This document shows positions 1 through 64,000 of a DNA stretch of 64,000 bases, piece after piece. Source of the stretch: Anaeramoeba ignava BMAN (taxonomy: Eukaryota; Protista; Anaeramoebae); assembly GCA_028826165.1 (NCBI GenBank), contig JAPDFW010000015.1, forward strand, positions 1 to 64,000. The letters are read 5' to 3'. Below the pieces are notes generated by a model. That model searched no databases, was not told where the DNA came from, and saw only the letters and a list, made by a program, of their open reading frames with translations. The position numbers were made by a program, and so were the translations under genes. Position 1 is the stretch's first letter; every line of letters begins with the position of its first letter.

Positions 1-3000
1 TCAAACGAACAGCTTCATCAACATCAATTTTTCAACATGATTTGATAACCTAATTTTAGCATGAGCTTCGGATATCCTAATCAAAGACTCTAATTGCCTA
101 GAGGAGTCGCAGTGATTGTGTTTTTATTCCCTCCAATCTTTCTCATATCGCAATAAGCATTAACAAGAGAAGTAAAAAGCTTCATCAGAAATAATTGGTT
201 TACATTTACGTTTTGCATATGGAAATATATTGAGTCAATGTTTGTTTGTCAATTACTTCCTCGCTTTGAGTTTCTGGTTTTCTCGAATAAAGCGAGAGAA
301 TATGATGAGCAAGTCTGCGATCTTGTTGTTCATTTGGTTTGTCGAAAATCAAGTAAATCAAATCAAATCTTGATAATAAAGTTGGTGGTAATTGAATATT
401 TTCAACAACTGTTAGTCTTGGATTGTATCTTGAATCTTTTGGGTTTGCTGATGCAAGAACAGATGTTCGCGAATTCAAAGTTGCGATTATTCCTGCTTTG
501 GCAACAGATACTGTTTGTTGCTCCATTGCTTCATGAAGAACTGTTCTTGTATAATCACTCATCTTATCAAATTCATCAATACAACATATTCCTCCATCAC
601 TTAGAACTAATGCTCCGCTTTCGAGTACTAATTCTCTTGAATCAGGATCTTTTGTAATAAATGCTGTTAGTCCAACTGCTGAACTCCCTTTTCCTGATGT
701 GTATACTCCTCTTGGTTGCAATTTTATTTACATATGATAATAATTGTGAATTATGTACAATTATTCCATTCGCAATAAAATTACTTCCTTTGCTTGATTC
801 CAAATCATAAACCCAAATTGTTTCCTTTTCTTTCATTTCAATTTTTTTGATTTTTTCTAATTTGAATATTTTTTTAATTTCTTGCTTTTTTAAATTTCTT
901 TTGATAATTGGAATTTCTTCTTGTTTAAAATCTTCAATTATTATCTTTTCTTTTTTTGTTAAAATTTTTTCAATGTTAAATAAGAATTTAGGATGAATTT
1001 TGGATAGTTTGTTCTTTTTAATTTTGATTTGATAATATTTTTGTTTTTTATAAATTTCATCTTCAAATTCAAATTCAAAATTTTTCTTTTTCTTAATCTT
1101 TGTTTGAATCCCAAATCTTAATAATATCATAAATAATTCTAAAATGAATCTCTTGTTTTTATTTGAATAAATAATTGATTTATTCTTGAATTTTCCTTCT
1201 TGAATCAAAAGAACTTCTAAATAACTTGTAATTATTAAATTTGATGATGTTTTGATAATTTTTGGAATTGATTCATTTTTTTTCAAAGAAAATGAATCTG
1301 ATAAATTTTGATAAATAAATTTGTAAAGATGAGAATTTCTATTGAATTTAACAAATAATTTTTGATAAAGGTTTTTGATTTCCAAATCATTTTGATCAAA
1401 TTCAGTGTTTAAAATGTTGGTTATATCATTTAAAATGATTGAATTTTCAGAATCAAAAATTAAATAATATACTTTATCATCAAAAGATCCAAATTTGCTT
1501 ATAAAATTAATATAAAAAATCAATCGAGCCTTTTTTTGATTGATTAAATTGTTATTTTTTTGTAATGAAATTTCTTGATAATTTTGAATATTTTTTGGAG
1601 AAATAATTTTCAATCCTTTAAAAAGATCTTTAGCTTGAATTTTATAGATTTTATCATTAAAAGAAGTGAAAAAGGGATGTTCAAGTGTTGATTTAATTGA
1701 AATTCCATTTTTAAGTGTTATTTTTAATAATTGAGAAACTTTTCTTCTTGAAACAGTCGGAACAAATGATTTAACTTGGTTATAATGATTTGTAAATGAA
1801 ATGATTGAAAGATTATTTTTTGAAGCAAATATTCCTTTTGAGAGTTTAATTCCTGAATTTTCATGAAATATTTCTTGAAAAGTTTTTAAATTTCCATCAG
1901 ATAATTGAATTAAAGTATCTCCTGTTAAACATTTTGAAGTTCCTGGATCACCAATGATTAAAACATTAATTTCTGATCTGAATCTACCGCCTCCTGAACG
2001 ACTAAATTCTTTTTCAGTTCCTGAAAATAGTTGACATAAAACACCTTTTTAACATCTTCTAAACCCCAAATACTTGGAGCTAATTTTTTTGATTTAAATT
2101 TATTTTTAAATTAATTTTTGGATTTAATTTTTATTTTTGAATTTTTAAATTAACCTAATGATCTTGTTAAATTTTCATAAATATTTGGTGATTTTCCAAG
2201 TTTCTTTAAATTTTTTTCAAGTTTTTTAATTTGTTCTTCAGTTTGATTCATTTCAACCAAAGTAGAAATATCACCTAAATTAATTCTTCCATCAGAAACC
2301 CTATTTTTATCAAATTTTCTGAAATGAATTACATCAATATATGTTCTATATATTGATTTAACAGATCTTTTTCTTGGGTTAGTTCTTATTGGAATAGCTC
2401 TAAAAATTCCAGTAAGTTCAATACGGTCACCTGGTCTAACATTTTCAACAAGATCTTCATAACACATTAAATTAACAGTTTGAGGAGTTTCACCATCAGG
2501 TATAGCATCTTATTTTATTATTTATTTTAAATATTTATTTTTAATATTTATTTTTAATATTTATTTTAAATATTTATTTTGAATATTTATTTTGAATATT
2601 TATTTTAAATATTTATTTTAAATATTTTGAATATTTATTTTAAATATTTATTTTGAATATTTATTTTAAATATTTATTTTGAATATTTATTTTGAATATT
2701 TATTTTGGATATTTTGAATATTTATTTTAAATATTTATTTTAAATATTTTGAATATTTATTTTAAATATTTTGAATATTTATTTTAAATATTTTGAATAT
2801 TTATTTTGAATATTTATTTTGAATATTTATTTTGAATATTTATTTTAAATATTTATTTTAAATATTTATTTTAAATATTTATTTTAAATATTTATTTTAA
2901 ATATTTATTTTGAATATTTATTTTAAATATTTATTTTGAATATTTATTTTAAATATTTATTTTAAATATTTTAAATATTTATTTTAAATATTTATTTTGA

Positions 3001-5711
3001 ATATTTATTTTGAATATTTTGAATATTTATTTTAAATATTTATTTTGAATATTTTAAATATTTATTTTTAAATATTTATTTTTAAATATTTATTTTAAAT
3101 ATTTTTAAATATTTATTTTAAATATTTATTTTGAATATTTATTTTGAATATTTATTTTGAATAATATTTATTTTGAATATTTATTTTAAATATTTATTTT
3201 TAAATATTTTAAATATTTATTTTGAATATTTATTTTAAATATTTATTTTGAATATTTATTTTTAAATATTTATTTTAAATATTTTTATATATTTATTTTA
3301 AATATTTATTTTAAATATTTATTTTAAATATTTATTTTGAATATTTATTTTTGAATATTTATTTTGAATATTTTATATATTTATTTTGAATATTTATTTT
3401 GAATATTTATTTTGAATATTTATTTTGAAAATATTTATTTTGAATATTTATTTTAAATATTTATTTTAAATATTTATTTTAAATATTTTAAATATTTATT
3501 TTAAATATTTATTTTAAATATTTTAAATATTTTGAATATTTATTTTGAATATTTATTTTGAATATTTATTTTAAATATTTATTTTGAATATTATAATAAT
3601 TATTAATCTACCAGGTGTTTCTTGAAGTTTTAAAATTTGTTTATCACTAAATTTGCAACGATTATGTATTAATTCCATTGAAAAACGTTGAGAACAATTT
3701 GAACAAATTAAAGGTTCACTAATTCTTCCTTTTTGAATTGAAACAACTTCTTCAAAAGAACATTCTTGACATTTAAAAAAAGCTTCTTTAAGATCAGGAA
3801 TGATTTGAGATGTTCTTGTAATCATTCCACGAACACAAACAATTTGATCAATATTATTTGGATCAAGATCTCGAAGATTTTTAACATCTGATTCAAGAAG
3901 TCGAAATAATCGAACTTTTATTGGGTTTTTAAATGTTGTTTCATTATCTTCTCCTTGAACAGCTCGGATTTCTGTGCTTAAATCCTTTATAACTAAATCA
4001 AATATTGTTATTATTTCTTGTGGATATTTTATTGTTTGTTTGTATAAATTTTCATTAAATTGGAAAATATGTTGACAATCAATATTTAATGAATTTTGTT
4101 CTGTTTCAACAACCTATTAAATTTATAAATATTAATATTTAATTTATAAATAATAATTTTGAATCTGTTTTTATTTACTTGTGATAAAATATCAAAATAA
4201 TATGGATTTTCATTTTCATTTCCATTAATTCGGAATTCATCAATAAATTTTCGAAAATTATTAATTGTATCTTCAACATTTATTGTTGTTCCCCAAATAA
4301 CAGTTCTGGAGAATGTTTCTATTTGTGAAGAATTAATTAAAGGTCTATCTAAATCAACTTGATTATTGCTATTATTGTTATTGTTATTGTTGTTGTTGTT
4401 ATTGTTGTTATTGTTATTGTTGTTATTGTTTTCATCTTGTTCCATTTGAATAACTGATTCTAAATTTTCTGTTTCAGAATCACTTTGATTTCTTTTTCTA
4501 TTTTATTTTATAAATATTCAAATTTTAATTTAAATTTTAAATTTAAAATTAATTTAATATTTAATTTTAAAATTATTTTTAATTTAAATTTTTATTGGAA
4601 ATAAAATAGTTTTTAATTTAATATTAAATTAAAATTAAATTAATTTAAAAATTAATTTGTTATATTTTTAAAATTATTTTTTTTTAATTTTTAAATTTTT
4701 TTATTGGAAATAAAATAGTTTTTAATTTAATATTTAATTATAAATTTTAAGATTTAAATTATTTTAAATAAAATTATTATTAAATATTAAATTAAAATTA
4801 ATTTAAATTTTATTATATTTTTGGATTATTTTTAATTTAAATTTTTAATGAAAATGAAAATAAGTTTTTAATTTAATATTTAATTTAAATTTTAAGATTT
4901 AATTATTTTAAATAAAATTATTAATTAAATATTAAATTAAAATTAATTTAAATTTTATTATATTTTTGGATTATTTTTAATTTAAATTTTTTATTGAAAA
5001 TAAAATAGTTTTTAATTTAATATTTAATTATAAATTTTAAGATTAAATTATTTTAAATAAAATTATTAATTAAATATTAAATTAAAATTAATTTTAAATT
5101 TTATTATATTTTTGGATTATTTTTAATTTAAATTTTTATTGGAAATAAAATAGTTTTTAATTTAATATTAAATTATAAATTTTAAGATTAAATTATTTTA
5201 AATAAAATTATTAATTAAATATTAAATTAAAATTAATTTAAATTTTATTATATTTTTGAATTATTTTTAATTTAAATTTTTTATTGGAAATAAAATAGTT
5301 TTTGATTTAGTATTTAATTATAAATTTTAAGATTAAATTATTTTAAATAAAATTATTAATTAAATATTTATTTAAAATTAATTTAAATTTTGTTTTATTT
5401 TTGGATTATTTTTAATTTAAATTTTTATTGGAAATAAAATAAGTTTTTAATTTAGTATTTAATTATAAATTTTAAGATTAAATTATTTTAAATAAAATTA
5501 TTAATTAAATATTAAATTAAAATTAATTTAAATTTTGTTATATTTTTGGATTATTTTTAATTTAAATTTTTTATTGGAAATAAAATAAGTTTTAATTTAG
5601 TATTAAATTATAAATTTTAAGATTAAATTATTTTAAATAAAATTATTAATTAAATATTAAATTAAAATTAATTTAAATTTTGAATTACTTTAATTTTGAT
5701 TTTTTATTCAT
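1..5711 (-). CDS. MCM4: DNA replication licensing factor MCM4 (CDC21/CDC54), spliced and intein-containing; 3' end runs off the window
   Basis: Exons assembled by hand with GT-AG junctions in consistent phase: 5711-5689 (MNKKSKLK), 4497-4179, 4113-3612, 2508-2155, 2079-<1. Motifs: [10 protein letters not shown]4 zinc finger [35 protein letters not shown], Walker A GDPGTSK|SQLL, Walker [10 protein letters not shown], arginine finger [24 protein letters not shown]. Apparent indels near 2048, 716, 220 and 100. Confidence 0.95.
750..1931 (-). mobile_element. Intein (394 aa) in MCM4 at the Walker A K|S site (CDC21-a-type), with a degenerate LAGLIDADG homing endonuclease region
   Basis: In-frame 1182-nt insert between GDPGTSK and SQLL. 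Block [14 protein letters not shown], block [14 protein letters not shown] (TxxH), AKDLFKG, block F VYDLE, block [12 protein letters not shown], followed by a +1 Ser. The middle resembles DOD endonuclease blocks ([23 protein letters not shown]). Confidence 0.96.
2509..3611 (-). repeat. MCM4 intron 3 (~1.1 kb) filled with a ~15-nt tandem repeat (AAAATAAATATT[C/T]AA-like)
   Basis: GT at 3611 and AG at 2510-2509 on the minus strand; the whole interior is degenerate tandem repeat. Confidence 0.9.
4498..5688 (-). repeat. MCM4 intron 1 (~1.2 kb) made of ~8 copies of a ~140-bp AT-rich minisatellite
   Basis: Recurring anchors ttggaaataaaatagtttt, ttttaagatt and tttggattattttt at ~140-nt spacing; GT-AG ends join MNKKSKLK to KRNQSDS in phase 2. 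Confidence 0.8.
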
Positions 5712-5966
5712 TTAAAATTAATAAAAAAAAAAGAAAATAATTTAAAAGAAATTTAATAAATTGTTAATAGAAGAAAGAAAGAAAGAAAAATAAAAGAAAA
5801 AAGAAAGAAAATGAAATTAAAAATTTTGAAAAAAAAAAAGGAAAAGAAAAAATTTTAATTTAATTTAATTTAATTTAACGGTTAATTTAAAAAAAATCGT
5901 TAAAAATAATTAATTAAAAAATTCTTTCTTTTTATTTCATTTTTTTATTAAAATTTAATTTAAAAA
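5712..5966. promoter_or_regulatory. Putative bidirectional promoter between MCM4 and the CENP-L-like gene
   Basis: 255 bp between divergent ATGs. Contains TTAACGGTTAA (5875-5885) and AATCGTTAA (5895-5903), the only CpGs in the spacer, and TCATT motifs on both strands. Confidence 0.5.
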
Positions 5967-7502
5967 ATGATTGATATTCCATTTGAAACAAATTTAAATT
6001 TAAATTTAAATAAAAATTTAAATAAAAATCAAAATAAAAAAAGACAAAGAAGAAAATCAAAATTTGAAATAAAACCAAATTATGAAGAAACAATTCAAGA
6101 AGAACAACCAATCAAATTAAGAATAACAGATGAAAATCAACCACCAAATCAAAAAGAAAAAAAACCAAGAACAAAAAGACAAAATCATTATTCAATGAAA
6201 ATTGTTGTTTCAAAAGAAAATCAAAATGATAAAAAAAAAGAAGAACAAAAAATAAATCCAATAATTTCAAAAGAAAATGAACAAATACTCAAAATAAATC
6301 CAAAAAAAAGACAAAATAATTTTACATTCCAAATTCAAATTCCAACAAAAATATCATCAAGTCAAAAAAAACAAGAAAATTCACAAGAAGAACAAAAGAT
6401 AATTGAACAAAAAGAAGAAAATATAAAAGATGATCCATTTTTTGATACAGAAAGTTTAATTGATATTGATTCACAAGAAGATCAAGAAGAAAGTTTTGAA
6501 GAAAATTTAGAAAATGGAAAAATTCAAGGATTAAGTCGAATTTTTCTTTCAAGTATTTTGAATTATGGTTCAAAAAATTTTGATAAAGATTCATCACTTA
6601 TTGAATCAATTACTAAAAATCTTAATCAAGAATTACAAAGTTTTCTTACAAATCGTTCATTAAATCTTGAATTATTAAATCAAACTAAAAACACTTTATT
6701 AAATTCCAAAGTTGATTTAAAATCAAAAGTATCTTTTGTTAATCTTGAAAATCAAGAGGACAAAAAAATTCCAAGTTTGAGAATTGAAATTGAAAAGAAT
6801 TCTTTATTAATGATTCAAATTTTTCTTTGTGGAAGATCATTCCAAAAAAAAAAGCATAATTGGATTCAAACAAAAATGGATCAAATAATTTTAGATTTAC
6901 CAATTGTTTTAATTAATACAAAAAAACAAGAATTAATTGAAGAATCAGGAATTCTTGAATGGATTCAAAAAAGATTTGATTGTTTGATTCATCCTTTAAT
7001 ATTTAGTCCAAATGAGATTATGAATTTTGTACAATTATGGACACAATATATTTATACAATTAAATCAAAAGATTTAAATTCAAAAGCAGAATTATTAAAA
7101 GAAAAAAATATAATTGATTTAAAAGAAGAAGAAAATAATTCTCAAAAATTCATAATCCAAAATTATGAACAAAAAGATTCTCCAATTCAAAAAAAACCTT
7201 TTGCAAATCAACAATCTATTGAATTTGTTTATTCAATACCTTTTATTAAAGGAATTGACCAAATCAACTATTTAATTCCTTTAGATCCAATTATTTCTTT
7301 AATTGAATCTGGTTTGACTTCAAATGAAATTATTGATTTAATTGAAAATAATTTTTATTCTCATTTTAAAATTAAAGTTACAAATCTAAATTTAATTCGT
7401 GTTTATTTCCCAGAAATTACAATTAAGAATAATGGGAATTTAATATTTAAATGTTCTAATTTTGCAGTTTCTTTTTTATCTCATTTATTTCAAATTATTT
7501 GA
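5967..7502 (+). CDS. CENPL: Centromere protein L (CENP-L/Fta1/Iml3)-like kinetochore protein with a long low-complexity N-terminal extension
   Basis: Intronless 511-aa ORF. LPIVL..ILEWIQKRFDCLIHPL..FVQLWT and FYSHFKIKVTNLNLIRV..NNGNLIFKC..FLSHL resemble the CENP-L pattern as recalled (W-x-Q-K-x-FDC..PL..WT; HFKI-x-L...L-x-RV...G). Recognised by eye, no HMM run. Confidence 0.75.
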   Translation: MIDIPFETNLNLNLNKNLNKNQNKKRQRRKSKFEIKPNYEETIQEEQPIKLRITDENQPPNQKEKKPRTKRQNHYSMKIVVSKENQNDKKKEEQKINPIISKENEQILKINPKKRQNNFTFQIQIPTKISSSQKKQENSQEEQKIIEQKEENIKDDPFFDTESLIDIDSQEDQEESFEENLENGKIQGLSRIFLSSILNYGSKNFDKDSSLIESITKNLNQELQSFLTNRSLNLELLNQTKNTLLNSKVDLKSKVSFVNLENQEDKKIPSLRIEIEKNSLLMIQIFLCGRSFQKKKHNWIQTKMDQIILDLPIVLINTKKQELIEESGILEWIQKRFDCLIHPLIFSPNEIMNFVQLWTQYIYTIKSKDLNSKAELLKEKNIIDLKEEENNSQKFIIQNYEQKDSPIQKKPFANQQSIEFVYSIPFIKGIDQINYLIPLDPIISLIESGLTSNEIIDLIENNFYSHFKIKVTNLNLIRVYFPEITIKNNGNLIFKCSNFAVSFLSHLFQII

Positions 7503-7618
7503 TTTAATATTTTTTTTTGTTTCTTTGTTTTTAAAAAAAAAAAGATTAAAAAACATTCAAACAAATAAATTCAATTATTTTGTTTTCTTTTTGAATTTGT
7601 TTCTTTTAAAATTTTGTT

Positions 7619-9131
7619 TTAACAACATGAAGATTTTTCTGATTTTTTTGTAATTGAAGATTCATTTAAAGTTTCAATATCTCTTGGAATTTTTTTTGGA
7701 GTTATTGGAATTTTTTTTGCTATTTTTTTTTAATCAATTCAAAAATAAAAATAAAAATAAAAATAAAAATAAAAATAAAAATAAAAATAAATTTTCTTTT
7801 TACCAATTTCAATAAAAAGATCATCAATATGATCTCCAGTTTTTGCGGAAGTTTCAAGAAAGATTATTCCTTGTTCTCTTGAATAATCTTCAGCAATTTT
7901 AATTTTAACATTTCTTTGTTGTTCCAAATCTAATTTATTACCAACTAAAGCAAGAATAACATTTGGATTTCCATTTTCTAAAATTTCATTAATCCAATTT
8001 TTAGCAATTTCAAAAGTATTCTAAAAAAAACCAATTAAAATTCATTTATAAAAATTCATATTAAAATTAAAATTCAAACCATTTGAGTAATATCATAAAC
8101 AATTATTGCTGCAACTGCATTTCGATAATACATTGGTGCAAGACTTCTAAATCTTTCTTGTCCAGCAGTATCCCATATTGAAAAATTTATCATATTATCT
8201 CCTACTTTTATTATTCTATCCATACATTGTGCTATTTTTTAAATTAATATATTTAAATCAATATATTTAAATCAATATATTTAAATCAATTTAAATCAAT
8301 ATATTTAAATCAATATATTTAAATCAATATATTTAAATCAATATATTTAAATTAATATATTTAAATTAAATATATTAATTTAAAAATTATTTAAATAATA
8401 TATTTAAAAATAATTTATATTTAAATATATTTAAATCAATATATTTAAATCAATTTAAATCAATATATTTAAATCAATTTAAATCAATATATTTAAATCA
8501 ATTTAAATCAATATATTTAAATCAATTTAAATCAATATATTTAAATCAATTTAAATCAATATATTTTAAATTAATTTAAATAATTTAAATCAATATATTT
8601 AAATTAATATATTTAAATTAATATATTTAAATCAATATATTAAAATTAATAATTTAAATATTTTAAATCAATATATTTAAATATTTTAAATCAATATTTA
8701 AATTAATATATTTAAATTAATATATTTAAATTAATTTATTTAAATTAATATATTTAAATTAATATATTTAAATCAATATATTTAAATTAATATATTTAAA
8801 TCAATATATTTAAATCAATATATTTAAATCAATATATTTAAATTAATATATTTAAATTAATATATTTAAATTAATATATTTAAATTAATATATTTAAATT
8901 AATATATTTAAATCAATATATTTAAATCAATATATTTAAATCAATATTTAAATTAATATATTTAAATCAATTTAGAAATAAATTTGGAAATAAATTTGGA
9001 AACAAACCTCCAATAGTTGGTAATTGATAAACAAAAAATTCATTTTGAGTAAAACGAAGAGCAATAGAAGTTTTTCCAACACCAGAATCTCCAAGAATAA
9101 CAACTTTACTATCTATTTGTATACTTTCCAT
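7619..9131 (-). CDS. Rab GTPase, Rab5/Rab21/Rab22 (endocytic) clade, 4 exons
   Basis: Exons 9131-9008, 8231-8080, 8020-7804, 7719-7619. [41 protein letters not shown] and a C-terminal CC prenylation motif. Confidence 0.93.
8232..9007 (-). repeat. Rab intron 1 filled with a ~15-nt tandem repeat (TTTAAATCAATATAT on +)
   Basis: Visible tandem repeat between the GT and AG junctions. Confidence 0.85.
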
Positions 9132-9535
9132 TCACAAAAAAAATTTGAATCAAAAACAAAAGTAAAAGTAAAAGCAAAAACACAAATAAAACAAAAAAAT
9201 AATCTTTATAATTTTATATTTGAATTTATATTTGGATTTAGTTAATAAATATGAAGAATGAAAAATGAAAAATGAAAAAAAGAATTTTTAATTTGGTTTA
9301 ATTTAGAAAAAGAAAGAAAATCAAATTAAAAATAAATTTTTGTTTTTTTTAGTTCCAATTAAAAAAAAAAGAAGAAAAAAATATTTTTTCTCCATTTTTG
9401 ATTTTTTTTTGATTTATTTTTCGTTTATTCAAAAAGTCATTTTTTTTTTCGAACAACAAAAAAAAATTCTTAATCTAACAAAAAAAAATTCTTAATCCAA
9501 AATCAAAAGCAATTAATCCATTAATTTCATTCAAT

Positions 9536-10727
9536 ATGAATTTACAAACTGATGAAATTTGTTTAATAATTACAGCAAGTTTTTCTCTATTTGGTTCATT
9601 AACTCTAATTACAACCTTTTTAATTTTCAAACAATTAAAATTTTTCTATCGCAAATTGGTTTTTATTCTTTCTGTTTACGATTTTTTACAAGTTGCCTGC
9701 TTTTTATTTCCAGGTCAAAAAAATGAAAAGATTTGCAAAGTCCAAATTTATTTATTAGCTTTTTTTGGTTTTAGTCCTTATTATTGGACTTCTGTCATTG
9801 CTATTATATCTTATCTTAAAGTTGTAAAAGGTTATCCTGATCGTAAACTCAATATTATTTCTAATTGGTTTCAACTTGTTTTGTGGATTTTAAATACTTT
9901 TTATTTTATTGAATGTTTTATTTTTTCTCCTCCTTTAAATTCTCCATCTTATTGGTATTTTGTTTTCCAAAAAAAAAAAATTCCACTTTTTTATTCCACT
10001 TTTTATTCCACTTTTTTATTCAACTTTTTATTAGGTGTTGGAATCAAAATGAAGGAATTATTATTGTATTGTTTAAATTTCTTTCTTTTGTTGATTTTTT
10101 TCTTTCTATTAATTTTTTCCTTTTTCTTTTTCTTTTTTTTCCCTAAGGCTGCTTATGTTAGTGCTTGGATAATTGGGGTTTGTTGTATTGTTTTCTATCT
10201 TTTGACAATAATTAGATTAAGAAAAATTAGTAAAATTCTTTCCAAAAACCAGAAGCTATTTCTTTCTCCTCAATATAAACAAATACAAATTCAATTTAGA
10301 ATGGCACTTATTCCTCTAATATACCTTATTTGTATTATTCCTGGAACTTTAGAAGTGAGTATTTAATATTTGATATTTGGATATTTATTATTTATTATTT
10401 GATTTAATTTTTCCTTTTCTTACTTTTTAGCATCTTTTTGAAATCACAAATTCTTCTCATTCAAATTCTACTTTACTTCATTCATTTTATTATATTTGTT
10501 CTTGCCTTCAAGGTTTTTTTGATTTTGTTATTTTTGTTCTTTTTGATTCTTCAATAAGACATAAAATTTTTAATTGTTGTTGTTCAAATTCTTCTCAAGA
10601 ATCCGGTTTATCTTATCAAGAATTTGATGAAAATGAAAAAATTTCACCTTTTGGAAATTTTCTATTTTCTCAAAAGAATGATCCAAGACAAGAAATACTT
10701 CTTGATATTAAAAAAGATGATGTTTAA
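9536..10727 (+). CDS. cAMP-receptor-like 7TM GPCR, array gene 1 (most divergent member)
   Basis: 4 exons, with microexon 10035-10065 and last exon from 10431. RKLVFILSVYD, CKVQ, YW|C and LQGFFDF motifs; Cys cluster in the C-tail. Confidence 0.85.
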
Positions 10728-10744
10728 GAAATCCAAAAACAGTT

Positions 10745-10747
10745 GAA

Positions 10748-10778
<31 letters not shown>

Positions 10779-10847
10779 AATTAATTAATTGATTGATTAA
10801 TTGATTGATTGATTGATTAATTAATTGATTGATTGATTGATTAATTA

Positions 10848-10882
<35 letters not shown>

Positions 10883-11291
10883 AATTGATTGATTGATTAA
10901 TTGATTGATTAATTGATTGATTTATTAATTGATTGATTTGATTATTGACCAATTAATTGGACAATTAATTGGTGATTAATTGATTGGATTACAATTGAAT
11001 TGTGGTGATTGACAATTTGATTGATTGGTGGATTGATTGATTGATTGGATTGATTGATGATTGTAATTTACCAATTGACATTGATTGATTAACAAGTGAT
11101 TAATTAATTATTGATTTATTTATTGATTGATTGATTGACAATTGAAATTGACAATTGAGTATTGATTGGTAATTGATTGATTAATTGATTAATTGAGTAA
11201 TTGGTAATTGATTGATTTATTATTAATGATTAATTAACAATTTATTAGTATTAATTAGTAATTTATTTCAATTGATTTAATTGATTAATTT

Positions 11292-11322
<31 letters not shown>

Positions 11323-11440
11323 AATTGATTGATTGATTGATTAATTGATTTATTGATTTATTGATTGATTTATTGATTTATTGATTGATTTATTGATTGA
11401 TTTTTTGATTTTTTGATTTTTTGATTTATTTTTTGATTAA
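10745..11440. repeat. (ATTG)n/(ATTA)n microsatellite with a degenerate core
   Basis: Clean tetramer repeats at both flanks and a scrambled centre. Confidence 0.85.
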
Positions 11441-11556
11441 TTGATTTTTTCGCTTATGTTTTTTTGTTTTGAAAAATTGTTGAATAAATTTTTTTTTCAA
11501 TTTTTTTTCAATTTTTTTTTTCAATTTTTTCCGATTTCATTTTTTTTTTAAAATAA

Positions 11557-12734
11557 ATGTTTGAATCAGAAGAAATATCCGCACTTGTTGGATCAGCTTT
11601 AGGAATATTTGGAGCATTAATGATAATAATATTATTTTCCAGAATTAAACAGATCAATTCATTATATCGAAACTTACTGATACTTTTATCCATTTATGAT
11701 TTTCTCGAATCATTTAGTTTTATATTACCTGGTCGATATAATAAAACTATTTGTGAAATTCAATTTTATCTGATTTCTATTTCTGTTACAATTACTCCAA
11801 TTTGGTCTGCAATTATTTCTTTCATTTTTTATTTGAAATTTGTGAAAAAAACTCAAGATAAAATACTAAATCGAATCTATAAATGGTTCCATTTATTTTT
11901 CTTAATCCCAATCACTATTTTGCTTATTCTTTCGGCTCATTTTACTGATTATCGAAATTCAACCACTTATTGGTATTTAATTTTTTCTTTTTGAATTTTT
12001 TCTTTTTGGATTAATAACTTTAGATATTTTTGGATTCTTTTTCTTTTCTTTAATAATAAAAGGTGTTGTTCAACTAAAATATCTTATTTGATTGTAATAA
12101 TTTTTTTAATTGAAAAGATTCAAATCACAAATTCATTTTATTCTTCTTTTTAGATTGTATATAGTTTCATTTGGCTTTCTTTACTAATTTGTTTGGTATT
12201 TTACAGTTTAACACTTCCTAAATTAACAAAATCACATCCTGATCTTTATCCTATAGAAGATTCTCAAATATCCAAACATCCTTTTCAAAAGAGAATGGGT
12301 TTTGTTCCTTTGATTTATATTTTGATAGTGATTCCTGCAACAATTAGAGTAAAAAAAATATTCAATATTCAATATTCAATTAATATTTAATATTTAATAT
12401 TCATTTAATATTTAATATTTAATAGAGAATAATTGATTTTGTTACATCTTCAAAAAAAGAATATCCTATAATCAATATTCTTCATTCTCTTTTTATTTGT
12501 TCACAAGGATTTTGGGATTTTTTGATTTTTGTTGTTTTTGATTCAAGAATGAGAAAATCACTGAAAAATTGTTTAACTTGTCAATGCAACAAACATTTAT
12601 CATATTCTGAAACTCAAGACAATAATTCCACTCAAAAAGAATTGGACGAAAGAAAAAGATTGACAGATTATGATCATTTACAAAATGATAATCAATAAGA
12701 AGATTCATTATTAAATGATAATTCTCTCATTTAA
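11557..12734 (+). CDS. cAMP-receptor-like 7TM GPCR, array gene 2
   Basis: 4 exons, with microexon 12063-12093 and last exon 12426-12734; SQGFWDF motif. Confidence 0.87.
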
Positions 12735-13022
12735 ATTTCAAATGTTTTTAATTAATTTTTAAAAGAATTAAATTGTTTGAAATTTTTGTTCTTCTTTTCT
12801 TTTTCTTTTCCTTTCTTTTCTTTTTCTTTTCTTTTCTTTTCTTTTTCTTTTCTTTTCCACTTTCCAAAAAAAAATTTAATAGATTTTTTTAAAAGAAAAA
12901 ATTCCAAAAAAAAAAAATAAAAAGCAAAAAAAATTTTTTTCATTTTTTTCATTTTTTTTTCAATTTATTTTATTGGGAAATCAAAAAAAAAAAGCATTCA
13001 AGTAAACAAATAAAAATAAGTT

Positions 13023-14812
13023 ATGAATTTATCAGAAGAAATATCAACAATAATTGGATCAACTTTAGGGATGATTGGAGCATTAATGATAATAATAATA
13101 TTTCTATATTTTAAAGAGATGACATTATTTTATCGAAAATTAGTTTTTATTTTATCAATTTATGATTTTTTTCAATCAATAAGTTTTTTATTACCAGGTC
13201 ATCAATATTATTCAGTTTGCCACGTTCAAATTTATTTTGTGGCTATTTTTGGTTCAACTTCTCAATTTTGGTCTGCAGCTATTTCTTTAGTTTTTTACTT
13301 GAAAGTTGTTAAGCAATTTGATGATAAAAGATTAAATAAAATCCAGAATTATCTTCATTTAATAATGTGGTTGATAAATATTCTTTTTATCGTTTTGGCT
13401 GCTTTTTCTCATGATTATCGTGAGTCTCAAACTTATTGGTATTTTTTATTCCCTTTTTAATTTTAATTTTTAAATTAATATTTATATTTATATTTATATT
13501 TATATTTCTATTATATTTATATTTATATTTATATTTATATTTATATTTATATTTATATTTATATTTATAATTATAATTATATTTATATTTATATTTATAT
13601 TTATATTTATAATTATATTTATATTTATATTTATATTTATATTTATATTTATATTTATATTTATATTTAGATTTATATTTATATTTATATTTATATTTAT
13701 ATTTATATTTATATTTATATTTATATTTATATTTATATTTATATTTATATTTATATTTATATTTATATTTATATTTATATTTATATTTATATTTATATTT
13801 ATATTTTAATTTTAATTTTTAATTTTAATTTTAATTTTAATTTTAATTTAAAAACAAAGGTGTATTCCAACTGATAAACCATATTTAATTGTAAGGATTT
13901 TAATCATTTCATTAATTAATTCAAAAATTTGGAAATAATTTTGGAATTTAATTTTTTTAAGGCACTTTATGTTATTTGTTGGATTTATCTTATTGCTTGT
14001 TTAGTATTTTATATTTTAACAATTATTCCATTAAGAGAACTTATAAAATTAAATTCAAAAGGATATTCTTCAACAAGAATAAGTCAAATAAATCAAGTTT
14101 GGATTCAAATAAGAATGAGTTTAATTCCATTAGTTGAAATTATTATTATGATTCCAGCAACAATTAGAGTAAATAATAAATATTCAAAATATTCAAAATA
14201 AATATTCAAAATAAATATTAAATATTCAAAATAAATATTAAATATTCAAAATTAAATATTCAAATTAAATATTCAAAATAAATATTCAAAATATATAAAA
14301 TAAATATTCAAATATTCAATAATAAATATTAAATATTCATAATAAATATTCAAAATAAATATTCAAAATAAATATTCAAAATAAATATTCAAAAATAAAT
14401 ATTCAAAATAAATAATAAATATTAAATATTTAATAATATTTAGAGATTCTGGGAAATCATAAAATCAAAAGCTCCTGATTATAATTCTCTTGATATTCTA
14501 CAAGCATTATTGATAACTTCACAAGGATTTTGGGATTTTTTCATTTTTATTATTTTTGATCCAGAAATGAGAGCAAAAATTCGAAGTTGTTGTTGTTCAA
14601 CTTCAAAATATTATCAACAAAATAGTTTTGTAGACATTCCAAATTATTCATCTCAAAATGAACAAAATTTATTTGGAAAAAAATATCTGTTTTTAAAAAG
14701 TAAAGAAAATGAACTTTTATTTGAAAATCAAGATGAAAATCAAGATGAAAATCAAAATGAAAATCAAAATAAAAATCAAAATGAAAATCTTCTTTTGATT
14801 GAAAATAATTAA
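13023..14812 (+). CDS. cAMP-receptor-like 7TM GPCR, array gene 3
   Basis: 4 exons, microexon 13860-13890; intron 1 is (TTTATA)n. Confidence 0.88.
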
Positions 14813-15050
14813 AATTAAAATGAAAATTAAAATGAAAATGAAAATTTAAATTTAAATTTAAACGAAAATTGAAATTTGAATTTGTTTACTTTATTATTTA
14901 CTGTTTTTTTTCTTTTTCAAAAATTTATTTTTTTTGATTTGAAAAAGTAAAAAAATTTTTTATTAAAAACAAATTCATTTTTTTTTCATTTTTTTTCATT
15001 TTTTTTGCTATTTTTTTCTTTTTCAATTTAATTGAATTAAAATTTTTCAA

Positions 15051-17951
15051 ATGACACTTGAAAAAGCAGAAGAAATTACAACATTATTTAGTTCAAGTTT
15101 AGGGATTGTTTCTTCATTAATAATTATCATAATTTTTATATATTTTAAAGAATACAGATTATTTTATCGAAAATTAGTTTTTATTTTATCAATTTATGAT
15201 TTTTTCCAATCATTAAGTTTTTTATTACCAGGAAAATCAAATCAAACTGTTTGTAAAATTCAAGCTTTAATGACAATAATTTTTGGAACAATTCCTTCTT
15301 TTTGGTCTGCTGTTATTTCTTTGGTTTCTTATTTCAAAATTGTTAAAGAATTTACTGACCAAAGATTAAATAAAATTCAAAATTTAATTCATTTGTTTGT
15401 TTTGATTCCTGTTGTTATTTTGGTTGCTGTTCATCTTTCCTTTTATGATGTTAATAGTTCAAAAACTTATTGGTATTTTCCAATAAATTAATTTAATATT
15501 TAATATAATATTTAATTTAATATTTAATATAATATTTAATTTAATATTTAATTTAATATTTAATTTAATATTTAATTTAATAATTAATATAATATTTAAT
15601 ATAATATTTAATTTAATAATTAATTTAATATTTAATTTAATAATTAATTTAATATTTAATTTAATAATTAATTTAATATTTAATTTAATATTTAATATAA
15701 TATTTAATATAATATTTAATTTAATATTTAATATAATAATTAATTTTTAATATTTAATTTAATAATTAATATAATATTTAATTTAATATTTAATTTAATA
15801 ATTAATATAATAATTAATATAATATTTAATATAATATTTAATTTAATATTTAATTTAATATTTAATATAATATTTAATTTAATATTTAATATAATATTTA
15901 ATTTAATATTTAATTTAATATTTAATATAATATTTAATTTAATATTTAATTTAATATTTAATTTAATATTTAATTTAATATTTAATTTAATATTTAATAT
16001 AATATTTAATATAATAATTAATATAATATTTAATTTAATATTTAATATAATATTTAATATAATAATTAATTTAATATTTATTTTAATATTTATTTTTAAT
16101 ATTTAATTTAATAATTAATTTAATATTTAATATAATATTTAATATAATATTTAATATAATATTTAATATAATATTTAATATAATATTTAATATAATATTT
16201 AATTTAATATTTAATTTAATAATTTAATATAATAATTTAATATTTAATATATAATTTAAATAATTAATTTAATTTTAATATTTATTATAATATTTAATAT
16301 AATATTTAATTTAATATTTAATTTAATATTTAATTTAGTATTTAATTTAATATTTAATTTAATAATTAATATAATATTTAATATAATATTTAATTTAATA
16401 TTTATTTTAATATTTAATATATTTAATTTAATATTTTTATTTAATATTTAATTTAATATTTAATATAATATTTAATTTTAATATTTAATTTAATATTTAA
16501 TTTAATATTTAATAATATTTAATTTAATATTTAATTTAATATTTAATATAATATTTAATTTAATATTTAATTTAATATTTAATTTAATATTTAATATAAT
16601 ATTTAATTTAATATTTAATTTAATATTTAATTTAATATTTAATTTAATATTTTAATATTTATTTTTGCATTAAAGGTGTTCCACAGAAAATCAAGTTGTT
16701 CTTATTGTATGAATATCCTTTTTTATTTGGAAATATTTTTAAAATCAATTTTGTTCATTTTTTTTGAAAAATTAATTGTAATTTGTTTAGACATTTTATT
16801 TATTTGTTTGGATTTATGGAATTACTTGTTTGGTTTTTTATATCATCACAATTGTTCAATTGAAAAGACTTTTCAAGTTAGTTTCAAAAGGATATTATTC
16901 AGCAAATATTAGTCAACCAAATCAATTTTGGATTCAAGTTAGAATGAGTTTAATTCCTTTAGTTGAATTTATTGTTATAATTCCAGCAACAATCGGAGTA
17001 ATTAATTTAAATATTATAAATAATTTATATAAATAATTTATTTAAATATTTTAATTTAAGTAATTGATTTAAATATTATAAATAATTGATTTAAGTAATT
17101 AATTTAAATATTATAAATAATTGATTTAAATATTATAAATAATTGATTTAAATATTATAAATAATTGATTTAAATATTATAAATAATTGATTTAAATATT
17201 ATAAATAATTGATTTAAATATTATAAATAATTGATTTAAATATTATAAATAATTGATTTAAATATTATAAATAATTGATTTAAATATTATAAATAATTGA
17301 TTTAAATATTATAAATAATTGATTTAAATATTATAAATAATTGATTTAAATATTATAAATAATTGATTTAAATAATTGATTTAAATATTATAAATAATTG
17401 ATTTAAATAATTGATTTAAATAATTGATTTAAATATTTTAATTTAAATTTTTGATTTAAATAATTGATTTAAATATTATAAATAATTGATTTAAATAATT
17501 GATTTAAATAATTGATTTAAATAATTGATTTAAATATTTTGATTTAAATAATTGATTTAAATATTTTGATTTAAATAATTGATTTAAATAATTGATTTAA
17601 ATATTTTGATTTAAATATTTTGATTTAAATAATTGATTTAAATATTTTGATTTATATATATTTTGATTTATATATATTTTTGATATAAAATAGAGATTAA
17701 GAGATATTATCAATCCTTCATGTTCTGATATACCTACACTTGATATTCTTCACTCTATTCTTTCAATTTCACAAGGATTTTGGGATTTTTTAATTTTTAT
17801 TGTTTTCGATCCAGAAATTCGAAAAAAAATAAGAGATTGTTGTTCTTCAAATCAATTCGAAAAATATGATTCTGGTTTCGATATTCAATCATATCAATCA
17901 AAAATGCAAGCAGATCTTTTTATAGATGATGAATTGGATCACAAAATTTAA
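15051..17951 (+). CDS. cAMP-receptor-like 7TM GPCR, array gene 4
   Basis: 4 exons, microexon 16676-16706, last exon 17694-17951; introns 1 and 3 are repeat-expanded. Confidence 0.88.
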
Positions 17952-18025
17952 TTTTAAAAAGAAATATTTGATAAAATTTTTGTTAATTTATATTTTCAAG
18001 TTGAATTTGATTTTAAATTTAAAAG

Positions 18026-18176
18026 AGAATAAGAGAAATAATTAAAAAAAAAATTCAGTTTCTCAAATAAATTCTCTTCATATTATTTGATCTTTAATTA
18101 ATTATTAGCAATTATTTTTGGGATTTTCTGGATTTTTAGTATTTTTGATCCAAAAATTAGATCAAAATTAAAAAAC
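18026..18176 (+). pseudogene. Degenerate orphan copy of GPCR exon 4
   Basis: AG|AGAATAAGAGAAATAATT...GATCCAAAAATTAGATCAAAATTA is recognisable, but carries stops and indels and has no upstream exons of its own. Confidence 0.75.
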
Positions 18177-18364
18177 AAATTCTTTTTCTTTTTCTTTTTC
18201 TTTTTCTCTTTAAAACAAATTCTTTTTGATCAAATATTTTCTTTTTAAATCAAATTCTAAAATAAAAATCTAAAATAAAATTTATCCCCTTTTTGTTTAT
18301 TTGTTTACTTTCATTTTTTTCACTTTTTCATTTTTTTTCATTTTTCATTTCTAAATAATAAAAA

Positions 18365-19620
18365 ATGAGTTTAGAAACACAAGAAATATCAACATTAATT
18401 GGAGCAAGTTTAGGAATTTTTGGAGCATTAATGATAATAATAATTTTTCTTTATTTTAAAGAATACAAACTATTTTATAGGAAATTAGTTTTTGTTTTAT
18501 CAATTTATGATTTCTTTCAATCATTAAGCTATTTATTACCAGGAAGTTCAAATAAAATTATTTGTGATATTCAATTTTATATGATTCCTATTTTTGGACC
18601 AACTCCTTCTTTTTGGGCTGCAGTTATTTCTATTATTTCTTATTTGAAAATTGTTAAACAATTTAATGATAGAAAATTAAATAAGATTTATAAATGGATT
18701 CATTTATCAATTTTGATTCCAATGATTATTTTGTTTATAGATGCAATAATTTCTCAAGATTATAAAAAATCAACTGATTATGTGTAATTGATTTATTGAT
18801 TTAAAATTAAAATCAAAATCAAAATTAAAATCAAAATCAAAATCAAATTCAAAATCAAAATTAATATCAAAATCAAAATCAAAATCAAATTCAAAATCAA
18901 ATTCAAAATCAAATTTAAAAAGGTGTATTTCTACAACTAGAATATCACTTATTGTAAGAATTATAATTCAAATTCAAAATCAAATTCAAAATCAAAATCA
19001 AATTTAAATAATAAATTTTGATTTTTTGGATTTTTCACTTTATTTATTTATTTTTGAAATTAGTTCGCTTTTTCATTCATTTGGATATTTATTATTGCTT
19101 GTTTAATATTTTACATTTTATCAATGATTAGATTAAGAAAATTTATTAAATTAATTTCAGAAGGATATTCTTCAACAAAAAAAAGTCAAAAAAATCAAAT
19201 TTGGATTCAAATAAGAATGAGTTTAATTCCTTTAATTCAAATTATTATTACAATTCCATTAACAATTAAAGTAAATATTTGATTTATTTAAATTTTGATT
19301 TTGAATTTAAAATTTTGAATTTTAAATTTTGGATTTAATAGAGAATAAGAGAAATAATTAATCCATCAGTTTCTGGAATGGATTTTAATGATATTTTATC
19401 ATCTTTACTTTTTTCTTCACAAGGATTTTGGGATTTTTGGATATTTATTATTTTTGATCCAGAAATTAGATTAAAATTAAAAAATTGTTTTTGTTGTTCA
19501 AATTATCCTCAAGAAAATGATTTATTTGATCTTCAAAAAAATAATCAATTAAGAATGGAAAACAAAAATGAAAATAAAAATGAAAATGAAATATTTTTTG
19601 AAGATGAAAATTTCAATTAA
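18365..19620 (+). CDS. cAMP-receptor-like 7TM GPCR, array gene 5
   Basis: 4 exons; ECL2 reads YVC instead of YWC across the splice junction. Confidence 0.88.
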
Positions 19621-19815
19621 ATTTAAATTAAATTAAATTAAATTTTGAGAAAGATTTATTATTAATTTTAATTCTTAATTTTAATTCTTAATTTTTAATT
19701 TTATTTTGGAATAAAAATCGAAAATAAAAATCGAAAATGATTTATTTCATTTTTCATTTTTCATTTTTCATTTTTCATTTTTCATTTTTCAGTTTTTCAT
19801 TTCGAAATAAAAAAA

Positions 19816-21013
19816 ATGAGTTTAGAAACACAAGAAATATCAGCATTAATTGGAGCAAGTTTAGGAATTTTTGGAGCATTAATGATAATAATAATTTTTC
19901 TTTATTTTAAAGAATACAAACTATTTTATAGAAAATTAGTTTTTGTTTTATCAATTTATGATTTCTTTCAATCATTAAGCTTTTTATTACCAGGAAGTTC
20001 AAATAAAATTATTTGTGATATTCAATTTTATATGATTCCTATTTTTGGACCAACTCCTTCTTTTTGGGCTGCAACTATTTCTGTTATTTCTTATTTGAAA
20101 ATTGTTAAAGAATTTAATGATAAAAAATTAAATAAAATTTATAAATGGATTCATTTATCAATTTTAATTCCAATGATTATTTTGTTTATAGATGCAATAA
20201 CTTCTCGTGATTATAAAAAATCAACTGATTATTTGTATTTATTGTTTTAATTTTAAAATCCAAAATCAAAATCAAAATCAAAATCAAAATCAAAATTAAA
20301 ATCAAAATCAAAATCAAATCAAAAAAATCAAAATCAAAATTAAAATCAAAATCAAAATTAAATAGGTGCGTTTCAACAACTAGAATATCACTTATTGTAA
20401 GAATTATAATTCAAATTTAATTCCAAATTCAAATTCAAATTCAAATTCAAATTTAAATAATAAATTTTGATTTTTTGGATTTTCCACTTTTTATTTATTT
20501 TGAAATTAGTTCGCTTTTTCATTCATTTGGATATTTATTATTGCTTGTTTAATATTTTACATTTTATCAATGATTAGATTAAGAAAATTTATCAAATTAA
20601 TTTCAGAAGGATATTCTTCAACAAAAATAAGTCAAACAAATCAAATTTGGATTCAAATAAGAATGAGTTTGATTCCTTTAATTCAAATTATATTTACAAT
20701 TCCAGTAACAATTAAAGTAAATATTTCATTTATTTTATATTATTAATTTTATTAATTTTGGATTTAATAGAGAATAAGAGAAATAATTAATCCATCAGTT
20801 TCTCAAATACTTTCACTTGATATTTTATCATCTTTACTTTTTTGTTCACAAGGATTTTGGGATTTTTGGATATTTATTATTTTTGATCCTGAAATTAGAT
20901 CAAAATTAAAGAATTGTTTTTGTTGTTCAAATTATCCTCAAGAAAATAATTTGTTTGATCTCAAAAATCAAAATCAAAATCAAAATCAAAATCAAAATGA
21001 AAATATTTTTTGA
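19816..21013 (+). CDS. cAMP-receptor-like 7TM GPCR, array gene 6 (close duplicate of gene 5)
   Basis: 4 exons; ECL2 reads YLC. The stop may lie at 21032 if one extra A near 21001 is a sequencing error. Confidence 0.85.
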
Positions 21014-21181
21014 AGATGAACATTTCAATTAAATTAAATTAAATTAAATTAAATTAAATTAAATCTTAATTTTTATTTTAGATTTTGGAATAAAAATAAA
21101 AATCTAAAATAACTTTCATTCCCTTTTTTCATTTTTCATTTTTCATTTTTTTTTTGATTAATCCAAATCTCAATTAAAAAA

Positions 21182-22512
21182 ATGGGTTTAAAAGCAGAAG
21201 AAATATCAACAATAATTGGAGCAAGTTTAGGAACTTTTGGAGCATTAATGATAATAATAATATTTCTTAATTTTAAAGAATATAAAATATTTTATAGAAA
21301 ATTAGTTTTTGTTTTATCAATTTATGATTTCTTTCAATCAATAAGTTTTTTCTTACCAGGAAATTCAAATAAAATTATTTGTGATATTCAATATTATTTA
21401 ATTGCTATTTTTGCAACAACCCCTTCTTTTTGGGCTGCAGCTATTTCTTTGATTACTTATTTGAAAATTGTTAAAGAATTTAATGATAAAAAATTAAATA
21501 AGATTTATAAATGGATTCATTTATCAATTTTGATTCCAATTATAATTATGTTTATAGATGCAATAACTTCTCAAGATTATAAAAAACCAAAAGCTTATTG
21601 GTATTTAAAATTCAAAATTAAAATCAAAATCAAAATCAAAATCAAAATCAAAATCAAAATCAAAATCAAAATCAAAATCAAAATCAAAATCAAAATCAAA
21701 AATTCAAAATCAAAAATCAAAATCAAAATTAAATCAAAATCAAAATCAAAATTAAAATCAAAATCAAAATTAAATTTAATTCTAAAAATAATAAAAAGGT
21801 GTTCTTCAACAACTAGAATATCACTTATTGTAAAAATTATAATTCAAATTCAAATTCAAATTTAAATAATAAATTTTGATTTTTTGGATTTTTCACTTTA
21901 TTTATTTATTTTGGGATTAGTTTGGCTATTCAATTGTTTGGATATTTATTATTTCTTGTTTAATATTTTACATTTTAACAACAATTAGATTAAGAAAATT
22001 TATTAAATTAATTTCAGAAGGATATTCTTCAACAAAAATAAGTCAAACAAATCAAATTTGGATTCAAATAAGAATGAGTTTAATTCCATTAATTGAAATT
22101 ATTGTTATGATTCCATTAACAATTAAAGTAAATATTTTATTTTATTTTATTATAAATTTTAAATTCTAAATTTTGGATTTAATAGAGAATAAGAGAAATA
22201 ATTAATCCATCAGTTTCTGAAATCAATTCACTTGATATTTTATCATCTTTACTTATTTGTTCACAAGGATTTTGGGATTTTTGGATATTTATTATTTTTG
22301 ATCCTGAAATTAGATCAAAATTAAAAATAAATTGCTGTTCTTCTTCTTATTCAAAATATTATCAACAAAATTCTTTTGGTTTAGATTTTCGAAATGATAA
22401 TGAATTGAGAATGGAAACAGATTTAACTTCAAATTATTCTAATAATAATCAAAATCAAAATCAAAATCAAAATCAAAATGAAATGTTTTTTGAAAATGAT
22501 GATTTAAATTAA
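21182..22512 (+). CDS. cAMP-receptor-like 7TM GPCR, array gene 7
   Basis: 4 exons, last exon 22186-22512; intron 1 is (AAAATC)n. Confidence 0.88.
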
Positions 22513-22710
22513 TTTAAATTAAGAAATTTAGTATCATTTTTCTTTTTAAATCAAATTTCAAATTTACTTTTATTTTTAATTTGAAATTTTGATTATTTCA
22601 ATTTTGGAATAAAAATAAAAATCTAAAATTACTTTCATTCCCTTTTTTCATTTTTCATTTTTCATTTTTCATTTTTTTTTGATTAATCCAAATCTCAATT
22701 AAAAAAAAGA

Positions 22711-24136
22711 ATGGGTTTAGAAACACAAGAAATATCAACAATAATTGGAGCAAGTTTAGGAATTTTTGGAGCTTCAATAATAATAATAATATTTCTTAAT
22801 TTTAAAGAATACAAGATATTTTATAGAAAATTAGTTTTTGTTTTATCAATTTATGATTTCTTTCAATCAATAAGTTTTTTATTACCAGGAATTTCCAATA
22901 AAATTATTTGTGATATTCAATATTATATGATTCCTATTTTTGGAACAACTCCTTCTTTTTGGGCTGCAACTATTTCTATTATTTCTTATTTGAAAATTGT
23001 TAAACAATTTAATGATACGAAATTAAATAAGATTTATAAATGGATTCATTTATCAATTTTGATTCCAATGATTATTTTAGTTATAGATGCAATAATTTCT
23101 CATGATTATAAAAAACCTAAAACTTATTGGTATTTAAAATTCAAAATTAAAATCAAAATCAAAATCAAAATCAAAATTCAAAATCAAAATCAAAATCCAA
23201 ATTAAAATTAAAATTAAAATTAAAATCAAAATCAAAATCAAAATCAAAATCAAAATTAAAATCAAAATCAAAATCAAAATCAAAATCAAAATCAAAATCA
23301 AAATCAAAATCAAAATCAAAATTAAAATCAAAATCAAAATCAAAATCAAAATTAAAATCAAAATCAAAATCAAAATTAAAATCAAAATCAAAATCAAAAT
23401 TAAAATTAAAATTAAAATCAAAATTAAAATCAAAATTAAATTTAATTCTAAAAATAATAAATAGGTGTACTCCAACAACAAGAATATCACTTATTGTAAG
23501 AATAATAATTCAAATATAAATATAAATTTAAATTTAAATAATGAATTTTGGATTTTTGGATTTTTCACTTTATTTATTTTTGGAATTAGTTTGCTTATTC
23601 ATTTTTTTGGATATTTATTATTTCTTGTTTAATATTTTACATTTTAACAATGATTAGATTAAGAAAATTTATTAAATTAATTTCAGAAGGATATTCTTCA
23701 ACAAAAATAAGTCAAACAAATCAAATTTGGATTCAAATAAGAATGAGTTTAATTCCATTAATTGAAATTATTGTTACAATTCCAATAACAATTAAAGTAA
23801 ATATTTTATTTTATATTATTATAAATTTTAAATTCTAAATTTTGGATTTAATAGAGAATAAGAGAAATAATTAATCCATCAGTTTCTGAAATCAATTCAC
23901 TTGATATTATTTCATCTTTACTTATTTGTTCACAAGGATTTTGGGATTTTTGGATATTTATTATTTTTGATCCTGAAATTAGATCAAAATTAAAAATAAA
24001 TTGTTGTTCTTCTTCTTATTCAAAATATTATCAAGAAATTAATTTGGTTAATTTCCAAAATCATAATCAAAATCAAAATCAAAATCAAAATCAAAATCAA
24101 AATCAAATATTTTTTGAAAATGATGATTTAAATTAA
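22711..24136 (+). CDS. cAMP-receptor-like 7TM GPCR, array gene 8 (close duplicate of gene 7)
   Basis: 4 exons, last exon 23855-24136; both flanks nearly identical to those of gene 7. Confidence 0.88.
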
Positions 24137-24320
24137 TTTAAATTAAGAAATTTAGTATCATTTTTCTTTTTAAATCAAATTTCAAATTTACTTTTATTTT
24201 TAATTTGAAATTTTGATTATTTCAATTTTGGAATAAAAATCTAAAATAAAATTTATTCCATTTTTCATTTTTCATTTTTCATTTTTCATTTTCAAATAAA
24301 AATCAAAATAAAAATTAAAA

Positions 24321-25513
24321 ATGGTTTCAAAATTAATTACAAGTGAAGGAATATCAACAATAATTGGAGCAAGTTTAGGAACTTTTGGAGCTTTAATGAT
24401 AATAATAATTTTTCTTAATCTTAAAGAATACAAAATATTTTATAGAAAATTAGTTTTTGATTTTATCAATTTATGATTTGATTCAATCAATAACTTATTT
24501 ATTACCAGGATTTTCAAATAAAATTATTTGTGATATTCAATTTTATTTAATTGCTATTTTTGGAACAACTCCTCAATTTTGGGCTGCAACTATTTCTGTT
24601 ATTTCTTATTTGAAAATTGTTAAAGAATTTAATGATAAAAAATCAAATAAGATTTATAAATGGATTCATTTGCTTTTATTAATTTTAATTATTATTTTGA
24701 TTGTAATTGCAACTTATTTTCATGATTTTAATTCTCCAAAAACTTATTGGTATTTATTTTTAATTTAAAATCAAAATTAATATAAAAATCAAAATCAAAA
24801 TCAAAATCAAAATTAAAAATAATAAAAAGGTGTTCTTCAACAACTAGAATATCACTTATTGTAAGAATTATAATTCAAATTATAATTTAAATTCAAATTT
24901 AAAATTAAATTTAAAATTGAAATAGATTATCTTTTCATTCATTTGGATATATTTATTATTATTTGTTTAATATTTTACATTTTAACAATGATTAAATTAA
25001 GAAAATTGATTAAATTAATTTCAAGTGGATATTCTTTATCAAAAAAAGATCAAACAAATCAAATTTGGATTCAAATAAGAATGAGTTTAATTCCATTAAT
25101 TGAAATTATTATTACAATTCCATTAACAATTAGAGTAAATATTTTATTTTATATTATTATAAATTTTAAATTTTAAATTTTGGATTTAATAGAGAATAAG
25201 AGAAATAATTAATCCATCAGTTTCTCAAATACTTTCACTTGATATTATTTCATCTTTACTTTTTTCTTCACAAGGATTTTGGGATTTTTGGATTTTTATT
25301 ATTTTTGATCCTGAAATTAGATCAAAATTAAAAAATTGTTGTTCTTATTCTTATTCAAAATATTATCAACAAAATTCTTTTGATTTGGATTTTTTTGATT
25401 CAAAAAATGATAAAGATAATGATAACGATAAAGATATTTATTTAATTGAAAATTTAGAAGAAAAAAAGAAAGAAAAAAATGAAAAAAATGAAAAAACAAA
25501 AAATTTTTTTTAG
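24321..25513 (+). CDS. cAMP-receptor-like 7TM GPCR, array gene 9 (apparent +1 frameshift near 24458)
   Basis: ATG at 24321 (MVSKLITSE); one extra base at or beside a T-run in exon 1; remaining exons intact. Confidence 0.8.
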
Positions 25514-25712
25514 AATTAATAATTAATAATGATAATAATAATAAATTGAATAAATAATTAAATTATTATTTCCAAAAAAAAATCCAGAAAAAAAAATCAA
25601 TCAATTTTTCATTTTTCATTTTTCATTTTTTCATTTTTCATTTTTTTCAAAATTAAAATTAAAATTGAAATTAAAAATCAAAATTAAAATAAAATCAAAA
25701 TCAAAATCAAAA

Positions 25713-27309
25713 ATGGTTTCAAAATTAATTTCAAGTGAAGAAATATCAACAATAATTGGAGCAAGTTTAGGATCTTTTGGGGCTTTAATGATAATAATAA
25801 TATTCATTTATTTTAAAGAATACAAAATATTTTATAGAAAATTAGTTTTTGTTTTATCAATTTATGATTTCTTTCAATCAATAACTTATTTATTACCAGG
25901 ATTTTCAAATAAAATTATTTGTGAAATTCAATTTTATTTAATTGCTATTTTTGGAACAACTCCTTTATTTTGGGCTGCAACTATTTCTGTTATTTCTTAT
26001 TTGAAAGTTGTTAAAGAATTTAATGATAAAAAATCAAATAAGATTTATAAATGGATTCATTTATTTTTATTAATTTTAATTATTATTTTGATTGTAATTG
26101 CAACTTATTTTCATGATTTTAATTCTCCAAAAACTTATTGGTATTTATTTTTAATTTAAATTCAAATTTCAAATCAAAATCAAAATCAAAATCAAAATCA
26201 AATTCAAAATCAAAATTAAAATTAAATTAAAATCAAAACAAAATTAAAAATTAAAATTAAATTCAAAATTAAATTCAAAATCAAAATCAAAATTAAATTC
26301 AAAATCAAAATCAAAATCAAATCAAAATCAAATTCAAAATCAAAATTAAAATTCAAATTCAAAAAGGTGTTCTTCAACAACTAAAATATCAGTTATCGTA
26401 AGAATCAAAATTTAAATTTAATTAAAAACAAAATCAAAATCAAAATCAAAATCAAAATCAAAATCATAATTTAAAATTAAAATCAAAATCAAAATCAAAA
26501 TCAAAATCAAAATCAAAATCAAAATCAAAATCAAAATCAAAATCAAAATCAAAATCAAAATCAAAATCAAAATCAAAATCAAAATTAAAATTAAAATTAA
26601 AATCAAAATCATAATTTAAAATCAAAATCAAAATCAAATTCAAATTCAAATTAAAATTAAATTCAAATTCAAATTAAAATCAAATTAAAATTAAATTCGA
26701 AATTGAAAATAGATCATCTTTTCATTCGTTTGGATATATGTTATTATTTGTTTAATATTTTACATTTTAACAATGATTAGATTAAGGAAACTTATCAAAT
26801 TAATTTCAAAAGGATATTCTTTATCAAAAAAACATCAAACAGACCAAATTTGGATTCAATTAAGAATGAGTTTAATTCCATTAATTGAAATTATTGTTAC
26901 AATTCCAATCACAATAAGAGTAAATATTTCATTTCAATTTTAAATTTTTTAATTTTTGAATTTTTGGATTTTATTTAAAATTAAATAGAGAATAAGAGAA
27001 ATAATTAATTCATCATTTTCTGAAATTATGGCACTTGATATTATTTCATCTTTACTTATTTGTTCACAAGGATTTTGGGATTTTTGGATTTTTATTATTT
27101 TTGATCCTGAAATTAGATCAAAATTAAAAAATTGTCGTTCTTATTCTTATTCAAAATATTATCAAGAAAATCCTTTTGGTTTGGATTTTTTTGATCCAAA
27201 AAATGATAAAGATCTTTATTCAATTAAAGATTCAGAAGAAAAAAATGTTGGAAGTGATGAAGAAAATCAAAAAAATACAAAAAAAGATGGAAAGAATATT
27301 TTTCTTTAA
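25713..27309 (+). CDS. cAMP-receptor-like 7TM GPCR, array gene 10
   Basis: ATG at 25713 by comparison with paralogs; 4 exons. Confidence 0.88.
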
Positions 27310-27386
27310 ATAAAAATATTAATAATAATAAAATTGTTATTCCTCATTTAATTTTAATTTTTAATTTAATTTTAAATTTTAAAAAG

Positions 27387-27614
27387 AGAATAAGAGAAAT
27401 AATTAATCCATCAGTTTCTGAAATACTTTCACTTGATATTTTATCATCTTTACTTCTTTGTTCACAAGGATTTTGGGATTTTTGGATTTTTATTATTTTT
27501 GATCCTGAAATTAGATCAAAATTAAAAAATTGTTCTTCTTCAAAAAAATATCAAGAAGTTGATTTAGTTGATTTTCAAAATGAAGAAGAATTAAGAATGG
27601 AAAACAATTTTTAA
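27387..27614 (+). other. Intact orphan GPCR exon 4 (TM7 + C-tail); possible alternative terminal exon or duplication relic
   Basis: AG acceptor at 27385-27386, open phase-0 frame RIREIINPSVSEILSLDILSSLLLCSQGFWDF...RMENNF*, no exons 1-3 of its own. Confidence 0.8.
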
Positions 27615-27821
27615 TTCTCTTTTTCTTTTTAAATTACTTTTTAAATTCAATCCGAAAATAAAATCTTTTATTCCCCTTTTCATTATTTTATTTTAAATTT
27701 TTTATTCTTCTTTTATTTTTTTTATCTTTTTGATCAGTTTGATCAAGAAACCATTTTTTTTTATTATTTTTTTCATTATTTTTTTTTTGGATTAATCCAA
27801 ATTTTTCAATCAAAATTAAAA

Positions 27822-28977
27822 ATGGTTTCAAATTTAATTACAAGTGAAGAGATATCAACAATAATTGGAGCAAGTTTAGGGATTTTTGGAGCTTTAATGA
27901 TAATAATAATATTCATTTATTTCAAAGCATACAAAATATTTTATCGAAAATTAGTTTTTGTTTTATCAATTTATGATTTGATTCAATCAATAAGTTATTT
28001 ATTACCAGGAAGATCAAATGAAATTATTTGCCGAGCACAATATTTTTTACTTGCCATTTTTGGATCAACTCCTCAATTTTGGGCTTCAGTTATTTCTATT
28101 ATTTGTTATTTGAAAGTTGCTAAACAATTTAATGATACAAAATTAAATAAGATTTATAAATGGATTCATTTATCAATTTTGATTCCAATGATTATTTTAG
28201 TTGCAATTTCATTTATTTCTCATGATTATAAAAAATCAAACGCTTATTGGTATTTAATTTTAATTTAAATTCAAATTTCAAATCAAAATCAAATTCAAAA
28301 TCAAAATTAAAATTTAATTCTAAAAATAATAAAAAGGTGTGCTTCAACAACTAGAATATCACTTATTGTAAGAATTATAATTCAAATTTAAATCCAAAAT
28401 TAAATAATAAATATTGATTTTTGGATTTTTCACTTTTTATTTATTTTGGAATTAGTTTGCTTATTCAATCGTTTGGATATATGTTATTACTTGTTTAATA
28501 TTTTACATTTTATCAATAAATATATTAAGGAAAATGATCAAATTAGTCTCAAGTGGATATTCTTCAACAAAAATAAGTCAAACAAATCAAATTTGGATTC
28601 AATTAAGAATGAGTTTAATTCCTTTAATTGAGATGATTATTACAATTCCATTAACAATTAAAGTAAATATTTTATTTTTATTTTAATTTTATTTTTATTT
28701 TAATTTTAATTTTAATTTTTATTTTAATTTAATTTTTATGATTAAAAAGAGAATAAGAGAAATAATTAATCCATCAGTTTCTGAAATCAATTCACTTGAT
28801 ATTATTTCATCTTTACTTTTTTCTTCACAAGGATTTTGGGATTTTTGGATTTTTATTATTTTTGATCCTGAAATTAGATCAAAATTAAAAAATTGTTCTC
28901 CTTCAAAAAAATATCAAGAAGTTGATTTAATTGATTTTCAAAATGAAGAAGAATTAAGAATGGAAAACAATTTTTAA
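27822..28977 (+). CDS. cAMP-receptor-like 7TM GPCR, array gene 11
   Basis: 4 exons with the family motifs. Confidence 0.88.
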
Positions 28978-29140
28978 TTCTCTTTTTCTTTTTAAATTAC
29001 TTTTTAAATTCAATCCGAAAATAAAATCTTTTATTCCCCTTTTCATTATTTTATTTTAAATTTTTTATTTTTCATTTTTCATTTTTCCAAATAGTTTTTT
29101 TTTTTTGCTAGTTCAAAAAAAACATCAAAAATTTTTTAAA

Positions 29141-30850
29141 ATGAGTTCAGTTGAAAAAATCCCAACGTTTATTGGAGCAGGATTAGGAACAATTGGAGCA
29201 TTAATGCTAATAATAACTTTTACTTATTTTAAAGAATATCGATATTTATATCGGAAATTAGTGTTTATTCTTTCATTTTATGACTTTTTCCAATCAGCTC
29301 TATTTTTATTGCCAGGCCATTCAAATAAATATATTTGCCGAGCACAATATTTTTTACTTGCCATTTTTGGATCAACTCCTTCTTTTTGGTCAGCAGCTAT
29401 TGCTTTAATTTCTTATTTAAAAATTGTTAAAGAATTTCCTGATCGAAAATTAAATCAAATTCAAAAATGGCTTCATTTGCTAATGTTGATAACAGTTATT
29501 GTTTTAGTTTCTGTTTTTTCTTATACTCATGATTATAGTACATCAGATACTTATTGGTAAATAAAATAAACAATTGATTTTCTTTATAAAATTTTTCTCA
29601 ATCCAAAATTAAAATTAAAAAATTAAAAATAAAATCAAAATTAAAAATAAAATCAAAAATAATTAAAATTAAAATCAAAATAATTAAAATCAAAATTAAA
29701 ATCAAAATTAAAAAGGTGTTTTTCTTCAACTGAATTGGTTCTTATTGTAAGATTTAAACAAAAAAAAAACTGTCATTTTAATTAATTTATTTTGATTAAT
29801 TTATTTTGATTAATTTATTTTGATTAATTTATTTTAATTAATTTATTTTGATTAATTTATTTAGATTAATTTATTTAGATTAATTTATTTAGATTAATTT
29901 ATTTTGATTTATTTATTTTGGATTAATTTATTTGGATTAATTTATTTTGAATTAATTTATTTAGATTAATTTATTTAGATTAATTTATTTTGATTTATTT
30001 TTATTAATTTATTTTAATTAATTTATTTTGATTAATTTATTTTGATTAATTAATTTTTATTAATTTATTTTAATTAATTTATTTAGATTAATTAATTTTT
30101 ATTAATTTATTTTGATTAATTTATTTTGATTATTTTAGATTAATTTATTTTTTATTAACTTATTTTGATTAATTTATTTTTATTAATTTATTTTGATTAA
30201 TTTATTTTGATTATTTTAGACTCTCTTTTCTTTTATTTGGATTTATATTATTATTTGTTTAATTTGCTATATTTTAACTCTTAGTCGATTGAAAAAATTG
30301 ATCAACTTAATTTCAAAAGGATATTTTTTATCAAAAATAATTCAACCAAAACAAGTTTGGGTTCAATTAAGAATGAGCTTGATTCCTTTGATTGAAATGG
30401 TTGTTATGGCTCCTGCAACAATTAGAGTAAAAATTGAAAGAAAAAGAAAAAGAAAAAGAAAAAGAAAAAGAAAATTAATCCAATTTTTTTCTTCATTTTC
30501 ATCTAAAATTTAAAAAGAGAATAAGAGATATGATTAATCCAAATGGTTCCCAACTAGTTACTCTTGATATTATTCATTCATTACTTGTTACTTCTCAAGG
30601 TTTTTGGGATTTTTGGATTTTTGTTGTTTTTGATCCAGAAATAAGGAAAAAAATCAGAAATTTTTCATCTTATAGATCATATCAAAAAAATTTTCATGAT
30701 TTGGAATCTTTTAGTCCAAAATCTGAAAATGATCTTCTTTTATTTCCAAATCCTTTTGAAAACGAACCAAAAGAAGAAAGTGATGAAGAAAAAGAATACG
30801 ACAAATCAGAAGAAGAAGAAAAAGAGAAACAAAATCGAATTTTTCTTTGA
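29141..30850 (+). CDS. cAMP-receptor-like 7TM GPCR, array gene 12
   Basis: ATG at 29141 (MSSVEK); 4 exons; acidic C-tail. Confidence 0.88.
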
Positions 30851-31016
30851 AATGAAAACAATTTTTTTCTTTTCCAACTTTTTATTTTGGATGAAATGTT
30901 TGTTTCTCACAAAAATCCATTTATTTTTTTTTTTTGATTGGGTTTAAAAAAAATTTTTTTTTTAATTTTTAATTTCATTTTTAATTTTTTAATTTTTTAA
31001 TTTTGGAAAATCAAAA

Positions 31017-32256
31017 ATGGGTTCAAAAACAAATTTAAGTGAAGAAATTTCAGCTTTTATTGGAGCTGGTTTAGGAATGATTGGTTCCTTTTCAATTATA
31101 ATGATTTTTCTTTATTTGAAAGAATACAGAATATTTTATAGAAAATTAGTTTTTATTTTATCAATTTATGACTTACTTCAATCAATAAGTTATTTTTTAC
31201 CAGGAAATTCAGGTCAAGTTGTTTGCGAAATCCAATATTATTTAATTGTTATTTTCCCTGAAATAGTTCAATTTTGGACTGCAAATATTTCTTTGATTTC
31301 TTATTTGAAAATAGTTAAGGAATTTGATGATTCAAGACTCAATTCAATCCAAAAATGGTTTCATTTCGCAAATTTCATTCCAATTATTGCTTTGATTATA
31401 ATTAGTGTTCTTAATCGAGATTATGATAATTCAAAGACTTTTTGGTATTTTTTTTTCGAAAGGAAATTTAAAAAAAAAAAAAATTTCAAAACAAAATTTT
31501 GATTTGATTTTATTTTCTTAACTTTTTTTTTTAGGTGTGCTCCAACATCTAATGTTCTTATTATTGTAAAAAATCATTTTTTTCAATTCTCTAAAAAAAA
31601 GTTCTTATTAAAAAAATTCTCATCAAAAAAATTCTCATCAAAAAATTCTCATCAAAAAAATTTTTTCATCAAATTTAGACTTTTTATACTATTATTTGGA
31701 TTTATGCTATTTTTTGTTTAGTTTTTATATTTTAACAATTATTCGAATGAGGAAAAGTTTTAAATTAATTACAAAAGGATATACTGAAAGAAGAAAAAAT
31801 CAAATGAATCAAGTTTGGATTGAATTCAGAATGAGTTTGATTCCTTTAATCCAAATTATTGTCATTATCCCAGGAACAATTAGAGTAAAAAAAATTTAAT
31901 CCAAAAAAAGCTTAATCCAAAAAAATTCAAGTTTTTTTTTGATTTTTCAATAGAGAATAAGAGATATGGTTAATCCTTCTTATTCTAACATATTTGCTCT
32001 AGATATTATTCATTCACTTATTGCTTGTTCTCAAGGTTTTTGGGATTTTTTGATTTTTGTTGTTTTTGATCCAGATATAAAATCAAAAATAAAAATTTGT
32101 TGCTTTTCTCGTTCAAAATATGAAGGAAATGATTTTTTTGATTTGGGGAATTATCAATCAAAAAAGGAACAAGAATTCTTTTTAATTAAAAAAAGAAGTG
32201 AAAATGATGGAAATGATGATCAAGTTGTTTTTGAATCTGAGAATGAATCCAATTAA
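31017..32256 (+). CDS. cAMP-receptor-like 7TM GPCR, array gene 13 (apparent -1 indel near 31725)
   Basis: 4 exons; one T missing from a T-run in exon 3. Confidence 0.82.
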
Positions 32257-32430
32257 TGTAGAAAAAGTTGGATTATTTTTTTTTTTTAATTTAATTTAAT
32301 TTCTAAATAAATTTTTTTTTTGAATTTTTTTTCATTTTTTTTCTTTTGTTAAAAAAAATAATATAATATAATTTGATTTGGTTTGATTTGATTTAATTTA
32401 ATTGGATTGAGTTGAATTTAATTTAATTGA

Positions 32431-33610
32431 ATGAAAGAAGGAGAACAAATAGCAACAATAATAGGATCAAGTTTAGGATTAATTGGAGCATTATTAATTA
32501 TAATAATATTTCTTTATTTCAGGAAATTAAAATTATTTTATCGAAAATTAGTTTTTATTTTATCAATTTATGATTTATTTCAATCAATAAGTTATTTATT
32601 ACCAGGAAGAGCAAATGAAATTATTTGTGGAATTCAATATTATTTTATTGCTATTTTTTCAACAACTTCTCAATTTTGGTCTGCAGTTATTTCTGTTATT
32701 TCTTATTTGAAAATTACTAAAGAATTGGATGATAAAAAATTAAATAAATTTCATAAATGGATTCACTTAATAATGTTGGTTCCAATTATTGTTTTGATTC
32801 CAATTGTTTCTTATGCTCATGATTATAACAACTCAAAAACTTATTGGTATTTTTTTTATTAATCTGTTTTATTTTATTGTTTATTTTATGAATCAATTTT
32901 TGGATTGTTTTATTAGGTGCACTTCAATAACTAAAGCATTTCTTATTGTAAAAAATCAAATCTTTTTGATTCAAGCTTTTTTAAAAAACAAATTATCAAT
33001 TTCTTTATTTTATTTAGGTTGATTATTCTTTTATTTGGGCTTTTATTATCATTTGTTTGATATTTTATATTTTGACAATCATTAAATTAAGAAAAATTAT
33101 GAATTTAATATCTATTGCATATTCATCTTCAACAAGAATAAGTCAAATAAATCAAGTTTGGATTGAATTTAGAATGAGTTTTATTCCTTTAATCCAAATT
33201 ATAATTATGATTCCAGGAACAATTAGAGTAAAAAAATCAAATATACAATTTTAATTTTAATATTAATTTCAATTCAATAGAGAATAAGAGAAATGGTTAA
33301 TTCATCTTTACCTGATATTCCTTCCCTTGATATTATTCAATCATTACTTGTTACTTCTCAAGGTTTTTGGGATTTTTGGATTTTTGTTGTTTTTGATCCA
33401 GAAATAAGGAAAAAAATCAAAAATCATTGTTGTAAAAATTCAAAATATGGAAAATACAATATTTTTCAATCAAATGAAACATCAAAACAAGAGAAAGATC
33501 TTTCATTAATAGAAAACTCAAGAAACAAAGAAGATATAAAAAAATTTTCAAATGAAAGTGATTCAAGTGATTCAAGTGATTCAAGTGATTCAAATGATTC
33601 AAGTGATTAA
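32431..33610 (+). CDS. cAMP-receptor-like 7TM GPCR, array gene 14
   Basis: 4 exons with short introns; C-tail ends in (DSS)n. Confidence 0.88.
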
Positions 33611-33817
33611 ATGTAGATAGAAAACAAAAAATATTTCAAATTTTAATTTTAATTTTAATTTTAATTTTAATTTTAATTTTAATTTTAATTTTTTAAAACT
33701 ATTTTGAATGGTTTTGTTTGATTCTATTAATAAAATAATTTTTAAATCCAAATTTTTTTCATTTCATTTTTTATTTCCCTTTTAAAAATCCAAAAAAATC
33801 CAATTTAAAAAATAAAA

Positions 33818-34951
33818 ATGAAAAAAGGAGAAGAGATAGCAACAATAATAGGATCAAGTTTAGGATTAATTGGAGCATTATTAATTATAATAATATTCCT
33901 ATATTTTAAAGAAAACAAAATATTTTATAGAAAATTAGTTTTTATTTTATCAATTTATGATTTATTTCAATCATTAAGTTATTTATTACCAGGAAATTCA
34001 AATGAAAATCTTTGTAAAATTCAATATTATTTTCTTGCTATTTTTGCTTCAACTTCTCAATTTTGGTCTGCAAGTATTTCTTTAACTTCTTATTTGAAAA
34101 TTGCTAAAGAATTTGATGATAAAAAATTAAATAAAATTCAAAAATGGCTTCATTTAATAATGTTTATTCCGATTATTGTTTTAGTTATTATTGTTGGTTA
34201 TTCTCATGATTATAACAAATTCAAAAACTTATTGGTATTTTTATTTTTTTTAAATCAAATTTTAAATCAAATTTTAAAATCAAATTTTAAATCAAATTTA
34301 TTATTAATTTTAAAATCAAATTTATTAGGTGTACTTCAACAAATAGAGCTTTCTTAATTGTAAATAATTTGATTTTTTTGATTTAAATAATAATTTTAAT
34401 TTTATTTCTTCTTCTCTTTTTTTTTTTGTTAGATTCTTTATAGCTTTAATTGGACTTACATTATTATTTGTTTAATATTTTATATTTTAACAATGATTAG
34501 ATTAAGGAAAATTATTAAATTCCTTTCAAAAGAATTTTCTTCAACAGTAAAAAAAAGTCAAATGAATCAAGTTTGGATTCAAATAAGAATGAGTTTAATT
34601 CCTTTAATCCAAATTATATTATTGATTCCAGCAACAATTAGAGTACTTTAAATAAATATTCCAAAATAAATATTCAATTTGAAAATATTCTTTATTATTT
34701 AATAGAGATTAAGAAATATGATTAATTCATCTGTTCCTGATATTACTGCAGTCGATATTCTACACTCATTACTTGCTACTTCTCAAGGATTTTGGGATTT
34801 TTGGATATTTATTATTTTTGATTCAGAAATGAGGAATAAATTAAAGCATTGTTCATCTCGCAAAAATTTCAATAATTTTCAAGATTTGGATTCAATAAAT
34901 TATGAATTAATAGAAAAAAGAGATGGAAATGAAATTTCAAATTATGATTAA
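33818..34951 (+). CDS. cAMP-receptor-like 7TM GPCR, array gene 15 (apparent +1 indel near 34219)
   Basis: 4 exons; one extra base before SKTYW. Confidence 0.82.
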
Positions 34952-35113
34952 CTTAACAAAAAAAAATCATTAATTTATTTGGAATTCAAATTTGAATTCT
35001 TGAAAAATATTCTCTTTTTTATTTTCACATTATTTTTATTAAATAATTTTTGATCATTTTTTTCATTTCATTTTTTATTTCCCTTTTGAAAAAAACCAAA
35101 ATTATTTTATTAA

Positions 35114-36512
35114 ATGAAAGGAGAAGAGATAGCAACAATAATAGGATCAAGTTTAGGATTAATTGGAGCTTTATTAATTATAATAATTTTCCTTTATTTT
35201 AAAGAAAACAAAATATTTTATAGAAAATTAGTTTTTATTTTATCAATTTATGACTTCTTTCAATCAATAACTTATTTATTACCAGGAAATTCAGATCAAA
35301 ATCTTTGTAAAATTCAATATTATTTAACTGCTATTTTTGCTTCAACTTCTCAATTTTGGTCTGCAATAATTGCTTTAACTTCTTATTTGAAAGTTGTTAA
35401 AGAATTTAACGATAAAAAATTAAATAAAATTCAAAAATGGTTTCATTTAATAATGTTTATTCCGATTATTGTTTTAATTATTATTTCTGCTTATGTTCAT
35501 GATTATAATAATTCAAAAACTTATTGGTATTTTTATTTTTTTGAATTAAATTTTAAATCAAATTTTAAATCAAATTTTAAATTAAATTTTAAATTAAATT
35601 TTTAATCAATTTTTAAATCAATTTTTAAATCAATTTTTAATCAATTTTTAAATCAATTTTTAAATTAAATTTTTAAATCAAATTTTAAATCAAATTTTTA
35701 AATCAAATTTTAAATCAAATTTTAAATAAATTTTAAATCAAATTTTAAATCAATATTTAAATTAATTTTTAATCAAATTTTAATTCAAATTTAAATCAAT
35801 TTTTAAATCAATTTTTAAATCAAATTTTTAAATCAATTTTTAAATCAATTTTTAAATTAAATTTTAAATCAATTTTAAATCAAATTTATTAGGTGTACTT
35901 CAACAAATCGAGCTTTCTTAATTGTAAATAATTTGAATTTTTGATTTAAATAATAATTTTAATTTTATTTCTTCTTCTCTTTTTTGTTAGATTCTTTATG
36001 GTTTTACTTGGATTTACATTATTATTTGTTTAATATTTTATATTTTAACAATGATTAGATTAAGGAAAATTATTAAATTCCTTACAAAAGAATTTTCTTC
36101 AACAGTAAAAAAAAGTCAAATGAATCAAGTTTGGATTCAAATAAGAATGAGTTTAATTCCTTTAATCCAAATTATAATATTGATTCCAGGAACAATTAGA
36201 GTACTTTAAATAAATATTCCAAAATAAATATTCAATTTGAAAATATTCTTTATTATTTAATAGAGATTAAGAAATATAATTAATCCATCTGCTCCTGATA
36301 TTACTGCAGTCGATATTCTACACTCATTACTTGTTACTTCTCAAGGATTTTGGGATTTTTGGATATTTATTATTTTTGATTCAGAAATGAGGAATAAATT
36401 AAAAAAAATTGTTCATCTCGCAAAAAATTTTAATAAATTTCAAGATTTGGATTTAAATAACTATGAATTAATAGAAAAAAGAGATGGAATTTTAATTTCA
36501 AGTTCTGATTAA
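35114..36512 (+). CDS. cAMP-receptor-like 7TM GPCR, array gene 16 (close duplicate of gene 15)
   Basis: 4 exons, last exon 36264-36512; introns 2 and 3 nearly identical to those of gene 15. Confidence 0.87.
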
Positions 36513-36539
36513 AAAAAAAGACTGCAAAAAGCATTAATT

Positions 36540-37580
36540 TGAAATTGAATTTGAATTTGAATTGAATTGAATTTGAATTGGAATTGATTTGAATTGAATT
36601 GAATTGAATTGAATTGAATTGAATATTGAATTAAATTGAAATTGAATTGAATTGAATTGGAATTGATTTGAATTGAATTGAAATTGAATTGAATTGAATT
36701 GAAATTGAATTGAATTTGAAATTGAATTGGATTGAATTGAATTGGGTGATTTGGAAAATTTGAAATTGAATTGAATTGAATTGAATTGAAAATTGAATTT
36801 GAAATTGAATTGAATTGAATTGAATTGAAATTGAATTGAATTGAAATGGAATTGAATTGAAATTGGAATTGGAAATTGGTGAATTGAATTGGAAATTGAA
36901 ATTGAAATGGAAATTGGAATTGGAATTGGAATTGGAATTGGAATTGGTGATTGAATTGGAATTGGAATTGAATTTGAAAATGGAATTGAATTGGAATTTG
37001 AATTGGAATTGAATAGAAATTGAATTGGAATTGAATTGAATTGGAATTTTGGATTTGGAATTGAATTGATGAATTGAATCGAATTGAAATTGAAATTGAA
37101 TTGAAATGAAATTGAATTGAAGTGAATTAGGAATTGGAATTGAAATGGAAATTGAATGGTCGAAAATTGAATTTGGAAATTGAAATTGAAATTGAATTGA
37201 AATGAATTGAATGAATTGGAGTAAAATTGAAATTTGAAATTGAATTGGAATTGGAATTGAAATTGGGAATTGAATTGGAATTTGGAATTGGAATTGAAAT
37301 TGAATTGAATTGAATTGGATTTTGATTGAATTGAAATGAATTGATTTGAAATTGAATTGAAATTGAATTTGAATTGAATTGAATTGAATTGAATTGAATT
37401 GAATTGAATTGGAATTGAATTGAATTGAATTGAAATTGAATTGAATTGAATTGAATTGAATTGAAATTGAAATTGAATTGAATTGAATTGAATTGATTTG
37501 AATTGAATTTGAATTGAATTGAAATTGAATTGAATTGAATTGAATTGATTTGAATTTGAATTTGAATTGAATATTGAATT
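36540..37580. repeat. Intergenic (GAATT)n/(GGAATT)n satellite
   Basis: About 1 kb of pentamer and hexamer repeat. Confidence 0.88.
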
Positions 37581-37689
37581 GATTCTTGTTATTTTTATTA
37601 AAAATAATTTTTATTTTTGAAACATTTCATTTTTTTCATTTCAAAAAAAAAGCAAAAATAATCATAATCAAAAAAAAAAGAAAATAAAA

Positions 37690-39441
37690 ATGGTTTCAGG
37701 AGAAGAAATAGCAACAATTATAGGAGCAGGATTAGGATTAATTGGAGCTTTATTAATTATAATAATATTTCTTTATTTTAAAGAAAACAAATTATTTTAT
37801 AGAAAATTAGTTTTTATTTTATCAATTTATGATTTACTTGAATCAATAACTTATTTATTACCAGGAAATTCAGAAAAAATTCTTTGCAAAATTCAATATT
37901 ATTTAATTGCTATTTTTACAACAACTCCTCAATTTTGGTCTGCAACTATTTCTTTTATTTCTTATTTAAAAGTTGTTAAAGAATTTGATGATAAAAAATT
38001 GAATAAAATTCATAAATGGTTTCATTTAATAATGATAATTCCAATTATTGTTTTAATTATTATTGTTGGTTATTCTCATGATTATAACAAATCAAAAACT
38101 TATTGGTATTAATTTTGATTTTAATTTTAAATTTGGATTTGAATTTGATTTTGATTTTAAATTTTGATTTTAATTTTGATTTTGATTTTGGTTTTAATTT
38201 TGGTTTTGATTTTGATTTTAAATTTTGATTTTGATTTTAATTTTAATTTTGATTTTGATTTTAATTTAGGTGTACTTCAACAAATGAAGCTTTTATTATT
38301 GTATAAAAATTTTTTAATTGCAATGAATTGATAAAAATTGATTCAAAAATTTATATTGGTTTTATTTCTTTTTTTTATAGTTTCTTTATGCTTTTAATTG
38401 GACTTATGTTATTATTTGTTTAATATTTTATATTTTAACAATTATTAGATTAAGGAAAAATTATTAAATTCATTTCAAAAGAATTTTCTTCAACAACAAG
38501 AATAAATCAAATGAATCAAATTTGGATTCAAATTAGAATGAGTTTAATTCCTTTAATTGAAATTTTAATAGCAATTCCACCAACAATTAGAGTATATTAA
38601 ATATAAAATATTCCAAATAAACATTTCAAAAATAAATATTCAAATATAAATATTTCAAAATATAAATATCCAAAATATAAATATTAAATATTCAAAATAT
38701 AAATATTCAAAATATAAATATTAAATATTAAATATAAATATTTAAATATAAATATTCAAATATTCAAAATATAAATATTCAAAATATAAATATCTAAATA
38801 TAAATATTAAATATCTAAATATTAAATATTAAATATAAATATTCAAAATATAAATAAATATTCAAATATAAATATTAAAATATAAATATTAAATATTCAA
38901 AATATAAAATTAAATATTCAAAAAATATAAATATTCAAAATATAAATAATAAATATTCAAAATATAAATATTAAATATAAATATTAAATATTCAAATATA
39001 AATATTAAATATAAATATTAAATATAAATATTAAATATTCAAAATATAAATATTCAAAATATAAATATTCAAAATATAAATATTCAAATATAAATATAAA
39101 TATTCAAAATATAAATATTCAAAATATAAACATTCAAATATAAATATTCAAAATATAAATATAAATATTCAATAATAAATAAATATTAGAGATTAAGAGA
39201 AATAATTAAACCTTCGGCTTCTGATATTCCTACTCTTGATTTTGTTCATTCATTACTTGCTTCTTCTCAAGGTTTTTGGGATTTTTGGATATTTATTGTT
39301 TTTGATCCAGAAATGAGAAAAAAAACAAAAAATTGTTTTTGTTGTTCAACTTCAACAAAATTAAACAAATTTCAAGATTTAGAACCAATTAATATTAATG
39401 ATCAATTAATAAAAAAAAAAGAAATCTTTAATTCCGATTAA
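37690..39441 (+). CDS. cAMP-receptor-like 7TM GPCR, array gene 17 (apparent +1 A near 38460)
   Basis: 4 exons, last exon 39190-39441. Confidence 0.83.
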
Positions 39442-39577
39442 ACTTTATTTGTTTTGATTTAAATAAAATCAATTTAGAAATTAAAAATAATTTTTATTTT
39501 TGAAACATTTCATTTTTTTCATTTCAAAAAAAAAAAAGCAAAAATAATTCTAATCAAAAAAAAAAAAGAAAATAAAA

Positions 39578-41452
39578 ATGGAATCAGCAGAAGAAATAGC
39601 AACAAGTATTGGAGCAAGTTTAGGATTAATTGGAGCATTATTAATTATAATAATTTTTCGATATTTTAGGAAATTAAAATTATTTTATAGAAAATTAGTT
39701 TTTATTTTATCAATTTATGATTTACTTCAATCAATAAGTTATTTATTACCAGGAAGATCAAATGAAATTATTTGCAAAATTCAATATTATTTTCTTGCTA
39801 TTTTTGCTTCAACTTCTCAATTTTGGTCTGCAACTATTTCTTTAATTTCTTATTTAAAAGTTGTTAAAGAATTTAATGATAAAAAATTAAATAAAATTCA
39901 TAAATGGTTTCATTTAATAATGTTAATTCCAATTATTGTGTTAGTTACTGTTGTTGGTTATTCTCATGATTATAATAATTCAAAAACTTATTGGTATTTT
40001 TTTGGATTGATTTTTGGATTGATTTTAATTTGATTTTTAATTTGATTTTAATTTGATTTTTAATTTGATTTTAATTTGATTTTTAATTTGATTTTTAAAT
40101 TAGGTGTACTTCAATTACAAGAGCATTTCTTATTGTATTTATTAACATTTTTTTTTAAAAAATTCCAAAACAAAAGAAATTTGGAAATGATTTAAAAATA
40201 ATTTGATTTTTATTTAGACTCTTTATACTTTTAATTGGATTTACATTATTATTTGTTTGATTTTTTATATTTTAACAATGATTCGATTAAGAAAAGAATT
40301 CAATTTCCTTTCAAATAACTATTCTCCAACATCAAAAAAAAGTCAAATCAATCAAGTTTGGGTTCAATTAAGAATGAGTTTAATTCCTTTAATTCAAATT
40401 ATAATATTGATTCCAGGAACAATTAGAGTAAAAAAACTAAAATAATTATTGATTATTTATTGAAAGAAAAATTCAACTTTGATTTGATTTAATTTAATTT
40501 GATTTAATTTAATTTGATTTAATTTAATTTAATTTAATTTGATTTAATTCAACTTTGATTTAATTTGATTTGATTTGATTTGATTTGATTTAATTTGATT
40601 TGATTTGATTTAATTTGATTTAATTTAATTTAATTTGATTTGATTTGATTTAATTTAATTTGATTTAATTTGATTTAATTTGATTTAATTTGATTTAATT
40701 TAATTTAATTTAATTTAATTTAATTTAATTTAATTTGATTTAATTTAATTTGATTTAATTTAATTTAATTTAATTTAATTTAATTTAATTTAATTTAATT
40801 TGATTTGATTTAATTTGATTTTATTTATTTAATTTAATTTGATTTAATTTGATTTGATTTGATTTAATTTGATTTAATTTAATTTAATTTGATTTGATTT
40901 GATTTAATTTAATTTGATTTGATTTGATTTGATTTAATTTGATTTAATTTGATTTGATTTGATTTAATTTGATTTTATTTATTTAATTTAATTTGATTTA
41001 ATTTAATTTGATTTAATTTAATTTAATTTGATTTAATTTAATTTAATTTGATTTGATTTGATTTAATTTAATTTAATTTAATTTGATTTAATTCAACTTT
41101 GATTTATTTGATTTAATTTGATTTGATTTAATTTGATTTAATTTAATTTTATTTAATTTGATTTAATTTAATTTAAAAATAATAGAGAAGTAGAGAATGG
41201 ATGGAAAATTCTCCTCATGATATCCTTTCAATTGACATTATTCATTCTTTATTAATAACTTCTCAAGGATTTTGGGATTTTTGGATTTTTATTATTTTTG
41301 ATCCAGAAATGAGAAATAAATTAAGAAATTGTTGTTCATCTTCAAAAAATCCAAAAGAACTTGTTTTTGTTGGATTAAGTATTGAAAAAAATGAAAATGA
41401 AAATGAAAATGAAAATGAAAAAGATACTCTTCTTCATTTTGGAAAAAAGTAA
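39578..41452 (+). CDS. cAMP-receptor-like 7TM GPCR, array gene 18
   Basis: 4 exons; intron 3 is (GATTT/AATTT)n. Confidence 0.87.
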
Positions 41453-41604
41453 TCAAAAAGTTGTTTGATGTTGTTGTTATTGTTATTTTAAAAAAAAATT
41501 CAATTTATTTTTGTGAATTATTTTGATCAAATAAAAAACCAACTTAAAAAATAAAAATCAATTATAATATTAAATTTGTTCCACTTTTTTTTTTCTTTGC
41601 TTTA

Positions 41605-42015
41605 ATAATAATATTAAATATTTAAATTGAAAATTAATTATATTATATATATTTTATTAATTTTTCTTTATTTAAAACAATATAAAATTATTCCCAATAT
41701 TTAAATAAAATTAATAAAATATTTTGATTAAATCTATTTCAAAATTAAAATAAATAATATTAAATACTTAAATTGAAAATTAATTATATTTTATATATTT
41801 TATTAATTTTTCTTAATTTAAAATAATAAAAATTATTCCCAATATTAAATAAAATTAATAAAATATTTTGATTAAATCTATTTCAAAATTAAAATAAATA
41901 ATATTAAATACTTAAATTGAAAACTAATTATATTTTATATATTTTATTAATTTTTCTTAATTTAAAATAATATAAAATTATTCCCAATATTTAAATAAAA
42001 TTAATAAAATATTGA
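41605..42015. repeat. Intergenic ~143-bp minisatellite, ~3 copies
   Basis: The anchor aaaattattcccaatatt recurs at ~41685, ~41830 and ~41975. Confidence 0.8.
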
Positions 42016-42406
42016 AATATTTTCGTAAAGTTAAAAATTGAATTGAAATAACTTTTAATAATAATTTAACTTGAATTTATTTTATTTTAAATTTAAATAA
42101 TATTTTCATTTATTAAATTAATATTTTTAATTAATTATTAACTTAATTTTTATTATAATAAAATATATCGAAATTAAAATTTTAAATTAACAATTTTTTG
42201 GAAACAAAAAAAAAATATTTTCATCACTTTTTGAATTTCATTTTTTTTCATTTCTTTTAATTTTTTGATTTCTATTATAATTTTAAAATTAATTTTTAAT
42301 TTTTAATTTTTAATTTAATTTAATTTTTTTGGAAATCAAAATTAAAAACAAAAATTTCAAATTTATTCAATAAAAAAAAATAATTAAAAAATAATTAAAA
42401 ATCAAA

Positions 42407-44039
42407 ATGATTTCAGGAGAAGAAACAGCAACAAGTATTGGAGCAAGTTTAGGAATGACAGGAGCATTATTAATAATATTTATTTTCTTTTATTTTAGGA
42501 AATTAAAATTATTTTATCGAAAATTAGTTTTTATTTTATCAATTTATGATTTATTTCAATCAATAAGTTATTTATTACCAGGAAATTCAAATGGAGTTAT
42601 TTGCAAAATTCAATATTTTTTAATTGCTATTTTTTCAACAACTTCTCAATTTTGGTCTGCAACTATTTCTTTTTTTTCTTATTTAAAAGTTTATAAGCAA
42701 CTTGATGATAAAAAATTAAATAAAATTCATAAATGGTTTCATTTAATAATGATTATTCCAATTATTGTTTTAATTATTATTGTTTCTATTACTAGAGATT
42801 ATGATAAATCAAAAACTTATTGGTAATTTTAAATTTAATTTTGAATTTAATTTTGAATTAATTTGATTTAATTTAATTTTGATTTAATTTTATATTTGAT
42901 TTTATTTAATTTTAATTTTGATTTGATTTAATTTTAATTTTGATTTGATTTAATTTAATTTAATTTTGATTTAATTTTGATTTTATTTAATTTAATTTTA
43001 TTTAGATTTAATTTAATTTGATTTAATTTAATTTTAATTTTTGATTTAATTTAATTTAATTTAATTTTAATTTAATTTAATTTTAATTTTTGATTTAATT
43101 TGATTTTGATTTAATTTTAATTTTAATTGATTTGATTTGATTTGATTTGATTTAATTTAATTTTGATTTGATTTGATTTAATTTAATTTAGATTTAATTT
43201 AATTTTGATTTAATTTGATTTAATTTTGATTTAATTTAATTTGATTTGATTTAATTTGATTTAAATTTGATTTAATTTAATTTAATTTAATAGGTGTACT
43301 TCCGTAACAAACACTTTTATTATTGTAAAACATTAATAATTTTGATCCACATTCTCAAATCAAAAAACAAAAAAAAACTCAAGATTCAAAAAAATTATTT
43401 ATTTTATTTATGTAGACTGTTTATTCTTTTTTATGGGTTTTTATTATTATTTGTTTGATATTTTATATTTTAACAATAATTCAAATAAGAAAAGTTGTTA
43501 AAATATATTCAACAAATTCTATTTCAACAACAAAAATAAATCAAATGAATCAAATTTGGATTCAATTAAGAATGAGTTTTATTCCATTAATTCAAATTAT
43601 AATATTGATTCCAGGAACAATTAGAGTAAAAAAAAGAATTTTGATTTAAAAATTTATTCAAGAATTTTGATTTAAAAATTGATTTGAAAATTTATTTGAA
43701 AAAAAAAAGAGAATTAGAAATATCGCTAAACCATCTGCTAGTGATATTGAATCTCTTGATATTATTCAATCATTACTTTTAACTTCTCAAGGTTTTTGGG
43801 ATTTTTGGATTTTTGTTGTTTTTGATCCAGAAATAAGAAAGAAAATAAAAAATTGTTTTTGTTCAAAATCAAGAAATTTAGAAGAAGAAAATTTTGGAGA
43901 TGAAATGGATTATCCTTCAAAAAAAGAAAAACGTCTTTTGGTTATTGAAGAAGTGTTTCAAGATGAAAATGAAATGAAAAATACTCCTCTTATTACAAAT
44001 GAATTTGATAGTGGAATTGAAAGTGAAAATATGCTTTAA
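42407..44039 (+). CDS. cAMP-receptor-like 7TM GPCR, array gene 19
   Basis: 4 exons, last exon 43710-44039. Confidence 0.88.
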
Positions 44040-44223
44040 TTCCAAAAGAAAAACAAATCTCTTTTCTTTTTTCTTTTTATTCCTTCATTGAAAATGAAAT
44101 GTTTTTAAAATAAAACTTAATCCAAAAAAATTTTTATTTTTGAGGAATAAATTTTATTTGCAATTTTTTGTTTTCATTTTTTTTATTTCAATTTAAAAAT
44201 AAAATCTAAAGATAAAATTTAAC

Positions 44224-45490
44224 ATGAAAGGGGAAGAATTTTCAACAATATTTGGATCAAGTTTAGGATTAACTGGAGCTTTATTAATTATAATAATATT
44301 TCTATATTTTAAATCAACGAAATTATTTTATCGAAAATTAGTTTTTATTTTATCAATTTATGATTTATTTCAATCATTAAGTTATTTATTACCAGGAAAT
44401 TCAAATGGAGTTATTTGCAAAATTCAATATTATTTAACTGCTATTTTTGCTTCAACATCTCAATTTTGGTCTGCAATTATTTCTTTAATTTCTTATTTAA
44501 AAGTTGTTAAACAAATTGATGATAAAAAATTAAATAAAATCCATAAATGGTTTCATTTAATAATGTTAATTCCAATTATTGTTTTAATTATTATTTCTGC
44601 TTATGCTCATGATTATGACGATTCAAAAACTTATTGGTATTTTTATTATTATTTTTATTGAATTTTTGGATTTTAATTTTTGATTTTTATTTAGGTGTGT
44701 TTTAACAACTGAATCTTTTCTTCTTGTAAAAGAAAACAAACAAAAAATATTTTTCCAATTATTTTTAAATTGTTTTATTTATTATTTTCCTTTTTTTTTA
44801 GACTCTTTATGTTTTTATTTGGATTTATGTTATAAATTGTTTAGTTTTTTATATTTTAACAATTATTCAATTAAGAAAAGTACTTAAGTTAATTAAAAAC
44901 GAGAAATCTTTTTCATTATTAGCAGCTCAAAAAAATCAACTTTGGATTCAAATAAGAATGAGTTTAATTCCATTAATTCAAATTATAATTATGATTCCAG
45001 CAACAATTAGAGTATAAATATAAATATAAATAATATTCAAAATATAAATATAAAATATTCAATATATAAATATTCAAAAAATAAATATTCAAAATAAATA
45101 TTCAAAATTCAAAATAAATATATAAATATTCAAAATAAATATATAAATATTCAAAATAAATAATAGAGATTAAGAGATATAATAGATCCATCTGCTCCTG
45201 ATATTATTGTAATTGATATCCTTCAATCATTACTTGTTACTTCTCAAGGTTTTTGGGATTTTTGGATTTTTGTAGTTTTTGATCCAGAAATGAGAGATAA
45301 AATAAAAGGTTGTTGTTGTTCAAATTTAAAACAAAAATATTTACAAGAAAATGAACTTTCAGATATTTCAACTTATCAAAAACTTCCAAATCAAGAAAAT
45401 GGTATATTTTCGATTAAAAATCCAAATTTTAAATCAAGTGAATTTAAACCTCTTATTCAAAATTCAAACAAAGAAGAATCTTTGAATTGA
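44224..45490 (+). CDS. cAMP-receptor-like 7TM GPCR, array gene 20
   Basis: 4 exons with the family motifs. Confidence 0.88.
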
Positions 45491-45700
45491 AAATTTTAAT
45501 TTCAAAATGAAATGAACAAAAAACAATTTTTAGATTAAAAAGAAAAAGTGGAAAATAAAAAAATTTTTTTACTTCTTTCTTTTTTAATAAAAATCTAATC
45601 TATTTGTTAAAATCAAAAAAAAAAAAAAAAAAGATTTTCGAAAATCATTTTTCATTTTATTTCAATTTAAAAAATAAATTAAAAAATAAATTAAAAAAAA

Positions 45701-48493
45701 ATGAAAGGAGAAGAAATTGCAACAATAATAGGAGCAAGTTTAGGATTAATTGGAGCTTTATTAATTATAATAATTTTTCTTTATTTTAAATCAACAAAGA
45801 TATTTTATAGAAAATTAGTTTTTATTTTATCAATTTATGATTTATTTCAATCATTAAGCTTTTTATTACCAGGAAATTCAGATCAAAATCTTTGCAAAAT
45901 TCAATATTATTTTCTTGCTATTTTTACAACAACTTCTCAATTTTGGTCTGCAAGTATTTCTGTTATTTCTTATTTAAAAGTTGTTAAACAAATTGATGAT
46001 AAAAAGTTAAATAAAATCCAAAAATGGTCTCATTTAATAATGTTAATTCCAATTATTGTTTTAATTATTATTGCTGCTTATGCTCATGATTATGACGATT
46101 CAAAAACTTATTGGTATTTTTATTGTTTTAAATTTAATTTTGATTTTAATTTTTATTTTAAATTTGATTTTGGTTTTGATTTTAATTTTAATTTTGATTT
46201 TAATTTTAATTTTGATTTTGATTTTGATTTTAATTTTGATTTTGATTTTAATATTGATTTTAATTTTAATTTTGATTTTGATTTTGATTTTAATTTTAAT
46301 TTTGATTTTGATTTTGATTTTAATTTTAATTTTTATTTTTGATTTTAATTTTAATTTTAATTTTGATTTTAATTTTGATTTTAATTTTAATTTTGATTTA
46401 GGTGTGCTTCAACAACTCAAATTTATTTAATTGTAAAAGAAATCAAACAAAAATATTTTATTTTTAAATCAAATTATTTTTTATTATTTTAATTTTAATT
46501 TATTTGAAGCTTGTTTTGTTTTTATATTTTAATTTTCAATTAAGAAAATATTTTAAATCAATTTCAAATAATAGTTCTTTTGATTAACTTTCTCAAATAA
46601 GAATGAGTTTAATTCCTTTATTTCTAATTTTTAATTTTTAGAGTATAAATATTTAATATTTAATTAAATATAAAATATTTATAAAATATTCAAATATAAA
46701 ATATTCAATATATAAAATTTTAAATATTCAATATAAAATATTCAATATATAAATATTCAATATATAATATTCAATATAAAATATTAAATATTCAATATTC
46801 AATATTCAATATAAAATAAAAATATATAAATATATAAATATAAAATATTCAATATAAAATATTAAATATTCAAATCAATATTCAATATAAAATATTTTCA
46901 ATATAAATTATAAATATTCAATATTTATAAATTATTATTTTTTAAAATATTCAATATATATTCAATATAAAAATATTCAATATAAATAGTCAATCGTATT
47001 CAATATAAATATTCAATATAAAATATTGTTTGGATTTATTTGATATATTCTTGTTTTTATTTTTATTTTTAACAATTTATTCAATTAAGAAAATATTTAA
47101 AATATTTCAAATAAAATATTCTCATCAAAACAAAAGACAAAATTTCAATTAACAATAATCAATATAAAAATATTCAATATTCAATATTCAAAAATATAAA
47201 TACAAAATAAATATTGTAGTATAAAAAAAATTAAAATATTCAATATAAATATTCAATATTAAAATATTCAATATATAAATATTCGGTATAAAATATTCAA
47301 TATAAAATATAAAAAATATTCTCAATATAAAATATTAAATATTCAATATAAAAATATTCAATATAAAAATATTCAATATTTATAAAATATTCAATATTAA
47401 ATATTCAAAAAAATATAAATAGTTTAAATATTCAAAATATAAATATTTCAAAATAAATATTCAGTATAAAATATAAATATTCAATATTCAATATTCAATA
47501 TAAAATATTAAATAATATAAAATATTCAATATATAATAATATTCAATATAAAATATTCAAAATATAAAAAAATATTTAAAATATTATAAATATTCAATAT
47601 TAAAATATTTCAATATTCAATATAAAATATTCAATAATATAAATATATTCAATGATTCAATATTCAATATTAAATATTAAAATATTCAATATTCAATATA
47701 TAAAATATTAAAATAAATATTAATATATAAATATTCAATATAAAATATATTAAATATTCAATATTCAATAAAATATTCAATATAAAATATTCAATAAAAT
47801 ATTCAATATAAAAATATTCAATATAAAATATTCAATATAAAATATAAATAATCAATATTAAATATTCAATATATAAATATATAAAATATAAAATATTCAA
47901 AAATATATAAATATAAAATATTCAATATAAATATTCAATATAAAATATAAATATTCAATATAAAATATTCAATATAAAATATAAATATTCAATATAAAAT
48001 ATTCAATATAAAATATTCAATATAAAATATAAATAGTCAATATTAAATATAAATATTCAATATAAAATATTCAATATTCAATATTCAATATTCAATATTC
48101 AATATAAAATATAAAATATTCAATATAAAATATAAATATTCAAAATAAATATTCAATATAAAATAATAGAGATTAAGAAATATAATCAGCCCATCTGCTT
48201 CTGATATTATTGCAATTGATATCCTTCATTCATTACTTGCTTCTTCTCAAGGTTTTTGGGATTTTTGGATTTTTGTAGTTTTTGATCCAGAAATGAGAAA
48301 TAAAATAAAAGGTTGTTGTTGTTGTTGTTCAAATTTATTCCATTTACAAGAAAATGAACTTTCAGATATTTCAGCTTTTGAAAAACTTCCAAATCAAGAA
48401 AATGATCTATTTTTGAGTGAAAATCCAAAATCCAAATCAAGTGGATTTAGACCTCTTCTTCAAAATTCAAACAAAGAAGAATCTTTGAATTGA
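45701..48493 (+). CDS. cAMP-receptor-like 7TM GPCR, array gene 21; exon 3 garbled (pseudogene or mis-assembly)
   Basis: Exons 1, 2 and 4 are intact. Exon 3 appears only as two corrupted copies at ~46500-46645 and ~47025-47160. Confidence 0.65.
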
Positions 48494-48729
48494 AAATTTT
48501 AATTTCAAGAATATTTGTAATTTTAAAAACAAACAAAAAACTAATTTTTGGATTAAAAAGGAAAAGTGGAATAAAAAATTTTTTTTAAATTTAAATTTGT
48601 TTTAATTTTGACTCTTTCAAAAAAAAATTTAAATAAAAAAAAAAGATTTTCAAAAATTTATTTTTCATTTTTTTTTCAATTTGTTTTTCAATTTTTTTTT
48701 CAATTTGTTTTTCAATTTAAAAAATAAAA

Positions 48730-50449
48730 ATGAAAGGAGAAGAAACAGCAACAATAATAGGAGCAAGTTTAGGATTAATTGGAGCTTTATTAATTATAAT
48801 AATATTTCTTTATTTTAAAGAAAACAAAATATTTTATAGAAAATTAGTTTTTATTTTATCAATTTATGATTTATTTCAATCAATAACTTATTTATTACCA
48901 GGAAATTCAGATCAAAATCTTTGTGAAATTCAATATTATTTACTTGCTATTTCTGCAACAACTTCTCAATTTTGGTCTGCAAGTATTTCTGTTATTTCTT
49001 ATTTAAAAGTTGTTAAAGAAATTGATGATAAAAAATTAAATAAAATCCATAAATGGTTTCATTTAATAATGTTAATTCCAATTATTATTTTAATTATTAT
49101 TGCTGCTTATTCACATGATTATAACGATTCAAAAACTTATTGGTATTTTTATTGTTTTAAATTTAATTTTAATTTTGATTTTAATTTTAATTTTAATTTT
49201 AATTTTAATTTTTATTTTAATTTTAATTTTAATTTTAATTTTGATTTTAATTTTAATTTTGATTTTAATTTTGATTTTAATTTTAATTTTAATTTTAATT
49301 TTAATTTTAATTTTAATTTTAAATTTGATTTTAATTTTGATTTTAATTTTAATTTTAATTTTAATTTTAATTTTAATTTTAATTTTAAATTTGATTTTTA
49401 ATTTTAATTTTAATTTTAATTTTGATTTTAATTTAATTTTAATTTTAATTTTAATTTTAATTTTGATTTTAATTTTAATTTTGATTTTAATTTTAAATTT
49501 GATTTTAATTTTGATTTTGATTTTAATTTTAATTTTGATTTTAATTTGATTTTGGATTTTAATTTTAATTTTAATTTTGATTTTGATTTTAATTTTAATT
49601 TTAATTTTAATTTTAATTTTAATTTTAATTTTAATTTTAATTTTAATTTTAATTTTAATTTTAATATTAATTTTAATTTTAATTTTAATTTTGAATTTGA
49701 TTTTGGTTTTAATTTAGGTGTGCTTCAACAACTCAAATTTATCTTATTGTAAAAGAAAACAAACAAAAAATATTTTCCCAATTATTTTTAAATCAAATTA
49801 TTTTATTATTTTCCTTTGATGCTGATATTTAGTTTATTTATGGCTTTAATTGGATTTATGTTATAAATTGTTTAGTTTTTTATATTTTAACAATTATTCA
49901 ATTAAAAAAAGTATTTAAATCAATTTCAAGCGATCATTCTTTTTCTTCATTAACAGCTCAAAAAAATCAACTTTGGATTCAAATAAGAATGAGTTTAATT
50001 CCATTAATTCAAATTATAATTATGATTCCAGCAACAATTAGAGTATAAATATTCAAAATATAAAATATTCAATATATAAATAATAAATATTCAATATTCA
50101 AAATAATATTCAAAATATAAATATTAGAGATTAAGAAATATAATAGATCCATCTGCTTCTGATATTATTGTAATTGATATCCTTCATTCATTACTTGTTA
50201 CTTCTCAAGGTTTTTGGGATTTTTGGATATTTTATTATTTTTGATCCAGAAATGAGAGATAAAATAAAAGGTTGTTGTTGTTCAAATTTAAAACAAAAAT
50301 ATTTCCAAGAAAATGAAGTTTCAGATATTTCAACTTATCAAAAATTCCCAAATCAAGAAAAAGATCTTTTTTTAATCAAAAGCTCAAATTTTAAATCAAG
50401 TGAATTTAAACCTCTTCTTCAAAATTCAAACAAAGAAGATCTAAATTGA
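48730..50449 (+). CDS. cAMP-receptor-like 7TM GPCR, array gene 22 (apparent +1 T near 50232)
   Basis: 4 exons; intron 1 is (TTTTAA/TTTTGA)n; C-tail is close to that of gene 20. Confidence 0.82.
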
Positions 50450-50722
50450 AAATTTGCTTTTTTTTTTATTCATTCATTTTTTTATACATTTATTTTTTTT
50501 ATACAATTATTTCTATTTTTTAAATTTAGTTTAAAAAAAAAGTGGAAGAAATATTTTTTTTTTGTTCTATCCACTTTTTTTTTGTTATTAATTCCAAATT
50601 TTCCCAAAAGAATAAAAAAATCTTTTTAAAATAATTTTTTTTCATTTTTTTATTTTAAATTCACTATTTGAATTTTTTTACCAATTCAAATAAAAAAATT
50701 GAAAAATAAAAATAGATTTCCA

Positions 50723-51919
50723 ATGAAAGGAGAAGATATATCAGCAATAGTTGGATCAAGTTTAGGGGTGATTGGGGCATTAATCATAATAATAATATTT
50801 CTATATTTCAAAGAATACAGTTTATTTTATAGAAAATTAGTTTTTATTTTATCAATTTATGATTTTTTTCAATCCTTCAGTTATTTATTACCAGGTCATT
50901 CAAATCAAGTTCTTTGCAAAATTCAATACTATTTACTTGCTGTTTCTGCAACAACTACTTCTTTTTGGTCTGCTGCAATTTCTTTTATTTCTTATTTAAA
51001 AGTTGTTAAAGGTTTTAATGATAAAAAATTGAATAAAATTCATAAATGGTTTCATTTAATAATGTTAATTCCAATTATTGTTTTTGTTTCTATTGTTTCT
51101 GTTACAAGAGATTATGAAAGTTCAAAAACTCATTGGTATTTTAAAATTCATTTATAAAATTCATTTATAAAATTGATTTAATTTTCTTGCAAAAAAAATA
51201 GGTGTTTTTCAACTGCTGAACCTTTTATAATTGTAAAAATTCAAATGAAAAAAAGAAAATTTTCTTTTGGAATGAATTTTAATTCTTTTATCTTTACAAA
51301 TCTTTTTTTTTAGACTGTTTATGCTTTTATTTGGACTTTCATTTTTATTTGCTTAATATTTTATATTTTAACAATGAAATTCTTGAGAAAAATATTTAAA
51401 GTAGTTTCATCAGAATATTCACATCAATCACAAACAAATCAAATGAATCAAGTTTGGGTTCAAATAAGAATGAGTTTGATTCCATTAGTTTATATTATTG
51501 TTGAAATTCCAGCAACAATTAGAGTAATATTTATTTTGATTTAAAATTACTTATATTTATATTTATACTAATTTTGATTTTTGATTTTAAAGAGATTAAG
51601 AGAAGTGATTAAACCTTCATCTTCTGAAAATTTTACACTTGATGTTTTTCATTCATTACTTGCAACTTCTCAAGGATTTTGGGATTTTTGGATTTTTATA
51701 GTTTTTGATCCAGAAATGAGAGAAAAATTGAAACATTCTTGTTGTTCAACTTCTCAAAAATATTTTCAAGCAAATCCTGATTTTGATCTTCAAACTTATG
51801 ATACTTCAATTAAGAAAAATCTACTTTCAATAAATGATTCCTTTGAAATTGAATCAAAAAATTCTAAACCTTTATTTGATTTTGGAAATCAAAATCAAAA
51901 TCAAAATCATAAAAATTGA
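50723..51919 (+). CDS. cAMP-receptor-like 7TM GPCR, array gene 23
   Basis: ATG at 50723 (MKGED); 4 exons with short introns. Confidence 0.88.
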
Positions 51920-52163
51920 TTTAATTGAAATTAATTTGTGAATCTTTTAATTAATTAGTTAATTTATTATCAAATGTTTTCAAAAAGAATTAAAAATAAT
52001 TAAAAATAATTAAATAAAGATAAGAAAGAAACAAAAAAAGATTTAAAAATTTATAAAAAAAATGAAAAATCAAAAATCATTTTTCTTGTTTTTTTTTTAT
52101 AATAATTTATTTATTCAAATTTAATTGAAAAAAATTCCAAATAAAAAATAAAATTTATTCAAA

Positions 52164-55100
52164 ATGAAAAAACCACAAGAAATATGCACAATAATTGGGT
52201 CAAGTTTAGGATTTATTGGATCATTATTAATAATAATATTTTATTTATTATTCAATCAATTATATTTTCTTTATCGAAAATTAATATTTATTTTATCAGT
52301 TTATGATCTAATTCAATCAATAAGTTATTTATTACCTGGACATTCAAACAGAATTTTTTGTCGGATTCAATTTGAATTAATTACTGGTTTTGCAACTTGT
52401 GCTCAATTTTGGTCTGCTTCAATTTCTTTTATTTCTTTTCTTAAAGTTGTTAAAGAATTTGATGATAAAAAATTAAATAAAATTCAGAAATTTCTTCATG
52501 TTGCCATGTGGTTTATTTCTATTACTTTTATTCTTCTTTCTTTTTTTGTTGGAAATCCTGAAGAATCTACTACTTATTGGTAATTTTTTTTCTTTAATTG
52601 ATAATTGAATTTTTTTTTCTTTAATTGAATAATTGATTTTTTTAATAGGTGCATGTCAACAGAAAAACCCATTATAATTGTAAATCTAAATCTAAATCTA
52701 AATATAAATATAAATATATAAATCTAAATATAAATATAAATCTAAATATAAATCTAAATATAAATCTAAATATAAATATAAATATAAATATAAATATAAA
52801 TATAAATATAAATATAAATATAAATATAAATATAAATATAAATATAAATATATAAATATAAATATAAATATAAATATAAATATAAATATAAATATAAATA
52901 TAAATATAAATCTAAATATAAATCTAAATATAAATATAAATATAAATCTAAATATAAATATAAATATAAATATCATTACAAAATATAAATATAAATCTAA
53001 ATCTAAATCTAAATATAAATATAAATCTAAAATCTAAATCTAAATCTAAAAATATAAATATAAATATAAATCTAAATCTAAATATAAATCTAAATATAAA
53101 TATAAATATAAATATAAATATAAATATAAATCTAAATCTAAATCTAAATATAAATATAAATATAAAATATAAATCTAAATATAAATATAAATCTAAATCT
53201 AAATATAAATATAAATATAAATATAAATATAAATCTAAATATAAATATAAATATAAATATAAATATAAATCTAAATCTAAATATAAAAATATAAATATAA
53301 ATATAAATATAAATCTAAATATAAATATAAATATAAATATAAATATAAATATAAATATAAATATAAATATAAATATAAATATAAATCTAAATCTAATTAT
53401 AAATATAAAATATAAATATAAATATAAATCTAAATATAAATATAAATCTAAATCTAAATATAAATATAAATATAAATCTAAATATAAATATAAATATAAA
53501 TATAAATATAAATATAAATCTAAATATAAAAATCTAAATATAAATATAAATATAAATATAAATCTAAATCTAAATCTAAATCTAAATCTAAATCTAAATC
53601 TAAATCTAAAAATAAAAACATAAATATAAAATATAAATATAAATATAAATATAAATATAAATATAAATATAAAATATAAATATAAATATAAAATAAATCT
53701 AAATATAAAATATAATCTAAATCTAAATCTAAATATAAATCTAAATATAAATATAAATCTAAATCATAAATCTAAATCTAAATCACAAATAAATCTCAAA
53801 TCTAAATCATCAAATATAAATATAAATATAAATCTAAATCAAAAATATAAATATAAATATAAATATAAATATAAATATAAATATAAATATAAAATAAATA
53901 TAAATATAAATATAAATCTAAAAAATATAAATATAAATCTAAATATAAATATAAATATAAATATAAATCTAAAATAAAAAATCTAAATATAAATATAAAT
54001 ATAAATATAAATATAAATATAAATATAAATGAAAATATAAATATAAATATAAATATAAATATAAATATAAATATAAATATAAATATAAATATAAATATTT
54101 AAAATATAAATCTAAATCTCAAATCTAAATCTAAATCTAAATATAAATCTAAATATAAATATAAATATAAATATAAATATAAATATAATATAAATATAAA
54201 TATAAATATAAATATAAATATAAATATAAATATAAATAATCTAAATATAAATATAAATATAAATATAAATATAAATATAAATATAAATATAAATATAAAT
54301 ATAAATATAAATCTAAATATAAATCTAAATATAAATATAAATATAAATCTAAATCTAAATCTAAATCTAAATATAAATATAAATATAAATATAAATATAA
54401 AATATAAATATAAATATAAATCTAAATATAAATCTAAATATAAATATAAATATAAATATAAATATAAATATAAATATAAATATAAATATAAATATAAATA
54501 TAAATATAAATATAAATTGAAATATAAATATAAATATAATTAAATATAAATCTAAATTATAAAATTAAATAAAATATAAATATAAATCTAAAATATAAAT
54601 ATAAATATAAATATAAATATAAATATAAATATAAATATAAATATAAATTAAATATAAATATAAATATAAATATAAATATAAATATAAATATAAATATAAA
54701 TATAAATATAAATATAAATCTAAATATAAATCTAAATATAAATCTAAATATAAATATAAATATAAATATAAATATAAATATAAATATAAATCTAAATATA
54801 AATATAAATATAATTACAAATATAAATTAAATTATAAATATAAATATAAATATAAATATAAATATAAATATAAATATAAATATAAATATAAATATAAATA
54901 TAAATATAAATATAAATATAAATCTAAATATAAATCTAAATATAAATATTAATATTTGAAATTGTTTTATTTTTAGCCTCTTTATTCAGTAAATTGGGTT
55001 TATATTATCGCTTGCTTCATTTTTTATATTTTTACTATTATTAAAATTAGAAAAATTATAAAATTAAATTCTCAAGGAAATTATGGACCAAAAACAAGTC

Positions 55101-56633
55101 AAATGAGTCAAGTTTGGATTCAATTTAGATTAAGTTTAATTCCTTTAATTTATATTTTAATTTTTATTCCAGCAACAATTAGAGTACAAATCAAAACCAT
55201 TCCTTTTAAGGAAATAAATTAAATCAAATAAATTGAATTGAAATAAATTAAAATTGGATTGAATTGAATTGAATTGAATTAAATAAAATTGAATAAATTA
55301 AATAAATTGAATTGAATTGAATTGAATTAAATAAAATTGAATTGAATAAATTGATTTAAATTGAATTGAATTGAATTGATTTGAATTAAATTAAATAAAT
55401 TAAATTGAATTGAATTAAATTGAATTAATTGATTTAAATTGAATTAAATTGAATTAATTGAATTAAATTGAATTAATTGATTTAAATTAAATTGAATTAA
55501 ATTGAATTGAATTGAATTAAATTAAATTGAATAAATTGAATTGAATAAATTGAATTGAATAAATTAAATTAAATTAAATTAAATTAAATTAAATTAAATA
55601 AATTGAATAAATTGAATTGAATTAAATAAATTAAATTAAATTAAATTAAATTGAATTGAATTAAATTGAATAAATTAATTGAATTAAATTGAATTAAATT
55701 GAATTGAATTAAATTAAATAAATTAATTGAATTAAATTGAATTGAAATTGGATTGAATTGAATTGAATTGAATTGAATAAATTAAATTAAATTAATTGAA
55801 TAAATTAAATTAAATTAATTGAATAAATTAAATTGAATTAAATTAAATTAAATTGGATTGAATTAAATTAAATAAATTGAATTGAATTGATTTGATTTGA
55901 ATTGAATTAAATTGAATTAAATTAAATTGAATTGAATTGAATTGAATTAAATTGAATTAAATAAATTAAATTGAATTGAATTGAATTAAATAAATTGAAT
56001 TAAATTAAATTGAATTGAATTAAATTGAATTAAATTAAATTGAATTAATTGATTTGATTTGAATTAAATTAAATTAAATTAAATAAATTGAATTAAATTA
56101 AAATAAATTAAATAAATTAAATAAATAAATAAATTGAATTAAATGAATTGAATTGGATTGAATTGAATTGAATTGAATAAATTAAATTGAATTGAATAAA
56201 TTAAATTGAATTGAATTGAATTAAATTGAATTGAATTGAATTAAATTAAATTAAATTAATTAAATTGAATTGATTAAATCAATTAAATTGAATAAATTTA
56301 TTTATATTGATTTGATATTTTTAGAGGATTAGAACTTTGATAAATCCATCAGCAAATGATATCTTTTCTGTTGATATTATTCATTCCTTATTCGCTTCAA
56401 CTCAAGGTTTTTGGGATTTTTGGATATTTGTTGTTTTTGATTTAGAAATGAGGAAAAAAATTGGAAATTGTTTTTCTTGTTATTCAAAAAATAGACAAAA
56501 TGCAGCTCAATTAGATATTGAAGATTATAAAAATTTAAGAAATGAAACTTTTACTTTTTCAAAAGATCTTCTTAATTCAAAAGAAAGTGAAAGAAAATCT
56601 TTAATCCAAAATGATGAATTAGAAAAAAATTAA
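52164..56633 (+). CDS. cAMP-receptor-like 7TM GPCR, array gene 24
   Basis: 4 exons; intron 2 is ~2.3 kb and intron 3 ~1.1 kb of satellite. Confidence 0.86.
52680..54950. repeat. (AAATAT/AAATCT)n hexamer satellite in gene 24 intron 2
   Basis: About 2.3 kb of tandem hexamers. Confidence 0.92.
55215..56300. repeat. (GAATT/AAATT)n pentamer satellite in gene 24 intron 3
   Basis: About 1.1 kb of tandem pentamers. Confidence 0.9.
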
Positions 56634-56784
56634 TTTTTTATGTTTTTTGTTTTTTTTTTTTTGAATAAAAAAGAGAAAAAGGAAAATTCATTTTTTTCTT
56701 TTAAATTAAAAATTTTGAAATTAAATTTTGAAATTAAAAAAAATAAAATTTTTCTTGATAAGAAATTTTGAATAAAAATAAAAA

Positions 56785-58347
56785 ATGATAAAATCGGAAG
56801 AAATATCAACAATAATTGGAGCAAGTTTAGGAATTATGGGATCTTTATTAATTATAATATTATATATATATTTTAAAGAATGGAAAATATTTTATCGAAA
56901 ACTAGTTTTAATTTTGTCAATTTATGATTTCTTTCTATCATTAATATTTATATTGCCAGGTTCAAAATATTCTTTTGTTTGTTCAATTCAATTTTATTTA
57001 TTATCTGCTTTTATTACAACTTGTCAATTTTGGTCAGCTTCAATTGCTGTTTTATCTTATTTGAAAATTGCAAATCTTTTTACTGATTCGAAACTTAATA
57101 AAATTCATTTATGGCTTCATTTAATAATGTGGATCATTAATTTTGATTTAATTTTGTTCATTTTTTTACTTCCAAAATCGGAAAAATCTGATACTTATTG
57201 GTATTTTTTTTGATTTTTAGTAAAAATAATTTCATGTTATTTTTTTCTTATTTATTTTGTTTTCTTATTAAAGGTGTACTTCTACAACAAATTCTTGGTT
57301 AATTGTAAACCAATTTAAAATCAAAATTAAAATTCACTTTGAAAATTAAAATCCAAAATTAAAATTCATTTGAAAATTGAATTTAAAATCAAAATTCATT
57401 TTAAAATCAAAATTCATTTTAAAATTAAAATCCAAAATTAAAATCAAAATCAAAATTAAAATGAAAATTTTCAAATTTAAAATTTAAAATCAAAATCAAA
57501 ATTTTAAAATTAAAATTAAAATTAAAATCCAAAATTAAAATTCATTTGAAAATTGAATTTAAAATCAAAATCAAAATCAAAATTCAAAATTAAAATCAAA
57601 ATCAAAATTAAAATTTCAAAATCAAAATTAAATTCAAAATCAAAATCAAAATCAAAATCAAAATTCATTTTAAAATCAAAATCAAAATTCATTTTAAAAT
57701 GAAAATCAAAATCAAAATTAAAATCAAAATCAAAATTCATTTCAAAATCAAAATTCAAAATTAAAATTCTTTTTCATCTTTTCTTATTAGACAATTTATA
57801 CTTTCATCATTTTTTATATCGTTATTTGCTTAATCTTTTCCATTTTATCAATAATCAAATTAAATAAATCAAACAAAGAAAGTTCAAAAGGAAATTATTT
57901 ACAAAGAATTGGAGAAGAAAATCAAGTTTTCTTTCAAAAAAGAATGACTTTACTTCCAATAGTTGGAATTATAATTTTTATTCCAGGATTAATTAGGGTA
58001 AGAAATTAAAAAATGAAGAATTTTTTTTTTTTTGGATTGGCAAAAAAAAGTGGAATTTTTTTTTTTAAATTTATTAAAAATAGAGATTAAGAGAAATAAT
58101 TAATCCTTCTGCTTCTGATATTCTTACTCTTCATATTTTACATTCTTTACTTGTTTCAACTCAAGGTTTTTGGGATTTTTTGATTTTTGTAATTCTTGAT
58201 CCAGAAATGAGGAAAAAAATGAAAAGTTGTTGTTCAAAACAAAAAAAAGAAATGGCTAAGACTTCAAGTTACAAGACAATTGAAAAACATGTTGTTAATC
58301 AAATTGGAGAAGATTTTTCCGATCAAGAAAATCAAAAATTGATTTAA
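56785..58347 (+). CDS. cAMP-receptor-like 7TM GPCR, array gene 25
   Basis: 4 exons, last exon 58084-58347; TQGFWDF motif. Confidence 0.87.
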
Positions 58348-58479
58348 TTGTGTTTTTTTTTGCTTTTTTTTTTTGGATCTAAAATAATAAAATAAAAAAG
58401 GAAAAAAAGGAAAAAAAATAAAAATTATTTTTTTTTTTTTGGAAATTCATTTTTTTTGTTTTTGAATTGAAAAAAGAGA

Positions 58480-60324
58480 ATGTCTTCAAAAAAATCAAAT
58501 AAGAAAGAAAAAACAAAACCAAGACATAAAAGTAGAAACAAATCAAAAAATCAAATTAAAATTCAAAATCAAAATCAAAATCAAAATCAAAATCAAAATC
58601 AAAATCAAAATCAAAATCAAAATCAAATCCAAAATCAAATCATTTCAATAAATCAATTAATTCAAAATCATCAATTTATTCAACAAAATGATAAAAATGA
58701 AATGACCCAAAACGAATCCACTTTGAAACTATTACAAGATTTCTCAGATTTTCTGAAACAAAATGAAAACCCAGATTTTTCCATTTTAATTGAATCGAAA
58801 AAATATTTATTTGAATATAAAGTCCACAAATCAATTTTATCAGCAAGAAGTCCGTTTTTGAAAGATTGCATTGAAAAAAACGAATCCCAAATTCGTTTTG
58901 AGGAAGTTGATAAGAAAGTTATTGAAACGATTTTAAAATATATATATTTGGCTGATATTTCTTTTCCAAACGAGATTGATTTGAGAAAACTTTTGCAAAT
59001 TTCGGAAGTATTTCAACTTGAGTTTTTATCAAAAATTATCACCAAAAAAATTAATGGGGAAGAAATTGAAATGGATGAAAGAGATCAAGAAATAAATCAA
59101 TTAAAATTGGAAATTGGAAAATTAAAAACGGTTGTTTCAAGAAGAAAAACTTCGGTCCATCAATTAAGAAAGGAACTGGAGGAAGCAAATCAAACAGTGG
59201 AAAAGCAAAAGAAAAAAATTGAGAGGAAAAACAAAGAAATCGAAAAAGCAAATTCGGAAGTTGAAAAGAGAAACAAAGAACTCAGAAAAAGGAAGAACTC
59301 AGAAAATTCAAACAGAGAAGAGTTGATCTCTCAAATCTCTAATAAGGATGACAAAATTGATCAACTTTCCAGAGATATTTTCAGTTTACAAAATCAAAAT
59401 TTCAATCAAAATTCAAATTTGGATTATCTAAACAAGATGAATTCAAGCTTAACACAACAACTAAACGAAACAAAATATAAACTAAACCAAATTAACACAG
59501 AAAATAAAAGACTGTCTAAAGAGCTTAGAAAGTGGGTAAATAAGGAATATAAAAAACCAGAAATCGAGCAATATTGGAATGATCACTTCAAAAATAAAGT
59601 GGAATTTCTTGAAATAAAAGAAAAACAAATACAACATGACTGGGAAAAGGGACTCAAAAAAATTCATCAAGAAATGAAAAAAATCAAAAGAGACAATTGG
59701 ATAAAAGACATTGAGCAAGTCCAGAAAACAATCTCGGGAATAAAGCCAAATCAAGATTTCTATATACTTTATAATATTTTCATTAATTCAGCAAGTATTC
59801 AAGATTTTAATCATGCTATTAATTTAAAAGAATGGATGAATGACGATGTATTTTTGTCCCAAATGAGTCTGGGATTTTCAGCAAAAAGAGATGGATTCTC
59901 TTCTCAAAATTGGCATAACGCAGTTGATGGGAAAGGAAAAACATTGGTTATTATCAAAACAAAAGATAATTTTATTTTTGGAGGTTTTACTCAAGTTGGT
60001 TTTAATGCAAATACAACAGCTTATGTTAATGATCCAAATGCATTTATTTTTTCACTAAGAGATGGCCAAGGAACTAATAGAAACCCTGAGAAATTCGCAA
60101 TTCATCAAGCCCAAAATGCCATTTATACAAACCAAAATTATGGTCCAACTTTTGGAGGTCATGATTTTTATTTGGATGCCACTTTACAGCCTGGTTATTC
60201 AAATTTTGGTCATTCTTATAATTTACCTAATGGAATTACTCAAGGAACAACTCAAGCTCAAAGTTATTTAGCTGGTTCTTATAATTCATGGCAGATTGAG
60301 GAAGTTGAGACTTATTTCATTTAA
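58480..60324 (+). CDS. BTB/POZ + coiled-coil + TLDc domain protein
   Basis: Intronless 614-aa ORF. BTB: PDFSILI..YKVHKSILSARSPF..ILKYIY. Long heptad region. TLDc: FSAKRDGFSSQNWHNAVDGKGKTLVIIKT..IFGGFT..AFIFSL..YGPTFGG..IEEVETYFI. Confidence 0.9.
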   Translation: MSSKKSNKKEKTKPRHKSRNKSKNQIKIQNQNQNQNQNQNQNQNQNQNQIQNQIISINQLIQNHQFIQQNDKNEMTQNESTLKLLQDFSDFLKQNENPDFSILIESKKYLFEYKVHKSILSARSPFLKDCIEKNESQIRFEEVDKKVIETILKYIYLADISFPNEIDLRKLLQISEVFQLEFLSKIITKKINGEEIEMDERDQEINQLKLEIGKLKTVVSRRKTSVHQLRKELEEANQTVEKQKKKIERKNKEIEKANSEVEKRNKELRKRKNSENSNREELISQISNKDDKIDQLSRDIFSLQNQNFNQNSNLDYLNKMNSSLTQQLNETKYKLNQINTENKRLSKELRKWVNKEYKKPEIEQYWNDHFKNKVEFLEIKEKQIQHDWEKGLKKIHQEMKKIKRDNWIKDIEQVQKTISGIKPNQDFYILYNIFINSASIQDFNHAINLKEWMNDDVFLSQMSLGFSAKRDGFSSQNWHNAVDGKGKTLVIIKTKDNFIFGGFTQVGFNANTTAYVNDPNAFIFSLRDGQGTNRNPEKFAIHQAQNAIYTNQNYGPTFGGHDFYLDATLQPGYSNFGHSYNLPNGITQGTTQAQSYLAGSYNSWQIEEVETYFI

Positions 60325-60429
60325 ATTTGAAAAAAATAAATCAAATTTCCTTTTTTTTAAAAACAATTTAATAAACCATTTAAAAATAATTTTAAAATAA
60401 TTAATTAATTTTAAAAATAATTTTAAGAT

Positions 60430-60486
60430 AATTAATCAATCAATAAAATCAATTAATTAATCAATCAATTAATCAATTAATCAATT

Positions 60487-60525
<39 letters not shown>

Positions 60526-60526
60526 T

Positions 60527-60561
<35 letters not shown>

Positions 60562-62085
60562 TAATCAATCAATTGTAATCAATTTAACCACCACCAATAA
60601 TCAATAATTAATCAATCAATCAATCAATCAACCAATAAATTAATTGTCAATCAATTGGTTCATTGTCAATACTAATAATTGGTAATTACCACCGGTAATT
60701 GGTAATTGGTACTCCAAATCAATCAATAAATTGGTAAATTACAAATTACAAAAGTAATTGTAAAATAAATCAATTAAAATAATTACAAGCCAAATTACCA
60801 ATAATCAATTACAAAAAAACAATTTCAATTGTAAATTGTCCAATCACTAATAATTAAATAATTAATTACCAATTACCAATCAACATTCGGTTGTCAATAA
60901 ATGGTATTACTAATTTAATTACCAATTGTAATTAATTAATAATCATTAATTGTCAATTATCAATAATCGGTAATTGTCAATAATCACCACCAATAATTAC
61001 AATTGTCAATAATTAATCAATTATTTGTCCAATTATCATAATACTATTGTCAACCACCATTACGGTAATACCAATCAATTTAATTCAATTGGTAATACCA
61101 ATTACTATATCAATTGTCAATTACCAATTGTCATTCACCAATAATTTCAATTAGTAATTACCAATTGTCAATTAAATTTGTCACCAATTGTCAATAATTG
61201 TCAAATTACCAATTGTCCATTAATCGGTAATTATCCAAATTACCAATTACTAATTAAATAAAAAATTGATAAATTAATTGTCAATACCGGGCATTAATAA
61301 TTACCAATAATTACCATTTAAAATTCCAAATACCAAATTGTACTAACAATACAATACAATTACCAATGTCAATAAATCAATAACAATTGTACAAATTAAA
61401 ATTACCAAATTACCAAAATAATAAATTACCAATACCAATCCCAATTACCAAATTAATTAACAATTACAATTACCAATTATTAATCAATTAATAATCACCC
61501 AATTACCAATTACCAATTACCAATTAATAATTACCAATAATGTCAATTACTAAATTGTCAATAATCACCAATTACCAATTACCAATTAATCAATACCATT
61601 AATAATTACCAATAATTCAATCAATTAATTATTACCAATCAATTACCAATAATACCATTAATTACGGTAATTCAATTACCAATTAATAATTACCAATTAC
61701 CAATCAGTAATTGGTAATAACTAATAATTACCAAGTAATAATTACCATCGGTAATTATCGGTAATTACTAATCAATACAATTTACCAACCTGTCAATTCA
61801 TCAATACCACCAATAAAAATTACCAATTAAATTACAATTTGTCAATAAATTATTGTCAATTACTAATTGTCGGTAATTCAATCAATCAATTGTCAATCAA
61901 TTCAATTGTCAATCAATCAATCACCAACCAATCAATCAATTAATAATCAATTAATCAATTAATAATCAATCAATCAATCAATCAATCAATAATCAATCAA
62001 TATTAATCAATCAATCAATCAATAAATCAATAAATCAATCAAATCAATCATCAATCATCAATCAATCAATTAATCAATTAATAAA
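60430..62085. repeat. (CAAT)n satellite with a long degenerate (ACCAATT/GTCAAT) core
   Basis: Clean tetramer flanks; same repeat type as 10745-11440 in reverse complement. Confidence 0.85.
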
Positions 62086-62221
62086 TTAAATTTCAAATTA
62101 AATTATTAATAAAATATTTTATCAATTTTATTAAATTGTTGGGAATAATTTTAGATTATTTGGATAAAAAAAATTGGTAAAATATATAAAATAAAATGAA
62201 TTGTAAATTTAATTATTTAAT

Positions 62222-62223
62222 AT

Positions 62224-62271
<48 letters not shown>

Positions 62272-62412
62272 TTTTTTCTTTCTTTCTTTCTTTCTTTCTT
62301 TTCTTTCTTTCTTTCTTTCTTTCTTTTTTTTCTTTCTTTTCTTTTTCTTTTCTTTCTTTTCTTTCTTTCTTTTTTTTCTTTCTTTCTTTCTTTCTTTTCT
62401 TTCTTTTTTCTT
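62222..62412. repeat. (TTTC)n polypyrimidine microsatellite
   Basis: Directly visible just downstream of the ankyrin-BTB stop codon. Confidence 0.85.
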
Positions 62413-62416
62413 TTAA

Positions 62417-64000
62417 TTAATTGAAAAAAATATTTTTAAAATAATCAAAATCAAGTAATAATTCTCCAATTAATGATTTTGGATTTAATTGATAATAATC
62501 TTTTATATCAACATATTCTTCAAGATTTTCTTTTGTTATTTTTGTTTCTTCTTCAAATTCATCATGATAAAGGAAATAAATAAATTGGTTTATTGCTTCA
62601 AATGATTTTCTTGAATAATCATGAACTTGATTTGATTGATCTTGAACATTTAATTGAAACATTCCTTTAAATAATTCACTTCTTAATATTAATATTAATT
62701 TATGAACTTTAATTTCTTTTTTTTCTTCAATAATTATTTTAAAATCTTTTGTTTCATTTTGTTGATATAATTTTGATAAATCTTTTATTATTCCTTTTCT
62801 TCCTTTTTTTGTTTCAATCCAATTTGATTCAATTCCAATTTGTTCAAAAATATCTTTCATTAATTCATTTTCTTGTTCTTCAAATTCATTTTCTTTTTCA
62901 ATTTTGTTTTTCTTAAATTTTCAAATTCTTTTATTTTTCATCTTGTTTTGATTCTTTAATTTTTTTCATTTGATTTTGATAATTGATTAAATTTTGAAAT
63001 CTTTGAATAAAATAATCAAAATTAGTAAATCCAGTATAAAGAAAATTTAAAGCTAATTGAACATCTCTTTTTGGTTTTCTATTGCAAATATTGATAAATT
63101 TTTGTAAAATTAATTTATCATTATCAAATCTTGTTAATAAAATTATTTTATGAACTTTAAATTTGAAATAATCATTTGTTTTAATTTCTAAATCTGTAAA
63201 TTTTTCATTTTCATTTTCATTTTGACTTGATTTTAAAAAATTATTTAAATCTTCATTAATTGAATAAATTTTTGGAAATAAATTAATTATTTCTTCATTG
63301 ATTTGATCATATTTTAAATCAAAAATATTTCCCTCATTCATCATTAATAACTTGATTAATTGAATATTCTGATATTCACAAGCAATATGTAAAGCTGTTT
63401 GATTATAATTTGTTTTTGAATTAATATCAATTCCTGATGAAATTAAATATTTAATAATTTCAAGTGAAATATTTTGATTTTTACAAGCATAATGTAAAGC
63501 TGTTTCATTTGTTTTTGAATTAATATCAATTCCTGATGAAATTAAATATTTAATAATTTCAAGTGAAATATTTTCATTTTTACAAGCATAATGTAAAGCT
63601 GTTTGATTAGAATCTTTTGTTTTTGAATTAATATCAATTCCTGATAAAATTAAATATTTAATAATTTCAAGTGAAATATTTTCATTTTCACAAGCATAAT
63701 GTAAAGCTGTTTGATTATATTTTGTTTTTGAATTAATATCAATTCTTGATGAAATTAAATATTTAATAATTTCAAGTGAAATATTTTTATTTTCACAAGC
63801 ATAATGTAAAGCTGTTTTATTTTGATTTGTTTTTGAATTAATATCAATTCCTGATAAAATTAAATATTTAATAATTTCAAGTGAAATATTTGATTTTCTT
63901 TCATATTTTGTTTTTGAATTAATATCAATTCTTGATAAAATTAAATATTTAATAATTTCAAGTGAAATATTTGGATTGAAACAAGCAATATGCAAAGCTG
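62417..64000 (-). CDS. Ankyrin-repeat + tandem BTB domain protein; 5' end outside the window, frameshift near 62900-62935
   Basis: Near-identical ankyrin units (TALHYAC.N.NISLEIIKYLI.SGIDINSKT), then BTB1 (FTDLEIK..FKVHKIILLTR) and BTB2 (KDFKIII..IKVHKLILILRSELFKGMF..FIYFLY). The two ORFs join if two A-run deletions are assumed. Confidence 0.87.

Follow-up and report, generated by a model that had tools for sequence, protein, structure and literature searches.

The start of the window, by which we mean the whole stretch of 64,000 nucleotides from Anaeramoeba ignava BMAN that was analysed, carries on its minus strand an intron-containing gene that by its sequence encodes eukaryotic MCM4. The last exon of this gene holds an in-frame insert with the features of a class-1 intein. 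The following elements make up the host locus:

1 to 8979, no strand: duplicated stretch, equivalent to C2:664995-674451, ending in a 14-nt satellite at 8238-8971
1 to 2079, minus strand: last MCM4 exon, truncated at the contig start and containing the intein
about 2045, 716, 221, 174, 99-100 and 31: frameshifts in the window copy of this last exon
2080 to 2154, minus strand: GT-AG spliceosomal intron of 75 nt, boundaries predicted from sequence and reading frame
2155 to 2508, minus strand: MCM4 exon, end of the OB fold and linker
2509 to 3611, minus strand: GT-AG intron of 1103 nt filled by 86 copies of a 13-nt AT-rich tandem repeat, boundaries predicted
3612 to 4113, minus strand: MCM4 exon with MCM_N, zinc finger and OB fold
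4114 to 4178, minus strand: GT-AG intron of 65 nt, boundaries predicted
4179 to 4502, minus strand: 5'-most MCM4 exon identified, with a poly-Asn tract; the true start or a further exon may lie upstream

The MCM4 exons were searched separately, and the ten best PDB matches of the part behind the insert (the C-extein) are all MCM4, at 246 bits, where MCM7 reaches 204 and archaeal MCM 179. Together with the three GT-AG introns upstream of the intein, this bears out the nuclear, intron-containing MCM4 gene claimed in an earlier note on this DNA. An archaeal contaminant contig was considered and rejected in view of the introns, the MCM4 orthology and the eukaryotic neighbours. Intronic and intergenic DNA of the region consists of AT-rich tandem repeats (window 2510-3592, 86 copies of a 13-nt unit; 4524-5890, seven copies of a 145-nt unit), and related satellites recur on many contigs. 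An open reading frame of 511 amino acids to which no function was assigned (window 5967-7502, plus strand) is divergently oriented from MCM4; between its two copies in the assembly there are transitions, an in-frame indel of 27 nt and a pair of indels that compensate each other.

The insert itself and its immediate flanks are organised as follows:

1932 to 1952, minus strand: MCM4 Walker A motif up to the catalytic Lys, end of the N-extein
750 to 1931, minus strand: intein, 394 codons in the window copy and 393 in the clean C2 copy
1596 to 1931, minus strand: N-terminal Hint (splicing) region, roughly aa 1-112, with Cys1; TIGR01445 at aa 1-89
1674-1688, minus strand: block B Thr82 and His85, inside the N-terminal splicing region
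1002 to 1538, minus strand: LAGLIDADG endonuclease domain with two motifs, degenerate, roughly aa 132-310
1488-1508, minus strand: LAGLIDADG motif 1, acidic residue and first glycine lost
1194-1223, minus strand: LAGLIDADG motif 2, Glu245 retained
750 to 866, minus strand: C-terminal splicing region, aa 356-394, with block F Asp376 and block G His393-Asn394; TIGR01443
747 to 749, minus strand: +1 Ser of the C-extein, which completes Walker A and is the predicted splicing nucleophile

As the earlier note had described, 394 stop-free codons (1182 nt) lie in frame between GDPGTSK and SQLL. When the bases of 750-1931 were shuffled, none of 20,000 shuffles gave a fully open frame and the longest run was 146 codons. 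The MCM P-loop model is matched at its positions 39-70 before the insert and at 81-224 after it. The HMM search proposed in that note found both expected parts, since the insert matches Pfam Intein_splicing (E 2.7e-14, aa 9-394) and LAGLIDADG_3 (E 3.3e-5) as well as the NCBIfam models intein_Nterm (TIGR01445) and intein_Cterm (TIGR01443), both above cut-off. An AlphaFold model of the intein (pLDDT 85, pTM 0.85) found its best Foldseek matches in archaeal endonuclease-bearing inteins (TliVMA, E 6e-19; PI-PfuI, 3e-17). Pfam, NCBIfam and this model with its Foldseek matches all give a Hint fold, although the model was built from an alignment with archaeal relatives and its fold is therefore not independent of the HMM evidence.

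All class-1 splicing residues named in the earlier note are present (Cys1, Thr82/His85, Asp376, His393-Asn394 and the +1 Ser), and the six that lie within the intein do not vary when it is aligned with 24 archaeal relatives. An in-frame insert in a conserved host protein with this full set, including the +1 Ser, reads as a class-1 intein; a class-3 intein was rejected because the block F Cys is absent and the only Cys is residue 1. The insertion directly after the MCM Walker A Lys also agrees with the definition of the MCM-a/CDC21-a site (PMC10643990), the site to which the note had assigned it. Archaeal inteins of this site (PMC10643990; Pho and Pab CDC21-1 structures 6RPQ and 6RPP) have the same insertion point and class-1 residues, the same Hint plus LAGLIDADG layout, and significant similarity to the MCM4 intein along its whole length. 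Unlike them, the MCM4 intein is Lys/Ile/Asn-rich and sits in a nuclear eukaryotic host gene with spliceosomal introns, and it has an eroded motif 1 and lacks a helix-turn-helix-like block of about 70 aa. The fungal VMA1 and PRP8 inteins are likewise nuclear, cis-splicing and situated in essential proteins, and PI-SceI is a structural match of our model (E 2e-10), but they belong to another host and another family, with about 10% identity.

The endonuclease domain has fared differently from the splicing domain. Position 147 in motif 1 is Phe where 17 of 18 parsed relatives have Asp or Glu, so that the acid expected in both motifs of an active LAGLIDADG homing endonuclease is missing from motif 1. 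Judged by this motif loss, the endonuclease is eroded and probably inactive, and selection appears to have spared the splicing residues while motif 1 lost its acid. We considered that three extra bases in the window copy might bring back an ancestral reading ahead of motif 1; against an HMM of archaeal inteins, the window and C2 copies score only 1.2 bits apart.

The intein is present twice in the assembly, once in the window at the start of contig C17 and once at C2:665739-666917, where a clean 393-aa intein lies within a single 806-codon open last exon. Past position 8979, contig C17 diverges from C2, and the sequence joined there is unrelated to C2. Over 1-2510, one substitution and eight small indels, most of them in homopolymer runs, distinguish the window from C2. 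Frameshifts fall at 716, 31 nt downstream of the intein, and at 2045, about 115 nt upstream of it, and a compensating indel pair lies inside the intein at 1514 and 1531-32. The window copy is a frameshifted second copy at a contig end that had been overlooked in the earlier note, and the clean gene is on C2. The differences in 1-2510 are nearly all small indels, mostly in homopolymers, and lie right where a nanopore contig ends; they look like unpolished long-read consensus error. Six transitions, eight further substitutions and an in-frame indel of 27 nt separate the copies farther along the overlap. These resemble real alleles, and this stretch may therefore be a second haplotype. Recent duplications of extein and intein regions as well as pseudogenised inteins are also mentioned in the published account of A. 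ignava inteins (PMC10710043). A genuine pseudogenised duplicate or a second haplotype, as opposed to a poorly polished contig end, is therefore conceivable for the window copy, but the error profile of 1-2510 makes it the less probable reading. The C17/C2 duplication as such may be a misassembly, a second haplotype or a real rearrangement. There is one MCM4 locus with the intein in both copies, and no uninterrupted MCM4 P-loop was found among the MCM matches of this genome.

Reading all MCM loci revealed inteins at site a (Walker A) in MCM3, MCM4, MCM6, MCM8 and MCM9, at site b in MCM5, MCM6 and MCM7, and at site c in MCM6, with two more in MCM8. This amounts to about eleven inteins in seven MCM paralogs, seven of them in five MCM2-7 subunits; the paralog names other than MCM4 are those we take to apply from sequence recognition and agreement with PMC10710043. 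Only MCM2 (L033 4619-5911, G000:C80) lacks an intein in the ATPase domain among the MCM2-9 paralogs. The site-b inteins and the site-c intein (L027 2324-4594, L029 4103-6100, L031 3868-7197 and L031 2546-3391) begin with Ser, not Cys, and those of MCM5/6/7 site b form one clade in a tree of the Hint region. Genome-wide, a single model detects at least 27 intein N-termini. The published survey (Gallot-Lavallee et al. 2023 PNAS, PMC10710043) gives 103 inteins in A. ignava BMAN and three each in MCM6 and MCM8, including a 160-aa intein at MCM8 site e and a 185-aa intein at MCM6 site c, and we recovered both at exactly these lengths.

Several further features of these loci were recorded. The middle intein of MCM8 changes frame soon after block B (L030 about 4750-4830; G000:C71 near 177,800), which is probably an assembly indel and possibly a sign of pseudogenisation. 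Spliceosomal introns, with boundaries read by eye, lie at or beside the Walker A site in four paralogs: at the empty site a of MCM7 (L029 3961-4103), just upstream of the intein in MCM8 (L030 6784-6440) and MCM9 (L032 5351-5060), and in MCM5 (L027 near 4986) a few codons past the empty site a. Such proximity of introns to intein sites is a pattern described in PMC10710043. A divergent MCM-like gene without Walker motifs (L034 3143-4884; G000:C71 near 108,000) is possibly MCMDC2-like.

Despite their shared site, the MCM4 intein and its neighbours in MCM3, MCM6, MCM8 and MCM9 are not close kin: it has no significant similarity to these four, which are alike among themselves, have class-1 ends like it, and belong to the VMA-like Hom_end_hint family (PF05203) with relatives in viral and bacterial helicases. 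Among 1.84 billion representatives, in databases that may lack Anaeramoeba records, its best matches are MCM proteins that carry an intein at this very site. All six top matches are MCM proteins, 27 of 150 fit a strict site-a pattern, and a query longer than the bare intein gave nine protein matches that were all MCM. Exact look-ups, subject to the same gap in Anaeramoeba records, returned no copy of it. Relatives that carry names are archaeal (Micrarchaeota, Heimdallarchaeota). The top match, P0001, aligns over the full length with E 1.8e-23 and 29% identity, and the nearest relatives are 29-33% identical, so that the closest similarity is to inteins of the same site, though at a distance. 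The host MCM of P0001 is closest to Woesearchaeota/Nanoarchaeota genomes, in three of which the site is occupied. An HMM of archaeal site-a inteins gave the MCM4 intein 152 bits and those of MCM3, MCM6, MCM8 and MCM9 at most 5; the archaeal set behind this HMM and the tree was chosen by similarity to the MCM4 intein. Many further relatives of the intein (P0007, P0013, P0026, P0036, P0038 and others) sit directly after the P-loop Lys of non-MCM proteins whose flanks resemble SMC, RFC, IF2 and SRP-type NTPases.

The phylogeny called for in the earlier note, against archaeal and other MCM inteins, places the MCM4 intein with archaeal MCM-a inteins and apart from the VMA-like clade. In the Hint-region tree it stands beside P0001 (support 100/92), a pairing that is lost in a smaller quick tree, on a long branch (1.53), and both sequences are AT/Lys-rich. 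A forced clade of all five site-a inteins is rejected (p-AU 0.00025). Spread from the MCM3/6/8/9 site-a inteins was discarded. We therefore regard the assignment of the MCM4 intein to a different family from its site-a neighbours as firm on sequence grounds. The intein is likely of archaeal type, while a DPANN donor is only a lead. Since the intein does not group with the VMA-like ones, it probably owes its place to a separate invasion of MCM4 site a, and on balance we lean towards a separate archaeal origin.

The main competitor to this origin supposes a long-resident intein, or one acquired from a virus or another Anaeramoeba gene, whose archaeal likeness reflects sampling, a long branch or composition. 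The long branch, the low identity and a third-position GC that equals that of the host (13% in the intein, 15% in the host) would all suit such a history, and a single clade with the site-b inteins of its own genome (MCM5b/6b/7b) is tolerated (p-AU 0.41). Viral and inter-paralog intein spread is also documented in PMC10710043. Against such a history, no match to the intein beyond its two copies was found in its own genome at E<=0.001, and its best matches out of all representatives searched are MCM inteins occupying the identical site. Furthermore, PMC10710043 counts only eight intein sites common to both Anaeramoeba species, with MCM8 providing the sole MCM one, and the orthologous MCM4 site is absent from those common with A. 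flamelloides. We thus consider an old-resident, paralog or viral source unlikely, though by no means far-fetched.

Taken together, the locus probably holds, in a single MCM4 gene, a class-1 intein that is selfish, belongs to the archaeal MCM-a family, is constitutively spliced and has an eroded endonuclease. Class-1 splicing begins with an N-S acyl shift at Cys1; the chain is then passed to the +1 Ser by transesterification, Asn cyclises, and an O-N shift follows. Inteins home by a double-strand break and gene conversion. The MCM4 pre-mRNA would lose its GT-AG introns and keep the insert. In the precursor, the N-S shift at Cys1 would be aided by Thr82/His85 and followed by attack of the +1 Ser, and cyclisation of Asn394, aided by His393 and Asp376, would leave Walker A completed by a Lys-Ser bond. 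Since MCM4 is an essential gene with one locus, we infer that the insert is retained in mRNA and efficiently spliced, and the intein is accordingly predicted to be splicing-active. It would have reached MCM4 from a donor of archaeal type through endonuclease-driven homing, apart from the MCM3/6/8/9 inteins, an affinity that we see and a direction that we presume, and its endonuclease would have eroded afterwards and is probably inactive. The intein would nonetheless persist and splice constitutively, since only its exact loss should be tolerated in the P-loop and imprecise loss should be lethal.

The earlier note had gone further and proposed that MCM4 ATPase activity depends on both RNA and protein splicing, with a conditional switch on replication licensing as the consequence. 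Its first part holds insofar as an unspliced precursor should, given the insertion site, lack a working P-loop; its second part finds no support. A domesticated intein acting as a switch on MCM4 maturation, and hence on origin licensing, in response to redox state, metal or temperature would fit the interruption of an essential P-loop. Occupation of conserved P-loops is, however, the standard parasitic pattern of inteins, and here the P-loop site is occupied in five MCM paralogs, with seven inteins in five MCM2-7 subunits. The MCM4 intein contains a single Cys and would therefore have no internal disulfide trap, and the presence of MCM8 alone among the MCMs in the shared Anaeramoeba sites, as given in the published survey, speaks against conservation of a regulatory role. 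How efficiently an intein splices can make a difference in vivo, as engineered loss of RadA intein splicing alters replication mode in Thermococcus (PMC11409957), but the MCM-a/CDC21-a site is recognised as a hot spot of homing (PMC10643990), and we rate a switch as quite improbable. A separate DPANN-type acquisition combined with lost mobility and retention as a switch gating assembly of the active MCM2-7 ring is slightly less probable still. Removal of the insert from RNA as an intron can be dismissed as next to impossible, even though spliceosomal introns occur in the gene and the insert has an AT-rich composition, because the insert has no GT/AG ends, its GC is 19.7% compared to 4-8% in introns of the same gene (published A. 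ignava intron GC is 8%, PMC11550330), and it is a fully open frame with complete intein motifs.

Our preferred reading of a selfish archaeal-type intein concerns an element that has very probably been noticed before, as the earlier note had suspected: the published inteins derive from the same BMAN assembly, and Fig. 5C of PMC10710043, on MCM inteins and introns, spans MCM3 to 9 with MCM4 named in the legend. Its motifs are clear and the published screening combined intein HMMs on predicted proteins with iterated BLAST, so it is very probably among the 103. The archaeal affinity may be on record too, as independent acquisition and inter-paralog transfer are both reported there; the main text discusses neither the MCM4 intein nor its affinity. 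What our analysis may add is this archaeal affinity, which sets the intein apart from its same-site neighbours.

One site in the MCM paralogs of a single genome thus appears to be shared by two unrelated families of inteins, one of which points to an archaeal donor. Nuclear inteins are rare in eukaryotic replication proteins, and A. ignava is the published exception to this rarity. A single MCM2-7 ring would require seven protein-splicing events in five subunits, which may make A. ignava a handy organism for asking whether the intein load of a eukaryotic replisome is purely parasitic.

Follow-up and report, generated by a model that had tools for sequence, protein, structure and literature searches.

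The window analysed here, a stretch of 64,000 nucleotides from Anaeramoeba ignava, carries 25 paralogous seven-transmembrane (7TM) genes in tandem, all on the plus strand, which probably encode a lineage-specific, divergent group of cAR/Crl/GCR1/GPR157 ('class E-like') receptors that serves as a diversified chemosensory set, with G-alpha proteins as its transducers and RGS proteins as its off-switch. The host is an anaerobic, bacterivorous, symbiont-bearing amoeba and a free-living relative of the parabasalids.

A tandem array of 25 receptor genes

A motif scan, combined with lists of open reading frames, placed the array at 9536-58347, from the first ATG to the last stop, in exact agreement with the copy number, single strand and limits given in the original prediction. 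A scan of the contig revealed no match to the receptor family on the opposite strand and none outside the array, and the gaps between the 25 genes measure 136-1177 nt. Splicing of the gene models, which had been proposed as a check, yielded clean four-exon GT..AG models for 19 of the 25 copies (297-340 aa, with 57 canonical introns across the 19 complete frames), and 13 independently built models are identical to GenBank proteins (Table 1). Three copies are clearly broken (g9, g15 and g21), and in three others (g13, g17 and g22) a one-base homopolymer change is the sole defect. The frameshift in exon 1 of g9, an exon 97% identical to its counterpart in g10, is an extra A that lies within the TM2 motif and outside any homopolymer. 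Pairwise protein identity among the copies is 30-90%, with most pairs at 30-55%, and the flanks of individual copies are unique. Because the copies are this divergent in protein they are not assembly duplicates, in line with the earlier judgement that a collapse of the copies was unlikely.

Table 1. Receptor genes and the orphan exon of the array, with positions in the window.
Feature	Position	Strand	Status and remarks
g1	9536..10727	+	intact, four exons, 317 aa; most divergent copy; identical to GenBank P0024
g2	11557..12698	+	intact, 304 aa; identical to P0027
g3	13023..14812	+	intact, 340 aa; identical to P0012
g4	15051..17951	+	intact, 305 aa; introns 1 and 3 long; identical to P0019
g5	18365..19620	+	intact, 311 aa; W of WC motif replaced by V; identical to P0016
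g6	19816..21013	+	intact, 299 aa; W of WC motif replaced by L; 90% identical to g5; identical to P0014
g7	21182..22512	+	intact, 327 aa; identical to P0011
g8	22711..24136	+	intact, 312 aa
g9	24321..25513	+	pseudogene; two frameshifts (exon 1; start of exon 3)
g10	25713..27309	+	intact, 328 aa; GenBank P0010 appends the orphan exon
orphan last exon (TM7 and tail)	27387..27614	+	
g11	27822..28977	+	intact, 297 aa
g12	29141..30850	+	intact, 328 aa in this model; GenBank P0025 differs (296 aa)
g13	31017..32256	+	T-run in exon 3 (TM5) one base short; gene broken or assembly error
g14	32431..33610	+	intact, 328 aa; Logan contigs agree over 32656-33365 with no differences
g15	33818..34951	+	extra T 24 nt before end of exon 1; micro-exon 34329-34359 out of frame; pseudogene or altered product
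g16	35114..36512	+	intact, 300 aa; identical to P0003
g17	37690..39441	+	A-run in exon 3 (ICL3) one A too long; gene broken or assembly error
g18	39578..41452	+	intact, 307 aa; identical to P0007
g19	42407..44039	+	intact, 328 aa; identical to P0008
g20	44224..45490	+	intact, 325 aa; protein used for structure model; identical to P0005
g21	45701..48493	+	pseudogene; exon 3 decayed, with deletions and stops at about 46.5-46.65 kb
g22	48730..50449	+	T-run in last exon one T too long, directly after QGFWDF motif; gene broken or assembly error
g23	50723..51919	+	intact, 326 aa; identical to P0009
g24	52164..56633	+	intact, 320 aa; introns of 2.3 and 1.1 kb
g25	56785..58347	+	intact, 305 aa; identical to P0020

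Gene structure and existing annotation

Each gene has four exons, the first of which contains TM1-4, as had been proposed, and one of which is a 31-nt micro-exon that encodes the invariant cysteine of ECL2. The pattern that describes this micro-exon (AG/G TGY N27/GT, with slashes at the exon borders) occurs 25 times on the plus strand, once per gene, compared with no occurrence on the minus strand and 0.05 in shuffled sequences. Intron 1 splits the W codon of the WC motif, and an initiator-like TCATTTTT element lies upstream of each gene, one apiece. The micro-exon did not figure in the original description of the genes.

Transcriptome ORFs matched only paralogues outside the window, P0031 (C52) and P0023 (C46), and both were rejected as transcript support for the micro-exon, the former being a two-exon gene and the latter a mis-spliced transcript of the C46 copy. 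Short-read Logan contigs match paralogue-specific stretches exactly, though repeats dominate and the contig type is uncertain, and they are not independent evidence as they probably come from the same project as the assembly. One such contig starts exactly at the modelled exon-3 acceptor of g14 (33018), which is no more than a hint.

The expectation that the array would be easily under-annotated was not borne out, as at least 20 of the 25 copies already appear as GPCR, GPR157 or GCR1-like in GenBank. The 31-nt micro-exon and the homopolymer breaks account for several faulty deposited models. P0013 (g13) bridges the missing base with an artificial intron, P0002 (g21) lacks TM5-6 and P0001 (g22) lacks the end of TM7. 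We found no publication that names the array copies as GPCRs, and the main text of the genome paper and the supplementary material searched do not mention the array genes or G proteins.

Array proteins are predicted to adopt a GPCR fold

An alignment of 21 GenBank proteins contains all of the motifs on which the original prediction was based, in nearly invariant form. These are Y-R-K-L-V-F-I-L-S-I-Y-D in TM2, C-x-[IV]-Q at the top of TM3, FW[SA]A, W-C, R-M-S-L-I-P-L...P-x-T-I-R and S-Q-G-F-W-D-F...F-D-P-E. The same alignment bears out the cysteine-rich C-tails, with a cluster of cysteines after helix 8, as well as the very short N-termini, which comprise 6-10 residues (fewer than 15 before TM1); the receptors have no ectodomain.

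An AlphaFold2 model of g20 (P0005; pLDDT 78, pTM 0.74) has the seven membrane helices that had been anticipated (residues 3-28, 35-55, 62-94, 100-127, 144-180, 185-224 and 232-255), followed by an amphipathic helix 8 (258-268). Foldseek searches with this model returned 447 GPCR matches at E<=1e-3, while VIA aligned it to 50 GPCR entries with Z scores of 24.3-20.8. The best matches among solved structures were FZD7 (Z 24.3, rmsd 2.8 over 250 residues) and FZD4 (Z 23.7), with class A receptors at Z 21-22. As judged from this model, the array proteins are small seven-transmembrane receptors with the GPCR fold.

The TM3-ECL2 cysteine pair typical of this fold is also present and is predicted to form a disulfide: C65 is invariant and C139 nearly so (>=90%) in the 21 family members, and across 120 distant homologues these two are the only invariant columns. 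Predicted inner loops plus helix 8 carry a mean of 17.0 K+R residues versus 5.9 for the outer loops (19 proteins), so that the positive-inside rule predicts a topology with the N-terminus outside and the C-terminus inside.

The nearest known family is cAR/Crl/GCR1/GPR157

The array had originally been assigned to the cAR/Crl/GCR1 type, an assignment that holds by way of intermediate sequences but not by a direct Pfam match. No match to PF05462 (cut-off 21 bits) was obtained at E<=1 with exon pieces and 10 full-length proteins, and no window protein reached a Pfam gathering score; a six-frame genome scan with PF05462 was also empty, a weak result as the scan matched nowhere at all. On the other hand, a profile built from 21 members and searched against 1.8 billion sequences gave 1773 matches, led outside the genus by GPR157-like proteins at E of about 1e-23, and 88 of 120 distant profile matches carry PF05462. 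Profile alignment with hhalign to a coral GPR157 gave 98.3% and E 1.3e-14 over 257 columns; this coral protein has a PF05462 score of 49 bits. Closer to the array, P0040 of A. flamelloides scores 30.1 bits on PF05462, and P0031, P0037 and P0045 exceed the cut-off of PF11970 (Git3 C-terminal); the proteins that pass either model are A. flamelloides relatives and one basal A. ignava paralogue, and in the tree all of them cluster with the window genes. A language-model atlas likewise ranked Dicty_CAR clusters first. Taken together, these comparisons support cAR/Crl/GCR1/GPR157 as the nearest known family.

Members of this family resemble the array proteins in being 7TM proteins of 300-350 aa with a very short N-terminus, in sharing the TM3-ECL2 cysteine pair, W-C in ECL2, Q-G-F in TM7 and a basic helix 8, and in significant profile-level homology across all seven helices. 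They differ in TM7, where the family consensus Q-G-F-x-N...Y-G corresponds to Q-G-F-W-D-F...I-F in the array (N to D, Y-G to I-F), and in ECL2, where distant members have W-C-W and the array keeps W-C (except in g5 and g6). The array also stands apart in falling below PF05462 and in its micro-exon for ECL2. To our knowledge, cAMP binding is true only of the four Dictyostelium cARs, and we know of no ligand for GPR157, GCR1 or most Crl proteins. For most members of the cAR family no ligand is known (PMC10445921).

Frizzled (PF01534) is the best Pfam match for several copies (19.5 bits versus a cut-off of 22.3), but Frizzled receptors have a cysteine-rich ectodomain and the array proteins have none. 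Cross-matches between the Dicty_CAR and Frizzled models are known (PMC10445921). We also rejected the Dictyostelium 'frizzled-like sans CRD' family, as the profile favours GPR157/cAR (E about 1e-23) over Frizzled (0.016), and Secretin/adhesion (PF00002), for which the best score was 19.5 bits, in P0011 only, versus 20.6, and whose members carry a hormone-binding or GAIN domain, whereas the array proteins have no ectodomain. A sequence-profile search of the PDB gave weak generic matches only (5-HT2A at 3.6e-4, Frizzled at 0.016).

The array grew by local duplication

In the tree, the window genes fall together with a small number of other A. ignava copies in a clade (support 99) that has no A. 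flamelloides member, and adjoining genes are each other's nearest relatives. Duplicated intergenic DNA and an orphan last exon lie inside the array; the repeat in which this exon sits (27337-27636) shares 93% identity with the last-exon region of g11, and the exon itself was either left behind by unequal crossing-over or is used by g10 as an alternative last exon. The tandem layout, the species-specific clade, the pseudogenes and the orphan exon agree with the birth-and-death cluster that had been proposed. As read from the tree and the repeats, these observations show that the array grew through successive local duplications once the two Anaeramoeba species, A. ignava and A. flamelloides, had separated, accompanied by gene loss and partial copies.

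Selection differs between the two halves of the receptor

The array genes are under purifying selection overall, and change in the outward-facing half of the proteins proceeds at roughly twice the rate seen in the inward half. Column entropy is 1.35 in the outer and 0.97 in the inner half, and a maximum likelihood codon model (F3X4 frequencies, fixed FastTree topology) gave an omega of 0.29 for the core, 0.37 (0.26-0.49) for the outer half and 0.19 (0.13-0.27) for the inner half. Within a young clade the difference is 0.72 versus 0.30 (Fisher p=0.004). Pairwise NG86 estimates of dN/dS (0.5-1.2) were discarded, as the codon model gives much lower values and the genome is about 81% A+T. The variable columns cluster in outer TM3, TM4, ECL2 and TM5, which is where GPCR ligands bind. 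Entropy and omega therefore uphold the original contrast between conserved intracellular faces and variable TM3, TM4 and ECL2, except that ICL3 and the C-tail vary strongly as well. In the comparison by region, which had been suggested as a check for positive selection, omega exceeded 1 in no region, poorly aligning loops aside, and positive selection is thus not demonstrated.

Proposed role of the array and alternative explanations

On the basis of these patterns, a role of the array as a chemical-sensing repertoire is plausible. Each receptor would bind a small ligand inside the outer half of its helix bundle, a location suggested by an N-terminus of 6-10 residues with no ectodomain, and the conserved inner half (TM2, the cytoplasmic end of TM3, TM6 and TM7-helix 8) would relay the signal to transducers of one common class. 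These would most likely be drawn from the numerous G-alpha proteins of this genome, which RGS proteins would turn off, and the array would thereby provide this amoeba with a diversified chemosensory set. The 'common G protein' of the original prediction was conjecture; G-alpha exceeds the cut-off at no fewer than 25 loci of the A. ignava genome, not one, and there are 64 RGS domain matches.

The abundance of RGS domains is also what would be expected if the array encoded genuine cAR/GPR157-like 7TM receptors that do not act as exchange factors for heterotrimeric G proteins, and instead engage arrestin-domain or kinase partners or scaffold self-activating G-alpha proteins set by RGS, as proposed for Trichomonas and plants. 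There are precedents for such an arrangement, as Trichomonas, of the sister lineage, is reported to have self-activating, fast-exchanging G-alpha plus 7TM-RGS proteins and to lack both GPCRs and G-beta/gamma (PMC3865004), while cAR-like receptors occur without heterotrimeric G proteins in Thecamonas, ciliates and Guillardia (PMC3971589). A genome search for G-gamma (PF00631) gave no match, a result that says little since it matched in no control genome either. Considering that the inner half, the would-be G protein dock, is the most conserved part of these receptors and that G-alpha has greatly expanded alongside them, we regard this explanation as rather unlikely. A similarly unlikely explanation, to which we give slightly less credence, is that a single receptor type, for example a sensor of nutrients or cell density comparable to fungal Git3 or Dictyostelium RpkA/Crl, was amplified for dosage or subfunctionalised, with an outer half that is under relaxed constraint only. 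The omega values below 1 outside the poorly aligning loops, the compatibility of the young clade's outer omega with relaxation, the match of basal paralogues to PF11970 and the 3-6 of 25 copies that are already broken can all be read in this way. Yet most pairs have diverged to 30-55% protein identity with the inner half still conserved, open frames and splice sites are kept in 19 copies, and the variability is concentrated in the outer TM3, TM4, ECL2 and TM5, the ligand-binding region of GPCRs.

It seems highly improbable that the array is a product of misassembly or a collection of dead copies. Nanopore reads of an extremely A+T-rich genome underlie the assembly (PMC11550330), and three of the breaks are single-base homopolymer changes, but the copies are 10-70% different in protein and have unique flanks, the short-read contigs (albeit probably from the assembly project itself) match paralogue-specific stretches, and a core omega of 0.29 goes together with 19 complete frames and their canonical introns. 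We retain the chemosensory receptor set coupled to G-alpha as the preferred reading. A wider version of it is less likely than not: the array and at least 32 other family loci, along with the G-alpha loci (25 or more) and the many RGS genes, might belong to an independently evolved, large GPCR chemosensory system with receptors tuned to different bacterial or symbiont metabolites. If true, this would make Anaeramoeba a test case for receptor-driven G-protein activation outside Amorphea, and the array offers a concrete gene set for testing whether such receptors drive G proteins in this lineage.

Comparison with known receptor repertoires

The layout of the array resembles that of animal chemoreceptor clusters (vertebrate odorant and taste receptors, nematode serpentine receptors), which share its tandem same-strand arrangement and species-specific clades, its pseudogenes, partial copies and local gene conversion, as well as a ligand-facing half that changes faster than the transducer-facing half. 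Animal chemoreceptors, however, belong to an unrelated GPCR family within the superfamily, and the host of the array is unicellular.

Among cAR-type receptors, the original prediction held that copies are usually few. This agrees with a survey of eukaryotes that reported about ten per genome or fewer (de Mendoza et al. 2014, PMC3971589), but not with the larger cAR-like sets noted since in a sponge, ciliates and Physarum (PMC4302439, PMC9960496, PMC10445921). With at least 57 such loci in its genome, 25 of them in one array and at least 32 elsewhere, A. ignava exceeds the sponge set of 14 (PMC4302439), and the literature searched held no description of a comparable single tandem array. As this family escapes Pfam, domain-based GPCR censuses would miss the array.

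The expansions of cAR-like receptors in Physarum, Acanthamoeba, Protostelium, Stentor and Paramecium are, like this one, lineage-specific and have no orthologues elsewhere (PMC10445921, PMC9960496). Those expansions are found in Amoebozoa and ciliates, whereas the array belongs to a sister lineage of the parabasalids, of which Trichomonas was reported to have G-alpha but neither GPCRs nor G-beta/gamma (PMC3865004). The cAR/GPR157-like loci of A. ignava, set beside its expanded G-alpha and RGS families, show that this branch of the eukaryotes, too, can evolve a receptor repertoire of large size.

Array organization and gene structure

A motif scan of the window returned 23 strict-form matches to the TM2 motif, all on the plus strand; adding one frameshifted copy (24.4 kb) and one divergent copy (56.9 kb) gives 25 tandem receptor genes (g1-g25, numbered 5' to 3'). 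The open reading frames (ORFs) place the first ATG at 9536 and the final stop at 58347, exactly the limits originally predicted for a 25-copy array, and the motifs quoted in that prediction are all present and nearly invariant in the family protein alignment. The array observation is correct and well above chance. The G+C content of 8-25% per 2 kb across the window is in line with the 80.65% A+T published for the Nanopore and Illumina assembly of the A. ignava nuclear genome (PMC11550330), and the flanking genes on both sides are unrelated to the receptors (Table).

Mapping GenBank proteins back onto the window showed that each gene has four exons, not three: exon 1 (~417 nt) encodes TM1-4, exon 2 is a micro-exon of 31 nt carrying the ECL2 cysteine, exon 3 (207-210 nt) encodes TM5-6, and the last exon supplies TM7, helix 8 (H8) and the tail. 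Intron 1 interrupts the Trp codon of the W-C motif. The micro-exon pattern with an open frame (AG/G-TGY-N27/GT) was found once in each gene, giving 25 plus-strand matches compared with none on the minus strand and 0.05 in shuffled sequence. Independent gene models, built from rules for splice sites and motifs, gave complete frames of 297-340 aa for 19 genes; every one of their 57 introns is GT..AG, and 13 of the 19 models are letter-for-letter the same as the GenBank proteins. Joined coding sequences were used for alignment, trees and codon models, and exon pieces or GenBank proteins served as search queries.

The expectation that the array had been under-annotated did not hold, as GenBank already names at least 20 of the 25 copies as GPCRs. 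A word-based protein search with an exon-1 ORF matched A. ignava proteins only, and these are called 'g-protein coupled receptor 157', 'g-protein coupled receptor 1' or 'g protein-coupled receptor'. In many copies intron 1 is packed with 6- or 12-nt microsatellite arrays. Since these arrays remain open in several frames, they give rise on either strand to long ORFs that are spurious, such as 23134-23490 (minus strand) and read-through ORFs of 276 and 223 aa, and for this reason the ORF track looks fragmentary or misleading.

Coordinates of features in the window and elsewhere in the A. ignava genome (Cnn, contigs)
Feature	Location	Strand	Remarks
Intein/LAGLIDADG-bearing ORF	642-1613	minus	Flank of array
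CENP-L domain protein	5967-7502	plus	E 4e-12; flank of array
Microsatellite-filled introns (examples)	22991-23600, 26100-26650, 46100-46430, 49100-49750		
Orphan last exon	27387-27614	plus	Open; between g10 and g11
BTB + coiled-coil + TLDc protein	58480-60324	plus	Flank of array
Ankyrin-repeat (+BTB) protein	62931-63995	minus	Flank of array
Further receptor array	C46:176-190 kb	minus	Seven copies
Further receptor array	C60:986-1013 kb		
Further receptor array	C82:254-264 kb		
Further receptor array	C64:265-271 kb		
Further receptor array	C122:115-120 kb		
Basal paralogue P0031	C52:28587-31343	minus	Two exons
G-alpha loci (examples)	C60:444448-445740, C82:508859-509314, C119:9278-9709		

A common upstream element

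At least one copy of TCATTTTT lies 30-90 nt upstream of the ATG in 23 of the 25 receptor genes, against 3.3 expected, often as 2-8 tandem copies, and the element also precedes broken receptor copies. Overall, 46 of the 63 plus-strand matches fall within the 150 nt preceding a receptor ATG. Matches at 5937 and 58447 precede the unrelated CENP-L and BTB-TLDc genes too, and the element is probably a general initiator-type core promoter of A. ignava, reminiscent of the TCA-type initiator of Trichomonas. Since the intergenic gaps between receptor genes are only 136-1177 nt, its presence suggests that each copy is its own compact transcription unit.

The array proteins form a divergent branch of the cAR group

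Neither the exon pieces nor ten full-length proteins reached the gathering score of any Pfam family; sub-threshold matches were to Frizzled (19.5 bits), 7tm_1 and 7tm_2, and the Dicty_CAR family PF05462, proposed as a check in the original prediction, gave no match at all to these array proteins. A PF05462 search of the genome in six frames was likewise blank, though it carries little weight as it matched nowhere. The fold itself is that of a GPCR. An AlphaFold model of g20, based on an alignment of 21 family members (pLDDT 78, pTM 0.74), has seven long helices plus helix 8, and the predicted inner loops are threefold enriched in basic residues relative to the outer loops. Foldseek matched this model to several hundred class A, B and F GPCRs. 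Structural re-alignment ranked inactive FZD7 (Z 24.3, rmsd 2.8 over 250 residues) and FZD4 (Z 23.7) ahead of many class A receptors (Z 21-22.5), and no cAR or GPR157 structure was among the structural matches.

The Dicty_CAR, Frizzled and 7tm_2 models are known to cross-match within the cAR group (PMC10445921), and the profile comparisons favor that group over Frizzled. A profile of 21 family proteins, searched against 1.8 billion representative proteins, gave 1773 matches at E<=1e-3 and 431 at E<=1e-10. The top matches were A. ignava and A. flamelloides proteins, followed by GPR157-like proteins from corals and from a nemertean, one protein from a chytrid, and unnamed ones from protists. Among 120 more distant matches, PF05462 was found in 88, 7tm_2 in 59, 7tm_1 in 49 and Frizzled in 46, and the two cysteines of the TM3-ECL2 pair are the sole invariant positions over all of them. 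Alignment of the family profile to Pocillopora GPR157, itself scoring 49 bits on PF05462, covered all helices (hhalign, probability 98.3%, E 1.3e-14, 257 columns). Basal Anaeramoeba paralogues score above the cut-off for PF05462 (P0040, 30.1 bits) or PF11970 (Git3 C-terminal), and a language-model look-up ranked Dicty_CAR-bearing clusters from ciliates, plants, chordate GPR157 and sponge first. The array proteins are therefore a divergent branch of the cAR/Crl/GCR1/GPR157 group, a membership that follows from transitive homology and not from the Pfam test.

Duplication, decay and selection

One clade of the protein tree (SH-aLRT 99) unites the 19 intact window genes with six further A. ignava paralogues. 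All but one of the sampled A. ignava sequences fall within a species-specific group, and the eleven A. flamelloides sequences form two separate clades of their own. Neighbouring window genes group with each other (g5-g8 with g10 and g11; g14 with g19; g16, g18 and g20), and pairwise protein identity between copies is 30-90% (median 54%).

Six of the 25 copies are broken in the assembly, and their GenBank models bypass the breaks via artificial introns or truncations. The copy g9 has two frameshifts, one of them an inserted A within the TM2 motif and outside a homopolymer; in g15 a T inserted 24 nt short of the 3' end of exon 1 puts the micro-exon out of frame; and exon 3 of g21 has decayed. 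The breaks in g13 (near 31.71 kb), g17 (near 38.45 kb) and g22 (near 50.22 kb) are each a one-base difference within a T- or A-run and could be assembly errors. Public runs covering the window consist of short Logan contigs from one 2023 sample and one 2022 run; compared over 31001-37000 (6,000 nt), these match paralogue-specific stretches exactly and show neither splicing nor frameshift sites reliably.

An orphan last exon sits in a repeat (27337-27636) with 93% identity to the g11 last-exon region, and the GenBank model P0010 (383 aa) joins it to g10; it may have been left behind by unequal crossing-over or serve g10 as an alternative last exon. The intergenic stretches 3' of g7 and of g8 are 92% identical, and pseudogene g9 shares 97% identity with g10 in exon 1. 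Together with the orphan exon, these are traces to be expected of repeated unequal crossing-over. The top of TM3 has the same 15 residues (C-R-A-Q-Y-F-L-L-A-I-F-G-S-T-P) in the adjacent genes g11 and g12 (28026-29380), yet these genes belong to different sub-clades of the tree, a pattern compatible with gene conversion. The predicted cAR/GCR1-type birth-and-death cluster is largely borne out, with the exception of the PF05462 test.

Simple NG86 dN/dS ratios are inflated at this base composition; the values given here (omega) come from a maximum likelihood codon model (GY+F3X4) on a fixed topology. Omega was 0.29 for the 7TM core, 0.37 (bootstrap 0.26-0.49) for the outer helix halves and extracellular loops, and 0.19 (0.13-0.27) for the inner halves with ICL1, ICL2 and H8. 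In the youngest clade the outer and inner values were 0.72 and 0.30, with 66 outer versus 31 inner amino-acid-variable columns and 10 versus 18 synonymous-only variable columns (Fisher p=0.004). Outer TM4, outer TM5, ECL2, ECL3 and outer TM3 varied most, and inner TM2 and inner TM7 least; high variability was also seen in ICL3 and the tail, though these align poorly. The array genes are therefore under purifying selection, with an outer half that is clearly looser or diversifying; none of the omega values given here exceeds 1, the level that would indicate positive selection.

Receptors and G-protein components elsewhere in the genome

A profile search of the genome (42.8 Mb in 147 contigs), counting N-terminal-half loci as a lower bound, found at least 57 family loci on 16 contigs, including further arrays (Table). 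The C46 array shares the four-exon structure of the window genes, as checked for one copy (P0022). The basal paralogue P0031 has a single intron, at the intron 1 position; therefore the micro-exon and later introns are specific to the subfamily containing the window genes. In the transcriptome-derived EukProt set there is one exact match to P0031, along with one ORF, P0023, that stems from a C46 copy whose transcript has aberrant junctions around the micro-exon and retains intron 2. G-alpha (PF00503) is represented by at least 25 separate loci above the cut-off on many contigs and RGS (PF00615) by 64 matches, counts that point to a G-protein toolkit very large for a protist. G-gamma (PF00631) gave no match in a genome search that cannot show absence.

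Comparison with known receptor repertoires

A literature search found no paper with both 'Anaeramoeba' and 'GPCR', and the main text and available supplements of the A. ignava genome paper mention neither G proteins nor these receptors (PMC11550330). In Trichomonas, G-alpha and 7TM-RGS proteins have been described, with no GPCRs and no G-beta/gamma (PMC3865004). Non-GRAFS families, including cAMP receptors, had fewer than 10 members in every genome surveyed by de Mendoza et al. in 2014 (PMC3971589). A later count gave 14 cAR-like receptors in a sponge (PMC4302439); some ciliates have many, and Physarum, Acanthamoeba and Protostelium each contain large groups of them (PMC9960496, PMC10445921). 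Set against these systems, the array is a large and divergent set of a known kind of receptor, and bears on GPCR evolution in the sister lineage of parabasalids.
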